Part shown: positions 1-64,000 of the stretch, one piece after another
Position numbering within the stretch: position 1 is the stretch's first letter
How the letters are laid out: the number at the start of each line of letters is the position of its first letter
Notes under the pieces: generated by a model
What the model saw: the letters and a program-made list of their open reading frames with translations, nothing else
Told to the model about the DNA's origin: nothing
Database searches by the model: none
Program-made: the position numbers and the translations under genes
From: Bispira polyomma
Taxonomy: Eukaryota
Assembly: GCA_965649765.1 (NCBI GenBank)
Contig: OZ287752.1
Coordinates: 17,360,001-17,424,000, forward strand
Direction: 5' to 3'
DNA length: 64,000 nt

Positions 1-805
1 AGTATTGTGAAAGTGAATATAGAACGTATAAATAGTGTACAGATGCTAACTTTCCACATACACACCAGGGCTAAAATTTGGTATGTACAGGTGTGAGATT
101 GCAAAGGGGTGGACTGTGAACAATGGGAGTTACAAAGGCCTAAAATATTGTAAAGTTGTTGTTTTTTGTAAAATTAGTGTAATATCACCAGTGCATAGAG
201 TAATATTAAGTTACACATATAAACATAGCATTGCAATGTTCATTCAGCAGAACTTTCTTTGTAATGCACGATATTTATACTATATACATGCATTGCTATT
301 TTATTTTGTTTTTATTTTGTCAATAATATGGTATATATTCCACATATCATTGATATAGTAAATCACATTGACATTTGTCAGAAATAAGTTGATATATGAT
401 ATAGTCACCTGTAAAATGCTGAATACTGTTAACATGTTGGCAAGTACATCTACACTCTTTATCTTTTTAACAATTTTTAAATGTATCATCAAAGCCAACA
501 TTTTGGCAGCGTTTGACATTCTCTTCAAGTCAAATAAAATGTTTATGTTAAAATGAATAATTTATTTTGCATGGAGTTCTTTAAGCTAAACATCAATATT
601 ACGGAAAATGGAATTACAAATTTTGTTGTATGTAAAAGTTGTGATATTGGAAACATGGAAAGTTGTTCAAGGTGCCATTTTACATCACATACAATTCCTG
701 TTAATCACGTATTAGTGATATTAATCTATGTACTTTGTCTCTAAGTTAAGAGAGGTTATGTTAAATCTAGATTGCTTTGATGGAATTGCTTGTCTTCTGA
801 TTTAG

Positions 806-1114
806 TTTCTCCAGTAGATGTGAGTTCATCAATACAGAAGATCACATATACAGAAATAAATAAAAAGGCTTTGCTAAACTGTACAGTGAGGGCTTATCCA
901 GCAGTCACGTCTGATTATGTGGATGTCAGGTTTAAAGGTTCTAAAATACCTGCTAACAGTATACAGGTGGAAGCGGTGGAGGATAATTTGGATGAGACTC
1001 TGATAGAACTGACCTTTGACCCTGTAACAGTTGAGGACTTTGGTCTGTATCAAGTTGTACTGAATAATGGCGTAGGAGATGAAGTGGTGATTGAACTGAA
1101 CTTGAGTGAACCAG
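806..1114 (+). CDS. Gene A exon: membrane-proximal Ig-like domain
   Basis: tttag| acceptor; LLNCTVRAYP...EDFGLYQVVLNNGVG; paralog of 24112-24420. Confidence 0.85.
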
Positions 1115-4100
1115 GCTAGTAATTATTTGTGATTCATTTTAAGATAGAGAAAATGTTATATATTACTTTAACAAATATAACTTCATAATGCTTTATATTG
1201 TTTTAAACAATACTTTTAAGAAGACTTGGGTATCTAGTTATCCTTGCATCGCCTTAGTTATGACCGTTTACAGTGCATGTGTTATTTGATTTATGTAGTA
1301 TACTTTCATATTAGTAAATACAGTACATTAATTAAGCACCTGAATATTTTACCCCCCCCCCCCCCCCAAAAAAAAAAAAAAAAAAAAACAAAAAAAAAAA
1401 AAAAAAAAAAAAAAAAACAAACATACTTTCTGTTTTAGTCAAAATAACTTTGAAGAGCATCTTTTAATATCCATTGTCTTTTAATATGAACTTTAAACAT
1501 TATTTCGTGGATCAGGATAATGTTTTATTCACTTTGTAGCCATGACATTGAAATTAAGGATATTTCCACATCTAGATCTCAGTAAACACTTGCTCAAAGT
1601 TTTCACTTTCACTTCAGATATTCATGAAGGGTCATGAATTTAAATGTTGATAGGGTTATATTTTGCTTATGTTTTCTCTAACAGGGCATAGCTTTCACAC
1701 TTTTACTAACACTCATAAATAGTTACGAACTTTCCACTTTTGATTAACTAATACAATGTACATGTTAATGACTTTCAGGTGTACCTGAAGCACCACATTC
1801 TTTAATATTTGGGTCAGTAACTGCCATATCAGTGACCCTCTCTTGGATTCCTGGTCGGAGCCGTGGTGCAGATCAAACATTTACAGTGTATTACAGGCAT
1901 CATGGAGACACTAAAATACTGTATTATGATGAAACACAAACCAATGCAAATGGCAAAAGAACTATGTACAAAGTGTCTAGTTTATTACCTGATACAGAGT
2001 ATTTCTTTAGGGTTAAATCACAAAACCTATATGGGAAAAGTCATCACTCACCAGAGATATCAGTTACAAGTCTAGGTACCAGCATTTTTTTAATTGTACC
2101 AACGTTATTATTGTAATATCTGTGTATATCAGCGCATTAAACACTCAGGCTTCCAGGGTTTCCCCTTTAACTCAACTATTAGTGTACTGGACTATTAATC
2201 TTGAACATCCAAAGAGCCCCGTTTCGAATACCAGCCACAGTTAGTTATTTCTGTTGTTTATATGGTGGAAATCAGTGGAAAAGATCCCTCCCTCTCATAA
2301 GCCAAGCAAGTTAGTTAAATTATTGAAGAATTTTTGTAAGACCTGAGGACAGGTCTTTGTGAAGGAGTGGCATGTAATATCCGTGTATATCAGCGCATTA
2401 CACACTCAGCCTACCAGGGTTTCCCCTTTAGCTCAACTGTCAGTGTACTGGACTATTAATTTTGAACATCCAAAGAGCCCTGACTCGAATCCCAGCCATG
2501 GCTAGTAATTTATGTCGTTTACATTATTCAAAATGTGTGCTTTTATGTTTAGGATGTATAATTTAGACATCAAGACCCTAAAGGAGTCTGATACTTCAGT
2601 TGACCCCACACACTATATTACAAACTACCTTAACTAAACCCCTGGCGAATGGATCGACTTATTTTGCTCTGTCCATCCAACCATACACGCAGCCAGTTCT
2701 TTGTCTTAAGCAACAATACATTTTCCCTCCAAAAGCTCTCCATTAAGCTTCTTGATACTGAAGCATACACATGTTAATTTGGAAATTTGAGAAAAGGAAT
2801 TAAGAAACTTATTCATCTTATGTTTCTTATTTTTATTTACAATTATTTTATGTTTTAGTGTGAATTATTTTATGTGGCGAGGAACAATTGGAATGTGCAT
2901 TTATGGATTTTACTTTGTTGATTTTAGTGTGTGTTATGGACGATAGCAGTGTTTAGTAATTAGTTGAGTGTATGCACGACATTAGTGCTTTTAGTGATTT
3001 AGTGAATCTGCACCTGGCAACGAAATGGGGAAACCAAAAAAGACACCTTCAGAGGAAGCTCGAGTAAAGACCAGGACATTTAAGAAAAGTACTGGACGTG
3101 TAAAATCTTCAAAGAAAAAGATCACGGAGGGGCAGGTAAACGACAGTTTATTAACAAATTTACGACTACCTCTGTACCCAGAGAATGCCGCGCAGTTTGC
3201 ATCCCCTCAGTTAGGCCAACAGATACCGACGACTACTGCGAGTCACACGCATCCCCTACAAAAGTCAGGGCGCTTTAACAGCACTGATATACCCACATCC
3301 GACCCTAAGCTTAGATGGGCCAACGAAGACTGGGTGGGCGGCACGGGACGAAAGCGTCCAACGTTCGACGAACTATCGTTACCACAGTGGGCAGCGGGCC
3401 AGCTGGCTAACGCCTTACAAGTGTCTGATCCGTCGACATCACGAGAAATGGTGCAACAGGTCATCCTGTCTTTAAGAGACCCTGCATATTTCCCATAGGA
3501 GGTGGTAAGAACTGCATGGCTACACAACATGCACGAGGTAGAAGAGGGCAGACTCCAATGGGCTGACAAAACGCAGTGGCCGCTTAACCGATTAAACGCC
3601 TCTCAGATGGCAATGGCCAACCTGGGTCATTCGAGTAACGTCCATGGCTCACATAATTCACAGTCAACAAGAACTATTTGCAAGCTCTTCAACACGGGAA
3701 AGTGTACTAACAAGTCAGACCATGGCCAGTACCGCCACATCTGCTGGCACTGTGCTACCGTCCTACACAAGGACTCCTTACATCCGGAATTTAAGTGTTA
3801 CAGGGCGAATTCGTCTAAACAGCAGGAGAATAAAAGCAACAATAGTTAGGACAGTAACCAACGACTAGCTGAACGCACATTGGGGAAGTACTGTAGGTAA
3901 CTGAGCGTGATTAATCACAATATAGCTACGAGTCATAATTATTTCATCCCTACTTATAGTTATGTCAATACTAGTACTGATAAAGAATTTCAAGTGCTCT
4001 GCCAGAGTGAAGGCAGCACGTGCAATATTAATGATAATAAAGGGGTCAATTTTAGATCCCAACAAAATGACTTAAATTTGTTATATACTGAAGCTATCAT

Positions 4101-7100
4101 GGACACCAGTATAGGGTCCTCATATAATGATGTATATACGTGTAATGATAATGGACTAATGCAGTATGCTCCAGGGGAGACGTACACAGACATTAGGTCA
4201 CACTTATGTGAGGTAATTGTTCAAATTACCAATTGGTCACATTGCTTCTTTAACAACATTGAAACTTTACCTATCATTTATCTAAGGGCTGTCAAAGGTA
4301 ACTTTGCAGGTTTCTAACTTGCAGGGAGATCTTAGCCCCCATGAGGTTTTTGAAAATTATCAGAAAGACATGGCCTCAGTTAGGAGCCATGGATGTACTT
4401 ATACAGAATTTATAACTAATATTATTGACATGATCATAGACAATGATGACAATGATCAGTCAGGGTTGGCTGCTCAACCTGTGACTGTAGCTGAGCCAGT
4501 AAGCATGCAACAGGATAATGTCTTGTCGTCGTTCACCGACTTCTTCGGGAAAACCTCAGATTTTCAGTCAGAAGTTCTTAAGGGCCATAAGGACATTACA
4601 GACATAAACTTACCTGATAAGAATAGGGGTTTTCTCATGCTATCCAACTCAAATTTTATTTTTACAGGCCCGGATAGGGCTTCCATGTTGATCTCTTCTG
4701 TTGAACAAATGGCTTACATAGCCAGTATTATTAGGGACACAGATTGCCCCAACTATAAAGGAGCAAGAATTCCTTTAATTTCAGGCCTTAAGATTGAACA
4801 ATGGGAAATAATCTTAGCAGATCACCCAGATAAGTTACTTATACAATACTTAAAATTCGGCTTCCCTCTTTCCTTGAATGACCCGACTTCTCTCAAGGTT
4901 AAGGAGGCTAACAATCATTACTCAGCTCTACAGTTTAAGGCTGAAGTTAGTCACTATCTACAGAAAGAAAAAGTCAATGGCACCATGTTGGGGCCAGTAG
5001 AGAATATACATAGCGACTTGTACCACTGTTCGCCCCTCCTCACTTGTCCTAAAGACTTAAATAAACGTAGAGTTATATTGAACCTATCACACCCACAGGG
5101 TCAATCACTTAATGATAATGTTGATAAACTTCTATTTGACGGTATCCAATTTGCTTTAAAATTCCCTACCATAGACGATATAGTACAACAAATACGTATT
5201 ACCAGAAATCCGAGAATCTTTAAGTTGGATGTTTCTAGGGCGTTTAGAAATTTGCGCGTTGATCCGGTGGACGCTATGAAACTAGGGATATGTTTTGAAG
5301 GCGGTAAATACGTGGATCCAGCGGTCGCGTTCGGCTGGGTACACGGATCCGTGGCCTTTCGGCGTTGCTCAGACATAATTGCCTATGCCATGGAAAAAAT
5401 TGGTCATAAGGTATTTTGTTATATCGATGATTACGTAGGCATATTGGAGGAAAATACAGCAGACAAAGCTTTTCAAGATCTTCATGATTTAGTCGTGTCA
5501 CTGGGACTTCCCGTTAATGCTGACAAATTATCAGCTCCTGACACAAAAATTACTTGTCTAGGTATCGACATTGACTTAATTGCAGGTACAATTAGTATAA
5601 CCAAAGAAAAGATCGAGGAGACTCACCAGTTATGTACTGACATTTTTAAAAATCACTGGATATCTCGCAGCAAATTCCAATCATTGTTAGGTAAACTACT
5701 ATATATACACAAATGTGTTAAACCTGCTAGGGTTTTCATTAATAGACTTCTTATGGCATTCCGTGGTAAACCTCAGGCAAAACGATTCAAAGTTACTCGA
5801 GCTATGAAGGCAGACATTGCCTGGTTTATTACTTTTCTTAAGCGCTATAACGGAATAACTTACATAAATTCGAAAATTGATGTTGATATTAACACCGTAT
5901 ATATAGATGCCTGCTTAACAGGTATAGGGGGAATTTACAACCAACAGGTCTACGCTTCTCCAATATACAATGTATACAATAGGCCTCTCACCATTGTACA
6001 CATTGAAATGTTAAACATATTGATAGCTCTCAAAGTCTGGGGTGAACAGTGGAGACACAGCACTATTAACATACTTTGTGACAACATGGCAGTGGTACTA
6101 GTCGTTGGTACTAATAAGACTAAGGATGAGTTCTTAGCCCTACGTCTTAGGAATATATGGTTACTTACAGCAGAATTTGACATCACATTACAAATAGATC
6201 ACGTTAAGGGCAAGAATAATTGCATAGCAGATGCACTCTCTAGAATTTATTCTGAACACTTTTCAGTTAAGGAACAGAATGTCTTATCAAGAGAAGATTT
6301 TGTGTGGCAACAAATCCCACTTAATTTCTTTAATTTTGACATTTCTGTTTAATTTCAGGCTCCACTCAGGTTACACAGGAGCTTGTGGGCTCAGCATGGG
6401 AAAGAATTAACACAGCACTACGACCAAAGACCACAATTCTCCTTTTAAACCCTTACCAAAAGGAATCTTTGAAATTCAACACTTACTACTTATATCTAAA
6501 GCATGCAATTCCTTACAGGATCCAATACTGTACAGAGCCATCTTTCTGCTATCATTCTTTGGTTTCCTTAGAATTTCTAACATTGCTCCCCACTCCAGGG
6601 CACAATTTGATCACACCCGACACCTATTAAGGAAAGATATCATTTTTGGCCCTCCAGGAGCTCATGTCATCATCAAATGGTCCAAAAACTTACAAGCTAG
6701 GGGTGAGGTTCATATCATTCAACTTCCTCTACTAGAAAATAAAGAATTGTGTCCAGTGAGAGCTCTGGAAAACTTACTAACTTCAAGGGTTCTTCCAGAC
6801 ACTCATCCTTTATTTGAGTCTGGCACACTGCCACATGAACCCATAGTAGACACACACATTCGCTCTGCTCTAGCCTCTGTACTAGCATACGCTGGCATTC
6901 CACAAAAATCACACACTTTTCATACTTTCAGGCGCTCTGGAGCAACATTTGCTTTTAACAATAATGTCTCATTACAAAATATAATGTCCCATGGACTGTG
7001 GAGGTCGTCTGCTGTCTGGACTTACCTCCAGAAGACTTCAAAGGCAGCTTCCACAGTCCCCCTCACTTTTGCTTCCTCTATCCCTAAATTCCTTTAGTTT

Positions 7101-9415
7101 GGCTTGGGTATTTTAAAAATTATTTTATAACTTTTTAAAAGTATGTTTTAACCCACTATGATTTTGTAAATAGACTCTAACATGTATAGGAAATAAACTC
7201 TCTCAAACATTTAACTTATTACATCACTTCCAACCACATATAGTACCTCACTTCATATCCTGACCTTGACTTACCTTTACTTGGGCAAACTGTAGACATC
7301 AAGACCCTAAAGGGGTCTGATACTTCAGTTGACCCCACACACTATATTACAAACTACCTTAACTAAACCCCTGGCGAATAGATCGACTTATTTTGCTCTG
7401 TCCATCCAACCATACACACAGCCAGTTCTTTGTCTTAAGCAACAATACATTTTCCCTCCAAAAGCTCTCCATTAAGCTTCTTGATACTGAAGCATACACA
7501 CGTTAATATGCCCACCTCCTCCCCTTACCACAGCTAAATTAAGTTATTTGCCTTAGAGGCCGAGTGGGGGCTTGTTACAGTCTTCTTCAACCCACCCCTG
7601 AGCATCACGCCTAAGGAGCTAGGATTGAAAATGGGCTCTGAGAGGCTGGATCTACCCTTGCCAGGCGATGGATGCCATTGGCCTCCTGGGCCATGTTATA
7701 CAAATTGCAACCTTCTCATTCGCCCCTCGGGGTTGAGCAATCAATTTTGGCTAGTCTGTGATTTAGCATATAATTGCTGTTAAATTGACTATCAGTGACA
7801 CATATGGGTCCACTGCATTGATATAATTGATGATATACTGTATTAAGATACAGTGGTGGTTTACTGAATATTTGTTAAAAAGGTGTCTGCCTAGTTACGT
7901 TATTGTTGTATAGATAGATACTGTGATAATATTGTAACGGTAGGGGTATTTTAAAAATTATTTTATAACTTTTTAAAAGTATGTTTTAACCCACTATGAT
8001 TTTGTAAATAGACTCTAACATGTATAGGAAATAAACTCTCTCAAACATTTAACTTATTACATCACTTCCAACCACATATAGTACCTCACTTCATATCCTG
8101 ACCTTGACTTACCTTTACTTGGGCAAACTGAGAATGTGTTCTTCATAACCAGTCAATACGCTATATATTTAATGGTATAGATGTGCACCAATTGTTACTA
8201 AAGCAGGTTGAGTTGTTATATATAGGTAAATAAACCAGTATAAATGTATAAATTTGCCCTGTGGGTAACACACTCACATGCAGATAAATGCACTGAGTGT
8301 ACATTTGAATGTAATGATTTACAATTACTCATACCTCTATAGTTATGGTGTATATATTTTTTAAGGTCTACCATCGGTGAGAGGGATATTAGAAGCAAAA
8401 ATATATGAAGATATTGTGGTTTTGTATTGGGAACACATAGATGGAAACTACACAAGAGCTGATTTGCTGAAATGTTACAATGGACAGCAAAATTGCATTT
8501 CAATATACAATATTATTGATACAAGTGTTACAAGATACGCAGTGGATACTGTATATGATGGAGAGGAGTACTATCTTGTGATATATCAGGATACTGATGA
8601 AGTAACAGCTGAACAATTTACTATGACTCACAAAAGTAAGTTTGCCTATGAAAAGAAAAACAGGTCTGCCATATAGGATATAAAAACGTGTTCAATACGA
8701 AAGTACACAATTAATATTAAAATATTTAAAAAATAATTATATATTTGACACTTAACATATTAGAATTAATTGGATTTTAAGGTTTCTTTTTCAGCCCCTT
8801 GTGGAGATATTGTTCACGAGAAAGACACTGGACTAATAGCAGGCATAGCCATTACGTCTGCCATGGTTGGTTTACTTACAGCTTCACAAGTTATACTGAT
8901 TGTATTGTTTAGAAGGAGACAGAACCTAAATGGCGACAATACTAAATGGCCTTCAGTAAGTGAAAATAAGCATGAAATGATATTTAGCAGACTTGTGTCA
9001 CTGACAATGGAATATGTTCAATATGCAATGTGTGTTCTCTCTTTCACCAAGTTTTTTTTCAGTTGCATGCATGTTTGGTAAAATGTTTTTATTTAATTGT
9101 GACATGTACATATTTTTAGAATGAAGGTCCAACAACATATGAAAATGTATCACCTACACATGAAATCGGCAACTATGAGATGACAAAACCAGAAGAACCA
9201 ACACCACCTGCTATGTATACCGATTTGAAGGTATGGTCCCTGCATAATTGATACAACTGAATTAATCACAGCAAATATTATAACTGACTTAGCAAGGATT
9301 TTTTGCATTATTTCTAACTTAACTATTTATATCTATTCTCTTTTTGTTCAGATATTTGCTCTAAATAAGTACTATATTATTATTCCAGCAAGTGACATAT
9401 GAAACCATTAACTGA
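806..9415 (+). CDS. Gene A (5' part lies outside the window): IgSF/FN3 type I membrane receptor with ITSM/ITIM tail; exons 806-1114, 1779-2075, 8366-8635, 8795-8955, 9120-9230, 9389-9415
   Basis: Six exons with the same lengths (309/297/270/161/111/27 nt) and phases as the last six exons of gene B, and clear protein similarity. The first donor is GC (ccag|gctagt). Confidence 0.85.
1352..1420. repeat. poly-C/poly-A low-complexity tract
   Basis: Direct inspection. Confidence 0.9.
1779..2075 (+). CDS. Gene A exon: fibronectin type III domain
   Basis: VPEAPHSL...SVTLSWIPG...SLLPDTEYFFRVKSQN FN3 signature; tttcag| and |gtacc sites. Confidence 0.9.
2113..2524 (+). repeat. Two ~150-bp direct repeats (2113-2263, 2374-2524) with a degenerate tRNA-like core (SINE head or tRNA pseudogene)
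   Basis: A-box-like tagctcaactg and B-box-like ctcgaatccc/ttcgaatacc in both copies. Confidence 0.6.
3025..3849 (+). pseudogene. DIRS gag-like ORF with in-frame stop (TGG>TAG at 3496-3498)
   Basis: KSGRF...LRWANEDW...FDELSLPQW and a C-terminal Cys/His finger CKLFNTGKC...HICWHC; the homolog at 44786-46021 has W at the stop position. Confidence 0.85.
4304..6352 (+). CDS. DIRS reverse transcriptase / RNase H
   Basis: Uninterrupted 682-aa ORF; KLDVSRAFR, FGW, YIDD; RNase H motifs DAC..E..DN..ADALSR. Confidence 0.95.
   Translation: MQVSNLQGDLSPHEVFENYQKDMASVRSHGCTYTEFITNIIDMIIDNDDNDQSGLAAQPVTVAEPVSMQQDNVLSSFTDFFGKTSDFQSEVLKGHKDITDINLPDKNRGFLMLSNSNFIFTGPDRASMLISSVEQMAYIASIIRDTDCPNYKGARIPLISGLKIEQWEIILADHPDKLLIQYLKFGFPLSLNDPTSLKVKEANNHYSALQFKAEVSHYLQKEKVNGTMLGPVENIHSDLYHCSPLLTCPKDLNKRRVILNLSHPQGQSLNDNVDKLLFDGIQFALKFPTIDDIVQQIRITRNPRIFKLDVSRAFRNLRVDPVDAMKLGICFEGGKYVDPAVAFGWVHGSVAFRRCSDIIAYAMEKIGHKVFCYIDDYVGILEENTADKAFQDLHDLVVSLGLPVNADKLSAPDTKITCLGIDIDLIAGTISITKEKIEETHQLCTDIFKNHWISRSKFQSLLGKLLYIHKCVKPARVFINRLLMAFRGKPQAKRFKVTRAMKADIAWFITFLKRYNGITYINSKIDVDINTVYIDACLTGIGGIYNQQVYASPIYNVYNRPLTIVHIEMLNILIALKVWGEQWRHSTINILCDNMAVVLVVGTNKTKDEFLALRLRNIWLLTAEFDITLQIDHVKGKNNCIADALSRIYSEHFSVKEQNVLSREDFVWQQIPLNFFNFDISV
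6359..7097 (+). pseudogene. DIRS tyrosine recombinase with an internal deletion and frameshift near 6435
   Basis: FFGFLRISN, HTFRR and HGLWRSSAVWTY catalytic motifs; the N-terminal segment present in the 41269-41664 copy is missing. Confidence 0.9.
8366..8635 (+). CDS. Gene A exon: second FN3-like or juxtamembrane beta domain
   Basis: IVVLYW...YDGEEYYLVIY; paralog of 25838-26107; canonical splice sites. Confidence 0.85.
8795..8955 (+). CDS. Gene A exon: transmembrane helix
   Basis: GLIAGIAITSAMVGLLTASQVILIVLF followed by RRR. Confidence 0.9.
9120..9230 (+). CDS. Gene A cytoplasmic exon with three tyrosine motifs
   Basis: NEGPTTYENVSPTHEIGNYEMTKPEEPTPPAMYTDLK; tttttag| and |gtatgg; conserved in gene B. 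Confidence 0.85.
9389..9415 (+). CDS. Gene A terminal coding exon (QVTYETIN*, ITIM)
   Basis: ttccag| acceptor; 27 nt identical to gene B 26778-26804. Confidence 0.75.
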   Translation, partial: QVTYETIN

Positions 9416-11107
9416 AGAATTGCTGCATCAAACCTACAGATTGCATAAAGCACAACAGACACATATAATGCAAAGGTAGCAACTGTGTATATAAGCAGAC
9501 ATCAGAGACAGTTATGTGATAAAATAATGCATGAAAAAAAATGTGGATTGTGAAGACATATGAAAAAAATCATTTCAATACAATTTTCAATATAATACAA
9601 AACTTTATTTTAAAACATCCATTTGGGCAAGACATTGACAATTGTTAAAACACATACGTGAGAAGTACTGAAACATATTCCTTGTTAGTTAACACCTTTT
9701 TACAACAATATTTAGAATACTTAAGGTAACCTTAACTTGAGCTTGATGCTAAGTGTGTAATAACGTAAACTTAGGTAGCTATATTAAACCTGACCTAGAG
9801 GTTGACTAATGTCAACGCTCCTTTGATTGGAGGTTAGCTGACCCTAAGCTAAGTACCCAAAGGAATGTTAAGGGGGTAAAGTACTTTAGGATTCCTTACG
9901 CTGGATTTAACCTAACTTGCTGTCCACCTTAATTATTTAGCATTACACATATTCAAATACTGGATTTGTTATCCCTGTGTTGGGTGGCTTTGAAATGTTT
10001 GTGTAATAAAAGTGCCACAGTTTGATTTACATGTCAAATAAAATATTTAAAAACTACTTTTTAAAAAAATTTTAGGGGTGGAGGGTGGGACGAGACAAGC
10101 ACACAGCAAGCTAACTCCCAGAATGCATACATGTGGGCTATTATATAAGGCAGAAAACTCGCAGAAATTTCTCAGACAATTCACTTTAGCTAGTTTTCTC
10201 CACCCACTCGCCAGACAGTTCCATAATTAATACATTAACTCTGTTTAATATCGTGTGTTATTCCAGAACTTTTTGAATATTCTTATCTCATATGTACTGA
10301 CCTATATTGCTATGCATATATATTCACATGGATAACAATATACAAAGATATACTTTAATTTTCGGTAACGTAGAATCTACATACATTATTGTTTAATCTA
10401 AATATAAAATAATTTGATATTAACATCCCCTGATCATAGCTCCCAACCGTTCCGATCTAAGGATCGGTAACAACTCGGGGGTTTAATTGGGAGGATCAGG
10501 AGTTGCTCCGGCATTATGTTTAGCTATCGGGGGCGATCGGGCCACTTGCTCAGCTTGAAAACCTCTGCGATTGGATGATAAATGCCCGATAACTAGGGAC
10601 CAAGTGGGAGCAATTGGGAGCCTGCAATGACTTATCGTTAGGCACTAATGACCTATCTTTACAATCGTCCCGTCCAGAACCAAATCGGGAGCAATTTCAA
10701 AGAAAACCATTCTAAGTGATCACTCCATCCCTAATAATAGGTCTGGAGGCTACCGACTGATCGGTCCTGTCATGTGCTAAGAATAAGTCCTTGAAGTGTA
10801 AAGATAACTCGGGCGTGGCTTCGAATAGCTCGGGAACAAGCGGATGAGTGTAAGGATAAGTCTTGAACACGTAAGACAACTCAGGGCTGACAATGGGAAC
10901 GTATTTTTATTTGCTCACAAGTCAAATGGGGGGTCGAGAAACTTATAAAAGGATGCCGTGACAGTAATCTTCATCTCATTTAATTTTTAGCAGCGAAGAG
11001 TACACATCAGCAAATGGCAATTTTCATTGGATATATATTTAGGTCTTTTTTTCTGTGAGTTAGAAGTTTAAAGTTTTTATATTGTTAAGAGGGGAAGAAA
11101 GAGGAAG

Positions 11108-12305
11108 ATGGCGACTTATGATGATGAAGAGAATAGGGACTTGATGTTAACAGACCTGAAAAGGCTCTGACTGTAGTACCAGAGGCCAAGTTATCTCAGT
11201 TTACAGCCCTGACAGAATACACAGAGGAGACCCAAGATCGAGAGGGAAAAGATTCAACTGGTGACGTCGAGGTCGCAAACCTATCCATGAAGCAGAGGAA
11301 GGGGCAGACGAAGATAGTGCTACTGTCATCAACTTCCTTCAAGTGACTTCACGAGTGACTATACAACAAATGCCATACTGACTACAAAGGACAACCAGAA
11401 AAAGAACGTGGCCTGTGAGGAGTTCTTTGAGGTCGGGGGGCTTGAAGCTGGCGAAGTCAAGAAGTGGTTCCAGTTCTAGCGCACCATCTACGGAAAGCTG
11501 AGCATGCCAAAGTCTGGTCAAGCCCCCCCTCCAAGTTGACAAACAGACAGAGCTGGGTGAAGGACAACTTCAAGTTCCAGGGGCCCTCACATCATCTGCT
11601 AAGTGAACAGGACGGCTGGCTTTAAGCCAATCTTATCTGCTTCTGCCTTTGCTTTTGCTTCTGCTGGTCGTAGGTCCCCGACACCAACGGGGTCCCAGTC
11701 TGACCTGGAAATGAAGGAGTCCTTTCCCGGAAAGTCACCAGTCAGATTTTTCCATCAGTCATCTGCCTTTAGAGGGCAGTCCACTCCAACACACCGTGAT
11801 GCAATGGCAGCCGACTTTAAGGAAAGCATGTCCAGGATGGAAGATAGGATAGCCAGCTTCATGAAAGACGCAGTCAAACCAAAACCTGAGGGATCAATAG
11901 CCGTTTTCATGAACTGACTGTTATTAGAGACTGATAAACTTTGGGAAACTTTGTTCAACACCTTCAGAAAAGAGGCCTTCAACCTGGTCAGCAACTTACA
12001 GGAACGTGCTCTATAGGGAGTTGGATTTACCCAATTCCAGCAACAACCGCAACAGTATCAACAATTTCAACCACAGCTGAGTACCTCCTATGGCATGGGG
12101 CCACTTGCTTTTGTCCTACAGCAGCAACAGCAACCACAACCGTATGTTCAGTACCACAAGCCAGACCACAGATGTCACAGCCTCAAAACCATTCACCAAT
12201 CAAGACAGTTCAACGACCACCAACACCAAGTGGAAGTGTAGCTAGTATATCTAGTATCACTGGGACTATTCTGGCATTAGACAACCCTGGGTCAGTCGAG
12301 TTCTG
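11108..12305 (+). pseudogene. Frameshifted Myb/SANT(MADF)-like DNA-binding protein of the Harbinger-like element
   Basis: Reading across frameshifts: YKDNQKKNVA..EVKKWFQF*RTIYGKLSMPKSGQAP..LTNRQSWVKDNFKF, then a Q/P-rich tail. Confidence 0.65.
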
Positions 12306-12847
12306 AACAGTTCAACAGTCTCATCAATGGTCAGAAATATAGGCATAGGCCCAAGGGATATAAGCTTCCAGAGCAAAGACACATATTCGCATTATGAGCA
12401 TAATATCACAGACACAACCACCACGGCCTCTTCCTCAGCCACCACAGCCTCCACCTCAGCCATCACAACAACCTCCTACACCTCAGCACCACCTCTGTCG
12501 AACCTGTCAGACCAGTGAAGTGTACACATCAAAACTAATCGCCCGTTTTCAGGGCCACCCAAATGTTTCAAAAACATTATCTGAGCTGTTTGTTGAAACA
12601 AAAAACACCTCACTACAATAAGCATACTGGCCCCACAAATAACTTATCACACATAACAAAAACAATACTTGGCCCCTCCCCACAGAAATAACAATACACT
12701 GTTAAATTTTCAACTTGTGAAAGCCCATCCCAAAATATAAGTATCAGAGGTATAGACAATATTCCTAGGCGTACCAATTTAATGACAGAAAAAAAAATAA
12801 AAAAAGAACATAATAATAAAATATTTAATCACCGATTGAGACCCCCC

Positions 12848-12984
12848 TCCTCCCCACGAATCAAATTTATGGTAGCACCAAAACAAGCATAATATTTGGA
12901 TACTTGGGAGTACCCACCTCCCCCACACGAATCAAATTTATTGTAGCACCAAAACAAGCATAATTTTTGGCTATTTGGGAGTAC
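12848..12984 (+). repeat. Tandem duplication, ~67 bp x2
   Basis: cctcccc..cacgaatcaaattta.gtagcaccaaaacaagcataat..ttgg..ttgggagtac occurs twice. Confidence 0.85.
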
Positions 12985-14689
12985 TAAAAGAAAAATCCTA
13001 GCTACTAGTACTTCCCTCCCTTAAATAAAATTTTAGCAGTTGCCCCTCCCAGTAGAAATATTTTAAATACATGGAAGTTTGTTTAGTAGTTGTCCCCCCT
13101 TAAATGGGAAAACTGTTTAGTAGTTGGCCCCCTTAATTGGGGTGCCTCGTGAACTAAGCCGAATGGATCTGGCAGTCTCCCCGAGTTATCTTTTTGGTTG
13201 TAAGCAGTACTACCAAATTATCGCTCGGGAAAGCCATTTGTGCATCCGTAGGTCAAAGATCTATCTGGAGGCCCCCACCCACTAATCGCTTATAAACGTG
13301 TGGCACAGATTTTTCCCCACTTTTCTTCAAAAATGGCAGGCAAATGCTGTTGAGTGACCCTCATAGCATCAGTGGGAGGCTAGCCCCGATCGATCGATTA
13401 AATGGAACAGCCTTAGACTGAACTTTTAGTGTTTAAGTATTGATCGAAATATGTAGGCAGGCAAAAGTTAAAAATAATTTTTATGCAATTTTAGCATGGT
13501 CCCTAACAGGGACCTATTGGAGAGATTGTAGAATGGAAAAAATCTGCTAAAATCCTTATTAAGCTCAATTAAGGATTACTTTGTGTATTTATCAAATTAT
13601 TAAACTTTGATACAGTGAATTGTAGCAAACATGTAATTAATCGAATAAATATATGGTACAAAAATTCATAATACATTTGCAAAGGCAACATTGGATAATG
13701 CCATGGCACAGAAATAACTTAAGCAGAAGTAAACTCTTTAATACAATTTCAGTATTTATCATTTATGTTACAATGATTTGTGTGTTGTCTCTCCTGTATA
13801 TTCATATACACTCCCACATGCTCAAGAAACAGCTCAGAAATAGACACACTGTGAATAATATGTTATTACTAAATAACTATATACTAATTTGTTTTTATAG
13901 TATATATTTATAACAGAGGAACAATGTAAACATTTAGTTTAGTTTATAAGAGTTTAGTTAAAAGAGTTAAGTAACATGTACTTGATACATGTGTTATATG
14001 CCAGTACTGTACTCGGACATTATGGCATTTAAGACATTTCACTTTCGACAGGAACACAAAATTACCGAGGTTAGAAAACATTTTACTTGGTAAATGTTTA
14101 TAATAGCATCAGCAAAAATAGTTGCTGTCACCCATGGGTTGCTATGACATTACATATACAGTGCTTTATGAGTTTGTTATTGCAATACATGTTAGATAGT
14201 TGAAATGTAATAGTCTATGACCCTGATACATGGCAATTCAGGGGGCCAGTACTACCTTTTAGCTCAAAACAGTATGACCCAAAATTGCTGAACAATACAA
14301 GACATTAAAGCTAATGTAGCACAAGAAACCCACAAGGTGGCCAGCAAAAGTTTATATATAGTACAGGTCCCTTGGTCACAGTTCCTTCCTGATGAGGTTA
14401 CAGAGAGTAAGCATCACGACACAAAGTATGTAGTATGAAGACAACGAAACAAGAGTGCAGCAGTGCATCCTTACTGTTGACCCGACACAAACACAGTTAC
14501 ATTGCATCATACTTATATGAAAAACACACCGAGGGGGCAGGTGAAGTTGCGAGGGCAAGGTGCGGTGCACTCTGAATAGCATACACAGCATTCCACAGGT
14601 GCTCACGCACTTCCCAGATTCCAAGCCAGCCCCGAAATCAACTAGGCAGACAGATGTGACCTTTACATTGCCACCTTAGATTAACCAGC

Positions 14690-16520
14690 ATACTGTCTTT
14701 TCATTTGAGTTCAGTGACAGAGTAGCCATATTTACACTTCTACACAAGTTAGAGGTACTTCCTGTTTCCATAAGTTTCGCACATAGGTTTATACAGGATT
14801 TTTGATATATTGAATCTAAATATATTCATTCATTTAAAAAATGATATTTGATAGGAATGGCTTTATATAGCCCGTCCACTTGGTAGTTGAGATAAATGAT
14901 TGGTAAAGTTATCTACTGTGAAGTAAGCGTGATAAGCTATTGGGCTAAATTTATTTTATGGAAGTCAGTAATGAGATTTCTGTTTGAGTATTTATTTTAT
15001 ATACATGTTAGTATATGTATACAGGTTAACAATTTGTAAAATAAATGTTTAAAATTTTTTAAATATTAAGCCCCAATAGGGAACTAACACCAACTGACAT
15101 AATCCGCAAACAACATAGGACCAGCCAATTAATAGTTTAGGACTAGCCTGTACATAATAATACATACAAAACCATAATATTTAAAAAGTGTGTTTTACTC
15201 TCATGTTATTTAAACCTCGATAAGTGGATACAATTAAAACTCTAAAATACACGAACGAATAATTATGTCATAAATGGTCTTTTTATTACCACACAAAATA
15301 CATACATTTCCACCATAAACCATGTTTTTCAAGTATACTAACATAATTAGTGCAAAGTGCAAATCATAGCTTGCACCCATTTTATTCTTTACTTGCTTAA
15401 ATTTTTGCTCTGAAACTTTCAGAACAGTCCAAAGTTAGGGTCCTGTCGGTTATGGTTTTGAACTTGTCTTTGGTTTATTATGTGTTGCACTTCAGAAAAT
15501 GCATACCATCAGTCATGTTAAATATACATTACACAATTAAATGTGAACTTTTCTGTCGCTAGTTCTGATTACTAACAGCACATAACCAGAATGTACACTA
15601 CAATAATAATAATACAAAAATGGAATGTAATAACAACAACCTAGTGAATGTCTATAAAATCTAAACAAGAACATTAAAGTCTTTTAACAGTAAATTCAGT
15701 ATACAAGTACATTATAAGGCAAGTTATAATATCTGGTGACAGTGGGAAGAGAAATAAAAGAGGAAAGAAGAAAATGCCGGAAACGTTGCAGACATGATTA
15801 TAAGAAGATGTAGTGGTGAATCCAATTGTTTTACATTCCACAATGGCCCTTTTCATTAAAACGTGTAGGTTTAGCATCATTAAGAAATAACAACCATCTT
15901 AATGAAAATGTCCAATAGAGCCCTCACAAAACAGAGGCCCACTATCTTTATTGATATATTTATGTTTGTTTTAAACGTTGTGAATCTTTGTCCTGAAATG
16001 CTCTCCTGTGTGTACAATGTATTTTTATACACACAATGACAAATGCTTTCCAATGTATCTATTTAAGTTTTATTCTAAGTTGCATTCATTCAAGAATAAT
16101 TTTAACACTTGATAACTCACGAAAACACACATAATTAAATATCAGTATGGCTAAGACTTTGTGAGTGACAAGTAAACATGTACACTTTTGTAAACAGTCT
16201 GTCCAGATTATTATCTAGCTATTGATATTATATATTATGCAGGCCAACAAAGGACAAGGAAGTTATTTACACATGACGTATTTCAGCGAATAGCTAAACT
16301 AAGTACTGATAGTACTGGTGAAAAATTTTATAATATCTTAAATGTTCAAATTTGTTTAATGTGGACATGTTTGTAATCATGGGATTCTACGTAAATATCT
16401 GTCTATCTATTGTTCGGATTGTCACCTTATTTTGTATGTGTTTTATGCATATCTTTGGATATTGAGATTATCTAAAAATAATTGTCAGTGTACTATAGAA
16501 AATTATCACAATATATTATA
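14690..16520 (+). repeat. Upstream region of gene B, segmentally duplicated at ~39635-40817
   Basis: Many colinear shared blocks, e.g. gtacttcctgttt, aaaatgcataccatca, agagccctcacaaaaca, gaatagctaaactaagtactga. Confidence 0.9.
14905..15320. repeat. Interspersed repeat with an inverted copy at ~29815-30240
   Basis: Reverse-complement matches such as aaacctcgataagtggataca/tgtatccacttatcgaggttt and actagcctgtacataat/attatgtacaggctagt; absent from the 39.6-kb paralog. Confidence 0.8.
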
Positions 16521-17221
16521 TTGTATTTAATTATTTATGAAGCAGTATAAATGATGCACTACGTGCTCTAATTCTTTGCTTAGTGATTTCAAAATAAGGA
16601 TACAATCACTACAATTGTGTGTTTTACTATATATTTATTATTTTCAATTTTTGAGTGTATAATAAAAGTAAAACAACCTTGTGCTGCAAATAACTTTAGA
16701 TTATCAATATCAATTAACTGTGTCTTCTCTCCTGATAACATTAAAAAATATACATTCCTCATGTAATTTTCCTCCAGTTGTGTATCCTCCAGGTGGTGTG
16801 AAATATAAAAATGTATGTTTTAAGTGCTACAATAATTATGAACTGTAGAATTTATTCAATATGAAAGTCTATTTCACCTCCTTTATATTTGTTTTTGAAT
16901 CACATTTGAGTGACAACTTTGTACTCTTCTGTTGACATAGTATTGATTTCTGAGAGGTTTCAATGTTAGTGTTTATTTCCAAATGTTTGTGGCATGTTTA
17001 AACCAGAGTAAACAAACAGGGTTTTTTAAGAAGAAAAAGTAAAATAGCACCCTTGTTACATATGTTATCACCCAAAGATACAAACAATTGCTAACCTTGT
17101 ATACTTGGTATTATTGTACATTACCCAGGTATGTCTTGTATTAAGTATATATATATATATATATTTTTTTTTATTCATACATAAAATTAATAGGGTAACA
17201 TATATATGAATACTCTTTTAG

Positions 17222-17602
17222 CTGTATTTGATGTGGGTAATACAGAAGTGACCCAAGTGTCCTACACCACATCCTACCCAGCTGACAGTGGTTACTACAT
17301 ACTGGATGGAGAACAGCTGACACTGGACTGTGTGTTTACAGGAACACTGACCTCACTGGTGTGGTGGACACTAAAGGGAAGTAATGAGCAAATCATACTA
17401 GTTTCTCCTAACAGAGAGGATAACATACCTGACAGTGAGTACAAATCCAGGATAGAAGACTCTACACTGACATCAACTTCTCATCAGTTGGTGATTAGAG
17501 TCAACAAACAACAGGATGAGGAGCAGGAGTTCAGGTGTCGTGTTGTCAAGGAGGATAATATATTTGGATCTGAGAAAGACAGACAACTTGGAGACATTTT
17601 AG
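17222..17602 (+). CDS. Gene B exon: N-terminal V-like Ig domain
   Basis: GEQLTLDC..LVWW..SRI..HQLVI..DEEQEFRC. Confidence 0.9.
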
Positions 17603-20600
17603 GTGAGTTGTGCTATTATGTATTTAGATGTATGTACCTTTTTAATGAGTGAGTCTAGCCAGGACAGGCTCACTCATTGATGTTATACTGCAGATTTGGT
17701 GTTGTGACAGCATTTTTTTGAAATTGGCCCAAAAATTTAACTTCATACTTACTAGGTATCGTTTTTAATTCTTGGGATAATGCAATCAATTTGTTTTCTA
17801 AATAAAGAAACTATAATAATGGTTTTAAAAACAATGACCTGGGTTGACATGAGTTTGACTTATATAGTCACATACTTCACTTTCTAGCCTTGAAAATGGC
17901 TCTATTTATAAAAAGGTCCTATATATGCGAAAAATCAATAAAAATCTGTCTCAGGATCTCTGATACAACTGGAGTGGTACACACTAAAGGGAAGTAATAA
18001 ACTACTCTTAGTTGTGCGTCCTAACACAGAGGATCAAATATTTGACACTGAGTCCAGAATAGAAGACTCTACACTGACATCAACATCTAACCAGTTGGTG
18101 ATTACAGTCAACAAACAACAGGATGAGGAGCAGGAGTTCAGGTGTCGTGTTGTCACTGAGAGGAATATCTTTGGATCAAATAAAGAAAAACAACTGGGCA
18201 AAATTTTAGGTCAGTTATGAAAGGGTTCGATTTTACAACAGGTTGGATATTTTTTAATACACACTTTAACAAATTATAACTACTCTTAGTTGATTAATAT
18301 AGAAATTAAAAAAAAAATACGCCTGTTTAATGTTCATTTTCAACAATTGATTGGGTGGGTTTAGTTTTAATTCACTCCCAGAGATAATTTAAAATGCACA
18401 TAAAACACTCGTTTAAGTATTTTATTTCTATTCTAAAATGATAAACCATTAGCTTTGAATACAATGACACAATGATTACATAAAATGTGTGACTATTATG
18501 AAGACGGTTCCATGTTGTGGCTGTTTCATTGTATAAACATATCACAGCTGAAGTTGAAAAACAAAAGCATTGAAAAATACAAAAATAATGCTGATTATTT
18601 ATTAAAACTACTTACTTTACTAGAGGTAAAACATCATAAAAATCAGTTGAGAAATAGCTTTAATATTTAACAGTTGATATATTTAAGTTTAAATATGGAA
18701 TAGTGTGTCAAGGGAGATTGACGGAACAGCATAAACAACCTATTATGCATTATACTGGGTGTTTTATGCAAATTTAAAACATTGTGCAAAGATGTGTGTT
18801 TTTCTATTGCTCAGCCTACCATTTTAGAATGAGCTTTAAATATAAATTCGTTATCTGCTTCAGTCATTGTTATCAGTACATTTATGTATTTAAATATTAT
18901 AAGAAACAAAAATAGTTTGGGGACATTTATTTTCCAGTGCCATCATCCTCTGTGACACTAGAAGGTCTAGATGTTGTAATAGAAGGTGTACAACAGACCA
19001 TAGAGTGTGAGGTGAACTCAGTTTACAGAGGTCAGGAGGTGACAGAGTTTGGTGTAAAGGTAGGAGAGTCTACACTGACATCTGGTACAAAGACACAGAC
19101 TACAGGGTCAGTGAGTGGGACTTATACTGTAAAGTATAGACAGACTTCAACATTTACCTACAGTGAACACCAGGGTCAACAGGTACAGTGTGAGGTCAAA
19201 TGGATGGAAGGGACAAGTGTAGAGACAGTGAAAACATCTACAGTTGAGACACTTTATATTTATGGTATGTAAATAAAATGTAAAATGATTATTATAATAG
19301 TATTTATACAAAACATTCAGTATATAATTTGCATAATTAGTAGTTGTAAACTAAAGTGTGTGAATAAGGTGTCTCAATAAGGTGTTTGTATCCCAGTTTC
19401 ACATGCCTTTTTTATATTTTGTACATATTATTGTTATGTTTGCTCTTAGTTCGAGCCACAGATGTAACTTTAGATATATCTGACAGTCCAGTACTAGAAG
19501 ACACTCCACTGACCTTCACATGTACCACCTCTAGTATCCCCTTACCCAGACTAAGACTGTACAGACAGAGGGAGGGTCAGTCTGCCACTGTGGTAAAGTC
19601 TGTCACTGATTTGACACTGAGCTGGACTAACAGTATGGAGTCAGCAGACAACAAAGCCGAGTTTTACTGTAGAGTGGATGACAATAAGGACATTGCAGGC
19701 TGGGACTTTCATGTACAGTCAGAGAAACAGGAGATTACTGTGTGGTGTAGGCAATATTTTATTTTGTTTTAGTTCTTAAGCATTTCTTTCTGGGGATAAT
19801 ATACAGACATGTATTTGATTTTTGATTATTGTGCAATAATTCAATACTTTGTTCCTATATTGGAAGTTATTGGGCTTTCAGATTTTCAATTTTAAGTAAT
19901 ATGTGCAAATTTCAGGGAAATATTACTTTTTCAGAATTTTCACAAAATTAAACTGTAGTTCAACCTTGTGCACTGAAAATACTTTATTATTGCTTCAACT
20001 TCAGAGACGCTTTGTTTTGTTTTTCAAAATCAATTTTCTAGTTTTTTGACATTTGCAAATATGTTTTAAGTTTATGAGGTAAAGTTAAACAATCTTAGAA
20101 CTAAACTTATTTATTTTATTTTAGTTTAGTTCTGAGGCATTTATCAATATTTGATACTGCTGACATTATAAGTTGGTGTTGGTTGTTTTTCTTTTAGTTA
20201 AACCTTCCTTGAAATTTAATGCCAACACAAGCCCCAACCCCACAGAAGGAGATATCCGACAGATAGAGTGTATCTCTACATCAGCAAACCCAGAACCTGT
20301 ACTGACTCTGTACAGAGGAGATGTGGAGGTGAAGTCAGTGACAGGGAGAGAACTCAGTTATGGTGTGGAGATAACAAGAGAGATCAATGGTGTGATATAT
20401 AAGTGTACAGCTACTACATCTGATACCCGGAGTTATGACTATAAAGTGTTGTCTGGTGGCAAATATTACACTGTACTATGTGAGTTCCATACATACTTGT
20501 TAATTTGGTTGTCATTGGATTTGTTTTTGCTCTTTCTGTTTCAGAAATAAATTGAGGAGCAATAATTTTAAGAAAATATTCCATTTTGAAAGCCTAATTT

Positions 20601-23600
20601 ATTTCAAAATATCGAAGACAAAATTCACTTCTATTTCAACTGTGTAACTTTTTAAGTCCATTAATAAACTATGTTTAAAGTATCCTGACTTGGATGTTTT
20701 GAACCATCCCGAAAAGTTAAAATGTTCATGCAGAAAGAATATATAACATTTTTTGTGAATATTTAGTAACTATATATGACAAACAAAAATATCTGATATT
20801 TAAATAGTACTTGTCGTATTGTATATGTTGTTGTTTTATACTATATGTACAAACATCTTCTCATGTGTGAATTTTTTTTGCAAAATTTAAAAATTATGCG
20901 AATATTCATTTTAGTTGAATCCATGGAATTAATAATAATCGGTGCTCCCACAGAGTTGTTAGAAGAGGACAATGATATAACAGTGATGTGTAGAACAGAT
21001 GAAGGTAATCCAACACCTACAGTGAGGTGGTATAAAGATGGTCAGACTGTACCTGTAGATACTGCCCTGAAGTCTGTGACTGATAAGGAGATTGATGGTC
21101 AGTACATGGCTAAATATGTGGAGAGTACACTGAAGATACAGACTAGACGTACATTGAATGGAAGGGAATATAGTTGTATGGTGGAAGGTACCAGCCTGGA
21201 AAGGAAATTTACACTTGGAGTAAAGTGTAAGTTACATTTGTTCTATGTTGCTGTTTTATATGAAAATTGTAGCATATATAAAAATATATGAATCAATTTC
21301 ATTGCATTTAAAAATGACGTAAGGTGACAGTGCTTACTTTATAAAAACTCAATTGCTGTGCATATATATTTACAAAAATATAGGTTTTCAAATCTGTATT
21401 TCTTTTGATTCAGGTCTGTGGTAAATATCTACCACTTACACATGCAGTTTTATCACCAAATGCAGAATATATTTTGATATCATGCACATAGTCAAATGTG
21501 TATTGATCAATGCAAATACTAATTCTATATACAAAATTGAAATGAAATTGTGAGACGAGTTAACTGCTTAGAAGAGTTTTTGCATCTTTTATTGTGAATC
21601 AGAAATATTGCTATATAGCATGTGATTCTGATAAACTGGGAATCACACATTTTGAAGGGATCTAAGCATTTTAACACTACCAATTTGATATATTATGTCA
21701 TTTATGTCAAATATGACTGGCTGCTTATGTCTATCATATTGGTGTTGCAGCCCAAAAGGTTTGATAAATTATCATGAAATTAACATAAAATGGGCACAAT
21801 AGTGGATCTACAACTAATAAGGTTATATTCTTCACCATATTAATAATTAGGTTTTATATTTTTCGTTAAAATTATTATTACTGATCCAACCCCTTGATGA
21901 AACGATTCATCTAAACAATCTTAATTTCATTAACTTTTTAAACAAATTGACAGGTTTTCACTTTGTTTAACATTGACAGGAATGATGAAGCTTAAAAAGA
22001 TGTATACATCGTGTCAAAAAAGTTCTTCCCATAATATTTAATAAGGAAATATCCATTAAATCTTGACCTTACAAGATCCTGGTATTGATTAAAAGTGTTA
22101 TATATGGGGCAAATTCCCGACCGCTATAATAAACAGTGTACTTCTTTAGTACACATACACTGGCGCCTGTTGTTTGAATTGAGTGTAACTGAAACTGAAT
22201 TCTTACAAATGTCTTTATTATTTTCATTTAGGTCAGGTTCATCTCAAGCCATTATTTTCCTGCCACTAAACGTTTTCTTGCTGGTTAAAATTAAAGCTCA
22301 GCAGCTCATGTTTTACTTAGTGGCTGTAATTCAGACTGTGCTCTAGTAATTGCACAAACATAATGGTTTTAACAAATAGTAATATGTTAAGTTACATTGT
22401 TTCACAACACACTTATATATAAAACCTCAAACTGCAAAATAGCGACCCAAACAAGGACACAAGTTTGCATGGATATTTATAATATAAGTACTAGCATTAT
22501 AATAGTAAGTACTGTGTATGTTTATCATTAAGTTTATCAAATTTTTCATGTGCTGTTCTTTTATTTGTTAACCATTGGATGAATCTTTTTCATATGTCAT
22601 GTTATATACCTTTGTATTTCATGGACATGATATATACCACTTGCAATTATGTACCTAGTTATTTTCCCAATTTTTCATTGGTTGTTATACTAAGAGATGT
22701 CTGCTCTAATTACTTGTGACGGCAATAAAACAGTTTTGAAGCTAAAATATTTATGTTTGACAGAACTAGGCTGTCATTGATATGAAGACTGTGTGTAGTT
22801 TTACGATGCTAATACTCATCATTGATTGTTATGTCTAAATAGTTTGCATAGGGGTAAATACCAGCAATCGACATATGATCAGATTTCTTACATGCTTGTT
22901 TATTTTGACTCACAAATACACAGTCCAGCAGTGACGTTTTTTTTTTTGTAATTTACTAACGGTATGTAAAAAAACTACCAACTAGCGATCAGATGTTAAT
23001 GTTTTTGCTGGCATGTTATTATGTACAAAACATCTGATCATCATAGAATATAGAAACTGGTCAGTCATTGTCTGATAGTAATTAAAAGTAAATATCAGAA
23101 TTAGCATATCTGCATTATAAATACTTGATTTTAATTTATCTAATCAACAATGTATATATAAAAAAACGTCTGTATCAAACATTTAATATATTTTAACTTT
23201 TTAATGAATCGCTATAATTCAAACTACTTCAGGAAAATAATTTACGTGTAACCAGTTTATACAAACTTAAAATAAAATTGTAAGAATACCAAAGTACCAT
23301 GACTGTTGTATCGTGTCTGAACTAAGCTTATAATATAAAACAATTTATCCTCATAGTTATAATATGTTTCTTGCTTTTTCTATAAATACTGGATACCATA
23401 TGTTTAAACATGATGATTTATCAACTAGAACTGTGCGACTAATATTTTATTTACACAAACTCCATGTTTTATTACAATGGGAAATATAAGATATATATAT
23501 CTTTATAAATTGACTTTTGTTATTTCAGTTTCACATGATGTTGCAGTCATCCAGAGTCCCTCAGATTCTGTGTCAGAAGGTTCAAGTCTGTCCTTGACCT

Positions 23601-26600
23601 GTGAAGCTACAGGAGGTAACCCACCTGAGGTGTTGTCTTATAGCTGGAGTTTTGTACCTCGGTATGAAGAGAGCAGTGATCCGAGTAGTGACACAGACAT
23701 AGAGTTACAGTTTGACAGTGTAGAGTACAGACAGGCTGGGGTGTACAGATGTGAGGTAACTAATGAGGGAGGTGTGAACAATGACAGCGTAGAACTGTTT
23801 GTGCAATGTGAGTAATATAATCATGTAAATATAGTACAATATGACATTGGAGAGTACACACAGGTTTAAATATATATTGGATGTTTTGTATAATATTCAT
23901 TAAATTACAACAATAATGCACATAAGCAAAAAATACAAATTATTGCCAATGTAACAGTTGCGACAATGGTTATATCGCAAAGGCATTAACTTCTTTATGT
24001 TTATAACATACAATATATGATAGAACTCGTGTGCCATATTAGTAATATTTCTGTAGTGTGTCTTCTACTTGAGAAACTTTATGTATTGTTTGTTAAAATT
24101 GTTCCTGTCAGTTTCCCCAGTAGATGTGAGTTCTTCCTTACAGAAGACTGCATATGCAGAAGTAAACATAAAGACTTTACTAAGCTGTACAGTGAGGGCT
24201 TATCCAGCAGTCACTGCTGATCATGTGGATATCATATTTGAAGGTTCTAAAATACCTGCTAATACTATACATGTGGAAGCAGTGGAGGATAAAGTGGATG
24301 AGACTCTTATAGAACTGACATTTGACCCTGTAACATCTGAGGACTTTGGTCTGTATCACGTTGTACTGAATAATGGTGTAGGGGACGAAATTATGGTTGA
24401 ACTAAGCTTGAGCGAACGAGGTGAGTAATCATTTTAAAGTTACAGAAAAAGTTTTTGATTAGGATCAATTATTAGTATAAATGATACATTTTATGTACAT
24501 ATTTGAGAAAGATACTACATATTAGAACACTACTGCTATCGATGATGGAAAAAAATTTCAACAACACTTATAAAAAGGCTTTGTTGTCTAGTAATTTAGT
24601 ATATATTCAGTTATTATACTTTACAGTGTAATTAAACAATTAACCATTGTTAATATATCAAATGTTCTTTGCTTTGTGAGGCTTTATTAGTTGGAGTTAT
24701 AACCTAAAAACTAAGAATATTGCACAAACTAAATCTGGGTAAACACTAGTTAGAGGAGGTCACTTTCAGTTAAGATGTCCATAATGACAAGTACAGAAAC
24801 ATTGTAGGGTATTATTTATTCGATACTTTACTTTGGAGATTAGCACCGACTTGGCATACAATATCTGGGTTATATCTCAAGTAGCATGAGATGTTTGTTG
24901 TAACAATTATCTCTAAAATGGTATAGCTCAAAATAAGGCAGAGCATTAATATTATCAATAATATTAGTTAGTTACTTCACATTTATTGATTAACTATTCA
25001 ATTACATATACATGTTTTTAGGTGTACCAGAAGCACCACATTCTTTGGTATTTGAGTCAGTAACTGCCATATCAGTAACCCTCTCTTGGATTTCTGGTCA
25101 GAGTCGTGGTGTAGAACAAACCTTTACAGTGTATTACAGACATCAAGGGGACACCAAAATACTATATCATGATGAAATCCGGACCATTGAAAATAAGAAA
25201 ATAAATGTATACAAAGTCTCAAGTTTATTACCTAATACTGAGTATTTCTTTAGAGTTAAAGCACAAAACCAATATGGAGAAAGTGAGCATCAACCTGAGA
25301 TATCAGTTACAACTTTAGGTACCTGCATTTGTTAAATTATACCACCATTATTACTTAATAAATACATATATTTGTCCAATGAGCTTTACAATTCATATGT
25401 ATTCTCCATGTTGTTTTTGTACAGTAATAATATACAATATTATGGTATATATGTACATGACATAGGCAGCAATTCGAACTTCTAAATACAAAAGTTTATA
25501 ATTATATATGCGGCATTGTGGGTAACACTTGTCCCTAGTAATGCACAGGTCCTAGTTTCAGTCCCAACTGCGTTCTTTAATGTATAGATAGGTACCACAT
25601 AAAATTGCGGTTCTCTGCCGTTTACTTCTGTCCTTAGTGGCAGATAAAAAACCTTGGGGATGTTGATGTTTTCATTCTCAAGTTTCTGTCTTCAGTTAGT
25701 AAAATGATGGTTGGCTGTAGTTGAGTAGATAATGACAGATAAATGAATTAACTATACATAGAAATCAAATACAAATTATCCCTCAAATATATCATTTACC
25801 ATATTTTTAGAGTTATATTTTCTAATATTTATGCTAGGATTACCATCAATGAAAGGGATATTGGAGGCACACCTATATAAAGAAATTGTGGTCTTGTACT
25901 GGGGACACATAGATGGGAATTACACAAGAGCTGCTTTATTGAAGTGTAACAATGGACGACAAAATTGCTTTTTAGTTTACAACATTACTGATGTCATTGT
26001 TACAATTTTTACAGTCTACACTGTATATGATGGAGAAGAGTACTATCTTGTAATATATCAGGATAATGATGAAGTAATAGCCCAAAAGTTTACCATGACA
26101 GACAAAGGTAAATTTAACTGTAAAAAACATGTTTGTCATACAGAAATATGGATACCATAACTTCTTCACTATAAACTGCATAATTTGTATAAATGTTCGA
26201 AGTTTAATTTTTCTCTTTGTAGCACCTTCTGCAGATATCATTAAAGAAAAAGACACTGGACTGATAGCGGCACTTGTAGTTACATCTACAATGGTTGGTG
26301 TACTTGCAGTTGCCCTAATTATACAGATTATTTGCCACAAAATGAGACTGAGGCATAATGATGACAATAACAATGGGTTTTCTGTAAGTAATAACAAGCA
26401 CAACACTATAATTAACAGACTCATATCATTCACAATCAGTAAGTGTTAATTGGTTACAGTTACTTCTGGTAACATGTTTATATTTTGTTGTGATATATTT
26501 TACAGAATCAAGGTCCAACAACATATGAAAATGTACCATCTACACATAAAATCAGCAACTATGAAATGACAAAACCAGAAGAACAAACACCAACGGCTGA

Positions 26601-26804
26601 ATATACAGATTTGAAGGTATGACCATCACATAATTGATACAAGAAAAATAATAACACCCAAATAGTATAACTGACAGAGAACAGATTTTTTTGAGTTGTT
26701 TAAACTTAATTATTTAAATGTTATTTTTTTTTCAGATATAAAATGTGTACTAAATGTGTACAATATTATTATTTCAGCAAGTGACATATGAAACCATTAA
26801 CTGA
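17222..26804 (+). CDS. Gene B: nephrin-like architecture IgSF receptor (7 Ig + FN3 + FN3-like + TM + ITSM/ITIM tail), ~1017 aa plus an unresolved leader; exons 17222-17602, 18938-19264, 19450-19746, 20198-20479, 20915-21226, 23529-23807, 24112-24420, 25022-25318, 25838-26107, 26223-26383, 26506-26616, 26778-26804
   Basis: All exons are open with canonical AG/GT; ectodomain exons are phase 1-1 with lengths divisible by 3; Ig C..W..C signatures. Confidence 0.9.
17955..18209 (+). pseudogene. 5'-truncated duplicate of the V exon (orphan half-V segment)
   Basis: Near-identical SRIEDSTLTSTS.QLVI.VNKQQDEEQEFRCRVV; lacks the first Cys strand; donor tttag|gtcagt retained. Confidence 0.85.
18938..19264 (+). 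CDS. Gene B Ig domain 2 exon
   Basis: IEGVQQTIEC...HQGQQVQC; canonical sites. Confidence 0.9.
19450..19746 (+). CDS. Gene B Ig domain 3 exon
   Basis: EDTPLTFTC..SIPLP..DNKAEFYC. Confidence 0.9.
20198..20479 (+). CDS. Gene B Ig domain 4 exon
   Basis: IECISTSANPEP..INGVIYKC. Confidence 0.9.
20915..21226 (+). CDS. Gene B Ig domain 5 exon (C2/CD80-like)
   Basis: VMCRTDEGNPTPTVRWY..LNGREYSC. Confidence 0.9.
23529..23807 (+). CDS. Gene B Ig domain 6 exon (I-set-like)
   Basis: EGSSLSLTCEATGGNP..YSW..QAGVYRCEVTN. Confidence 0.9.
24112..24420 (+). CDS. Gene B Ig domain 7 exon
   Basis: LLSCTVRAYP..EDFGLYHVVL; gtcag| and |gtgagt. Confidence 0.9.
25022..25318 (+). CDS. Gene B FN3 exon
   Basis: SVTLSW..LLPNTEYFFRVKAQN. 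Confidence 0.9.
25838..26107 (+). CDS. Gene B FN3-like or juxtamembrane domain exon
   Basis: Paralog of 8366-8635, same length. Confidence 0.85.
26223..26383 (+). CDS. Gene B transmembrane exon
   Basis: GLIAALVVTSTMVGVLAVALIIQIIC-HKMR. Confidence 0.9.
26506..26616 (+). CDS. Gene B cytoplasmic exon
   Basis: NQGPTTYENVPSTHKISNYEMTKPEEQTPTAEYTDLK. Confidence 0.85.
26778..26804 (+). CDS. Gene B terminal coding exon (QVTYETIN*)
   Basis: tttcag| acceptor; in frame with the preceding phase-0 donor. Confidence 0.75.
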   Translation, partial: QVTYETIN

Positions 26805-29179
26805 AGAATTGCTGCTTCAAATATGGATATCCCAAAGCATAACAGAGACATATATAGCAATAATATCAATGACTTGAGAAATGTTTTTATGGTAAAATAT
26901 TGCACAACCTTAACAAATACTTGTACTTTGTCTTCTGTATTCCCTAGTTATAGACCACATTGTACCATATATATACTTCACTAATCTTTTTATTTAATAT
27001 TCATTTCAGTATATCATAATATAAATACTTTTTTGGTATCATCTTGAAATTCAGAGAATATTTTACTTGCAAGGCTAAATCATTTTATCCTGTAACATCA
27101 AGCCCATCGTTAGAGCTGCATTTATGTGTATTCTATCACTTAAATAAATCACTTTCATGAAAACTCAACAGCCGATTATTCTTGGGGAAAATAGGTGTAC
27201 TCATCATTTGCAATATGCAGTGGAACAAATAAATAGTGAAGTAATTTTCGAACTCTTTAAGTCTTAGAATTGACTGGTACCAAACCTGAGTGACATAATC
27301 ATTGTGTAATTCACAAATAACCAACTGAAGTCAATCAAGCCATCTCAATCATCATGCCAAACTTAATTACATCTTATGGTAGCAAAAACAAAGGACATGC
27401 ATGCTAAAAAACATTTATCACATTTTGCATTTCTTGAAATATATGGCAAACAGTAGGGTTATAAATGACTATTACAAGCAGTTGGTCTTACCGATGTGTC
27501 TGATGTTATGTATACCAATGTTTCTTGGTTTGCATTATACTGCAAAGCTTATACAGCAGGATATAACCCATGTTTTTCGATTTGCATTATACTGCAAAAT
27601 CTATACTACATATAATAACTTGTATATTGCACCTTCTTTTCAAACAATGTGCGTTACATATGGTAGGTATCTTTTGTAAAATGAAGGAATTGCCTGTTAC
27701 TGACAACGTTTGTAACATTTTCTGACTAAATGCACTTTTGCAGGATTGGATAATCATTTGGTTGCCTAGAAACATGTTTGCATCATTGCAGATTTTGCTG
27801 ATGTTGTCATTAAATAAGATTTTAGTTCTGCTGTTTAGGGCTCCCACTTAATAGTTATTCTTTGTGGATTGTACTTCGTGGATAAAGTTGTATAACACTA
27901 ACCTGTCTGGCAGGTACAGCTCTTGGTGCCTTAAATCAGCATAAGTTACTAATGTTGGCTGAGTATAATAAACTTAACAGCTTTTGTATTGTAGTTTTAA
28001 TTAAATTAGTGCACCCAATCTTTTTGAACTGAAACATATTGAGTAAACACTTTGTCTATAAAGGCCATTTGCTAGCTCACATTTGGTCGACGTTTATATC
28101 CATATATTAAAGAGCCATTTTCCTATTAAATTCAATATCAGATGATATCAGAATTGTACTGGCCTAACTCTTTAAATAATCTAATCTCAGGATCATAATA
28201 TATTCAGCTATAATGCATGGTGTAAAGCTTTAGCTAAATTTACACATAATTTAGCCATCACTGACCGAAACCATTCTAAGGTTTGCCTGGCTTGAATCTT
28301 CGACTGCTATTAAATCCAACTATTGATGTCTGATACAGTAGGAAGACATTAGCTTATTGGCATAGTGATTAAAATGCATGTAAAAGGAAACTGGCTTTGA
28401 AATGAAATGTTTATAGTAAATTCTACCATTAAATAAAACTACAAGTTTCTAAATAAGTAAAACAATAAAGACACAAAACAGCATTGGTATATGTTAAAAG
28501 TTTCAATTAAGATTGCATTACATTAGTGGACATACCAGTGCCCAGTTATGACTGATATAAGTCATAATTATAATAAAAAAATTTAAGGGGCATAAAATTA
28601 TGATTAAATAAAAAATACACGTTGTGTGAACAACACTAAAAGTCCCATAAATAATTGCAATACAAAGTTTTTGAGTTATGACTTTACATATGACTTCTCA
28701 TGTAATGCTGTTACTAATGTATACACAAGCCCTTATATCTGTAAACGTGCTCCATGAATTAATTTATAGTGAGATTTTTAAGAGGACATTTTGATGCGTG
28801 TTTGCACAACAGGCCCCTTTAGGGCACTGATAGTTCAATCCACACCTTAAAGTTTATATACTTTACAACCTTAAATTTAGCTTTATCTGCACACCCCCAA
28901 AAATATGTATCAACCCTCAGCCAATCACAGCCCACACACATGCAGCTTAAGCTTCACTTTACAAACTCCATATTGAAATGGCCATTTTAAACTTCGATTT
29001 CATCAAGAAAACGAGTAGAAAATATTTGAAACCCACCACCTCCCCTAATCACAGCACATTGCTAGACTGGTGATCAATATTTTGTGATGATTGGATTTGG
29101 AGTAAGAATATATATGTGTTTCTATGTCTTAACTTACTTAGGTAATACTTTCCCTTAGGAAACTGGTTAGTGGATAAAC

Positions 29180-29565
29180 GACAGGTTCGAACCTGGGTTG
29201 TGTGGAGGGACTATTCTGTTCTTAATGTTCCCCTAGCTAGCCAGGTCATATAATGCAATTACAGAGGATGCCATGACTGACAGAATCGTCCTTCTGCTAG
29301 GTGGTTGATGCCATAGCCATCGGGTTCTTAACCTGTTTGACATTCTAATGCTTTGTATTTCTTTGTGACAGAATTATGGCCCAAATAGTTTCCAAAAAGA
29401 AACTTGGCGTCAAGGCTCAGGGCGAATTCGAGCCTGGTGCTGTGTGAAGGCGGGGTCCTGTTTCTTATCCCACCCCTGGGTCATATAATGCTTCACCAGG
29501 AGAAGGCATGACCGACAGGACTCCCCCTTTGCTAGGCGGCTGGTGCCACAGGCCACAGGTTCTAA
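29180..29565. repeat. Two diverged ~150-bp direct repeats with internal stems (SINE-like or structured RNA)
   Basis: Shared ctgtttctta..ggtcatataatgc..catgac.gacag..tgctagg.gg.tg.tgcca. Confidence 0.65.
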
Positions 29566-29814
29566 TTTTAGCGTCATAATTTTTGTCGTCATAATATTGT
29601 GAATATGATTACTGTGAAAAGTTAATAGACTAACAAAATTTTCAAACGTTTGAAATAATAATATTTAGAAGTATTTAGATTAAATTGGAAGTGAAATAGT
29701 AATTTTAACTGTTCTGAAAGTTTCAGAACTAAGTACCAAGCAAAGGAGACACACTGGCATAAGCTACTATATGCACTAGTTATGTTAGCATATTTGAAAA
29801 ACACAGTTTATTGG

Positions 29815-30240
29815 CAGTTTATGATGGAAGTGTATGTACTTTGTGTGGTAATAACGAGACCATTTATGATAGAATTATTTGTTCAAGTATTTTATTGTTT
29901 TTAATTGTGTATCCACTTATCGAGGTTTAAAATAACGAAGGGTAAAATATACTTTTTAAATGTTATTGTTTTATGTGTATCATTATGTACAGGCTAGTAC
30001 TATGTTAATTGATTGGCTAGTCCTATGTTGCTCTAGGGTTATTCCCCTTTGTGTTAGTTCCGATATTGGGGCTTAGTTTTTTTTTAAATTTTAAACATTT
30101 ATTTTACAAATTGTTAGCATGTATATATATACTAACATGTATATAAAAATGAACAGCTCAATTAGAAATCTGATCACTGACTTCCACAAAAATAATTTGG
30201 GCCAATAACTTATCTTACTGACTTCCACAGAAAATAACTG
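29815..30240. repeat. Inverted copy of the 14905-15320 interspersed repeat
   Basis: Reverse-complement similarity along its length. Confidence 0.8.
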
Positions 30241-31402
30241 CATGACACAACACGGTTTATTATAATAAACAGGTTTGTTACTTAAATTAATTAAACAAAA
30301 TAACTAAATAGGTTAATTAACTGTGCCACACAAACGACCCAGTAGTAAAATGACCGAGTGTTTCAAGTGGCCTTTCAGATCCAACCCAAACTCCTTGTCA
30401 CTGATGATGATAAAAAGGCCTACTCACTTAAGTACTAGTGGTACTGTTAATTCCAATACTACAACCACATCTGGCCGATTTCTGCAAACTTCTGTGAACT
30501 GTCTGGCAGGTGAACTAGAATAGTAGCTTAACTACACATTTACATCATTCTTAAAGGGGCACTGATTGTCCTTGAAAAGTTTGATATGTTTTCAATAACC
30601 CAGGTTGCTACCGTATGTCTTTTGAAGCCTTCCACTCAGTTGTCCCTTTATAAATCCACTTTTCGTTAAATTTCAGTGACGTTTAAATGTCTAGTGACCA
30701 CACAGGTAGAAATTAAATATACTATTATTATTAACCATGTGTGTATTTATATGAAATTTCAAGTATGGTCAGAGCCTCTCCTTAGTTTTGACCTTGACAA
30801 TAAAAAAACACTGAGCTTAAGGGTATTAGTTTATTTCTTTTATATTAATATATAAAATATGTATGTATAGACTAACTAAAATAAATGAAGGGGCACCCTA
30901 AGGCTACCTTAACTTCATCGTTTGTTTAAATTTTAGTTTGGGCTCAAGTTTCTGTTAGACTTGAGATAAGGTGTACCTAATTTAAATGTGGGTTAAGTTT
31001 AAGTTACATTTAAGTTACTGAAACATTGTTACGTGGTTATAATTATTTTTAAACGGCAAATATGAAACCCCACAGCCCAACTAGGAAGTAGAAGGTGAAG
31101 TGAGAATGTATTATACTTAAAAATGGATAAAGGCAATGTAATAGATAAATGTACTACTTATTTCAACAATACTTGAGTTTAACACGGTGTATTTATTTTC
31201 TTAGTATACCTATATATACCTCCTCTATATGTGTAACAAAATGTATAGTGTCAAATATTTGTATAATGCCTAAGTGTGTTTCAATGAGGAAATGTTTCTG
31301 TAAACACCAGAAATAAAATGTTACTTTATTAATATAGACATATATAAATCAAATGTATACAGATATAAGAACATACTCATAGGATATATTCTGTGAACCA
31401 AT

Positions 31403-31457
31403 ATGGAAAGGATACTTGTTATAACAATAATGATGTGTGTTTTATGCCTGTGTGTGG
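31403..31457 (+). CDS. Gene C signal-peptide exon
   Basis: Hydrophobic 18-aa leader, phase-1 donor g|gtaagt. Confidence 0.85.
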
Positions 31458-31812
31458 GTAAGTACTCTTTTTATACTATGAATATTCTGTTAAGGCTAAA
31501 TATTGTTAGTGGAGAGGCTAAATGGTTAATGGTACATAACTTAATCAATGGTACTGTATTTTATGATTTCTATGTTAACATTTTGCTTCTTAACATAAAA
31601 TATGTAACTGCATTCACTTAATAAGCAACAAGAGTATAATATTCAATATACTGAATAAACCCGATATTTTTGGTCTTACTTATGTTTCTTGAAAAACTTT
31701 GCATTTAAAATTTTTGCAGAAAGAGACACACCTGCAACATCTATTGACCTAAATAATGATATCATACATAAACATTAGTTATAGAAATAAAGTAATCTGC
31801 ATTTTGTTTCAG

Positions 31813-32142
31813 CTACCACGTGTCCTAATTCAGGCAATGCATATGACAAAGAAGAGTTTGCAGAGGCTGGAGGTTCAGTAAGTTTACAGTGTGGCTCACT
31901 CGGTGAGGATACTATTGTAATCTGGTACTACAAAGGAATATCAGTCATTGTTGGCCACAACCTTGAGAGTGACACTGGACCTGTGTATCCTGATGAAGAC
32001 AACTACCCCAGGTCAAAGTACAGCTATAGTGAAGTGGATTACTCACTGACTATACACAATGTGGGATTGGAGGACCTGGATTGTTTTAAGTGTACAACAA
32101 ATCCATCTAACAGGCAAATTACCACTCTGGTTACACTTATAG
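31813..32142 (+). CDS. Gene C V-set Ig exon (open)
   Basis: GGSVSLQC..IVIWYY..YSLTIHNVGLEDLDCFKC. Confidence 0.85.
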
Positions 32143-32844
32143 GTATGTATGCAGCACCAAACTATGTAATGATTACAAAATTCAATAGATTTATTTATTA
32201 TGTGTGTTCTACAGAAATTAGGAGAGTAAAACATCTAGAAAATGTGTTTTGTCCACGTCTATGCTGTTGCTTTAGAGGTTATATTGCCTGTCGGGCAATA
32301 AGAAAATTAGTAATCATTCATATTTTACTATGGCTGGTAATTATGTGCTTTAAGGATACTGCTGTCCAACCAGGTTTCTCGTATATGAATATTATGAATC
32401 CAGTAGGAGTGCATAGTCGATATTTGGCCATGAATGGTTTTCAAGTTTGAGCCAAATAATATAATATCCATCCAAGACTTCAGATTAATTGTTCAGATGT
32501 GAATTGACACGAGTTGAGATCACAAAAACAAACTTTTTAACACATACAAGTGTAGGCATAAACAAAGAAAGCTTCCCTTAAATGCATCCACACCATTATC
32601 TGTATCAGGCTTGTAGGTAACTAATAGGTCAAAGTATTTTGCTAAAAATGTAAAATACAGTATAACAGATTGAGGGATTCATGGAAACAAAAATGTTAAA
32701 CTCCTCATGTGCAAAAGAATTTACCCTTTTGGGATCAAATTTATTAATTTAGTTGAACCAAAGTTGTTAAACAAGTAACATTAAAAAATCCCCACCACCT
32801 GGTGTGTAATGCACACAAATACAGCGTTCAAATAGATTGGTTCG

Positions 32845-32990
32845 CGTTTAACAGCTTAGGTTATATCATGAGGGCCAGATTCATTGGTGGAAGAAATCAG
32901 TGTTGGAGCACTGAAAACCACTAGTTTATGACAAATCCCTACCAGTGATAGTTAGGCAGGCAATTCTAACCACTAGGCCTCCACAACCCC
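32845..32990 (-). mobile_element. Degenerate tRNA-derived SINE
   Basis: Reverse complement of ggcctagtggttag head and a catgatataacc..gttaaac tail. Confidence 0.5.
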
Positions 32991-35900
32991 TATGTCTTGG
33001 ATATTTTGTACATGTTATTGCGTTGTTATACCTTTATTACAGCCAAAGCGGCTTGGTATGATGAATCCTCACATGTCTGGCACTATGACCTAGTGTGTAA
33101 TGCACTCATTGGATGTGTATAACTATTCAAACTTATACCATGCATTGTTAGGTCAATCCATCAAAGTTAATTGATTTTGCAATTTTTCTGTAAACCAAAG
33201 AAATATTCACTTAAATGTCTTAATTTTTTTTTCTTATTGTTGGTCATTTATTTTATGTTTAATGACACCACAGATACCAAGCTTCACAGTATTACCCACT
33301 TTTCAAGAGAACACAGATATTTCCGTCCAGTGTAAAGTGTCAACAGTAAAACCAGGGAAGGGAAGTATCCAGTTTACTGTCAGAGTAGTTCCAGACTTTA
33401 GTGTTGAGAGTTCAGACAGTGAGTTGTCAGAAGAAGAGGTAGACTCTAATACAGGAGCTGTGTCAGTGAGTTACACTACAGAGATCAGACTACAGAGAAA
33501 ACACAATGGGCAGGATACAGTGTGTGAACTAGAGTGGAGAGGAGAAACCTTTACTTCTAATACACAACAGGCTAATGTTGAATGTAAGTGGTAAATTAGT
33601 TATATTATGTAGCTAGGTTTTTAAATTAGTAAATATTACTAGTTAATTAAGGAGTGACCTTTGTTCAACAGTAATAGATGGTACTCTGACTTTATGATAC
33701 CATTGTTCTTCAGTGTTTAATTAAATAAATGCTATATCTCTTTCAGTCAAAGCCTATCAATTGGCTATAGATGGTGAACCAACAGACTTAGTAGAAAAGA
33801 ACACAGGTATAACAGTGGTGTGTAGAACAGATGAAGGTAATCCTACACCCACAGTGAGGTGGTACAGAGGTGACCAGACTGTACCTGTAGATACTGACTT
33901 GGAGGTTGTAACTAATATGGAGACTGATGGTTCACTGTACAATGGTAAAGTGAGTGTAAGTACACTTAGTCTACAGGTTGATAGCACTCTAAATGAAAAA
34001 AGTGTATAGATGTAATGTAGAAGATACTAGTTTAAAGGAATAATTTGAACTGGAAGTGGCATGTAAGTTATTATAATTAATTTTAAGTGAATTCAACAGG
34101 TAAATCTAGATGTTTGTGAAAGAAAGATTTGTAACTGTCCCAAATTAATAGTAGGAGAGTGATTAGTTACTATTAAATCACATAAAGATATGAAGCACTA
34201 TATGCTACCGAGGGTATGAAAATGTTAAGACTTGACATTACTGTTTAGGTTCATCAGAGATTGGGGAAGAAGGTCCATTAACATCTTCAATATAGAAATA
34301 TGTTATAACATACATCCTGTTGTTTTATTTTTCATTTTTTTTATCCTTTATGATATCAACAGGATAAGCAAGGTTATCAAAAATAAATAATGTCAGATAG
34401 AACATTTTGTCCTGACTAATAAACAATGCTAAATGAATATATGTTCATTCACTTTGTATTATTTCAAAACTATGTCATCTATATGTTGTTGTTTTTTTTT
34501 GCAGTCGGTTAAGTATTTGAAAAATATAGTATCTGGATGAATTGAAAAAGTGTTTTTACTCAAATAAAATGTGTCAAAACATGATGTAGAAGTTTTTTTA
34601 ACTAACTGAAACTAATTTAATTAAGAAATTTCAATGAAAATAGATATTATTATTATTGCAAAAAATTATCAATGGAAGTTACAATAGTAACCAAGCATAT
34701 TTTTGTTTTCATCTGCCACTTTGGTTTAATGGGTATCACTACACCTCTTCGTCATCAGGTATTTTCACCTACTTTAACTTCAACAACTTCTCTAACACAA
34801 TATGAATGGTATGAGATTGTTATAGATGCAAATAGACTACAATAGACGAATATCATAACATAAAATACACAATGTAGCTACAGAATTATGGAATACTTTT
34901 ATTACCACCATTTACTGACCATCACCTTCTTAGGCATATTAAGGAGGATTGAGAATATATTTATAACTTTTCTCACTATCTCTTTTCAGCGTCACAGTGT
35001 GAATGGTACTTTAATATTGAATATTTAATATTTTTGATTTAAATATTACTGCTCTAGGTAACGGTAAGCTAATACTGTTTTCAGATATTTGTAAGGATGT
35101 TTTAATATACAACATCCTGGATTAACTTCATTCTAACGTTTGATCCTGGAGAAATTACTTTGACCTGAAGTCATTGTCCTCACTGGATCTCAGGAAGTAC
35201 ATGTTACTTTTCAAATTAATACTGTTGGGATATTCTGCCTGATACAATTTTGGCAGATATTTTAAAAATCAAAGAAATACATGCAGAATTCATTGATGTA
35301 ACTACGAATCTACAAGAAGTGTGTCAGCAAAACAAACTATCAGTGTAAATGATTTGCAGTTTGCTCTGATGCAACATATATATTTCTGAGCATAAAATCA
35401 AACTGTTACTATATCTCAGAGGTTGAATATTGTTCAAAAAAGTTCTGATTAAATTATGTTTGTACCAATAGTTAAACAAACACATAAAATGTTCACCAAT
35501 AAACTAAGCTCTGTGTGAAAGAGGTTACTTGGACCTATTCTACTTTACTTTTTTGAAAATATACTTCATTTATCTATTACTTATATTCTTCTAAACAGAA
35601 AGATATATTGCATATTTCATTTTTGTATAATAGGGAAACATAAGTGAGGTGTGCCAGCATTATGTCACAACAGAAAGGCGTTTCTCTTAGGTTTGTTCAC
35701 AATATGACATTCCTCTGTAGATTTGAAATTGTGTGACGTCACGATACAAGAATCGTTGTAGCTCTGTTTTAAACACTGTGGTACATAATATTAAGGTTTG
35801 AAAAAATGCATATAAAATGGTTAAAACCATTTTAAGACTGCCATAGTAAGCATATAGGCTAAACAAAACATTCATCAATGTATTATGAATCTCTGCCGGC

Positions 35901-36399
35901 AGCGAATTTATGTGTTTACATTACTAAAGCCTTAAGTAAAACTTTTTAAAATTTGCAATAATTTGTCATGTTTATGTGTCAAACTAGCTCATATTCATGA
36001 CTTTTTCATTCTCCTTTGTCAGTGTTAAGGTCATGTTATATTAGTCTATTTAAATAATCCTGAACCAACTTTATAATGGCCAATTGTGCATAGTGAGTTA
36101 ACATGTCAAGGGTAATTTCAAAAGTACATCATGTTATAAAGTTGTTTACTATGTCGCAAGTTTCAGCTCGTAGTATCACCATGACCCAGCCTCCCTCTGG
36201 TCCAGTCTCTGAGAACACAGAAGTGACCTACACCTGTGTGACTGATGAGGCTCAACCTACTGCTGATGTGGTGGGGACTGTAGGAGGAAACAGTGATAGT
36301 TCTACTAGTGACACTACAGAGGTGGGGATGTATAACACAGACCAAAGGACAAGTGTGTTAGAGCTGAGGGTGGACACAACAATGAATGACAAGGAACTG

Positions 36400-36670
36400 G
36401 TGTGTTATGTTAGTGGGAAATCGGCAGTGAAAGATACAGTAACACTGGCTGGTACATGTAAGTAATATATTTAAGTTGAGTGTTATGTTAGGGATTTAAC
36501 AGTCACACTGGATCTTAGATGTAAGTAATATATTTAGGTGGTGTTTTATGTTAACTGGACGTTATTTTAGACACTATGATACTAGATAAAAGATGTAAGT
36601 AAAAGATTCAGGTGGAATTTTACATCAGTGAAAGTTTTAAATACTGTATTGTTGAAAGTTACATGTAATA
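36400..36670 (+). repeat. Degenerate tandem copies of the exon 3' end and splice donor
   Basis: gtgttatgttag...acactgg...atgtaagtaatatattt repeated 3-4 times. Confidence 0.7.
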
Positions 36671-37579
36671 GAACAAGCTAAAAAATCATAGCATTTTACT
36701 TTTAGACTTTACAGTTTTTAAATATAGTCCACATTCTTTGATAATCTATTTGGCAGATCAGATGTATGACCTTAGATTAATGTCAACCAGTGGCACTGAG
36801 GGTACATGTCCTGGGCTTTTTGTTCATATTTGGAAAAACATCTTTTGTTTGGTATTATATTAACTTACTGGTGATTCAAGATTTTGTTGAATGAAAATGT
36901 TCTGTATTTACCGAAATGAGCTCAAGTTGATACCCTAAGTTCAAGGTGAATAATGACTAATATACTACGCTGTCAAATAAATTTAATACAGTGTTGAATA
37001 GATGCCCATTGAAGGCAGTATGACAACTTCATGAGAAAGCCTACAGTTTGTGTAACTTCTGCACATTTTCGTTTTAAGATTGATTTTTTCTTACTTTTGA
37101 TTTCATTCATCATTATTACTTTTGTAAGACTATTTGGTGTAGCAAATGATAAAACATCTCTTTGTTTACTTCATTCCCATATCTCATGAAGCTGCATTTT
37201 TCTCATTTAGAATTGTAAACATTTTTCACAGTAGTGCTAATACTTCTGCTTGTATCAAATTGTAGTTCCACATGATGTTGCAGTCATGCAGAGTCCCTCA
37301 GATTCTGTGTCAGGCGGTTCCACTCTGACCTTAACCTGTGAAGCTACAGGAGGTAACCCTGCTAAAGCGTTGTCTTATAGCTGGAGTTTTGTACCTCGAT
37401 ATGAAGGGAGCAGTTAGCTGAGTAGTAACACAGACAGAGAGTTAGAGTTTGACAGTGTAGAGTGAAAACAGGCTGGAGTGTACCGATGTGAGGTGACTAA
37501 TGAAGGAGGTGTGAACAGTGATAGCAGAGAACTACTTGTACAGTGTGAGTAATCTAGTGTATTTAGTTTGGTATTAACA

Positions 37580-37670
37580 ACAGTTTAAACTCATGACCCC
37601 AGAGGGGGGGAGGCGAGTGTGTTACCAGTACACTACCAAACACTCCCTGAAAGGTTGAACTCACTCTCAA
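37580..37670 (-). mobile_element. SINE head fragment
   Basis: aggcgagtgtgtta is the reverse complement of taacacactcgcct in the 57410 SINE. Confidence 0.5.
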
Positions 37671-37974
37671 TAATCTAGTCTTGTGTTTTAAAAGTCATTA
37701 TAGTTCTGATTAACTTGTAGAGTAGATACACTTTGATATAGTGTATAGACGTGATGTTATAAGGAGATAGATTGTGAAAATGGGAGTTACAAAGATCATG
37801 TACACTGTGAAGTTGTATGTTGATGATGTTTTTAATAAAAAGATAGAGTTTGACAATGAGTGTTTCTGATTACATATTATGTATTATTTAAAGCTATTTT
37901 ATGTTTTTCAATTGCAATTTATTTACTACTTCCAGTAGTTATTGTAAATATTTAAAATTGAACAGTATAAAAGT

Positions 37975-39487
37975 TGCATACAAACACATACAACGTTTAC
38001 ATACAACATTCACATACAATGTTTACATACATTTTGGTTTTCTGTATAATTGATGTTTATTTTTATTTGTTACAATATAATAATAAATATAATGTATCAG
38101 ACTTTTTTAGCGCTTATTTTCGTTGTAACGAATTCCAAGGCGCAAAAAAACCACAGCCAGAGTCGAAAAACATGGGTGATAGACAGAAGGAAGTCGTCAT
38201 CAATGCGTCCACCGAGAATGGGAAAGAGACTATGGAGGGAATGCATCATTGAACAGATAGGTCTTTAAACTGCGCCGGAAGGAATACAGAGATGGAGCTG
38301 TCCTAATGTGTTGAGGCAAACTATTCCATAGGGTAGGGGCATCATTTGCAAAACTTTTATCAAAGTGAACCTTTGACCTGTGTACTTTGGACTTATATTT
38401 TGGAACAAGAAGGAATCTATTTTTGGGAGCGGCTCTCCTGGTGTTGACATTACATCTTCTTATATATTTAATGTAAGTATACAATGAATATATTATGAAG
38501 TATAATCAGCATCAAATATACTTCAGTGTTTACAGTTTAAACTTGATCAAAATTATTGAGGTGCTAAAATTATATAACCTTTCATAACGTTAGATGAGGC
38601 AGATAACAATAGATAAAATACAGGTATACTATTGATAAGATCAAAACTAATAAAATAGCTATACATGTATATAGTAAAAATATAGTGCCTCACAAAAAAA
38701 GTTCTGTTTAATAAACATTGCAATGCTATGTTTAAGTGTGTAACTTAATTAACTTAATATAACACTATGCACTGATAATAATACACAGCTTTGATACTGT
38801 TCAATTTTAAATATTTACAATAACTACTGGAAGTAGTAAATAAATTGCAAAACTTTTATCAAAGTGAACCTTTGACCTGTGTACTTAGGACTTATATTTT
38901 GGAACAAGAAGAAATCTATTTTTGGGAGCGGCTCTCTTGGTGTTGACATTGCACTTGTAGTATTTCAAGTGTGGTTCAAAGTATTTAGGCAAACCTGAAT
39001 CGAGAAACTTATATACTATTGTAGCAGTTTTAAAAACACACTGATACAGGGAGCCAGTGGAGTGACTTCAGAATCGGTGAAGCATTTGAAAGCTGAGCAG
39101 AACAACTGACCAGACGTGCCAATGAGTTCTGGATGCACTGCAATTCTTTAGATCCTTTTTGGTCAAGCTGTGATACAGTGAATTGCAGTAGTCCAGTCTG
39201 CTACCAACCAGAGCATTTGCTGCAGTTATTGCAACCGATTTTGGAAGGTACCTCCTGATTCTCCTGAGGTCTCTGAGACCCATAAAGCATGACTTACACA
39301 CTGATTGGATATGACTGGAAAATGAAAAATCACTGTCAAACAAAACTCCCAGGTTCCTCACTTTATCAGTTGGGGATAACAGTGTTCCAAGAATGTTTGC
39401 AGGAAAAGAATTTGACAGTTCAGCACGTTGAGTGCCCGACCCAAACAATATGAATTTAGTTTTAGCAGGATTCAGCTTGAGCTTATT
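37975..39487 (-). mobile_element. 5'-truncated L2/CR1-type LINE, split by a rearrangement (pieces ~37975-38451 and 38845-39487)
   Basis: LKLNPAKT..VRNLGVLFD..SRLDYCNSL; PTLWNSLP..FRRSLKTYLF. Confidence 0.9.
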
Positions 39488-39634
39488 TAGTGCCATAAAT
39501 ATATATAAAAAGGAATATTTTGTTGTATGATTTAGGAATAAATTTGTACAGATTGTCTGAAATGTTTAAATATTTTAACATTCCCCTTTGGCACACAGAC
39601 ACAATGTATCTCATAAAAAGTTCATTGCAATTAC

Positions 39635-40817
39635 ATCTACTGTCTTTAATATCACTCTTCAAAGCAGTCATAATTACACTTCTGCACACCTTACAGGTAC
39701 TTCCTGTTTTTATAAGTTTCACACACATTTTTATACACGGATTGTTTCTTTACTACTTAGATCCCAGAACAAATGCATGCACCATGTTTTAAATAACCTA
39801 ATTGTGACATAAAACTAACATAACAAGCAAAGCGATACCCTCTGTATGCACTCTACACGTAAACTGTCCGTACATTTATTGGTTAATTTTTTGGATTATT
39901 CCTTGGTTGATAGATTTTTATTTTTGTACTACACAAAATGCATACCATCATTCATGTACTTTAAAAATCTAGTAAACAATACTAGTTGAACTTATTTCAT
40001 TTTTCTTATATTACTAACAGCATATACCTAGACTGTACACTACAATAATAATACAATAATGTAATGTAATAACAACCATCCAGTGAATGTCTATAAAATC
40101 TGCACTAGAACCATATAAGAGAAATAAGGGAGAAAAGAAGGAAATGCCGGAAATTTTGCAGACAAGTAGTGGTGATTAAACGTGTAGGTTAAGCATCATC
40201 AAGAAATTACAACAATCTTTGTGAAAATAGCTAACAGAGCCCTCACAAAACAAAGGTCCCCTATCTTTATAGACAAATTTATGTCTGTTTTGAGTGTTGT
40301 CAATCTTTGTCCTGAATCTTACTCCGGTAGGTATGTTTATATACTACAATGATAAAAGGTATCTTTTTAATTTTTATTCTAACTTACATTCATTCAAGAA
40401 TACTTTTAAAACTTGATAAGTGAAGAAAACACACACATAATTAAATATCTGTACAGCAAAGGCTTTGTGAGTGACAAATAAGCATGTATACTTTGCAAAC
40501 AGTCTGTCCTGAATAATATCTAGCTATTTATACGATATATTACAAAGACCATAACTAGGAAATTATTTACTCATGACCTATTTCAGAGAATAGCTAAACT
40601 AAGTACTGAAAGTACTGGTGAAAAAAATCTTTATTATCTGAAATGAGATTTGTTAAATGTGGACATGTTGGTAATCATGGGATTCTTCTTAAATATCCAT
40701 TATCTATTGTCTAGGTTGTCACCTTATTTGGTATGTTTTTTCATATCATTGGATATTAAAATTGTGTGAATATAATTATCAGTGTTATATAGATAATCAA
40801 CACAATATATTATATTT
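39635..40817 (+). repeat. Duplicate of the gene B upstream region (relic of a fourth receptor copy)
   Basis: Colinear with 14690-16520 except for the ~14.8-15.45 kb insertion. Confidence 0.85.
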
Positions 40818-41893
40818 CAGTCCACTTAAGTTATAAGGTATCAGGTAAGCCCAACTAACAAGGAGGAGGAATCGCAGAGGCAAAGGTATTAGGCACCACT
40901 GATGCTGCTTGTGATGTTTTTTGTAGGTAAGCCCAAACTAAGGATGATCTCCATAGCCAGTGGGCCATTATGTTTTGTAGAGATACGTTGTGATTGAATG
41001 CGAATGAAGCTCCAAAACGTGTGGAACCCATGTGAAGCATATGGAATGCAAATGTGTGTAAGAGCTTTTTCTAATGCTGTTCTAACATGAGTTTCTACTA
41101 CAGTATAGTGTGGAATCCCAGAGACTGCAAAACGTGGTGCAGCAGGAGGTAACTGTCTAGAAGCTAGTAATTTTTGTAGGGCTAATACTGGACAAATAAC
41201 CTTATATTCTAACTGTGGGATTTGTATTATATGCGTGTCTGTCCTATTTTGTAAATTCTTTGCCCATTTTAAGATAAAATGTCCCTGGATGTCCAAAAAT
41301 TACGTCCTGTCCTGGAACATGCTACTGATATCGGTGCCAATTGTACAATCTCAAACAGTCCCTTGGGTCTAGGACGAAATTTTGAGCTGATTGTAATGCT
41401 TTTGACAAAAAGTGCAATAGAATTGTTAAACGGGGTTAAATCCCAGTTAAATTTTTTGGCCATGAATTTTAGAGCAGAAATATAGTTTGCTACTGCAGCT
41501 GGAGAACTATTATTTCGTGTCAAATATTCCATAAAGGCCAGTACAGAATGAACAGAAATGTTTGATATGCCTGCAAACTTATTAAAGGCAAGAACAGTTC
41601 TAAACTGATTTTCATAAGCAGTGGAAGTCTTTGGTCTGAGAGCTGTGTCGATTCTTCCACACACTGAGGTGATGAGTTTCTAACTGATGGCAGTAGCACA
41701 TGCAATTGTATTAAGAAATTTAGGTCAAAATGTTGGTTAGGTACTAAATTCCAGACATAATTTTTGTATAGATTTTGTAACATGTCCCTGGTACGAGGGG
41801 TTTGACAGTAGATTCTGGAAAGGGCGTCTGCTATGACGTTCTTCTTGCCTGGAATGTACCTAATATCAATACTAATGTCATGTGTGGCTGTAA

Positions 41894-42520
41894 TGACCTA
41901 ATCACACCTACACGTGTTAATGTCTCTCAACGTACCCAATACACTGAAAACGTGGTAGTTCTGTGTCAAAGTGATGTCATTTACAAAAAGGGTAGTCGAT
42001 TGTGACGTTTTTGTGACGTTTCCTGACGTTTCGTGATGATGTTGGTACTTATACACACGGAGCAGGGGCAAAAAAATGGGCCCTTCACTGGTAGGATATC
42101 ACTGCTTACTACTAGGTGTAGCTACTGTACTGCTACTTACTGGTGCATTCTGCTTCGTTCTGCTGCTTAGTAAAACAAATACAACAAGTGGAGATGATCT
42201 CACTACCTACTAGGACCTCCACGCTACCTACTACTACATATAGCTACTTACTGATACATCTATGCTACTTTCGGAAACGTTCGGGGACGAACGGAGAAAC
42301 GGGGAGAAACGGGAGCTGTGGCTGTAGCGTTTCAAACAGTTTGAAACACTACACAAAAAAGACAAAACGGAGACATTTTGGAGACGATTATATCCGTCGG
42401 AAAACGTAAAGAAACAATCACAGAAGGGATCCTCATTTCCTACTACGTTTCAAACCGTTTCCTAAATTCACACAACATGACACAAACGTAGCTCTAGAAC
42501 GTGTAGGTGTGACCAGGACA
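41894..42520. mobile_element. PIF/Harbinger-type (Tourist-like) MITE inserted in the RNase H region of DIRS #2
   Basis: TIR core tcacacctacacgt/acgtgtaggtgtga; TAA TSD at 41891-3 and 42521-3; removing it restores the WLLTA codons. Confidence 0.9.
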
Positions 42521-44785
42521 TAAGCAGCCAAATATTTCTTAAACATAACGCTAGAAATTTGTCTTTTGTCTTTTGACTCTAAACAACCAGTACAATGGCC
42601 ATGTTGTCACAGTGAATTATCAGTCTACTGTGATCCCATTTTTCACCCCAAATTTTTAAAGCTAGGACAATATTTAGCATTTTTAGATGCACTATAGTAA
42701 GATCTCTTCCGTATACGTTAAAATATGTTGTAGAATATACTTCCTTATTCCAGACGCCTCCTAAACCTGATAAGCAGGCGTCCAGGTGTAACTTATCAAT
42801 GTGTGAAATGTTTTTATGGTTAATGTATGATGTACCATTGTATTGTGGTAAGAATTTTTTAAACCAAACTATATAACTACGCATCTTAACTGAAATTGTA
42901 AATTTTTTGGTATTCTGATCTTTCCTAAAGTCTAATAATAATCTGTATAAAAGTTCTGGCTGGTTTCACGAACTTGTGGACATATAATAATTTCCCTAAT
43001 AAAGACTGAAATTGTATACGCGAAATATGTAATTTTTTGGAAGTGTCATTTACCATTTGCAATATACTTAAGAGTTTTTCTTGCTGTATGCTAATTGTGC
43101 CCGTGATGATGTCAAAATCTATGCCCAAGCATGTAAGGCGAGTTGTGGGAGGTGTGAGCTTATCCTCGTTCATGGGGAAACCTAGCTTTAGTAGTGAATC
43201 CTTAAGAATATGGAAACCCTTATCAGCTTTCCTCTTGGTGCATACACACAAATAATCATTGATGTAACAAAAGACTTTAAAGCCACGTTTAGACATGTAT
43301 GTTGCTATGGCTTCCGAACAATGCTGGAAGACCACACTTCCATGTATCCACCCGAACGCGACCGCAGGGTCAATATATTGACCTTCAGCAAATTGTATAC
43401 CTAAATTAAGTGCATCAACCAGATCTACCCTTAAGTTACAGCGCTTGATCTGTAGTAGCCCTTATGGCTTCTATTATATGATCAATAGCGGGAAACTTTA
43501 AAGTAAATTTGACCCCATCGAACAGTGTTTTGTTTACGTTTTCGTTTAGTGACCGCCCTTGAGGATAAGGAAGGTTCAAGATGACCCTATGTTTGTCCGT
43601 GTCCTTGGGTCTAGTTAAGAGGGGTGAGCAGTGATAGTGTAATGCATTCATTTGCTAAACTGGGCCTAACATTGACCCCTTTGACTTTCTTTTTCAAGGT
43701 TTTGTCCAATTTCCTTAGTGTACTGAAGAGCAGAGTAATGATTCACATTCTTAGAATTGTTTAATTTTTCTGGTTCTGAAAGTGATAAAGGAAACCCAAA
43801 TTGTACATATTGTAATAGTAATTGATCTGGGTAGTCAGTGAGCATTTCCTACTAAGCCTTATGGTGTAATCCCGCGATCAAGGAAATTCTGGCTTGCCTA
43901 TAATTAGGGAGGTTTGTGCCTCTAATTATAGCAGCAATTTCCTTAATTTTTCAACTGACTCAATTTTTACTGGTTTCTGATCAGGACCAATAAACTCGAA
44001 TTTTGTTGAAGATAGAGGAATGACCCCCACTTTTTTCTCAGATTGACTGATGTCAAAATTTTCCTTAATGTTCGAAGTGTGGCCAGCACTCACTCCTTCA
44101 GTTTGGAAGAAGAAATCGCGTATCGGACAAGTGTATATTTTATCACAGGCCACACTCTTGAGAGTATTGCTTCCATGTGCAGTACTTATATTTGCTCTGT
44201 CTGCACTACCACTGCTACCTTCACTACATTCCTCATCGCACATAATATCAATAACATTAGTTGCACCATTATAGTTCTGGTACTTGTTGAAATTATCAGC
44301 TGGTACGCTGACACAATTCTGAAAATGACTGCCCCCACTGGAGCTGGACTGCAAATTATCATACAAGCATAAGTCATAATGTTTTGATACACAGTTATGA
44401 TCAGCCACCATGCCCTCATCTGAAACAATTAAAACATTACTGGAGTAAATTATGTTGACATTGTTTCCATTGTCGTGAACACAGTCAATATTTTTATTAC
44501 CATTAAGCAATAGTTTATAAGATTCATTACAATTGACAAATTTTTTAACAGTTTTAGCCTTATTAAGCACCTGAGCATTTATTTATTATTATGTATTTTT
44601 AACGCGCTTTATTGATGCCAGGCATCTTCTAAAGCGCAACAGCAGAATCAGTGATCCAATCGTAAAGTCCATAGGCATAGCAAGGTCGTAAGGGTAGGGG
44701 GGTTAACAGCTGGTTAATCAGCAAGCAACCAGACTGGGTATTAACCCACCCCATAGCATCCGACGGCAAGGGGTGCAACTCCCTT

Positions 44786-46021
44786 TCACGCTTTACATGG
44801 TGAAGGGTGCCGTAGCCAGGATTTGAGCTCAGGATGGTTCGAGTCCTTTCCTAGGATTCGGTTGCAGTGCCAGCAAATGTGTTTGTAGTTATTGTGGTCT
44901 GATTTGTGGCTGCACTTGTTATTATTATACAGTTTACAGATAAGTTTAGAATCGTTGTTAGTGTTAGTATTATTGTTACCTACATTTGCACTGTTGATCA
45001 TGGCTAGCTGGGACGCACTGAGTCTATTCAGTGACCACTGGGTGTCATTCTGCCAGGACAGTCGATCCTCCTCGACCTCATGCATACTGAGGGCACCGGC
45101 TGTCCTGACAACGTGCCACGGTAGAGATGAGGCGTCTCTTAACGCTGAAATTACATGCCTTATCATGTCTTTCATTTCCATAGGGTTGGGTACAACAAGG
45201 GTGTTAGCGAGCTGCCCTGCAGCCCACTGTGGCATTGTGAGTTCGTCGAAGGTCGGCTTTTTCTTCGAAAATCCCCCATCCCAACCTTCATTGGGCCATC
45301 TTACTCTAGGGTCCATAGTGGTAACATCTGTATTGTTAAAGCACCCTGATTTATGCTTAAGGGAAGCCTTACCTTGTGTTAAGTCATGTTGGGCAAGAGC
45401 CGAGTATTGTGGTAGTTGTCGATTGAATTCAGCCTGAACTTGTGGTAGTGATCTTAAAGCATCGAGGTTGGGTACTATCCCGGCTTGCTGGAATTCGTGT
45501 CCAGTGTAGCCTGTGTGTGATGATAAAGGGACGTCTCGTGCAGTATTCTGTTTGTAGGCCGACACCACACCGCTTGCCTGTGTGGGGAACGCGAACGCAG
45601 CGTTAGCCTGAGCTGATGGGTGAGAGAGGTAACTCATGTGTGGTTGATACCCAGACACGACGTGACCATAAGGCCCTGAAGTAGCTTGGTTATGTGGTAG
45701 GACACTTCCCGCGCCAAGTGAAGGCGTAGTTGCCTTCTGCCCGACAGCCAGCTCGTGACCAGATCTGAGAATAGGAGGTGTGTGTATTGTGAGTGCGTTT
45801 GTCAATACCTGTTGTTCTATTTTCTGTAAACGACCAGCTAAATCTGCGTTAAACGATTCTAATTTCATGAGGATGGCTAGCATCTGTTCTAAATTTTGAC
45901 TGTCGGAGACGTCTGAACCTGGCCTAACTAGTGGCCCCCGAGGTGCCATAATGGGCAAGGCATCGCTATGCATCTGTTGGATGGATTTATTATTACTAGA
46001 AAGGCTCGCTACTTGAGACAA
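44786..46021 (-). CDS. DIRS #2 gag-like ORF
   Basis: 411 aa; RWPNEGW, FDELTMPQW, CKLYNNNKC..HICWHC. Confidence 0.85.
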   Translation of the reverse strand: MSQVASLSSNNKSIQQMHSDALPIMAPRGPLVRPGSDVSDSQNLEQMLAILMKLESFNADLAGRLQKIEQQVLTNALTIHTPPILRSGHELAVGQKATTPSLGAGSVLPHNQATSGPYGHVVSGYQPHMSYLSHPSAQANAAFAFPTQASGVVSAYKQNTARDVPLSSHTGYTGHEFQQAGIVPNLDALRSLPQVQAEFNRQLPQYSALAQHDLTQGKASLKHKSGCFNNTDVTTMDPRVRWPNEGWDGGFSKKKPTFDELTMPQWAAGQLANTLVVPNPMEMKDMIRHVISALRDASSLPWHVVRTAGALSMHEVEEDRLSWQNDTQWSLNRLSASQLAMINSANVGNNNTNTNNDSKLICKLYNNNKCSHKSDHNNYKHICWHCNRILGKDSNHPELKSWLRHPSPCKA

Positions 46022-46269
46022 TTGACCGACAAGGTTCTGAACTATATCTAATAACTGTACCTAATACCTGCCTTTCCTTTGTCTTCCGTGAAGTCAGCGT
46101 TTTCTTAATACGGCCAATGTCGATTCCTTCACAATATGCACAATATAACACACAATAAAATCAAGTTAAAATAATAAAATCAAATATCTACAGTCCATTT
46201 GTTTCATAAAAATATTTTTCACTTATTGTTGTTCGAAATCTACAGCTTGAATTTTGAATTATTTTTTTT

Positions 46270-46500
46270 TATTTGGGATATTTAACGTCCACTCTAGTAC
46301 CTGTTTAGGTTATATTGGGACAGGTAGTTGCAAATGCTGGAGGAAACACTGCATACAGTTGATCAAGGTTCTGCACTGAAACCAGCCGCCTACAGTAAGG
46401 AACTACCACCTTTCCCACATAGGCATTAACAGGATTCGAACTCACACCGACCTGCTTCGCAACATTGACTGAGTGAGAATATGATAGTCCTCTTCTAACT
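46270..46500 (-). mobile_element. tRNA-derived SINE, same family as 55803-56060
   Basis: tgcatacagttgatcaaggttctgcactgaaacc core; B-box ggattcgaac. Confidence 0.85.
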
Positions 46501-49500
46501 AACAAATGGTTCAACAACAAGTATTGCCTTTGTGTGGCAGGTCTAATTTCCAATTTAGTATGCTCCAAGGCGGCATTTAGAGGACCCTGCATCTTCTGCG
46601 AGATACCTATAAATACATATTACATTTGTCCAATATCTATATAGCAGTAAACTTTCCTGCTGAACCTTTGTGATCACACAACCACTAAAATCTTTCCATA
46701 CTTGGTCATCAGACGACCTGGATAATATATTTGCCACAACATTTTCTACCCCTTTTATATGTATATCCTTTAAAATAATATTATATTTGAGAACAATAAA
46801 CCAAATGTATCTCAGACATAGAGCCATAAACATGTCTCGAGTCTTGCCTGTACTAATTACACTGACTGCCGCCATGTTGTCACACCTGACCGTAATATTG
46901 GAATCTCGCCACTGAGGCCCCCACACCCTCAGGGCCACCAATAGATTGTACATCTCATACTATGAAATTGACTGAATCATTGAGACCTCGCGGAAGATCT
47001 ACTTAATATACCTGCTCTCGCCAAATTGCCCTCATTCTCGTAAGAGTAGCATCTACAAACACCTGTTCTCACTGGTCTTTCTAGAGAAATATACCTTCCC
47101 GTTAAATTAGTCTAGGAGGTTCACAAACCAAGCTACATCGCCCTAAAAATCTGGCCCTACAGTAAGACATTGTTTGAATGCGTTTTCTTATGAAACACCC
47201 AATAGCCTATTGAGGAAAACCGTTGCCCCCGGCACACAACCGGAGATAGAATAGTTTCCCCAACATCGATTCCAGTTCTCGTTTTGTAATGGTATCTCTA
47301 AGAAGATTAACTTTACACTCGCTAACAATACTTACTCGTTTCTCAGGGGTCAGGCTAAAGGTGGACTCTGTAATATCAACAACAATGCCCATAATAGTGA
47401 CTTTTGTCGCTAGAGGAGAGAGACCTTCTTGGGATTAATGGGCGAGCCTAACTTGTGGATGACTAACATTAATGTCTCAAAAGCTCCCTTAGCCTTATCT
47501 CTGTGACAACATAAGTAAATGTCATCTATATAGTTGTTCACATGATAACCTTTCCTAGCCATAATATATCTTATAAAATCCGAAATGTGCTGGAAAATGG
47601 CTGTGCTCTGGACTGACCCAAAGGCCAAACTTTGATCCCAGTAATACTTCCCTCCCCACCTTATCCCTCAGTGTACTGCATCACCCAGATCTATGGAAAT
47701 ATTCCGGAATGCCTGGGAAATGTCAATTTTTACCAATCTCCATTCCTGCCCTAATCTCGTGAGATCTGGTATCAAGGAATCCAAATTTGGAAGTACTAAC
47801 TTAAACGGCAACTTGTCATACGTTTCTTTGATAGTGGCCCTATTCACTGTAAGAAAGGTCAAGCACACCCACCTGTCTACTGTGTCATTTTCCCGAGTCA
47901 TTGAAGGTGACCTGGTGAAAGATGGGTGGGGAATAGATTTAAAAGTGCCCAATTTCAGTGTCTAAATACTTTTCAATAGCTTCTGGGTAGGCCCGAGCTG
48001 AGTGATATTTATCCACCACTGGGGTGACAATACTACATGTTGGGTTGACACCCAGAGACAAGCCAAAAAGGACATAGTCCAAAAGTTTTTGATCATGATA
48101 ACCTTTTCATATTTTTAGTCCAATAAGGTATACTAAGACATGAAGCTAGGAAAAAACCTACAGGCTTGATAATTATAAACTGCTGATTCTTTAATCTGAG
48201 ATACCATGTAAGTGTACTCTTCTACCTTAGACATGTCCAATTCTGGCCCCTGTGGGGCTTGACTACAACTGGTATTACCAGCCACAAAACCCATAGTTCT
48301 GTCATGTGGTACTCCACACTGATTCTTAATATAAATTTCAATTACTATCAAACACTAGAGTCTACTACTAGAGTAGAGTCTTTTACTTGACTATAATTTT
48401 CTGTAACTGCAGTCCGCAAAAAGTGGCAGACCCACAAAACTTTACAGTCTTGTACATTGTTATGTGGCCCACGACCGTGGTTTACATTCAAAAGATGCCA
48501 AAGAGTGGTATAGTGCCTTCTTAACCCCTCCCACGAGATGCACAAGTTTGGCTCACCACCAATAGTTTGTACATGAGAACATGTGCCTCGAAAACAGCAG
48601 CCAGTGTGATCCTCTTCCGTCAAACTTTTTGTCTTATGGCATTCTGCCTGTGTATGATAATTATTATGCTTCAGTTTTCGAAAACAGTACATACAAACAT
48701 GCCTAAACAAGGTGGTTGTTGCTGTATTCAGGTGGTCCTGTTGATGAGAACAAGTTCCTTCATTGTACCACCTGCATGCGACTTTTTTTGGTTTCGATTC
48801 AGTGAAAGCTTCTGCTGCAGAAGCTGTTTTATTCGAGATGGTAGTAGCGCCACTAAACACAGCTGATTGCAAATACACCATCCTGTTTTCGCCAAGTTTC
48901 CTCATATCTGTCTTAAATTCCTCCCCTTGAGTTGATGCATAGATACAGCATAAGCGCCTCTGGCTATCAGCCAAGACAAGTTTTCTGACAATTTAATTAT
49001 CTCAGACAGTTCTTTCATCATAGCACGTGAAGTCTCGTTATCCTCTGTCTTTAGCCCATTCCCGAAACAACCGATTACAATATACGCAAAGGATAAGTCA
49101 TCATAGGTGAATCGTTTTTGTGATGGACCTATAAGACAATTTTCATTCGGCCAGCGTTGACTGGCTACAAGATTATCGCGCGCTCTTCTTGTGTTTATTA
49201 CCTTGTGATAATTCATCCTTGACCCGGGCCTATAGCGCTGCCATTTTCTGATCAATCAGCAACTGTACTAGTGGATTGCTTCTGAGTGATTCCAAAGTCA
49301 TGTCCTGGAGTGAAGTCTGGCTGATAGCTGTTGCCTGTGTTTCTGTGTGTATCTCTGCAGGTGTTTTCTGTTGCTGCCCTAAATTCACCAGGTTTCCGTA
49401 CTGGTCCATCATAGAAAACAGTGTATTGGAGTTTAAATCTCTCACCAACGAGCTATGCTGAGGTGTCTTCATCCCCATGAGTAGTGACACGTCTTGTTGC

Positions 49501-50290
49501 ACAGTTTGTAATTCTGCTAAAAGTTGGCAGTCTGTTGACAAGGCCTCTGTATGCCCTGTATCCAGGTAAAATCATGGACTGGTGTCAGTTGGGGTGAGTA
49601 TGTATACTCTGGTAAACTCGTTACCCCTCCTGTCATCTGTGCAGTAGAGTGAGCCAAGAGAAGTCAAGACGAGATCCCCCAGCATCCAGGTCTCATGTTG
49701 GTTTAGGTTTCTTGGCCCTTCCTGGGGTGGCTTTCTTCACCCGTGTATCCTTAAAGAACACTGTAGTGTCCTTGAATGGGTGTGTGACTCTCCCCGATTC
49801 CGAGACTTCCTTCATTGCGAGAGGCAACCTCTGGGGCTCCAAAAATAAAGGCTCATCAGTTCCCTCACACATGATCTCATCTCCGAGATCTCCCATGTCA
49901 GTGGCATGTGCGTGTTTTCTAGGGCACGGTTTCTCTTTATCTGTGAAGCCCGCCATCTTAGACTCTATGCTTTCGAGCTTCTGTCTAAAAGTCTGCATGG
50001 TCTCTAACATAGTCTCAAATAAAATATCTTTTTGTTTCATTGATAAGTCCTCACTACTACCCCCAACACTTCTTGATGTCCAAGCTCCGTCCTGTCAACT
50101 TCCTTGCCTGCAGAGTGAGCTCGCCTATTACATTTTGAATTAACTGGCCTTTCATGGTTAGTCTCCCACTTTTTGCAAAAAGCAACATGTTTAGTCGTTA
50201 GAGTATTGGAACTAGAGGCAGTCGACATACTAGCCAATAATTAAAAAGAATAAAAACAAAGAAACCTTTAAAACACTTTCGGTAAAAATA
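46500..50290 (-). mobile_element. Degenerate DIRS retrotransposon #3 (gag ~48500-50237, RT/RNase H ~46620-48350, start of YR only)
   Basis: RWPNENC..YDDL, CRWYNEGTC..HVCMYC, KIDISQAFR, NYIDD, CDNMAAV. Confidence 0.9.
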
Positions 50291-50299
50291 ATTGTTCAT

Positions 50300-51650
50300 T
50301 TGAATGTTTTGGAGTCGAAACTGACTAGTAGGTGGTCGTGCATAGGTTTATATATGGCAATTTCGGACGCAAGAGGGGAAAAGTTCATTACCAAATGGGG
50401 TGATAAGAGTATAAATATTGGTAGAAAGGTTTTGTGACTGAAGACAATATCTTCGCCCAGGGTTATTGTACCCAATTTGACACAGAACCCCTCTTTTATT
50501 TTAGTGCTGTATTCTTTTGGAAAATCACCTTGGGTGCAAAATTTGTGGTTTGGGGGGTGGATACCCACTAGCTGTGTTAACACTGTGGGTTCTGTGTATG
50601 CAGGTAGTACTAGTCTTTCCCTAAGTCTCAGTTGGCTATCAACTGTTACATAAACGTCTTTATTAACATAGCATATATGCACTTTTGCTTGTTTTAAGAA
50701 GGCCTTGTTTGGTTTGTTTCTATACTGAAGGCTAGCATTGTAGTTTAAGAAGGCAGTGACTGGTGGCTAAAAGAATCTCCTATGAATTTTACTGACGTGC
50801 CTTGATTTCATGGCATTTTTGCTGTCTTGTCTATAATACCTATGACTGTTTTGTCGATGGTGGAAAGAGCTCATACTGGTCCGTACACCCTGTTGATTTA
50901 CCTTTCATTGCTCGCCAAGATAACGACTAGGTGTGTAAGACCTATCACTTACAAATTCTGCCTATAGTATGGAAATATGTATCTCACATTCCAAGCAGTG
51001 CCCTGGGGTCTATTGTCATTTCTGGATGTCTGGGGATAGTATTGGTATTGAAATGACTGGAAGGTTCTGGGCTCAAATCTACTAGGTGAGGCCCTGGGAT
51101 CAAATCTACTAGGTAAGGACCTGGGTTTGTGTGGGCACTCTGGTCCAGCCTAACTGGGTGGGTGTCTAGATCTGCATTCATTACTAAAATGGTCATTCTT
51201 GCCACAATTAAACACTTATAGCCCTGTCTTAAGAGGTTTTGGCTTTGGAGGGGGTAACTACTGGATTCATCTCTAAAAACACAGTTACTGGCTACATGGT
51301 CCACATTACCACACGCATAACATGTAAAACTAGAAAAGTCTGTAACAATTTAAGGCTTACCTCAGCTGCTTGTGATGTGCTAGCTGTTTCTTGTGACGTC
51401 TTTGGGTGGTTTATTTGTTGTTGCAATCGTACAATGGTATCTGTAAATGCGTCGGAAGTGAGTCTTTCACCATGGCCAGCTCTGCATTCTGCAGAAGGGT
51501 AACTAGTTCTATGGCAGCCCTTCTTGGCATATTTTTTGCACAATTGTTCAAGGTATATAAGAACCCTGGCTACTCCTGTCTTAACTGTTTTCTGTTTGCT
51601 CTCTCTCCCTACACAGCTATAGAACTCAGTTACTATAGTGACCTGTCAGA
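50300..51650 (-). mobile_element. Degenerate gag-like remnant with two CCHC zinc knuckles, probably an LTR retrotransposon
   Basis: CYACGNVDHVASNC (51281-51322) and a frameshifted C(F)NCGKNDHFSNEC (~51174-51213); extent approximate. Confidence 0.55.
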
Positions 51651-52179
51651 GTAGTGACGTTGGGCTAGAATTAATGACATTTGAGTGATTGGGTCAGATG
51701 GCCCTACTGTAAACAGTGTAACTGTGGCTTTAGCAGTCAGTGCAGAGTATACACATAGCATGGATATTCAGTGGTAGAAATTTTATCCTTTACTGTATAA
51801 GCATAGCTGAGACACTTGTGTACCAACAAGTAACCAATCAGCTAGCACATAAATAGCCAATAGAGCAATCCTGTATAGGGACGGTTTGTCGCCTTTCTTT
51901 GTACAAGCAACAAACTATTTGGATGGCAAGGGAGAAACACTTTTACTTTTAAAATTTCTTACAAACTAGAAGCCATCTTGGAAAATATATGCAAAACATC
52001 AATTTTAGAGAATTGGTTTTAGGATTTTAGTTTATTTACATGGATGTTTGTATATTTTGTTTTTATTTATGTGCAATTATTAAAGAATATTGTGGAGTGA
52101 AAATATCACATTTAGTATATATTACAGAGTGAAATATTTTCTCGGAAAATTGGGAAAGATAATAAAACGATTTCACTAG

Positions 52180-54300
52180 GAGTTGCTGTCGCGTGTTCTA
52201 GATGTAGGATTTCACACAAAAGACCAGTGGGCAGCAGGTGTAATAGACAGATCACAATAGCAGAATCACAGTCAGATTCAGAAACAGAGTCCATAACTTT
52301 AACACAAGGAGCCGTGAGTACTGATTATATATATTAAGGCCTTTTTAAGCGGCAACAAGTCATAATGGAGTCCTTTGTAAAGTCTGTGACCAAACTAGAG
52401 AAAGATGTGGCCAAGATCAATAATCCTGACACAGGTAAACGCCATTCTTGCATATCACATAATGACAACCCAACATCCAACCACGGTTCTCTCGCGCAGA
52501 GAAAGTGATGACATAACCAACCACATTGTCCAGATCCAGATAAGATACACATATACCTGAACAGCCTCTCGATTTAACACCTCAGGCTTCCTCGACTCAG
52601 GGGCTAACGGTTCCACAACCAACACTGGGTGTTAACTCACTAGGAGGACTGGCTACCAGACAGGCGCAGCCATATCAACCTCGGGCAACCCAAGGACTGC
52701 TTCTTTCACAACACACATTGGGCACTACTTCACTAAGAGGAATACCTACAGGACAAGCACAGTCGTATCAGCCTCTACAGAGCAACGTCGCTGGTACCAA
52801 GTCGACCAGATTACTGTAACTCACTACTATATGGAATTGGAAAGGGCCAAATAAACAAACTTCAGATAATTCAAAATAACCTGTACAGAATAGTAAGCCA
52901 TGCTGGCCCTCGCACTCACACTACTCCCCTGCTGAAACAATTACATTGGTTACCTATTGAGTTTCGTATTAAATTTAAGGTAATTGTCCTCATTTTTAAG
53001 ACAGTCCATGTACATCAACCTGTCTACTTATCATCTATGCTGTCTCTTAGCAATCTCACCAGAGGCAATCATCTCTCCACCTCTGGTTTCCTACCAAAAA
53101 ACCAGCTGGTTCAAAATCTTTCTTAGTTGCAGCACCTGTTGAGTGGAATGGTCTCCCTACCAGTCTTCGGTAGACAAGCATCATAGGTGTCAGAAAAAGG
53201 CTCAAAACACATCTGTATCATCTCGCTTTTCCACCCTAGCTTGCGTCCGATGGTCACGACTAATTCTCTGATCACGAACCTTTTTCCACCTACTGGACTA
53301 TGCTCTTGCATACTTACTAGGATATGCGCCACAGAGGATGCCTGGTCATCGATTGTGGCGGTATAGAAATAAAAACATAAACATTAACGGTGGCCTAACG
53401 AGAGCTGTGTTACAGGCATTCACAAAAAGCGCATTCTCTATGATGACCTTAGTGTGTCCCAGTTCACTGCAGGGCAAATCCAAAATATTTTAGAGACAAC
53501 TAATTCTACCCATTCACGAGCAATGCTACATCAACTTGAAGACACACTTAAAGACGTGGCAAACATATCATGGCAAGTAGCTAGAGGGGCTTATGCCCAG
53601 AACATGCATGACATAGAAGAGGGGTGCCTTTCATGAACGGACGAGAATGGATGGAGTATGAATTGCTTATCATAATCACAAGCTCTGATAGCACACCCTA
53701 TGTCGTCCTCTTCATCTTCAAATACAGATTCGAACAAAGAAGAAGCCAGTGTCAACATAAAGGGGATCATGAAAATCCAACAAAAGGTCGAATCCACATC
53801 CAGAAGCTCGCTGCTTCCAACTTCCTGGGAAACCATCCACCACCACAAATACACAACAATAGGGGTGTGCTCTGCCAACGGAAGCTAGTGCTAATGCTGT
53901 AAATAATTTCAAAATGTGTAATCAAAAGTGTAACAGTAACACTGTTAAGAACTTACATGAGTACATAGTGCAAAACGAGAAGTGTAATAATAATAACGCA
54001 AAAAGCTTTGTTGAGTGCATTTTGGAGATAAAGGAACAATAATTTACAGACAAGTAATGATACTAGTCAGAATAGTAGCGTTAATGAAGTGAACCATTCA
54101 GAGTATACCAGAGAAAGGGATTAAAGTAGTAGTGCATATAGTGATAATTATGTTACTAGTAATGAAAAGAACAGTGATATCTATATGAATCAGGATGAAA
54201 GTGACAATGGAACTATCAACAAGACAATCTGTAATAGTCTGGGTCCCAATGATTTGTATGCATATAATGTACATAATCATGCATATTTATTTACAATTTC
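52180..54300 (+). mobile_element. DIRS #4 remnant (gag and start of pol region only)
   Basis: VACSRCRISHKRPVGSRC, like CKKWETNHERPVNSKC of #3; RWPNESC..LYDDLSVSQF..SWQVARGAYAQNMHDIEEG. Confidence 0.8.
52800..53385 (+). mobile_element. L2/CR1-type LINE 3' fragment inserted in the DIRS #4 gag
   Basis: DYCNSLLYGI..LQIIQN..HTTPLLKQLHWLPIEFRIKFK..LKTHLY; A-rich tail. Confidence 0.9.
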
Positions 54301-54871
54301 ACAGGTATATTTTAAAACATTTTTAAAATTTAAAGCATGCCAACATATATATTCTGGCACAGAAGAAAGTCAACTGACTTTAGATAAAAAGTTGGGTTAA
54401 AAACCCAAATTACATTTATACCACAAAGTATTATGCATACTGATTTTCCCAGAAAATGGGGGGGGTGGGTTGGGAAGAAATTAAGTACGTTTTTCCTTTG
54501 CCATCCAAATAGTTTGTGGCTTGTACAAAGAAAGGGCGGCAAACCGTCCCTATACAGGATGTATATGTACACAGTAACTACATAAAAGCCCAAGGGATAG
54601 TGTTCCAGAATTAACATACATACATTATAACTTCCATACGCAATTGGTGTCCCAAGGGGATTACACCATAACTGAACCTTTCAGACCAAGCTGACAAGCC
54701 TGGATGATATTAAAATGAGTAATAAAATACAGGTTCTTTTTTTAAGCAACAAGTACATGTGCATAGCACCTAAATAAAACATTGTTACCATTTCTATTTC
54801 AAAGTAACCATTACAAGGTCGCCTGTCTCACATAACATAAACAATACAAACATCGCAAATAGAAACACCAC

Positions 54872-55005
54872 AAACCATGTGACCCATGTTATGTTACGTC
54901 ACCAATATAAACACAATCAACCATGTCACCCACGTCACATTACATCACCAATATAAACACAATGAACCGAGTGACCCACGTCATGTTAAATAATGACTAT
55001 AAACA
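54872..55005 (+). repeat. Minisatellite, ~46-bp unit x3
   Basis: aaccatgtgaccca.gt.a..ttac.tcaccaatataaacacaat. Confidence 0.8.
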
Positions 55006-55339
55006 AAAAACCAGGTGACCGAAGTGAGGTTTTAACATTATAGCAAGCAACATTTTTCTACTGCTAAAATAGGTTATATAACAATAAGGTAAAAAGAGGT
55101 ATTTAAAAACTTAGGTTAACATGGCCACACCCGTTGGTGGGCTTTATATCTCCATATATTACACTACCTCATTAACATACATGTAAACATTGCTATATTC
55201 TTATCTTGTCTCTCACCACTTGTATCACTAAATACCATTTACTATTATATACCAGACAATCATGTATAACCACCCCTTCCTCCTAATTTAAAAAAAAAAC
55301 AGCTGGAATCAGGTAATCATTTTAATTTTTCATGCTAAA

Positions 55340-55442
55340 ATAGGGATAACGCATTCCAAAGCATGGTGTACGGTAATTTTTACTACTGCTCCAATCATGG
55401 TAAAAATTACCATGAATCATGCTTTGTCATGTGTTATCTCTT
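55340..55442. repeat. Imperfect palindrome (fold-back MITE-like)
   Basis: gataac..caaagcatg..ggtaattttta / taaaaattacc..catgctttg..gttatc. Confidence 0.7.
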
Positions 55443-55695
55443 TGTCAGCACATAAGAAGATCTTTGTGACCTAGGCTATTCAGTCAGTATATATAAATTG
55501 GTATACATGTTGGTTTGCGTGGCCAGGAGGGGGGGGGGGGGAAGCCTACATTGGAGAAGAAGCTGTGATACATGGACAAGACTATGCTGGCTGACACTGC
55601 ACAGACATTCCACACAAACCAACCTAGTTCAAAGTCACTGTTGTGTTTATATAATAGGCCAGTGTTTTTTATTGTCAAAGTCAGTTAACGTATCT

Positions 55696-56183
55696 TTAAC
55701 ATATATGGACATAGATAGTTGGCTTCTTTTGTACTAAACTAGTATGCTATTTTTACCACAATCATTAACATATATGGACATTGATACTTGGCCTCTTTTG
55801 GAGGGGACGTGGTGGCCTAGTGGTCATAAGCGTCAGCTTTAAAATCACTGGCTTCTCAACTCTGCAGATCAAATGGTCACAAGTTCGCCTCCCATCGATG
55901 TCTATGTTGAAAAGGTGGTAGTTTCTTACTGTAAGCCACTGGTTTCAGTGCAGAACCTTGATCAACTGTATGCAATCTTTCCTCCACAGTCCTAACTATT
56001 CGTCTCAATTTATAACCAAACTAAAGGTACTAGAGTGGATGTTAAAAATCCAAATTCAAACTTGGTCTCTTTTGAACTAAACTAGAGTGCTATTGTTACC
56101 ACAATTAACTTATCATTAACATATATGGACATCGATACTTGACCTCTTTTGTACTAAACTAACATGCTATCGTTACCACAATT
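55696..56183 (+). repeat. ~70-bp tandem repeat x3, interrupted by a SINE
   Basis: ttaacatatatggacat.gata.ttg.c.tcttttgtactaaacta..atgctat..ttaccacaat. Confidence 0.85.
55803..56060 (+). mobile_element. Full-length tRNA-derived SINE with a ~15-bp TSD
   Basis: A box tggcctagtgg, B box-like gttcgcctccc; flanks acttggcctcttttg / acttggtctcttttg. Confidence 0.9.
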
Positions 56184-57409
56184 ATGTATTAATAAAACAA
56201 GCTTTCTTTTTTATCAACTTTAAAATTAAAACAAATTATTATTAATAACGTACACTGGGGAGCTTAGCCTTAGTCAAGTGTTCACAATGATTGAATTAAA
56301 ACTTGGCTTCTTCAATAAAAATATTGATTAATGTTAAAGATCACCACCAGGTTCTTCTAGGTTTAAAAGGTGTCATCTACGGTGTCAATGTCATCACCAG
56401 CTGGTTCTGGTGGTTAGTAGTTTGTAAATATTAAACCCCTTAGAGTGCATGGATTGCCAAGGCATGTTAATGTTTATGTCTATTTCTAGCACTGGGAATT
56501 TAATCAAGTTGAACTCTTTAGTTTTGACTGATGACACCTACTCCATGTGGTGAGTATTGTGCTCTGATACGTACACTTGCTTATGGGTGACTCCCACCTT
56601 ATAGTTTGGTGCTAAAATATACAGATTAACGTCTTTAAAATACTACGTGATATTGTGTGTTTTAGGTGACAAATTAAAAGCTGTATCTTGTCGTAGGAAG
56701 AGATTACAGTTTGTATACGTATTATACAGGTGTAACATGCCGAGCTACAAATTAAATAAATGCTGAAAAATGATAGATAACTTTATTCACAAAGATAACA
56801 GGATATCTAAGAAAAATATACAAAATATACAATTTAACCAGGAAGGCTGAGAATGACTGAAACAGGAAACACTATCACATAACAACATAACATACATCCT
56901 AAAACATTACACCTTCCCTGAAATTAGAACCTGACTGATATACTAAGCTAAAAGGCCTGGATCATACCTATAAATAACAGGTTTTATCCTTCATACTTAT
57001 ACTTATTTTTATGTTAGTATAATAATATCTATCAATATCAAACTACTACATCACATTAAATAGATAAAAGTGTTAACCACAGGTTTTACTCTGCATGTCA
57101 ACACACATATTAGAAACCTAAGTACAAATAATAACCATTTTGGGTTATACTCCTCAAACTATGGGTTTTACCCCACCTCATGTTGTTCATTCCAGATCAG
57201 CAAACACCTGAAGAGAGCATGGCCCTTATCTAGCTAAAGTCCAAGACCCACCAAACAGGGGCAGAACAACTTACCCAACAGAGCCTCCCATTGGATTAGT
57301 ATCTTTGCAACCTGCGGACTATATGTCCCTATTAATGAATCATGTACATACAAACGTTTTTTTTTTAATAAGTCAAATAAAATGGCTTCTAAAACATGCC
57401 ATCAATCAC

Positions 57410-57625
57410 CAATGATAACACACTCGCCTCCCCTCTCTGTCGTCCTGGGTTCAAATGTTGGCCCCATCCTTTAGTGATAATTTTGGCAGTTACCGATGCC
57501 CGGTGGTTTACAGTGCAGAATGTTGACCAACTAATATGTGCTGCTTCCCCTACCTGTAAAATTGCCTTTGATGAAATGACTGGTATAATGTGTGGAAAGC
57601 GACATTAAACTTAAATCTAATCAAA
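57410..57625 (+). mobile_element. tRNA-derived SINE, related family
   Basis: gggttcaaat B box; ggtggtttacagtgcagaatgttgaccaact core; gaaagcgacattaaac tail. Confidence 0.8.
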
Positions 57626-59482
57626 TTTTAACAACTTACATCTTACCAGTAAAACATATGTACAGATAGATATAATGTGTATAAAATGTACTTAAAGTAT
57701 TCTAAATGGGGGTCATTATAACACATTGTGACGTCACAATGACCAGCTAAATTGTGTAGCAAGTTATTGATGGGCTTATATGCAATATGTATCTGAGACC
57801 TCTATTCAAATGTTTTACATATAGCCAATCCACATAAGAAGTGATATGTTGTTGGTTGTAGTCCAGCAGATAGACACCTTTGGGATAATATATCAGCCCA
57901 GCATGATTTTGTATATAGGCTGTGAAAATGTAAACTTAGATTGCAGTAGAAGTCAGTTCAAATAATCTATTTCAAATTTCAATTTTAAATTCAAACCCAA
58001 ATGGCACTGTATTACACTGTTTAGGCTAAAAACATGGCTAGCCTTGTTTATGGCTCAAGTTTGTCATCAGTGATATCCATTTAATAATTAGATCTACTGT
58101 AAAATATTCACACATTTAAATTTTCTGGCGATTAAAATATATACAAGTTTTTCCTGCTTAAATTGAATGTAGACGTAAAATTGAAGTAGTTCTAATTATC
58201 TAATTAGACTTTCTGACATATTATAGCCACCCAAGTAAATAGACGGCAATCAAGTCTGAAAATATACTGAAGGGATGTCTCACAGACACATTTAATAAAA
58301 TACAATAGTGAAGATTAGTGTCCATTCAGTATTTAACTCTGTGGTGGGCACGGAGACACGGGGACCTACAATTTACAAGTGTTAGCATCATTATCACAGG
58401 TCTATTAGTTGATATTTGTTTGTTGATAAAGCTATTGGTGATCAGTAACGGAGTACTGAGGGCAAAAAAAAGCATTGCCTTCACGTGTCACTATCTGTCA
58501 CTGTCTCCCAAGGTGGAAACACACAAACAATCGAAATAACCCTTGCCTGAATAGAACGTGCCATTGGACTATACTTTGCCTTATACCCTGGTTCTACTAT
58601 GCCGATCATAACCCCCCCCCCCCCCCACACACACACACACACACCTTAACAATTATAAGTTTTGGGCCATTATCCTGGTCGATTTGCCCCACCAATGACT
58701 TATCTCTTGATGAAAAGACTTGACAAGACAGGTCAATCTCTTTATTTCAAACATAATAACCTCTGCGATTGAGTGTGTATCGGTCAAACAGCTGGCCCCC
58801 TCCAGAGTTATTTTTTCATTGTAATGGCTTATCTTTTGATGAAAAATCTTATCTTTTCTTTCCAACGCCTTATCTCTCTATTATATCAATCTTTATATGC
58901 AAATTTCACCTCCTTTTTAAAAAAAAATCATGGGGAAATGCCAAGGATTGGCCAGGATCATATAACCGGGACCCCTTGATTACAATCTTGATAATAGAAC
59001 AGCCCCATAAAATATCAGTTATTCAGCTTTGAAGGAAACATTTTTGAAGCAGAGTTTTGAAACGTAGCTTTATTTCACAAAGTAAGGTAGATGAGAGAGG
59101 AGTTCTGTGGATGAGCTTTGTGCCTTGGTATGATGGATGGAATCATGTGTGTCTGTCTCCCTGATAAGTCCCCAGTAGACTTGTTCTAACAAGAAGGGTA
59201 ATCTACTCCCCCAATTAGCATATTGTCATTCCCATTGAAATTAATGTAAAACAGGGTTTCAATCCGGAGTATTACACCAGGGTATGGGCTATTTTATGTA
59301 TATCCCTCACAAATACAACTCAAAAGGTTTAAAATAGTCCATGTTTATGGGGAGGATAGAATTTATTGCAACTTGGAGCATAAGAAGGCAAATGGTAACC
59401 TTAAAGAAGTTGTTTCATAAAAATTTAATTTGCAAATAATTCAACAAATTCAACATAAGAGGAAAATTAATGTGTAGTATAT

Positions 59483-59774
59483 CAGGGGAGTAGCCAGGAT
59501 TTTTCATCTGGTACTCACAAAATGTTCTTTTTTGTCCTACCAAAAATTCAATTCGTGGGGGGAGGGGGGGGGGGGGAGGGGAAGTAATATTTTGGTGTAA
59601 TTAGGGGGTACCAAAATTTTTTTATTTACAAACAGGAATCTATGTTACTACTGAAACAAACAAAGTAAAAGGAAGTTTAAATTTATTTTATTTTTTTTTT
59701 TCAAATTTTCTTTCTTTCTTGTCATTAAATTGGTACGCCTAGGCGCACTGGCGTTAATGGTAGCTACGCCCCTG
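59483..59774. mobile_element. Non-autonomous DNA transposon (hAT-like termini)
   Basis: caggggagtagc ... gctacgcccctg TIRs; no clean 8-bp TSD. Confidence 0.65.
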
Positions 59775-62574
59775 TATATGTACAAATGCTAATTATATAA
59801 ATATGGAGTTTAGTGTTTAGATATTATTTGATAAGCCAGGTAACTATCAAATATATTACAATTAACTTTCTGGAATACTTAACCTATTCTTTATTGAAAA
59901 CGAGTACAGATGTTACCATGAAGTGACTGGGCAATTCCTAAACCAGGACTGTGTCTACTGAATAGAGGACAGAGTTTAAGCTCAGTGTAAAAGTGGAAAG
60001 TCTTAGTTTTCTTATAATAACAAAAAACAAAATCATGCAAGTAATTCCAAGTTAAAGTGTAAATAATACAAGTAATATTTCAAGCACATATCAATTTTAT
60101 TGTTTTGTTATTATATGTGTGTATTAATGAGTCAAAATTAGGTTGTCCCAGCTACTGATTATGTAAGGTTTTCAGTATTGTCTGAACAGTTTATGACTCC
60201 TGAGTGGTGACAAGACAGGTCAATCTCTTTATATCAACTTCACAGATACAGTACACCCTTTTTTCAGACATACAATGTCCACATAATATAGAGAGCATGT
60301 GGGTGGTGTAAACGATTATATTCTAAATGCATAATAAAGAGTGGGCAATTTTACCAGTTAATGGTTAAAAATGGCCTTCATGTAGTTTGGATATCAGATT
60401 CTAGTTTCCAGATAGACTGTACTGGTGCTGCAAAAGTTAATGCCCACGAAACAGTCAAGTCCTACTTTGAATTTAATTGTTAATATCTCTAAGAAGCATT
60501 GATATTTTAATATTGTGTTATTAGATACAAAACGACACACTAACAAGTATTGATAATTTAATATTGTGTTATTAGATAAAAAAAAACACACTGAATGGAG
60601 CAATGTATTGATAACATATTCAAAAGCTATCTTTAAAGATTTATTTCCAGTCAAAGAAAGTGTTAACTGTTGGCGGGCATTAGCTGTTACAGCACTAATA
60701 CTCTTTTAAACAAGGCACTTACAAGGCACTCCTAAGAAATATTTCAAATGTACGTCAGCACAATACTCATGTCAAGCAGGCTTTGAATCTTTCACACGAA
60801 CCTTACTTTTTAGGGCATATGTGGTGACAGTTTCCAAGATTCCATAGTAATAACCTAGGTCACATTTACATGGATGGCCATCACAAACGCACGACAATCT
60901 TCGTATCAGTAAGAGACAGGATGTTTCAACTTTGTTTCAGAGTCATCTACATTTGCAGCAAATCAGAACTGTTTGTTAAAGTCTGTGAGCAACTAGTCTC
61001 GCCGTCACAAAACAGATGAAATGTTCAAAATTTTCAGGGACAAATGCATGTTAGTAAGGGTTTTTGTGGGGGGAGGGAGGCAGAGGGATATAATTCTTGA
61101 TTTGTTTTGGAACATTTTTCTTTAGTTGCAGTTTGTGTTGACTCATTTCACATTAGTGTCCATTAGTAGCATATAGTGACCTTCCATTGCGATTAGTGAT
61201 GTATTAGTAGGTATTTGTTTTTGTTTGTTATGTCTTCGTTTCTCATTAGTGGGTGTTAGTGAAAGTATGTGTCCCTTTTTTGGAGCTAGTTTCAACTTTG
61301 GGGCTAAGGGGCATTTTTAGGAGGTAGTGGGGGGAGGACTGGGATGACCAAAACTTGTGCTTACACAAATGTCAACTTTCAGGGTTATATCCTTTAGTAA
61401 CTATTAGTATAAAATTATGGTCATCCTAGTTCAACAATAAAAGAACCCTGACATTGAAGCCCACAAATACTCACACATAAAGTTGTGTAACATATATAAG
61501 TTCAAACTCCCTAAAAAGTTAACCTTTAAATATATTTTTTGTACAATATATAAACTCAAAAAAATATTTAGGTCCAAAAAGAATGGAGCGTTACTTGTTT
61601 TAGTCTAAATAGGATGTCCAACCCCTGAGAGGGAACCTTATCAGAATCAATATTTTATTAAAAATCAAAATATTATTTGGTCAAACCTATTAGTATGTCA
61701 AATAGGATCATCGTACTTCAACAGTGACAGCCAAAGAACTTATTCCATGTTTAAGCTATAATTCTGAATCCCAAAACAGTGCCGCACGTAGAAAATAAAA
61801 TTTTCTGCATCTAAACCCTCTTTTTTGGATTATTGAGATTATCCACAACTTTTGGGGCATTAAAGATATCAGACAAAAAATTTGAAGAAAAACATGCCAC
61901 AACTGAAGTAATGTTCTTACATTTGGTGAGTGCAAAGGTGAAAACCAGTACTTCTATTAGAGGTCTGTACAATATAGAACTGATTTGAAAATAAGTCAGT
62001 GCAATTGGTGATTAGTATCTGTAGAACTATGTTTACTACAGAAATATCAACCTAAGTACATGAAATACACATACACGTGATTTTTTGTGCATATAAAGTT
62101 TTATCAAATATAAGTGTTTATATCTGTGTGCAACAGTTTCCAAATTAATCCCTTATGTGTGACACAAATTCAACACTCTTTTAGAATCAGGTACTACAAA
62201 CTGTGTGTGTCAACTGCTGTAAAATATTATGGATCTCTTAGGTGGGAATTTTTGCTCTTTTTGCTGATGAACTAGAATAGTAAAAAGGTTTGGTTAAGAT
62301 TTAAATTTGAAAAAAATGTACATTATTATTTTAAGTAAATTTGATAAAGAGTGAAAATGAATTCTAGGAAAAGTCCTAAAATGGTAAAGTTGTGAAAATG
62401 CAGTAGCGCTAACATATCAAGTTTTACAGTATCTGTACCAGATCTGTCAGAAACCTAGCACACCAGGCATCCTAATACACTGTTTCAATTATGTCAATTC
62501 TTAACTTTTTACCCATGATACAAAGAATACAACAGGGTATAATATAATACACCGCTTATTAAGACAAATGTATT

Positions 62575-62782
62575 AGGAAAGGTCCCCATCAGGACAAGCT
62601 CTCTCCAGGAAAAAGTCCCCATCAGGACAAGCCCCCATCAATAGGTTTCCCACCAGGAAAAGTCCCGACCAGGATAAGCCCCCATCAGGACAAGCTCCCA
62701 TCAGGACAAGCCCCATCAGTAAGTTCCCTACCAGGACAAGCCCCCACTAGTAAATTCCCCACCAGGAAAAGTCCCCATCAGC
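62575..62782 (+). repeat. Degenerate short-unit tandem repeat (caggacaagcccccat / caggaaaagtccccat)
   Basis: Direct inspection. Confidence 0.85.
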
Positions 62783-62914
62783 CTAATTGTGTGTGTGTGT
62801 GTCATTAAATGACAATTATTAGTATTTTATTTTTTTAATCCATTAATATCTGAATGTAATAACCATAGATCTAAATTCTGTATATTTATCCCCCCCCCCC
62901 CCCCCACACACACA

Positions 62915-63125
62915 GTAATCTACCCACCTTGAAGACCCTGGTTCAAATCTGGGAAGGGGGTATTAAGTGGGAAAGTTACTTGCTGATGGTCACTGGTTTC
63001 TTAGGGTAGAATCTTGATGAACTAGTATAAATACACTAGTTTTCCTCCAGCACTGAAACAGCCGGTCATGATATGACCTATTTACAATGTATTGAAAGTG
63101 ACGCTTAAATCAAAATCAAATCAAA
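62915..63125 (+). mobile_element. tRNA-derived SINE
   Basis: ggttcaaatc B box; gtcatgatatgacc; ttgaaagtgacg; (tcaaa)n tail. Confidence 0.8.
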
Positions 63126-63134
63126 TATGAGGGA

Positions 63135-63344
63135 AAGTTTGTCAGGGTACTTGCTGTAGAAGTTTGTCAGAGTACTTGCTGTAGAAGTTTGTCAGGGTAC
63201 TTGCTGTAGAAGTTTGTTAGGGTAGTTGTTGTAGAAGTTTGTCAGGGTACTTGTTGTAGAAGTTTGTCAGGGTACTTGCTCTAGAAATTTGTCAGGGTAC
63301 TTGTTGTAGAAGTTTGTCAGGGTATTTGCTGTAGAAGTTTGTCA
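63135..63344 (+). repeat. Minisatellite, 25-bp unit x~8
   Basis: aagtttgtcagggtacttgctgtag. Confidence 0.95.
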
Positions 63345-64000
63345 TGCCAAATGACTTGCTTTCTTTTTCAGGGATAAATGTTTGTCAACAACAACCAATA
63401 AAAGATTATAAAATAATTCTTCTCTTGATATTTATTGTAAATATAACACAGATGTTTTTTGTCAAATTGCCCTTCACTGAAGTTCACAATACACTTGGCT
63501 AAGATTGTAACATAGACGAGAATATCTGTCATTTTATGTGTTAAATGTGTTCAAATAACAACTATAGTACAACAATATTTGACCATTTTTACATTAACAC
63601 CTAGCCTGTACTGTAGAGGCTTAATGAGACACAGATAATGAAATAAAAACATTGAAAAACAATCAGGACTTCTGTCATTAATAACAATACAAAACATGTC
63701 AGCAAATATATTAGCAATAAAAAAAAGCAAACTATGACAAGTGATATTTATAATTAGAATTAGAATTATGTCTCCCAACACAAATGTCCCCGGTGATAGT
63801 TAAAACTAATAACACAATCCTCAGTAAACGTTGTTCATCCACAGCCTTCACTGTCTTTGTAAGACAAATGGGGGTTAATAAGCATGTCTGATATCAAAAC
63901 ATGCCATATATTAGAAGGTCATACATGGAAACAAGGATCACTTAAAACTTTTTCTTTCAACTTTGATCTGACCTCAATCCTTTAATGTGTATACTGCCTT

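What the first reader, a model, noticed from the sequence alone, without database searches (positions are those of the whole stretch)
806..40817. Tandem cluster of invertebrate IgSF receptors with ITSM+ITIM tails: candidate inhibitory immune or allorecognition receptor complex
Seen: at least three co-oriented paralogs plus the upstream relic of a fourth, with multi-Ig + FN3 + TM architecture, short tyrosine-rich tails, one pseudogene and an orphan V segment. Established: clustering, birth-and-death evolution and ITIM/ITSM tails are hallmarks of vertebrate paired or inhibitory receptors (SIRP, Siglec, LILR, PD-1) and of the Hydractinia Alr allorecognition complex (Ig + FN3-like ectodomain with ITIM/ITAM). 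True nephrin/SYG-2 genes are usually low-copy with long tails. Inference: this is a lineage-specific self/non-self or pathogen-sensing receptor family that automatic annotation would probably label 'nephrin-like' or 'hemicentin-like'.
Basis: partly seen in the sequence, partly recalled or inferred. Interest (0 to 1): 0.9.

Follow-up and report, generated by a model that had tools for sequence, protein, structure and literature searches.

The report
Large invertebrate Ig receptor gene family
This window holds one intact and three broken copies from a family of about 70 cell-surface receptor genes in an invertebrate (probably a worm), in which the binding tip changes fast and gets swapped between genes while a short signalling tail stays fixed, as in vertebrate immune receptors, although no expression or ligand data exist yet.

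Summary
Only gene B is intact (1035 aa: signal peptide, V-set, six more Ig, FN3, a second FN3-fold domain that Pfam misses, TM, four-tyrosine tail). Gene A has a truncated V exon, gene C is a pseudogene without a 3' half, and D is a frameshifted relic. The family has about 70 members, 66 of 75 FN3-exon hits within 14 Mb of contig C5. Genes are mosaics of swapped 5' and 3' modules. Variation concentrates on the V domain's front face. In a second species two near-identical copies differ at 14 of 102 V residues against 7 of 668 elsewhere. The tail tyrosines are conserved in both species, but the strict ITSM is not and the terminal ITIM only partly. No activating partner and no RNA data were found. 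Best reading: fast-evolving recognition receptors with phosphatase-recruiting tails, probably immune (0.55); allorecognition is unsupported. Not nephrin orthologues, not an assembly artefact. The scan noted this family before at another place on C5 (s1-627045).

The parts
806..1114 (+). Gene A, last Ig exon (GC donor, shared with two neighbours upstream)
1779..2075 (+). Gene A, FN3 exon
2564..8130 (+). Tyrosine-recombinase retrotransposon with split direct repeats in an intron of gene A (RT/RNase H ORF 4286-6349, recombinase ORF 6411-7094)
8366..8635 (+). Gene A, membrane-proximal FN3-fold exon
8795..9415 (+). Gene A, TM exon 8795-8955, tail exons 9120-9230 and 9389-9415
16379..16433 (+). Gene B, signal-peptide exon
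17222..17602 (+). Gene B, N-terminal V-set Ig exon; variable front face
17955..18209 (+). Half-V duplicate in B's intron: open, phase 1-1, 70% identical, lacks strands A-B and the first cysteine; a high-copy repeat sits just upstream
18938..24420 (+). Gene B, six Ig exons: 18938-19264, 19450-19746, 20198-20479, 20915-21226, 23529-23807, 24112-24420
25022..25318 (+). Gene B, FN3 exon
   Evidence: PF00041, E 1e-12
25838..26107 (+). Gene B, second FN3-fold domain, no Pfam match, invariant W and two C
26223..26383 (+). Gene B, TM exon, no charged residue in the helix
26506..26616 (+). Gene B, tail exon 1 (YENV, YEMT, YTDL)
26778..26804 (+). Gene B, terminal exon (VTYETI, strict ITIM); splice not shown by RNA, supported by conservation in two species
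31403..37544 (+). Gene C, pseudogene: signal peptide 31403-31457, different V type 31813-32142, Ig about 33263-33583 (acceptor lost), 33747-34062 (frameshift and stop), 36167-36457, 37266-37544 (two stops); no FN3, TM or tail
39660..40816 (+). Relic D: copy of B's upstream region with an out-of-phase signal-peptide exon at 40677-40730, cut off by transposons

Best explanation
A large, lineage-restricted family of single-pass IgSF recognition receptors evolving by birth, death and exon shuffling. Shown: architecture, copy number, clustering, mosaic genes, many pseudogenes, change concentrated on the V-domain front face, conserved four-tyrosine tail. Inferred: the V domain binds a variable ligand (a microbial adhesin, or a self marker that microbes exploit) at the tip of a long Ig-FN3 stalk; a Src-type kinase phosphorylates the tail; an SH2 phosphatase (SHP-2 or SHIP type) docks on YENV plus YTDL/YETI and damps activation of immune or epithelial cells. 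Swapping V modules between genes changes specificity without changing the output. It works like CEACAM1/SIRP-type receptors but is not a member of those families.
For: 75 FN3, 67 second-FN3, 58 + 17 V and 45 tail-exon hits, almost all on C5. In 264 kb: 11 loci, 6 broken, 4 open in every exon checked, 1 seen only by its V exon. Mosaics: A and B 72-80% alike in the 3' module but 24% in Ig2; G5 and G6 carry crossed combinations. Among four intact B-type V exons 34 of 54 front-face positions vary against 11 of 72 elsewhere, dN/dS 0.99 against 0.18. Only V sets show a positively selected class (p about 0.014; 10 other exon sets p > 0.8). Second species: 14 aa changes in 102 V residues against 7 in 668 elsewhere between two near-identical copies, Fisher p 6e-10. 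Tail dN/dS about 0.3 and tyrosines kept across species. Oyster receptors of Ig-FN3-TM-ITIM build bind microbes and recruit SHIP (PMC11841013); vertebrate CEACAMs show the same front-face pattern (PMC5112662).
Against: No RNA run, so no expression or tissue. No ligand. The selection signal is weak: four intact B-type V exons alone are not significant (p 0.87), the significant sets include broken copies, 13 tests were run, and recombination can inflate the test; front-face dN/dS near 1 also fits relaxed constraint. In the second species pN is about equal to pS within V and the flanking introns are also about 3% divergent, which fits gene conversion as well as balancing selection. YENV is also a Grb2-type site, so the sign of the signal is not certain. 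No activating partner was found.
Confidence: 0.55

Rival explanations
1. A cell-identity or wiring code: many diverged V domains give cell-specific homophilic or heterophilic adhesion in nerve or epithelium, as Dscam, clustered protocadherins or Side/Beat do, with tyrosines coupling to the cytoskeleton.
For: Stalk domains are of the C2-set/I-set/FN3 kind found in neural adhesion molecules; best solved-structure matches are Robo, neurofascin, Dscam, SYG-2, PTPRs and IgLONs, all generic.
Against: More than half the copies are broken, turnover is species-specific, and near-identical copies differ mostly in V. Wiring codes are usually more stable (own knowledge).
Confidence: 0.2
2. A dedicated allorecognition complex like the Hydractinia ARC: polymorphic V domains bind only matching alleles and decide fusion or rejection.
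For: Same layout in kind (V-set, Ig, FN3-like, tyrosine tail), megabase cluster with pseudogenes (PMC9546547); V-focused difference between probable haplotypes.
Against: No sequence match to Alr seen (one search found only two unnamed ENA assemblies); no ITAM members seen; no fusion or rejection biology known for the unnamed host; only one pair of possible alleles, in another species.
Confidence: 0.1
3. A mostly neutral expansion of a nephrin-like adhesion gene in a repeat-rich region; V variability is relaxed constraint plus gene conversion.
For: Many broken copies, dense transposons and a satellite; intact-only V test not significant.
Against: Purifying selection on FN3, tail and the back face of V (dN/dS 0.18-0.35); both V types and the tail are kept in a second species at about 50-60% identity.
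Confidence: 0.1
4. Gamete or mate recognition receptors.
For: Rapid change of a binding surface is also typical of reproductive proteins (own knowledge).
Against: Dozens of paralogues with a conserved signalling tail are not typical of gamete recognition proteins; no expression data.
Confidence: 0.04
5. Assembly artefact (uncollapsed haplotypes).
For: Two neighbours are 97-98% alike in their 3' exons.
Against: Window paralogues differ at dS 0.2-0.4; those two neighbours differ by 15-26% in 5' exons; read contigs match unique stretches of B without differences; a second species has the same family.
Confidence: 0.01

Closest known systems
Hydractinia Alr family / allorecognition complex (PMC9546547)
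   Same: Megabase cluster of about 40 genes and pseudogenes; one domain per exon; V-set tip, Ig stalk, membrane-proximal FN3-like fold; tyrosine motifs in tails.
   Different: No detectable sequence match; longer stalks with two FN3-fold domains; one conserved tail type here against diverse tails with many ITAMs in Alr; no allorecognition phenotype known.
Oyster CgNCAM1 and CgIgIT/IgIT2 inhibitory receptors (PMC11841013; cited in PMC11999971)
   Same: Protostome Ig + FN3 + TM + ITIM receptors; CgNCAM1 binds microbes and recruits SHIP in haemocytes.
   Different: Described as single genes; here a family of about 70 with exon shuffling and a variable V tip. Orthology not tested.
Vertebrate CEACAM, SIRP, Siglec and LILR clusters (PMC5112662 for CEACAM)
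   Same: N-terminal V domain with a fast-changing front face, recombination between clustered genes, species-specific turnover, small tail exons with inhibitory-type motifs.
   Different: No FN3 in those; motif order is ITIM then ITSM there (own knowledge), reversed here; activating partners known there, none seen here; analogy, not homology.
Botryllus FF/FcoR families (PMC12582321)
   Same: Expanded invertebrate IgSF receptors diversifying by intergenic recombination, with ITIM tails.
   Different: Sushi domains, cognate gene pairs, hemITAM members and proven allorecognition role; none of these seen here.
Nephrin / SYG-2 / sns
   Same: Ig array with C2-set-type domains followed by FN3 and TM; a likely source of 'nephrin-like' labels and possibly a remote ancestor.
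   Different: One or two conserved genes with 8-10 Ig, one FN3 and a long tail (own knowledge); here dozens of genes, 4-7 Ig, two FN3 folds, 61-residue tail; SYG-2 is only one of many generic matches.

Membership tests
Hydractinia Alr family | N-terminal V-set domain | tested here: met
   Model pLDDT 70; top fold matches are nanobodies and CD8
Hydractinia Alr family | Membrane-proximal FN3-like fold | tested here: met
   Seven-strand model pLDDT 89; FN3 domains at Z 9.0-9.7
Hydractinia Alr family | Sequence homology to Alr domains | tested here: not met
   Profile of the FN3-like domain against 1.84 billion proteins: 11 real hits, those traced lie in two unnamed ENA assemblies; no direct alignment with Alr was possible
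Hydractinia Alr family | Extreme allelic polymorphism and allele-specific homophilic binding | tested here: inconclusive
   One pair of probable haplotypes in another species is V-divergent; binding not testable
ITIM/ITSM inhibitory receptors | Strict ITIM [ILVS]xYxx[ILV] | tested here: met
   Terminal exon in 8 of 8 neighbours; 2 of 6 readable genes of the second species; the exon's splice is unconfirmed by RNA
ITIM/ITSM inhibitory receptors | Strict ITSM TxYxx[VI] conserved | tested here: inconclusive
   Met in B and 4 of 7 other neighbours, in none of 7 genes of the second species; YENV is the conserved part
ITIM/ITSM inhibitory receptors | Phosphatase recruitment and inhibition | not testable with these tools
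   Needs biochemistry
Paired receptor families | Activating counterpart (ITAM, or charged TM with short tail) | tested here: not met
   None in 8 genes here and 7-8 of the second species; the last two tyrosines are YxxL-x4-YxxI, too close for an ITAM; about 60 other members could not be read
Nephrin / SYG-2 orthologues | Low copy number, 8-10 Ig, one FN3, long tail | tested here: not met
   About 70 copies, 4-7 Ig, two FN3 folds, 61-aa tail
Nephrin / SYG-2 orthologues | Grouping with nephrin in a full-length tree | not tested
   No reference sequences on hand; exon-wise searches show no special affinity

The most novel reading that the evidence does not exclude
An independently evolved, vertebrate-style polymorphic receptor complex in a protostome worm: about 70 genes over 14 Mb in which V modules are shuffled onto a shared inhibitory stalk, half-V exons act as conversion donors, and some unread members carry activating tails, forming a missing-self or paired system.
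Probability: 0.15. Interest if true: 0.85.

Novelty: new variant of a known kind. Interest (0 to 1): 0.52.

Why it matters
Clustered, polymorphic IgSF receptors with tyrosine tails are known from vertebrates, Hydractinia and Botryllus; for protostomes the literature searched shows only single ITIM receptors in oyster. A 70-gene family with a variable V face and a fixed tail would be another independent arrival at the same design and gives concrete genes with which to test self/non-self recognition in a group where its molecular basis is little known. It stays a candidate until expression and binding are shown.

Tried and rejected
Haplotig artefact: rejected. GC donor in gene A as a lesion: rejected, two neighbours share it. 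Upstream AG before the last exon, which would drop the ITIM: less likely, the downstream exon is conserved with silent changes and recurs in the second species; not shown by RNA. ITAM reading of the last two tyrosines: spacing of 4 is too short. Small partner gene head-to-head with these genes: no further Ig exon on either strand in 264 kb. Naming the host: haemocyanin absent (uninformative control), erythrocruorin linker present but linkers occur in ten phyla (PMC6400237), bantam-like hairpin below the cut-off, transposon homologues unnamed, sample accession not in papers. Atlas searches gave only generic FN3 or weak hits. Read contigs gave paralogue variants, not alleles. First codon-model runs failed technically. 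The joined gene model was translated only in a local script and was not sent to any search tool; all searches were exon by exon.

Full report
Observation. The window is animal DNA, 36% GC, from contig C5 (17.360-17.424 Mb) of a 1.035-Gb assembly. Self-comparison finds paired exons on the + strand. Gene B can be modelled with GT-AG phase-1 introns from 16379 to 26804 into one open frame of 1035 residues: signal peptide, V-type Ig, six further Ig, FN3, a 90-residue domain without Pfam match, TM and a 61-residue tail. The unmatched domain folds as a seven-strand FN3-type sandwich (pLDDT 89; Z 9.0-9.7 to FN3 domains), and the first domain as a V-set. The joined model was built only in a local script; every search was run exon by exon.

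The other copies are broken. Gene A keeps an open 3' half (806-9415) with a tyrosine-recombinase retrotransposon in one intron, but upstream of the window its signal-peptide and V exons are doubled and both V copies are cut short. Gene C has a different V type, a lost acceptor, a frameshift, three stops and no 3' half. D is a copy of B's upstream region with an out-of-phase signal-peptide exon, followed by transposons. The half-V exon at 17955-18209 is open and in phase but lacks the first cysteine; similar partial V copies occur in two other genes nearby, and a high-copy repeat lies directly upstream of it.

Family size. Exon searches of the whole genome give 75 FN3, 67 second-FN3, 58 B-type and 17 C-type V, and 45 tail-exon matches; these are exon matches and lower bounds, not gene counts. 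Of the 75 FN3 matches 69 lie on C5 and 66 between 11.1 and 25.5 Mb, in sub-clusters near 13.0, 17.0-17.55 and 18.3-19.65 Mb. In the 264 kb that I could read there are 11 loci: four open in every exon checked, six broken, one seen only by its V exon. The local cluster switches strand near 17.2 Mb, across a 189-bp satellite. Typical paralogue distances are dS 0.2-0.4, which excludes haplotigs.

Mosaic genes. Identity changes sharply along gene pairs. A and B are 72-80% alike from the sixth Ig to the tail but 24% in the second Ig. One neighbour has B-type V and Ig2 (78-85%) on a 3' module only about 30% like B's; another has a B-like 3' module under an unrelated 5' half, and the two share their middle exons (73-83%). 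At least four V types (19-33% alike) sit on the same tail. Uniform phase-1 introns make such swaps frame-neutral.

Where the change falls. Among four intact B-type V exons, 34 of 54 positions in the C-C'-C'' and F-G region vary, against 11 of 72 elsewhere (p 6e-8); dN/dS is 0.99 against 0.18 (the partition was drawn from the model after I had seen the alignment). My own codon-model test finds a positively selected class only in V sets (C-type, p 0.014; B-type with partial copies, p 0.014), in none of ten other exon sets, and not in the four intact B-type V exons alone (p 0.87). With 13 tests, broken copies and recombination this is suggestive, not proof.

A second species. A profile of the second FN3-fold domain finds only 11 real relatives among 1.84 billion proteins, and those traced lie in two unnamed ENA assemblies, mostly one. 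That assembly has the same exon order, both V types (57% to B's) and the same tail layout. Its genes and the local genes here mostly group by species, so the family is older than the split and turns over within each lineage. Two of its contigs carry one gene at 99.3% identity over 9.5 kb, probably two haplotypes; they differ at 14 of 102 V residues plus one indel and at 7 of 668 residues elsewhere (p 6e-10). The introns beside V are also about 3% apart and pN is close to pS, so an old allele and a conversion from a paralogue both fit.

The tail. B reads TTYENV, SNYEMT, AEYTDL, VTYETI. All four tyrosines are kept in both species, with tail dN/dS about 0.3. The strict ITSM holds in five of eight genes here and none of seven there; YENV is what is conserved. 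The terminal ITIM holds in eight of eight here and in some there. The first and third tyrosines are 26 residues apart, close to the spacing of the tandem SHP-2 sites of PD-1, PECAM-1 and CEACAM1 (own knowledge). The last two are only four residues apart, too close for an ITAM as defined in PMC9546547. No TM helix has a basic residue. An inhibitory output is therefore the likeliest reading, but YENV is also a Grb2-type site and nothing here shows the sign.

Host and expression. The genome has a bantam-like hairpin below the cut-off and erythrocruorin linker genes, and no haemocyanin match: a protostome, probably an annelid, not proven, since linkers occur in ten phyla (PMC6400237). No RNA run holds the sequence. 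The three runs found are DNA-like contigs of one study and confirm the assembly only.

Mechanism and comparison. Shown: a long-stalked receptor with an exchangeable, variable V tip and a fixed tyrosine tail. Inferred: ligand binding leads to tail phosphorylation and recruitment of an SH2 phosphatase, and a changing ligand drives V turnover. This works like CEACAM- or SIRP-type clusters (PMC5112662) and resembles Hydractinia Alr (PMC9546547), Botryllus FF/FcoR (PMC12582321) and oyster Ig-FN3-ITIM receptors (PMC11841013), but it is a member of none on the tests run. It fails nephrin orthology on copy number and architecture, though a remote nephrin-like origin of the stalk is plausible. Paper searches found no description of such a family in annelids, within the limits of that library.

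Verdict. Real, and a new variant of a known kind. The scan had already noted the family 4.25 Mb away (s1-627045); I confirm the size and conserved tail, find the selection signal weaker in my sample than that note states, and add the mosaic structure, the second FN3 fold and the second-species comparison.

Noticed in passing
window 2564-8130: Young tyrosine-recombinase retrotransposon with split direct repeats (218 nt at 98%, 187 nt at 100%) and an open 688-aa RT/RNase H frame; about 390 unnamed relatives in ENA assemblies at up to about 50% identity.
   Followed up: partly
window 40900-53100: Nested, decayed elements of the same type on the - strand and a LINE-like fragment near 52.7 kb, inserted just behind relic D.
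   Followed up: no
L005-L007 (C5 17.209-17.221 Mb): A 189-bp satellite array of about 12 kb lies between the minus-strand and plus-strand halves of the local cluster.
   Followed up: partly
L008:1255-2486: Two open frames that look like a small secreted protein (signal peptide, ILEI/PANDER-like words by eye) inside the cluster; no Pfam match at E 0.01.
   Followed up: partly
L017:9564-9896: One neighbour has a tandemly duplicated tail exon, which would give seven tyrosines instead of four.
   Followed up: partly
window 1115; L001:9858; L003:8242: A GC donor follows the last Ig exon in gene A and two neighbours, where other members have GT.
   Followed up: partly
window 8795-8955 and 26223-26383; L027:11020-11200: A polar residue (Q, or E in one gene of the second species) recurs inside the TM helix; it might drive dimer formation.
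   Followed up: no
C5 20.6-22.4 Mb and 11.9-12.1 Mb: Runs of more than 20 distant V-type exons with few FN3 hits nearby: possibly a related family of shorter receptors.
   Followed up: no

Follow-up and report, generated by a model that had tools for sequence, protein, structure and literature searches.

Mosaic paralogs among IgSF receptor genes are a published pattern, with examples in Hydractinia Alr, Xenopus XFL and CEACAM. The Alr genes, as described in 10.1101/2022.03.04.482883, form a tandem IgSF cluster in an invertebrate and encode receptors with a V-like head and ITIM/ITAM tails; 12 of the 41 loci are pseudogenes. Some Alr pairs are alike in some domains and divergent in others, which that account reads as exon shuffling (Alr12A and Alr12B are >90% identical except in domain 1, at 64%) (10.1101/2022.03.04.482883). 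The XFL family, in the description given in PMC2413239, comprises at least 75 genes with architectures formed by combinatorial joining of Ig exon subtypes, and its diversity is ascribed there to birth-and-death evolution and domain shuffling. For primate CEACAM (PMC8860441) and SIGLEC11/16 (PMC5701461), gene conversion among clustered IgSF paralogs is described as the source of exon-specific ancestry, and a non-functional IgSF copy can serve as conversion donor (PMC8860441, PMC5701461).

We analysed a window of 64,000 nucleotides of the Bispira polyomma genome (contig OZ287752.1, positions 17,360,001 to 17,424,000; coordinates below are those of the window), which contains an intact receptor gene (gene B), the 3' part of another (gene A) and a truncated paralog (gene C). 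The gene B cluster is like that of Hydractinia Alr in that each domain has its own exon and the membrane-proximal fold is FN3-like (E<=0.001 is not reached for the latter). The Alr proteins described have one to three unusual Ig domains, whereas gene B has seven Ig exons (Ig5 strongly C2-set) and two FN3-type domains. In the Alr proteins described, the last Ig and FN3-like folds also contain six cysteines that are invariant; gene B, in contrast, has a single cysteine in Ig7, two in X and none in FN3. Control of allorecognition and homophilic binding are attributes of Alr that we do not extend to gene B. XFL, as described, has vertebrate FcR-related domains and paired activating and inhibitory transmembrane (TM) types, whereas the two TM helices in the window are both uncharged. 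In the CEACAM and SIGLEC cases described it is the ligand-binding N-terminal part that is homogenised, unlike genes B and C, where the membrane-proximal exons are similar and the heads old and divergent.

The architecture of gene B also resembles that of adhesion receptors of the nephrin/SYG-2/Sidestep type, which have a V-like head, a run of C2-set domains, FN3 and a tyrosine-rich tail. Ig5 of gene B matches SYG-2 (E=1.5e-10) in the sixth row, with Robo, neurofascin and Dscam ranking higher, and in the Atlas a 'Nephrin-like' cluster appears at rank 6 (score 0.94) among look-alikes of mixed taxa. These SYG-2 and nephrin-like hits are generic, single-domain Ig matches. Nephrin is single-copy, and multicopy fast turnover and a second FN3-like domain are atypical of it. 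A literature search for a description of the particular receptor family at the B/C locus found none.

Gene B and its neighbours

Gene B (16367-26804, + strand) has 13 exons that splice into a single 1039-aa open reading frame with its sole stop at codon 1040. All internal junctions are GT-AG, and the exons from V to X are in phase 1-1. The order is signal peptide, seven Ig domains, FN3, a second FN3-like domain, TM and tail:

16367..16433 (+), signal-peptide exon: ATG, hydrophobic stretch, GT donor (phase 1), in frame with the 13-exon ORF
17222..17602 (+), V-like Ig1 exon: open, AG/GT, Pfam Ig_3 E=4.5e-4
18938..19264 (+), Ig2 exon: open, phase 1-1
19450..19746 (+), Ig3 exon: absent from gene C
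20198..20479 (+), Ig4 exon: absent from gene C
20915..21226 (+), Ig5 exon (C2-set): Pfam C2-set_2 E=3.6e-10
23529..23807 (+), Ig6 exon: 279 nt, Pfam Ig_3 E=3.2e-12
24112..24420 (+), Ig7 exon: one Cys, without counterpart after gene C
25022..25318 (+), FN3 exon: Pfam fn3 E=6.4e-13
25838..26107 (+), exon X, divergent second FN3-like domain: no Pfam match, fold model
26223..26383 (+), TM exon: phase 1-0, uncharged helix
26506..26616 (+), cytoplasmic exon: TTYENV (ITSM consensus), SNYEMT, AEYTDL
26778..26804 (+), last coding exon: VTYETI (ITIM consensus)

For exon X, an AlphaFold2 model from 12 sequences (pLDDT 89.7) superseded a poor two-sequence model (pLDDT 64) that gave uninformative Foldseek results. 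FN3 domains account for most of the top Foldseek rows of the later model (best E=1.5e-3, none reaching E<=0.001), and look-alikes in the Atlas are leads scoring below 0.9 only. The predicted fold of exon X is thus FN3-like, with a match short of the E<=0.001 line.

Set beside paired inhibitory/activating Ig receptors (KIR, LILR, XFL type), gene B corresponds to the ITIM/ITSM-bearing member (VTYETI, TTYENV), though such short consensus patterns may arise by chance. From these motifs, the tail probably recruits SH2 phosphatases and would be of inhibitory type. The coding sequence of the last exon recurs identically in gene A (9389-9415). No activating partner (charged TM or ITAM) was found in the window, as the helices of genes A and B are uncharged and gene B carries no ITAM. 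Any immune or adhesion function of the cluster is putative. An alternative AG at 26735, upstream of the last exon, would yield a tail that stops short of VTYETI. Full-length relatives were sought with gene B Ig6 against longer proteins, and none of 127 candidates qualified at E<=1e-5.

Also present in the window are a paralog that served as control and two fragments:

806..9415 (+), gene A, represented by its 3' part (Ig7, FN3, X, TM, tail): paralog used as control, with GC as the donor of Ig7
17952..18209 (+), intronic copy of the 3' two-thirds of the gene B V exon: search for an acceptor negative
40178..40816 (+), abortive start of a fourth paralog: duplicates the gene B 5' region, 80% nt identity to 15859-16522

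Amino acid identity between genes A and B is 72-78% in Ig7, FN3, X and the cytoplasmic exon, and 44% in the TM exon. The V-exon duplicate is 81% identical to its source at the nucleotide level (62/85 aa, dS 0.25). In the abortive copy the signal exon is frameshifted and stop-containing, and the copy is followed by mobile-element sequence.

Gene C, a truncated pseudogene

Gene C extends from 31403 to 37544 (+ strand):

31403..31457 (+), signal-peptide exon: without detectable match to the gene B signal exon
31813..32142 (+), V-like exon: open, Pfam V-set E=1.8e-3, weakly related to B V
33263..33583 (+), Ig2 exon: open frame, AA at the in-phase acceptor position, not AG
33747..34062 (+), Ig5 pseudo-exon: length 316 nt, reading frame shifted in an A-run near 33996-34001, TAA at 34041
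36161..36457 (+), extra C2-type Ig exon: Gly in place of the core Trp
36458..36622 (+), extra exon's 3' end and donor, duplicated again in two short tandem copies: blastn 36436-36548 vs 36499-36622, 73%
37266..37544 (+), Ig6 pseudo-exon: 279 nt, stops at 37415 (TAG) and 37463 (TGA), final recognisable gene C exon
37727..37840 (+), intronic segment after Ig6, with a counterpart at 72-173, upstream of gene A Ig7

Open frames and canonical splice sites are found in the signal, V and extra exons. The first-pass annotation had all exons in phase 1-1, which is correct for gene B from V to X and for V, extra and Ig6 of gene C, but not for C Ig5 (316 nt, frameshift) or C Ig2 (AA acceptor). The TAA at 34041 is read in the post-shift frame, and the spliced gene C model reaches its first stop at residue 322. 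With the Ig5 frameshift and the stops at 34041, 37415 and 37463, gene C is a pseudogene by the criterion of Huene et al. Over the 26 kb of the window that follow 37544, no Ig7, FN3, X, TM or tail exon was detected by tblastn, hmmsearch or nhmmer, and TM and cytoplasmic exons within the window belong to genes A and B only.

Gene C is therefore a truncated pseudogene: because of its frameshift, three stops, lost acceptor and missing Ig7, FN3, TM and tail, it yields no receptor that shares stalk and tail with gene B. A common stalk and, probably, a common signalling tail had been proposed for both genes; neither is borne out, as the gene C stalk holds an additional exon and no TM or tail exon follows in 26 kb. 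The dN/dS of Ig6 (0.35, B vs C) indicates that this exon remained under purifying selection until recently. The earlier reader had overlooked the stops, the Trp to Gly change in the extra exon and the missing downstream exons.

Six hydrophobic open stretches downstream of gene C were rejected as TM exons, as none matches the family TM profile. The segment at 37727-37840 aligns to 72-173 with a local score of 72 (shuffle maximum 48, best elsewhere 49). It was not counted as a seventh Ig exon following C Ig6: the gene A copy is weakly Ig6-like (E=0.13) and the gene C copy has no nhmmer hit. Comparison of the post-Ig6 intron of gene C with gene A 330-805 gave a score of 57, within shuffles.

Public assemblies contain 13 open relatives of the extra exon (62-74% identity), all of which retain the core Trp. 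In-phase AG acceptors occur at both 36161 and 36167; the relatives begin VSAS, favouring the start at 36161. No remnant of this exon was found in gene B, in agreement with the first-pass annotation. Judging from its relatives, the extra exon is of an old multicopy class rather than new, so its absence from gene B reflects exon gain or loss.

Unequal divergence and the ancestry of gene C

The exon positions given earlier are confirmed for Ig5 (B 20915-21226, C 33747-34062, with CRTDEGNPTPTVRWY in common) and for Ig6 (B 23529-23807, C 37266-37544, 279 nt each). Both pairs had been called highly similar. This describes Ig6 (73/92 aa = 79%; 87% nt) but not Ig5 overall (57/103 = 55%; 73% nt), where high similarity is limited to codons 20-50 (25/31). 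Of the claim that the two preceding domains share little beyond the Ig signature, the part on V stands, as its relationship is weak (z=4.2, no tblastn hit). C Ig2, however, has more than the signature in common with B Ig2 (30/94 aa, 32%, z=8.8), which is its best match among nine B exons. That only two domains precede Ig5 in gene C is correct: the Ig2-Ig5 intron is 163 nt long, without an Ig3 or Ig4 remnant.

Synonymous divergence was compared at same-amino-acid codons of B and C, with A-B exons as control. Differences are found at 16/27 codons in V, 18/29 in Ig2, 17/56 in Ig5 and 12/72 in Ig6, so that the fraction spans 0.17 (Ig6) to about 0.6 (V, Ig2). The four exons are heterogeneous (chi-square p=4e-6; p=4e-5 with V excluded) and the control exons homogeneous (p=0.39). 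Between B and C, dS is saturated in V, 1.55 in Ig2, 0.78 in Ig5 (1.76 in its 3' half) and 0.27 in Ig6, the V and Ig2 alignments being near saturation. Between A and B it is 0.29 in Ig7 and 0.38 in FN3. The contrast of Ig5 with Ig6 alone falls short of significance (p=0.09, or p=0.25 at fourfold sites), and for V against Ig6 the fourfold-site value is p=0.11.

Within Ig5, B-C identity exceeds that of B or C to a relative in codons 20-50 (25/31 vs 21-22/30-31) and falls below it in codons 51-103 (25/51 vs 28-32/51-53). A breakpoint is marginal, both at synonymous sites (p=0.046, break after codon 70) and with outgroups (p=0.074, break after codon 49), and the Ig5 tree neither supports nor rejects a B+C clade (p-AU 0.36). 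The relatives retrieved for trees cover Ig5 and the extra exon only, without linkage between exons. Intron-flank homology was found in 9/10 A-B tests and in 0/4 for B-C Ig5 and Ig6, as expected for exon-limited tracts; its absence around the recent V duplicate (0/2) weakens the flank argument. Decay after the death of gene C does not account for the heterogeneity, because it should raise all exons alike. Unequal synonymous divergence favours a history that would include recombination or conversion rather than exon loss alone. The first-pass annotation had proposed exon shuffling or unequal crossover, with simple exon loss as the outcome that would refute it. Mosaic ancestry is supported by the unequal divergence; the gain or loss of the extra exon forms part of that refuting outcome.

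We consider a birth-and-death IgSF cluster, with gene B intact and gene C a recently dead paralog of mixed ancestry, to be the probable explanation. The locus would be a tandem cluster of single-pass IgSF receptors, in which the signal, V and Ig2 exons of gene C come from an old lineage unlike that of gene B, and C Ig6 and the first half of Ig5 would be about as near to B as the gene A stalk exons are. We infer recombination as the cause, as well as its direction. Adjacent paralogs are likely to have undergone ectopic homologous recombination, by unequal crossover and/or conversion tracts, a process that exons of symmetric phase 1-1 would tolerate. Whole-exon gain, loss and local duplication may also have acted: Ig3 and Ig4 occur only in B and the extra exon only in C, and exon sequence has been duplicated locally at 17952-18209 and at 36458-36622. 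Afterwards, gene C would have lost everything beyond Ig6 and gathered the frameshift, three stops and broken acceptor. Also counting against a recombination account are the intronic segment common to genes C and A and the A-B dS spread (0.18-0.69).

A history without recombination, in which B and C descend from a longer ancestor (V, Ig2, Ig3, Ig4, Ig5, extra, Ig6 and onwards), Ig3 and Ig4 were lost from C and the extra exon from B, and the outer domains evolved faster, is unlikely in our judgement. An old exon class with 13 open relatives could plausibly have been lost from B, Ig2 of C is homologous by position to Ig2 of B in a collinear exon order, B-C intron homology is found nowhere, which fits an old duplication, and Ig5 vs Ig6 heterogeneity is not significant. 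However, synonymous divergence, which should be barely touched by protein selection, ranges from 0.17 to about 0.6 (p=4e-6), and the signal exons of B and C do not match. We think it distinctly improbable that gene C was never one working gene but two decayed fragments, signal-V-Ig2-Ig5 of one paralog and the extra and Ig6 exons of another, A-like one, which a deletion joined across the gap of 2.1 kb at 34063-36160. Ig6 is indeed far closer to B than is the 3' half of Ig5 (dS 0.27 vs 1.76), the region past C Ig6 matches that upstream of gene A Ig7, and the cluster contains other fragments (17952-18209, 40178-40816). Yet strand is the same and order collinear, and the gap holds no terminal-exon or second signal-exon remnant by the profiles tried.

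We give almost no credence to gene C as a working receptor that carries another head on the same stalk and tail, with assembly errors as lesions and a tail beyond the window. An A-run such as that holding the frameshift is a common long-read error site, and three exons are open and canonically spliced; against this stand three substitution-type stops in two exons, the AA acceptor, the lost core Trp, and 26 kb without a downstream exon, compared with a 304-nt Ig6-Ig7 intron in gene B. Moreover, neighbouring gene B is free of such errors across 3120 coding nt. An sDscam-like arrangement, in which a common set of constant exons is spliced to variable heads, was rejected, as gene B owns a full stalk and gene C lies downstream of the B tail.

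In summary, we conclude that gene C is a mosaic paralog that has died within an IgSF cluster evolving by birth and death, a relic of ordinary family shuffling and not half of a working swapped pair; it should be annotated as a pseudogene, without a receptor gene model. The locus is a local record of turnover in an Ig receptor cluster, a process documented in several animals. Inhibitory-type Ig receptor clusters of invertebrates are little described outside Hydractinia, and the finding would gain weight should the family as a whole turn out to be large, polymorphic and recombining; gene B would then be a concrete candidate for self or pathogen recognition. More tentatively, and with some doubt, there may be a large invertebrate ITIM/ITSM-bearing Ig-FN3 family that generates germline diversity by combination, in which old interchangeable signal-V-Ig2 heads and a high-copy, variable-number C2 spacer exon are recombined onto a homogenised membrane-proximal stalk, with pseudogenes like gene C donating heads. 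If so, this combinatorial family would give invertebrates a second recognition system of the Alr kind, built on a different scaffold.

Structure of the intact receptor gene

The window is AT-rich (36% GC) and holds GT-AG introns, retroelements and three neighbouring immunoglobulin-domain (IgSF) receptor paralogs, genes A to C. These features are those of an animal, probably invertebrate, genome.

806-9415, + strand: gene A, 3' part
16367-26804, + strand: gene B, complete
31403-37544, + strand: gene C
40178-40816, + strand: abortive copy of the gene B 5' end

Gene B, which is CpG-depleted (observed/expected 0.27), has 13 exons with GT-AG at every internal junction, and the spliced 3120 nt have their sole stop at codon 1040. 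The encoded order is signal peptide, V-like Ig1, Ig2 to Ig7, FN3, X, TM and two cytoplasmic exons. In gene A the donor of the Ig7 exon (1114-1120) is GC (GCTAGT), where the gene B equivalent reads GTGAGT; gene A may splice poorly or be in decay.

Exon X (25838-26107 in B, 8366-8635 in A) of gene B has no match in Pfam. At E<=0.001 a profile search returned 11 proteins. Ten are of single-exon size and 27-43% identical; the other one (637 aa, matched in part) was excluded. With these ten relatives, X makes up a small family of FN3-like domains that Pfam lacks (invariant residues W, G, two C, YQ and F), and it is a useful marker when searching for members of the receptor family. An AlphaFold2 model built on 12 sequences is confident (pLDDT 89.7), and FN3 domains fill most top rows of a Foldseek search with it, in which no row reached E<=0.001 (best E = 1.5e-3). 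Thus, X is probably a divergent second FN3.

The cytoplasmic tail of gene B carries four tyrosines, including TTYENV, an ITSM consensus motif, and VTYETI, an ITIM consensus motif; no ITAM was found in the tail. The ITIM pattern applied was that of the Hydractinia Alr paper (10.1101/2022.03.04.482883). The last cytoplasmic exon has two candidate acceptors (26736 and 26778), one giving a tail that lacks the ITIM-consensus motif and the other keeping it. Gene A has the same layout (about 9352 and 9389), and alternative splicing of the inhibitory motif is possible in both.

Unequal divergence of genes B and C

The first-pass annotation read B and C as mosaic paralogs, with swapped N-terminal Ig modules on the same membrane-proximal stalk. 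Its exon coordinates and the motif shared by B and C are correct, as is its finding that C lacks Ig3 and Ig4 and has an extra Ig exon (36161-36457) without counterpart in B; hmmsearch and nhmmer found no remnants of Ig3 or Ig4 in C or of the extra exon in B. Ig5 and Ig6 had been called highly similar, which holds for Ig6 (73/92 amino acids identical), Ig5 being moderately so (57/103). Ig2, thought to share little beyond signature residues, is a recognisable positional homologue of B Ig2 (30/94, z=8.8). V gives 28/91 (z=4.2) in an uncertain alignment.

Between B and C, Nei-Gojobori dS has reached saturation in V and is 1.55 in Ig2, 0.78 in Ig5 and 0.27 in Ig6, and between A and B it is 0.29 in Ig7, 0.38 in FN3, 0.69 in X, 0.55 in TM and 0.18 in the cytoplasmic part. 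Counted solely in codons for the same amino acid, synonymous differences between B and C are 16/27 (V), 18/29 (Ig2), 17/56 (Ig5) and 12/72 (Ig6), and are heterogeneous among exons (p=4e-6; V left out, p=4e-5), with p=0.39 for the three exons tested in the A-B control. Head (V and Ig2) and stalk exons therefore look to differ in age, which exon loss on its own does not produce. Counting against a mosaic, Ig5 and Ig6 do not differ significantly (p=0.09), the head-exon alignments are near saturation, and comparisons at fourfold sites give weak results (p=0.037 for Ig2 vs Ig6, p=0.11 for V vs Ig6).

Within Ig5, B and C agree at 25/31 of codons 20-50 (either vs three outside relatives, 21-22/30-31) and at 25/51 of codons 51-103 (28-32/51-53). 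This pattern suggests a conversion tract; the permutation tests are marginal and disagree on where the break falls (after codon 70 with p=0.046, after codon 49 with p=0.074), and the tree leaves the grouping of B and C Ig5 without resolution (p-AU 0.36). Intron-flank homology was found in 9/10 A-B tests and 1/8 B-C tests (Ig5/Ig6, 0/4). This fits exon-limited exchange, a soft argument because a recent V duplicate also lacks it (0/2). Overall, mosaic ancestry of gene C is likely.

A profile of the extra exon, B Ig5 and the open stretch of C Ig5 gave 16/63 candidates, all from ENA records. Of these, 13 resemble the extra exon (62-74% identity to it, 71-91% among themselves) and occur on contigs of seven different lengths, with four on contigs of one length; the other three are of Ig5 type, 58-63% identical to B and C. 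The two classes are split in the tree with 95/90 support. By these comparisons, the extra exon is thus an old module present in many copies, related to Ig5 (27-31%) and not invented in C; B may have lost it or the C lineage gained it.

Decay of gene C and its surroundings

Gene C is a broken, dead, tail-less paralog. Its Ig5 exon (316 nt) is frameshifted at an A-run and has an additional stop (TAA at 34041), and two stops interrupt Ig6 (37415, TAG; 37463, TGA). In Ig2 the in-phase acceptor position reads AA; using the closest AG (exon from 33274) loses the frame, and the first AGs further upstream that keep the phase bring in stops. The extra exon has Gly for a core Trp kept in 13/13 relatives. 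In the 26 kb after 37544, searches by tblastn, profile and nucleotide HMM gave no hit for Ig7, FN3, X, TM or tail, queries that match only genes A and B in the window; the Ig6-Ig7 intron of gene B is 304 nt. The proposed common signalling tail is thus not borne out, and what was likely a mosaic has ended as a dead gene. An assembly error could be behind one lesion, and is unlikely behind six of different kinds plus the truncation because gene B is clean. Ig6 dN/dS (B vs C, 0.35) suggests selection on the C lineage until fairly recently.

The V exon of C lies in an open frame (31791-32450) that runs past the exon's donor for ~100 further codons before a stop, which in principle would permit a secreted product of V alone from unspliced RNA. 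Short, nested repeats lie 3' of gene C at 37912-38953: 37912-37976 is inverted to 38786-38850 (97%), 38346-38454 is direct to 38845-38953 (96%), and a third, 38626-38786, is inverted to 177-329 (80%). They may be a trace of the rearrangement by which C was truncated. An open frame at 39068-39565 (-; 165 aa), 1.5 kb past the last exon of C, looks like the C-terminal portion of a LINE reverse transcriptase; it has no Pfam match.

The FN3-X intron of gene A contains a near-intact DIRS-type retroelement (2564-8130, +) with a 688-aa open frame including RT (Pfam RVT_1 E=2e-8). Its ORF at 6411-7097, without a Pfam match, is tyrosine-recombinase-like. The split direct repeats (2564-2781/7293-7510, 98%; 7106-7292/7944-8130, 100%) are arranged as in PAT/Ngaro elements, and their identity suggests recent insertion. 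A second, more decayed element of this kind (40817-46100, -; 65-71% nt identity to the first) starts exactly at the end of the gene B 5'-region copy. Genes B and C are each preceded by one copy of a ~530-nt inverted pair (14907-15428 vs 29708-30239, 78%), which is probably a non-autonomous transposon. A tandem repeat lies at 63135-63344 (50-nt offset, 93%, shorter units inside).

Known systems and a proposed mechanism

Hydractinia Alr genes are clustered IgSF genes in which each domain has its own exon; they show mosaicism at the level of domains, pseudogenes, an FN3-like fold and ITIM/ITAM tails (10.1101/2022.03.04.482883), the same evolutionary logic as here. Gene B differs in two Alr-defining features given there, domain number and cysteine pattern, and so is Alr-like in evolution but not classed as Alr. 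In vertebrates, shuffling and conversion are documented for Xenopus XFLs (PMC2413239) and CEACAMs (PMC8860441), and SIGLEC11/16 (PMC5701461) is a further case for comparison. The accessible part of an invertebrate IgSF review (PMC11999971) has nothing matching the family of genes A to C. Literature searches on this architecture or mechanism, with subscription papers thinly covered, yielded no account of the family, which is weak evidence of its novelty.

Symmetric phase 1-1 exons would allow whole domains to be lost, duplicated or exchanged with the frame kept. Most likely, misaligned tandem paralogs undergo unequal crossovers and leave conversion tracts, most easily at conserved membrane-proximal exons, which can place an old head on a stalk young relative to its neighbour's. 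Many products would die; gene C is one example, and the abortive copy at 40178 is another. Local duplications occur in the window (V at 17952-18209; extra exon 3' end at 36458-36622). The mechanism proposed for the probable mosaic is an already known one. Gene B most plausibly encodes a receptor for recognition or adhesion at the cell surface, with signalling of an inhibitory type, and we tentatively raise the rather doubtful idea that such genes belong to a combinatorial invertebrate receptor family in which pseudogenes may serve as donors.

What the first reader, a model, noticed from the sequence alone, without database searches (positions are those of the whole stretch)
17222..18209. Orphan half-V exon next to the functional V exon, diverged mainly in loop and face residues
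Seen: 17955-18209 duplicates the 3' two-thirds of the V exon. The core SRIEDSTLTSTS-QLVI-VNKQQDEEQEFRCRVV is nearly identical. The region around the C strand (TLTSLVWWTLKGSNEQIILVSPNREDNIPDSEYK vs SLIQLEWYTLKGSNKLLLVVRPNTEDQIFDTE) and the region after the second Cys (KEDNIFGSEKDR vs TERNIFGSNKEK) differ heavily at the amino-acid level. It has no stops, keeps its donor and has an in-frame phase-1 AG at 17953-4. Inference: diversifying selection on the ligand-binding surface. The segment could be a relic of a two-V or mutually exclusive V arrangement, a gene-conversion donor analogous to avian pseudo-V segments, or a cassette exon.
Basis: partly seen in the sequence, partly recalled or inferred. 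Interest (0 to 1): 0.75.

Follow-up and report, generated by a model that had tools for sequence, protein, structure and literature searches.

The report
Beheaded V exon fused to repeat
The extra half-exon is the back two-thirds of an immunoglobulin V exon joined directly to a cut-off high-copy repeat, likely the dead stump left when a deletion fused two neighbouring receptor genes, which is ordinary turnover in an immune-type gene cluster and likely not a diversification device.

Summary
17955-18209 matches codons 41-126 of the V exon (82% nucleotide identity), has no stop and keeps frame. The interpretation mostly does not hold. Pairwise dN/dS is 0.69 (95% 0.35-1.5) and 1.04 in the most changed part, so diversifying selection is not shown. 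The 'acceptor' AG is the last two bases of a high-copy repeat (about 17640-17954, HINE-like 5' hairpin). Other copies of that repeat run on past 17954, and the join to the exon sits on a 3-nt CAG microhomology. The segment lacks strands A and B and the first cysteine, and has lost family-conserved residues (Tyr73-Lys74, His87). It differs from V as a sister gene's V would: framework kept, C/C'/G strands changed, dS 0.27 against 0.26-0.57 for five exon pairs of neighbouring genes. Best reading: a once-working V exon beheaded by a deletion, most simply one that fused two tandem paralogs and put gene A's V on gene B's stalk and ITIM tail. A local two-V relic is the main rival. A donor role is neither shown nor excluded; splicing was not testable.

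The parts
17222..17602 (+). Complete V-type Ig exon (126 codons, Cys36, Trp47, Cys105), phase 1-1
   Evidence: model pLDDT 90.6 with strands A, B, C, C', D, E, F, G; best structural matches are V domains, Z 12-13
17603..17639 (+). 37 bp of intron after the V donor; unlike the intron after the half-V beyond 10 bp
   Evidence: (509 of 1000 shuffles score as well)
17640..17954 (+). 5' part of a high-copy repeat, HINE-like (hairpin 17644-17678 just after a T run), cut off at 17954; supplies the AG at 17953-4
   Evidence: 61-76 contigs carry listed variants at 17668 and 17860, 22 (X2) and 19 (X3) contigs run on behind 17954 with a shared other sequence; hairpin; left edge approximate
17952..17954 (+). 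CAG microhomology shared by the repeat and the V exon (17339-17341) at the junction
17955..18209 (+). Half-V: codons 41-126 of a V exon (C strand to end), no stop, 6-nt gap removing Tyr73-Lys74, His87Asn, donor AG|GTCAGT
   Evidence: exact 282-nt contig over 18126-18407 in runs X1 and X2, two samples
18258..18292 (+). Short echo of the half-V C/C' region in the next intron (exact 15-mer 18278-18292 = 18000-18014)
   Evidence: 1 of 5000 shuffles
18938..21226 (+). Four further Ig exons (18938-19264, 19450-19746, 20198-20479, 20915-21226), open, phase 1-1; the last is a clear C2-set
23529..26107 (+). Two I-type Ig exons (23529-23807, 24112-24420), an FN3 exon (25022-25318) and a further open exon (25838-26107, FN3-like by position only)
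   Evidence: the last exon was not scanned against Pfam
26223..26804 (+). Transmembrane exon (26223-26383) and tail exons (26506-26616, 26778-26804) with TTYENV, AEYTDL and the ITIM-pattern VTYETI before the stop

Best explanation
The half-V is the 3' two-thirds of a V exon joined to a truncated repeat, and is likely the dead stump of a sister gene's V exon, left by one deletion that likely ran from a repeat in gene A's V-to-C intron to codon 40 of the V exon of the next tandem gene B. Shown: the junction, the 3-nt microhomology, the missing A and B strands and first cysteine, the paralog-like pattern and depth of divergence. Inferred: that the deleted stretch held the rest of gene A and the front of gene B, so that the present gene carries A's V on B's stalk and ITIM tail (a V swap); that the join was microhomology-mediated; that the stump is spliced out and has begun to decay.
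For: Repeat ends exactly at the supposed acceptor, with 19-22 contigs per run continuing differently; CAG shared at the junction; no trace of the exon's first 120 nt in the spacer (255 of 1000 shuffles score as well). dS V/half-V 0.27 against 0.28, 0.35, 0.57, 0.26 and 0.48 for five exon pairs between neighbouring genes, and downstream introns align for only about 10 bp, as for I2 and I1 pairs. Core conservation matches family-conserved columns. The window holds three related genes head to tail. Relatives in the same runs fit either V's 3' end (6-7 contigs at 17592) or the half-V's 3' end (3 contigs at 18199-18202), so both types exist elsewhere. Of 28 family-conserved columns V keeps the family residue at 23 and the half-V at 18, with all five differences against the half-V (two of them come from the one gap).
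Against: Neither parent gene was seen; no listed contig bridges 17954/17955 or shows an intact V identical to the half-V (only 24 of 7,399 pieces and 15 of 91 joints were shown). A short deletion in a gene that already had two V exons gives the same junction. Three bases of microhomology can be chance. Absence of stops is weak either way (16% of simulations with 45 neutral changes keep the frame open). The core has fewer synonymous changes than the flanks (dS 0.10 vs 0.39, p 0.10), which would also fit some conversion. No clean leader exon was found for this gene, so the hybrid may not be expressed.
Confidence: 0.45

Rival explanations
1. Relic of a two-V gene: the V exon duplicated inside this gene long ago, both copies worked for a time (in tandem or as alternatives), and a short deletion from the repeat later beheaded the second. 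Also a dead stump; it differs from the best reading only in what was deleted.
For: Same junction, same constrained divergence; small deletions are commoner than gene-sized ones (general knowledge).
Against: Needs an extra earlier event; its age would have to coincide with the whole-gene duplications; the one other V in the window (31813-32142) is single (scan); half-V-type 3' ends occur in other contigs.
Confidence: 0.3
2. The stump is kept as, or acts as, a gene-conversion donor that feeds C/C'/G-face variants into the working V exon.
For: 82% identity and 613-bp spacing permit conversion; 50-nt perfect run and clustered differences; low core dS; Hydractinia Alr2 exons are reported to shuffle with adjacent pseudogenes (PMC8282982, passage).
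Against: Core similarity is explained by constraint (nonsynonymous p 3e-5, synonymous p 0.10). The 3 of 4 listed variants on V that equal the half-V letter are carried by 5-6 contigs each, and 5 of 9 listed variants on the half-V equal the V letter: shared ancestral states, with no direction. One copy, not an array.
Confidence: 0.12
3. The half-V is a spliced cassette or mutually exclusive exon with a function (for example a decoy or retained isoform).
For: Phase 1-1, 255 nt, open frame, AG and GT present; acceptor pyrimidine count 9 of 17 is only just below the 10-14 of 12 other acceptors.
Against: AG is repeat-derived and its tract is the most A-rich of the 13 compared; +3 C donor; the product lacks strands A, B and Cys36 and has an unpaired Cys105; GT donors near the matching point of V give a stop and lose Cys36, and the remaining in-frame joins need two cryptic sites.
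Confidence: 0.06
4. A gene fragment carried or copied in by the rolling-circle repeat itself (capture or end bypass), or a mis-join of the assembly through the repeat.
For: HINE-type elements are associated with duplications and may capture host DNA (PMC4067079, passages); the repeat abuts the fragment; no listed contig bridges it.
Against: Exact contigs run from the half-V into its own intron and on through the C exons, so the fragment sits where a V exon belongs; no element end follows it was identified; the window has no gaps.
Confidence: 0.07

Closest known systems
KIR hybrid (fusion) genes made by deletion in the human KIR cluster (PMC2816608, PMC7516082; passages read)
   Same: Head-to-tail Ig receptor paralogs, breakpoints in intronic repeats, ligand-binding front of one gene placed on the signalling end of another; KIR2D genes also carry a constitutively skipped dead Ig exon.
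   Different: KIR hybrids described there break at homologous points, so no stump is left; here the inferred join is repeat-to-exon on 3 nt. Invertebrate-type gene, no sequence relationship tested.
Hydractinia Alr family (PMC9546547, PMC8282982; passages read)
   Same: Tandem family with pseudogenes, one domain per exon, divergent V-set domain first, I-set and FN3-like domains, ITIM tails, variation on strands C and C'.
   Different: Alr proteins have one to three Ig domains, this gene seven; positive selection was shown for Alr2 from many alleles and is not shown here; homology and an allorecognition role were not tested.
Chicken pseudo-V conversion donors (PMC11427246; passages read)
   Same: Non-productive V copy near a working V, 5'-truncated.
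   Different: 25 or more donors upstream, about 10% mismatch, AID-driven somatic one-way conversion; here one copy, downstream, 18% mismatch, no directional tract seen.
Dscam1 mutually exclusive half-domain exons (PMC3364881; passage read)
   Same: Duplicated exons coding half an Ig domain.
   Different: Dscam variants are interchangeable exons spliced to a shared other half; here the V exon is whole and has no donor at the matching point.
HINE / DINE-1 non-autonomous Helentrons (PMC4067079, PMC7492417; passages read)
   Same: High copy number, subterminal hairpin a few bases from the 5' end, T-rich insertion site.
   Different: The 3' end is missing in this copy, so the second subterminal repeat and 3' stem-loop could not be checked.

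Membership tests
V-set immunoglobulin domain (full V exon) | B-strand Cys, C-strand Trp, F-strand Cys, with C' strand and V topology | tested here: met
   Pfam gives only sub-threshold Ig hits
V-set immunoglobulin domain (half-V) | Strands A and B and the B-strand Cys | tested here: not met
   starts at residue 41; no homologue of the first 120 nt in the spacer
Avian-type pseudo-V donor | Array of many pseudo-V segments beside one working V | tested here: not met
   one copy in the 64-kb window scan; beyond the window not seen
Avian-type pseudo-V donor | One-way tracts from donor into expressed V | tested here: inconclusive
   only 13 variant rows in the two segments were shown, of 1,140 rows for the stretch; no direction evident
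Avian-type pseudo-V donor | AID-dependent somatic conversion | not testable with these tools
   no genome held
Dscam-type mutually exclusive exon | Alternatives code the same part of the domain and splice to a shared remainder | tested here: not met
Cassette exon | Frame-preserving symmetric phase | tested here: met
Cassette exon | Own acceptor with pyrimidine tract | tested here: inconclusive
   AG is repeat-derived; tract weakest of 13 but near the range
Cassette exon | Inclusion in transcripts | not testable with these tools
   only contigs of runs not on record as RNA could be laid
Deletion-born hybrid gene (KIR type) | Head-to-tail paralog array | tested here: met
Deletion-born hybrid gene (KIR type) | Breakpoint in an intronic repeat | tested here: met
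   left breakpoint
Deletion-born hybrid gene (KIR type) | Both parent genes or the undeleted haplotype identified | not testable with these tools
   no genome; contig tables truncated
HINE (non-autonomous Helentron) | High copy number and 5' subterminal hairpin after a T run | tested here: met
HINE (non-autonomous Helentron) | 3' subterminal repeat and stem-loop; autonomous partner | not testable with these tools
   copy is cut at 17954; only 30 letters of the continuation are known, with no match in the window
Hydractinia Alr family | Sequence homology to Alr domains and linkage to allorecognition | not tested
   resemblance of architecture only

The most novel reading that the evidence does not exclude
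In this uncharacterised invertebrate family of tandem ITIM-bearing Ig receptors, repeat-anchored microhomology deletions repeatedly swap V domains between genes, and the stumps left in the intron go on to donate C/C'/G-face patches to the working V exon in the germline: a recognition repertoire diversified by V swap plus stump conversion.
Probability: 0.1. Interest if true: 0.65.

Novelty: new member of a known kind. Interest (0 to 1): 0.25.

Why it matters
As a dead stump it is ordinary birth-and-death in a receptor cluster and matters little. Its value is as a readable scar: if the hybrid reading is right, it records a V-domain swap in an invertebrate ITIM-receptor array, the process known from KIR fusion genes. 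The family around it (seven Ig exons, FN3, ITIM tail; no named relative in the searches) is a fair candidate for a self/non-self receptor system and deserves more attention than the half-exon. It is also a caution: an in-frame AG before a stop-free fragment can come from a repeat.

Tried and rejected
No genome is held for the window. No RNA holder was listed among 3 runs; this says nothing on expression. Protein searches for full-length relatives found none (V, 151 candidates; I1 exon, 127 candidates); both are weak blanks. Metagenome scans gave no locus, so no family-wide codon alignment or site-wise dN/dS could be made. Earlier findings: nothing by place, sequence or words. Rfam on 17100-18950: one match at E 0.61, far under its gathering score. 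The half-V folded alone gave pLDDT 66, pTM 0.54, but without an alignment, so it cannot be compared with the V model and is not used. Depth is not used as copy number: exact contigs are about 21 deep in X1 and 10 in X3, runs of one sample. Holes in contig cover are not used. Literature searches for the exact combination found nothing or only a general review; PTC clusters of Biomphalaria (PMC10875847, passages) were considered as an analogue but not tested. Diversifying selection was rejected as unproven, not excluded: one pair of sequences has little power. ESM Atlas taxa (Mollusca, Cnidaria) were not used to name the organism.

Full report
Setting. The window is animal DNA with three related immunoglobulin-superfamily genes head to tail on the + strand, interrupted by retroelements. 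The central gene has one exon per domain: V (17222-17602), four further Ig exons, two I-type Ig exons, FN3, one more open exon, a transmembrane exon and two tail exons ending in VTYETI-stop, which fits the ITIM pattern quoted in PMC9546547. All ten exons checked from V to the transmembrane exon are open. I found no clean leader exon: the best-placed candidate (17062-17128) has the right phase but an in-frame stop (read; translation). So 'functional V exon' is plausible, not shown.

The observation. 17955-18209 matches codons 41-126 of V: 82.1% nucleotide identity over 84 codons, 23 amino-acid differences, one 6-nt gap, no stop, phase 1-1. An exact contig over 18126-18407 is present in runs of two samples. 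The V exon folds confidently (pLDDT 90.6, alignment of 26) and its best structural matches are V domains (Z 12-13). On that model the half-V starts at strand C. It lacks strands A and B and Cys36.

Selection. Nei-Gojobori dN/dS is 0.69 (bootstrap 0.35-1.5); for C to C'-D it is 1.04 (0.4-3.95), for D to F 0.27. Five exon pairs between neighbouring genes give 0.42, 0.38, 0.26, 0.35 and 0.67, so V is at the upper end but matched by the fourth C exon. Nothing exceeds 1 with support. Differences are clustered, and fall on columns that vary among 18 homologues (p 0.023, which kept one of the six near-identical P0001-P0006 and 17 other single-domain hits, leaving out 11 long hits). The core lacks nonsynonymous change (2/73 vs 30/124, p 3e-5) more clearly than synonymous change (2/20 vs 11/35, p 0.10). 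Inference: the two sequences diverged while both were constrained V exons. Two contigs (table 5c) have a V-like front, their own 37-letter stretch over C-C', and a half-V-like continuation, which shows that this region varies among relatives in the same organism.

The junction. Laying contigs of three runs at 80% likeness shows that 17635-17954 is a high-copy repeat: summed depth 18,000-260,000 in the two bins against 10-90 for single exact contigs, and 61-76 contigs at each listed variant. In X2 22 contigs and in X3 19 contigs match up to 17954 and then continue with a shared different sequence (agreement 0.83-0.86; 18 of 1,575 loose-end rows were shown, none for X1 at this place). The AG at 17953-4 is therefore the repeat's. 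The last three repeat bases, CAG, equal V 17339-17341. The repeat begins with a 13-bp hairpin (17644-17678) after a T run, as described for HINE elements (PMC4067079, PMC7492417; passages); its 3' end is missing, so the label is 'HINE-like'. The first 120 nt of a V exon are not detectable in the spacer. The simplest reading is one deletion from inside the repeat to codon 40 of a V exon, sealed on microhomology (inferred).

What was deleted. dS between V and half-V (0.27) sits at the low end of exon pairs between whole neighbouring genes (0.26-0.57), and the introns after the two donors are alike for only about 10 bp, as for some of those pairs. Relatives in the runs split between V-type and half-V-type 3' ends (6-7 and 3 contigs), and variants number up to 20 contigs on the C exons, so the family has many members or alleles. 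This favours the half-V being another gene's V exon, with the deletion removing the tail of gene A and the head of gene B and leaving A's V on B's stalk. That is the KIR hybrid-gene process (PMC2816608, PMC7516082; passages), except that an off-register join leaves a stump. Against this: neither parent was seen, and a short deletion in a two-V gene gives the same picture. I put 0.45 on the hybrid and 0.30 on the two-V relic; both make the segment a dead stump.

Decay. Of 28 family-conserved columns V keeps the family residue at 23 and the half-V at 18. The clearest losses are the gap at Tyr73-Lys74 (Tyr in 13 of 18) and His87Asn (His in 15 of 17). Ile57Leu and Ser61Arg are weaker. In the other direction the half-V has the better-supported residue at 8 of 26 differing columns, V at 17. 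An open frame is weak evidence of use: it survives 45 neutral changes in 16% of simulations and 10 changes in 62%.

Splicing rivals. Skipping the half-V keeps frame. Including it would insert 85 residues lacking a third of the fold, with an unpaired cysteine (inference). Its acceptor tract is the most A-rich and least pyrimidine-rich of 13 compared, though close to the range, and its donor is the only one of 12 with C at +3. A Dscam-style half-domain swap (PMC3364881, passage) needs a donor in V near codon 40; the three near-matching joins there give a stop and lose Cys36, and the ten open joins found further on need cryptic sites at both ends. Low-level noisy inclusion is not excluded.

Donor rival. 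Chicken pseudo-V donors are an upstream array used one way by AID-driven conversion (PMC11427246, passages). Here there is one downstream copy. Of the 13 listed variants in the two segments, 3 of 4 on V equal the half-V letter and 5 of 9 on the half-V equal the V letter; 1,100 further rows for the stretch were hidden. This looks like shared ancestry, without direction. Germline exchange with neighbouring pseudo-copies is reported for Hydractinia Alr2 (PMC8282982, passage), so occasional conversion remains possible; 0.12.

Comparison and novelty. The gene works most like an Alr- or KIR-type inhibitory receptor by architecture (inference); membership of either family was not shown. Its V has only unnamed relatives (29 hits, best 55-60% identity). 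Searches for a description of such a family returned nothing or a general review; the library omits most subscription papers, and I read no supplements. Verdict: a real feature, best explained as a beheaded V exon; a new instance of a known kind of event; interest 0.25.

Noticed in passing
window 18258-18292: Exact 15-nt copy of half-V 18000-18014, 278 bp downstream, with an 8-nt match at similar spacing before it; 1 of 5000 shuffles. Possibly a templated insertion or a third relic; it matches the half-V, not V.
   Followed up: partly
window 17062-17128: Best-placed leader candidate has phase 1 and a good donor but an in-frame TAA; a hydrophobic stretch lies in the next frame. The central gene may lack an intact leader or have it further away.
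   Followed up: partly
window 26506-26804: Tail carries TTYENV, AEYTDL and VTYETI: inhibitory-receptor-type tyrosine motifs.
   Followed up: partly
window 31403-37556: Third gene: clean leader and a very distant V (17% identity), but stops in its C4-like exon (34006) and two in its I1 exon; I1 is 88% identical to the central gene's. Likely a pseudogene; close stalk with distant V also hints at domain shuffling.
   Followed up: partly
window 806-9473: First gene: GC at the I2 donor, and an element with reverse-transcriptase-like and tyrosine-recombinase-like frames (about 2560-8130, read by eye, DIRS-type label recalled) between its FN3 exons.
   Followed up: no
window 18370-18810: A second repeat in the intron after the half-V (summed depth 600-28,000; 37-43 contigs diverge behind 18451).
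   Followed up: no
window 17434: The V exon has an internal consensus donor (ACA|GTGAGT) that the half-V lacks.
   Followed up: partly
runs X1 and X3: Exact contigs are about 21 deep in X1 and 10 in X3 although both are one sample and related contigs are slightly deeper in X3; unexplained.
   Followed up: no

What the first reader, a model, noticed from the sequence alone, without database searches (positions are those of the whole stretch)
26506..26804. Four-tyrosine cytoplasmic tail hidden in small exons: TTYENV (ITSM, also YxN), NYEM, YTDL, VTYETI (ITIM)
Seen: splicing 26506-26616 to 26778-26804 (and 9120-9230 to 9389-9415) gives a 45-aa segment with all four tyrosines conserved. The last 27 nt are identical between paralogs while the TM exon is much more diverged. 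Established: TxYxxV/I is the ITSM consensus, (I/V/L/S)xYxx(I/V/L) is the ITIM consensus, and pYxN is the Grb2 SH2 motif. The YTDL-to-YETI spacing is only 4 aa, too short for a canonical ITAM. Inference: SHP2-type inhibitory or switch signalling under purifying selection.
Basis: partly seen in the sequence, partly recalled or inferred. Interest (0 to 1): 0.8.

Follow-up and report, generated by a model that had tools for sequence, protein, structure and literature searches.

The report
Conserved four-tyrosine receptor signalling tail

Summary
Exons 26506-26616 and 26778-26804 (gene B) and 9120-9230 and 9389-9415 (gene A) have AG/GT borders. They join the transmembrane exon in phase 0 and encode a tail with TTYENV, NYEM, EYTDL and VTYETIN-stop.

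The same two-exon tail occurs at 60 or more places in this genome, almost all on one chromosome. It also occurs in a second species' assembly. Each tyrosine is kept in 24 of 25 intact close paralogs, and the spacings Y2-Y3 (14) and Y3-Y4 (8) do not vary in any copy examined. Tail exons are 86-89% identical between paralogs against 65-71% for flanking non-coding DNA. dS is similar across exons, while dN/dS is lowest in the tail (0.16-0.43) and highest in the transmembrane exon (0.72-0.83).

Purifying selection and the terminal ITIM hold. The ITSM-defining Thr is not conserved, whereas the Grb2-type Asn is. The most conserved residue is the unassigned Y of NYEM. An SHP-2 orthologue exists in the genome.

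No RNA data were available, so the junctions rest on comparative evidence only. SHP-2 and Grb2 binding remains inference.

The scan had already met this family at other clusters (s1-627045, s1-694762).

The parts
26506..26616 (+). Gene B tail exon 1 (37 codons, phase 0/0). It carries Y1 (TTYENV), Y2 (NYEM) and Y3 (EYTDL).
   Evidence: ag|..|gt borders and an open frame. Homologous exon at 69 places in the genome. AG and GT are kept in 30/30 close copies.
26778..26804 (+). Gene B terminal micro-exon QVTYETIN plus TGA, carrying Y4 (ITIM).
   Evidence: ag acceptor and stop codon. Found 100-700 bp downstream of tail exon 1 in all 30 close copies. Of these, 26 have an AG acceptor and an open 8-codon frame ending in a stop. 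Also found in divergent subfamilies and in species 2.
26223..26383 (+). Gene B transmembrane plus juxtamembrane exon. It starts in phase 1 and ends in phase 0 at GTAAGT.
   Evidence: Sequence reading. The in-frame donor is kept in 25/26 paralogs. Fastest-evolving exon, dN/dS 0.72-0.83.
25838..26107 (+). Gene B membrane-proximal domain exon (89 aa, two invariant Cys, no Pfam match).
   Evidence: The AlphaFold2 model is all-beta with 7 strands but of low confidence (pLDDT 59.6).
25012..25335 (+). Gene B fibronectin type III exon. The coordinates are those of the ORF that contains it.
   Evidence: PF00041, E = 8.8e-13.
17206..24428 (+). Gene B ectodomain Ig exons. Ig1 is V-like at 17206-17652. 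The others lie at 18937-19272, 19386-19772, 20173-20550, 20845-21291, 23477-23815 and 24069-24428. The coordinates are those of the containing ORFs.
   Evidence: Ig-type Pfam matches and the ORF list.
15902..16007 (+). Candidate leader (signal peptide) exon of gene B. Tentative.
   Evidence: ATG, a hydrophobic core and a phase-1 GT donor compatible with the Ig1 acceptor. The surrounding region is 80% identical to 40178-40816. Not otherwise tested.
9120..9230 (+). Gene A tail exon 1.
   Evidence: 98/111 nt identical to gene B.
9389..9415 (+). Gene A terminal micro-exon QVTYETIN plus TGA.
   Evidence: 27/27 nt identical to gene B.
8795..8955 (+). Gene A transmembrane exon.
   Evidence: 71% nt and 48% aa identity to gene B.
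8366..8635 (+). Gene A membrane-proximal domain exon.

Best explanation
The two small exons encode the conserved C-terminal signalling tail of a large, tandemly expanded, lineage-specific family of type I surface receptors. The architecture is a V-like Ig domain, about six further Ig domains, FN3, an unnamed beta-rich membrane-proximal domain, a TM segment and the tail. The tail is most likely an unstructured phosphotyrosine docking cassette. After ligand engagement, a Src-type kinase would phosphorylate the four tyrosines. Y4 ([VI]-T-Y-E-x-I, a canonical ITIM at the extreme C-terminus) would recruit the genome's SHP-2 orthologue. Y1 (Y-E-N-V) would recruit a Grb2-type adaptor through pYxN. 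The readers of Y2 (Y-E-M-T) and Y3 (E-Y-[TAS]-D-L) are unknown; Csk- or Src-type SH2 domains are candidates. The net output would be inhibitory or modulatory, as in CD22, PECAM-1, BTLA or SIRP-alpha. Shown here: exon structure, phase compatibility, family size, purifying selection, invariant Tyr spacing, presence in a second species, and presence of SHP-2 and Csk genes. Inferred: expression, splicing at RNA level, phosphorylation, the identity of the readers, and the direction of signalling.
For: Exons, borders and frames. There are 69 genomic matches to tail exon 1, about 30 of them strong. AG/GT is kept in 30/30 and the terminal exon was found in all 30 (26 with acceptor and frame intact). 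The phase-0 donor of the TM exon is kept in 25/26. Each Tyr is kept in 24/25 or 24/24, with synonymous TAT/TAC variation at three of them. Tail exons are 0.855 and 0.890 identical between paralogs, against 0.65-0.71 for the flanking introns and 3' flank. dS is 0.28-0.39 in all exons, while dN/dS is 0.16-0.22 (tail 2), 0.30-0.43 (tail 1), 0.37-0.42 (membrane-proximal) and 0.72-0.83 (TM). Divergent subfamilies, and most of the species-2 loci examined, keep the two-exon plan, the four Tyr and spacings of 14 and 8. Three of the four copies that lost a Tyr or its codon also carry other disabling lesions: L015 has a frameshift, and L028 and L030 have stops. The fourth, L011, is otherwise open. An SHP-2 orthologue is present (N-SH2 exon against PTPN11, E = 8e-40, with a second SH2 and a PTP exon on the same strand), as is a Csk SH2. 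In CD22 the pY in YENV binds Grb2 while ITIMs bind SHP-1 (PMC6286995).
Against: There is no RNA evidence. No RNA run holds the stretch, and the runs found are genomic DNA. No transcript-derived or annotated protein with this tail was found among 1.84 billion representatives; only genomic ORF fragments turned up. SH2 specificities are inferred from vertebrate consensus motifs. Y2, the most conserved Tyr, fits no named motif. The ITSM Thr is not conserved. The ectodomain resembles adhesion-type IgSF proteins (Robo, neurofascin, Dscam, SYG-2), for which tyrosine tails are often activating or adhesive rather than inhibitory. At least a third of the close copies are pseudogenes, so some of the conservation reflects youth.
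Confidence: 0.6

Rival explanations
1. The tyrosines are mainly YxxPhi sorting and endocytosis signals read unphosphorylated by the AP-2 mu subunit. The tail would control surface level and turnover of the receptor rather than SH2 signalling.
For: YENV, YTDL and YETI all fit YxxPhi. The tail is short and lies close to the membrane.
Against: The only invariant Tyr (YEMT) does not fit YxxPhi. Positions that AP-2 does not need are conserved: Asn at +2 of Y1, V/I at -2 of Y4, and Glu at -1 of Y3. Four signals with fixed spacings of 14 and 8 are more than sorting needs.
Confidence: 0.12
2. The tail is a positive or adhesion-type signalling module, like nephrin/SYG-2-type or growth-factor-type docking sites. 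It would couple ligand binding to Grb2-Ras, Src or cytoskeletal pathways rather than to phosphatase-mediated inhibition.
For: The conserved pYxN site is a Grb2-type site. The Ig5 exon is most similar to Robo, neurofascin, Dscam and SYG-2 domains. The architecture of many Ig domains plus FN3 is typical of adhesion molecules. SHP-2 is itself a positive Ras/MAPK regulator in many pathways (established knowledge).
Against: A canonical ITIM at the extreme C-terminus is conserved in nearly all copies and in species 2. The family has 60 or more tandem copies with many pseudogenes and very variable N-terminal Ig exons. That pattern is typical of immune or recognition receptor families, not of conserved neural adhesion genes.
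Confidence: 0.2
3. The exons are not used. The conservation would reflect recent duplication or gene conversion, and the mature mRNA would end elsewhere, for example by read-through of the TM exon donor.
For: No RNA data. A and B are homologous through their introns as well. Many copies are pseudogenes.
Against: Exons are 15-25 points more conserved than the introns between them, at equal dS. Splice sites, phase and the stop codon are conserved over 30 copies, over divergent subfamilies at about 50% identity, and in another species whose non-coding DNA gave no DNA match in this genome. Indels in tail exon 1 are multiples of three in intact copies.
Confidence: 0.04

Closest known systems
CD22 (Siglec-2), vertebrate B-cell inhibitory co-receptor
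   Same: A type I receptor with an N-terminal V-like Ig domain followed by six more Ig domains. Its tail combines a YENV site (binds Grb2) with ITIMs (bind SHP-1) (PMC6286995). The literal YENV is the same here.
   Different: No detectable sequence homology: the V exon has no significant match in the PDB sequence search. This family adds an FN3 and an unnamed membrane-proximal domain. Its tail is much shorter (about 60 residues with the juxtamembrane part), with four rather than six Tyr. Sialic acid binding was not examined.
PECAM-1 (CD31), BTLA and SIRP-alpha tails
   Same: Multi-tyrosine tails that recruit SHP-2 through ITIM and ITSM pairs. BTLA additionally has a Grb2 site. In PECAM-1 the tail is encoded by several small exons that can be skipped. 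All of this is from own knowledge, not checked here. The Tyr-Tyr distances of 22 (Y2-Y4) and 26 (Y1-Y3) here lie in the range used by tandem SH2 domains in those receptors (own knowledge).
   Different: Unrelated sequences. The ITSM Thr is not conserved here. The YxxL-x4-YxxI doublet and the YEMT site have no counterpart.
Botryllus fester co-receptors (FcoR) and Hydractinia Alr proteins
   Same: Large, clustered invertebrate IgSF families with many pseudogenes, whose tails carry ITIM, ITAM or hemITAM and other Tyr motifs. Motif exons can be removed by alternative splicing in FcoR. Alr proteins have an FN3-like membrane-proximal fold (PMC12582321, PMC9546547).
   Different: In Hydractinia the tails are more divergent than the ectodomains (PMC9546547). 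Here the tail is the most conserved part, and one uniform four-Tyr cassette is shared by the whole family. No ITAM or hemITAM is present. The phylum differs and there is no sequence relationship. No link to allorecognition is shown.
Oyster CgIgIT2 and related molluscan IgSF receptors
   Same: A lophotrochozoan multi-Ig transmembrane receptor with an immunoreceptor tyrosine motif (review PMC11999971).
   Different: CgIgIT2 is described with a classic ITAM and five Ig domains. This family has an ITIM plus pYxN, no ITAM, and an FN3.

Membership tests
ITIM-bearing receptors (motif class) | [I/V/L/S]-x-Y-x-x-[I/V/L] in the cytoplasmic tail | tested here: met
   VTYETI at Y4. Across close paralogs: V at -2 in 23/24, Y in 24/24, I at +3 in 24/24. 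Variants HVTYEVI, NITYEDI, NITYEAI, HVNYDNI and HITYEVV occur in subfamilies and species 2. One species-2 copy has M at -2.
ITIM-bearing receptors (motif class) | Tyr phosphorylation and recruitment of SHP-1/SHP-2 or SHIP | not testable with these tools
   Only the presence of an SHP-2 orthologue gene was shown.
ITSM-bearing receptors (SLAM/PD-1 type) | T-x-Y-x-x-[V/I], conserved | tested here: inconclusive
   Met literally in genes A and B (TTYENV). However, Thr at -2 is present in only 18/25 close paralogs and absent from divergent subfamilies and all five species-2 copies.
ITSM-bearing receptors (SLAM/PD-1 type) | SAP/EAT-2-type single-SH2 adaptor that gives the 'switch' | not tested
   No search for a SAP-like gene was made.
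Grb2-binding pYxN sites (as in CD22 YENV; ITT is YxNM) | Asn at +2 of the Tyr | tested here: met
   Asn in 24/25 close paralogs and in at least 90% of the 40 aligned sequences. Kept as YENV, YENA, YANV or YYN in subfamilies and species 2. Binding itself was not tested, and a Grb2 orthologue was not searched for.
ITAM | YxxL/I-x(6-8)-YxxL/I | tested here: not met
   The YTDL-KQVT-YETI spacer is 4 residues and is invariant. No other Tyr pair fits.
hemITAM | [E/D][E/D][E/D]-x-Y-x-x-L (definition as in PMC12582321) | tested here: not met
   Y3 is preceded by P-[PT]-A-E, with a single acidic residue at -1.
Siglec / CD22 family | Sequence homology of the N-terminal V-set domain and the Ig chain to Siglecs | tested here: not met
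   For the V exon, the best PDB sequence match has E = 0.033 (a TCR alpha V domain) and there is no Siglec among the hits. Pfam gives only generic Ig families.
Nephrin / SYG-2 / Kirrel-type adhesion IgSF | Specific homology of Ig domains plus one FN3 and a long Tyr-rich tail | tested here: inconclusive
   The Ig5 exon matches SYG-2 (E = 3.8e-10), but it matches Robo, neurofascin and Dscam equally or better. The tail shows no similarity.

The most novel reading that the evidence does not exclude
The four-tyrosine cassette, with invariant spacings (Y2-Y3 = 14, Y3-Y4 = 8) and an invariant, unassigned YEM site, is a new, lineage-specific immunoreceptor signalling module. It would be read bidentately by tandem SH2 proteins and shared by 60 or more receptors with highly variable ectodomains. 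That is the hard-wired inhibitory arm of a germline-diversified self/non-self or pathogen recognition system in a lophotrochozoan, evolved independently of vertebrate ITIM receptors.
Probability: 0.15. Interest if true: 0.8.

Novelty: new variant of a known kind. Interest (0 to 1): 0.5.

Why it matters
Invertebrate IgSF expansions with ITIM-like motifs are usually reported as scattered motif hits in divergent tails. Here one uniform tail is the best-conserved part of a family of 60 or more genes whose outer domains vary widely. This is the arrangement of vertebrate inhibitory receptor families such as KIR, LILR and Siglec. It gives a concrete, testable handle on whether phosphatase-based inhibitory signalling was recruited independently for recognition receptors outside chordates and cnidarians. 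The handle consists of four defined tyrosines plus the species' own SHP-2 and Csk genes. The family analysis also shows that the motif a reader would flag first (the ITSM) is not the conserved one. The unassigned YEM site and the fixed spacings are the features under the strongest constraint.

Tried and rejected
RNA support:
- The look-up of sequencing runs found no RNA run, only three runs of one study.
- Read laying showed these are genomic contigs that cover the introns. Their three single-contig "joints" do not coincide with the splice sites.

Cross-species search:
- The profile of 40 tail exons against 1.84 billion proteins gave 8 hits. One (P0001) is a low-complexity repeat and was rejected. 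Seven are short genomic ORFs; the five looked up all come from a single ENA assembly, and none is a full-length or transcript-derived protein.
- The word search with one of these hits found only itself.

Joined sequence:
- The two exon translations were placed end to end only inside a local shuffle count.

Readings considered and rejected:
- ITAM: spacer of 4 residues.
- hemITAM: no acidic triplet.
- NPxY/PTB site: no N-P-x-Y.
- YxxM p85 site: Met is at +2, not +3.
- C-terminal PDZ ligand: the last residue varies among N, G, S, H and GSA.

Other checks:
- Gene conversion as the cause of the 27/27 identity is rejected as the main cause. dS in the tail exons equals that of other exons, and the 160-nt intron between them is only 75% identical.
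- Positive selection on the N-terminal Ig exons was not detected with pooled pairwise dN/dS (0.33-0.48, few usable pairs). This coarse test cannot exclude it.
- Structure prediction of the membrane-proximal domain gave too low a confidence for a fold search.
- The species could not be identified with the tools at hand.
Full report
OBSERVATION

The window is AT-rich animal DNA (31-44% GC) from contig C5 of a 1.035-Gb genome. At 26506-26616 an open 111-nt exon is bounded by ...ttacag| and |gtatga. At 26778-26804 a 27-nt exon follows ...atttcag| and ends in TGA. The paralogous pair lies at 9120-9230 and 9389-9415.

A versus B identity is 98/111 nt for the first exon and 27/27 nt for the second.

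The upstream transmembrane exon (B 26223-26383, A 8795-8955) ends at a codon boundary followed by GTAAGT. TM, tail exon 1 and tail exon 2 therefore join in phase 0. The ectodomain exons use phase 1, as is usual for Ig-superfamily genes.

GENE CONTEXT

Gene B is a complete-looking type I receptor gene. It has a V-like Ig exon, six further Ig exons, an FN3 exon (PF00041, E = 8.8e-13), an 89-residue membrane-proximal exon with no Pfam match, the TM exon and the two tail exons. A candidate leader exon lies at 15902-16007 (tentative).

Gene A enters the window at its seventh Ig exon. It carries a DIRS-type retroelement in the intron between the FN3 and membrane-proximal exons. A third, truncated copy at 33.7-37.5 kb has Ig exons only, with no FN3, TM or tail.

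FAMILY

A six-frame search of the whole genome with tail exon 1 gave 69 matches, which is a lower bound. About 30 have E < 1e-5. All but two lie on C5, in clusters at 12.96-13.10 Mb, 17.02-17.54 Mb and 18.3-25 Mb.

In the 30 best copies:
- AG and GT flank tail exon 1 in 30/30. Indels in intact copies are +3 or -3 nt.
- A QVTYETIN-stop-type micro-exon lies 100-700 bp downstream in all 30. In 26 of them the AG acceptor and an open 8-codon frame ending in a stop are intact.
- The TM exon ends at the same in-frame GT[AG]AGT donor in 25 of the 26 copies where it was found.
- Among 25 intact tails, each of Y1, Y2 and Y3 is kept in 24/25 and Y4 in 24/24. TAT/TAC synonymous variation occurs at three of them.
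- Three of the four copies that lost a Tyr or its codon have other lesions: L015 has a frameshift, and L028 and L030 have stops. The fourth, L011 (Y3 to C), is otherwise open.
- At least ten of the 30 copies show stops, frameshifts or a lost donor in the last four exons. This is a birth-and-death family.

SELECTION

Mean pairwise nucleotide identity is 0.855 (tail 1) and 0.890 (tail 2). The figures are 0.65 for the intron upstream, 0.71 for the roughly 140-nt intron between the two tail exons, and 0.65 for the 3' flank.

Pooled Nei-Gojobori estimates give similar dS in all exons (0.28-0.39). dN/dS is 0.16-0.22 for tail 2, 0.36-0.43 for tail 1, 0.37-0.42 for the membrane-proximal exon and 0.72-0.79 for the TM exon. 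Within eight genes of the 17-Mb cluster, tail 1 has the lowest ratio of all exons (0.30) and TM the highest (0.83).

For A versus B specifically, the TM exon (71%) is no better conserved than the introns (73-75%), while tail 1 is 88% and tail 2 is 100% identical. Equal dS and poorly conserved intervening introns argue against gene conversion as the main cause. These are pooled pairwise figures that include some pseudogenes, so they are conservative but not independent.

DEEPER CONSERVATION

Twenty weaker genomic matches were fetched. They fall into subfamilies at about 50% identity that keep the same plan:
- ASYENVV...YEMT[KQ]PEEP...GEY[AST]DLK, then HVTYEVIG-stop.
- VYYN[NS]P...HYEMTQHEEPKP.AEYADLK, then NITYEDIGSA-stop.
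- HYENVAQP.VYEMTKPEEPNPPAEYADLQ. No terminal exon was identified for this group.

In the alignment of 40 tail-1 exons the only invariant column is Y2.

A profile search of 1.84 billion protein representatives returned seven true hits. All are short ORFs that run from the exon into the intron. The five that were looked up all lie on long contigs of a single ENA assembly.

That assembly is another species. Its Ig and FN3 exons match this genome at 74-78% nt identity (up to 87% in short stretches), and no match to its non-coding DNA was found. There too, tail exon 1 ends ...EY[T]DLK|gt or ...EYTELS|gt, and in four of five loci it is followed by ag|NITYEAIS, QMTYEAIS, HVNYDNIH or HITYEVVG plus a stop.

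In every copy examined, Y2-Y3 is 14 residues and Y3-Y4 is 8 residues, the latter across the intron. The N-terminal Ig exons differ strongly between paralogs (25-50% aa identity, or no counterpart at all), while FN3, the membrane-proximal domain and the tail are kept. A constant inner module therefore sits under a variable outer one.

WHAT THE MOTIFS SUPPORT

- Y4 is a canonical ITIM almost everywhere.
- Y1 is literally an ITSM in genes A and B. Its defining Thr at -2 is present in only 18/25 close paralogs and is lost in the other subfamilies and in species 2. Asn at +2 and Val at +3 persist. The conserved information is therefore that of a pYxN (Grb2-type) site. In CD22 the pY of YENV binds Grb2 while the ITIMs bind SHP-1 (PMC6286995).
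- Y3 keeps E-Y-[T/A/S]-D-L. It is not an ITIM by its -2 residue.
- Y2 (Y-E-M-T-[KQ]-P-E-E-P) is the most conserved and fits no named motif.
- A composition-preserving shuffle gives ITSM plus ITIM on different tyrosines in 0.22% of trials. The family-wide conservation is the stronger argument.

READERS

The genome encodes an SHP-2 orthologue. Two SH2 domains lie at C3:64046776-64048304 (minus strand), with a PTP exon at 64026942-64027067 on the same strand. The N-SH2 exon matches human PTPN11 at E = 8e-40, against 8e-29 for PTPN6.

A Csk-type SH2 lies at C2:38828639-38828857 (E = 1.4e-30 to CSK). Grb2 was not specifically sought.

WHAT COULD NOT BE SHOWN

No RNA run holds the stretch. The three runs found cover the introns at even depth and are DNA. 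The junctions, expression, phosphorylation and binding partners therefore remain inference.

The only end-to-end use of the two translations was the local shuffle count.

COMPARISON AND NOVELTY

By function, the closest analogues are CD22 (V plus six Ig domains, YENV plus ITIMs), PECAM-1, BTLA and SIRP-alpha. Among invertebrates they are Botryllus FcoR (ITIM and hemITAM, swapped by splicing; PMC12582321), Hydractinia Alr (ITAM and ITIM in some tails, FN3-like membrane-proximal fold; PMC9546547) and oyster CgIgIT2 (ITAM; PMC11999971).

None is related by sequence. Unlike Hydractinia, where tails diverge faster than ectodomains, the tail here is the most conserved exon. I file it as a new variant of a known kind, namely IgSF receptors with immunoreceptor tyrosine motifs.

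The scan had already noted the same family at the 13-Mb cluster (s1-627045 and s1-694762; the latter is my locus L014) and on this window (s1-680830). My results agree with those notes on family size and tail conservation. I could not reproduce positive selection on the outer domains with the coarse test used.

VERDICT

Interest is moderate (0.5): a solid and clean family-level result, but one that rests on motif inference, lacks RNA evidence, and concerns a family already met elsewhere in this scan.

Noticed in passing
window 3025-7100 (+) and 42500-45400 (-): A DIRS-type retroelement sits inside the FN3-to-membrane-proximal intron of gene A. It has gag-like ORFs, a 682-aa pol ORF and a tyrosine-recombinase-like ORF. 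A diverged copy (66-71% nt) lies on the other strand further on, with 218-nt (2564-2781 / 7293-7510) and 187-nt repeats flanking it.
   Followed up: no
window 17951-18217: An orphan second copy of the 3' half of the V-like Ig1 exon (70-77% aa to 17339-17612) lies just downstream of the intact exon.
   Followed up: no
window 33725-37556: A third, truncated paralog. Only Ig5-like, another Ig and Ig6-like exons are present. No Ig7, FN3, TM or tail exons were found downstream in the window.
   Followed up: partly
window 25838-26107 (gene B) and 8366-8635 (gene A): The membrane-proximal 89-residue domain has two invariant Cys and a YDGEEYYL.IYQD core but no Pfam match. The AlphaFold2 model from 18 paralogs is all-beta with seven strands but of low confidence (pLDDT 59.6), so it is probably a divergent FN3- or Ig-like sandwich.
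   Followed up: partly
window 26805-26835 and the same place in 27 paralogs: The first 25-30 nt after the stop codon (consensus AGAATTGCTGCTTCAAACC...) are conserved at 0.6-1.0 per column, clearly better than the rest of the 3' flank. This may be a 3'-UTR regulatory element.
   Followed up: partly
G000:C3:64026942-64048304 (-), loci L074 and L075: SHP-2 (PTPN11) orthologue: N-SH2, C-SH2 and PTP exons on one strand over about 21 kb. The N-SH2 exon matches PTPN11 at E = 8e-40.
   Followed up: partly
G000:C2:38828639-38828857 (-), locus L076: A single-exon SH2 domain whose best match is Csk (E = 1.4e-30).
   Followed up: partly
L011 / L062 (G000:C5:17016664-17026663): A paralog with Y3 changed to Cys (AECTDLK) but no stops in any matched exon from Ig3 to the tail. 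It is a possible natural variant lacking one docking site.
   Followed up: partly
window 26617-26622: In gene B the intron after tail exon 1 starts GTA TGA. Retention of this intron would end the protein one residue after YTDLK and remove the ITIM. Tail exon 1 is symmetric (111 nt), so skipping it would leave an ITIM-only tail. No RNA data are available to test either isoform.
   Followed up: no
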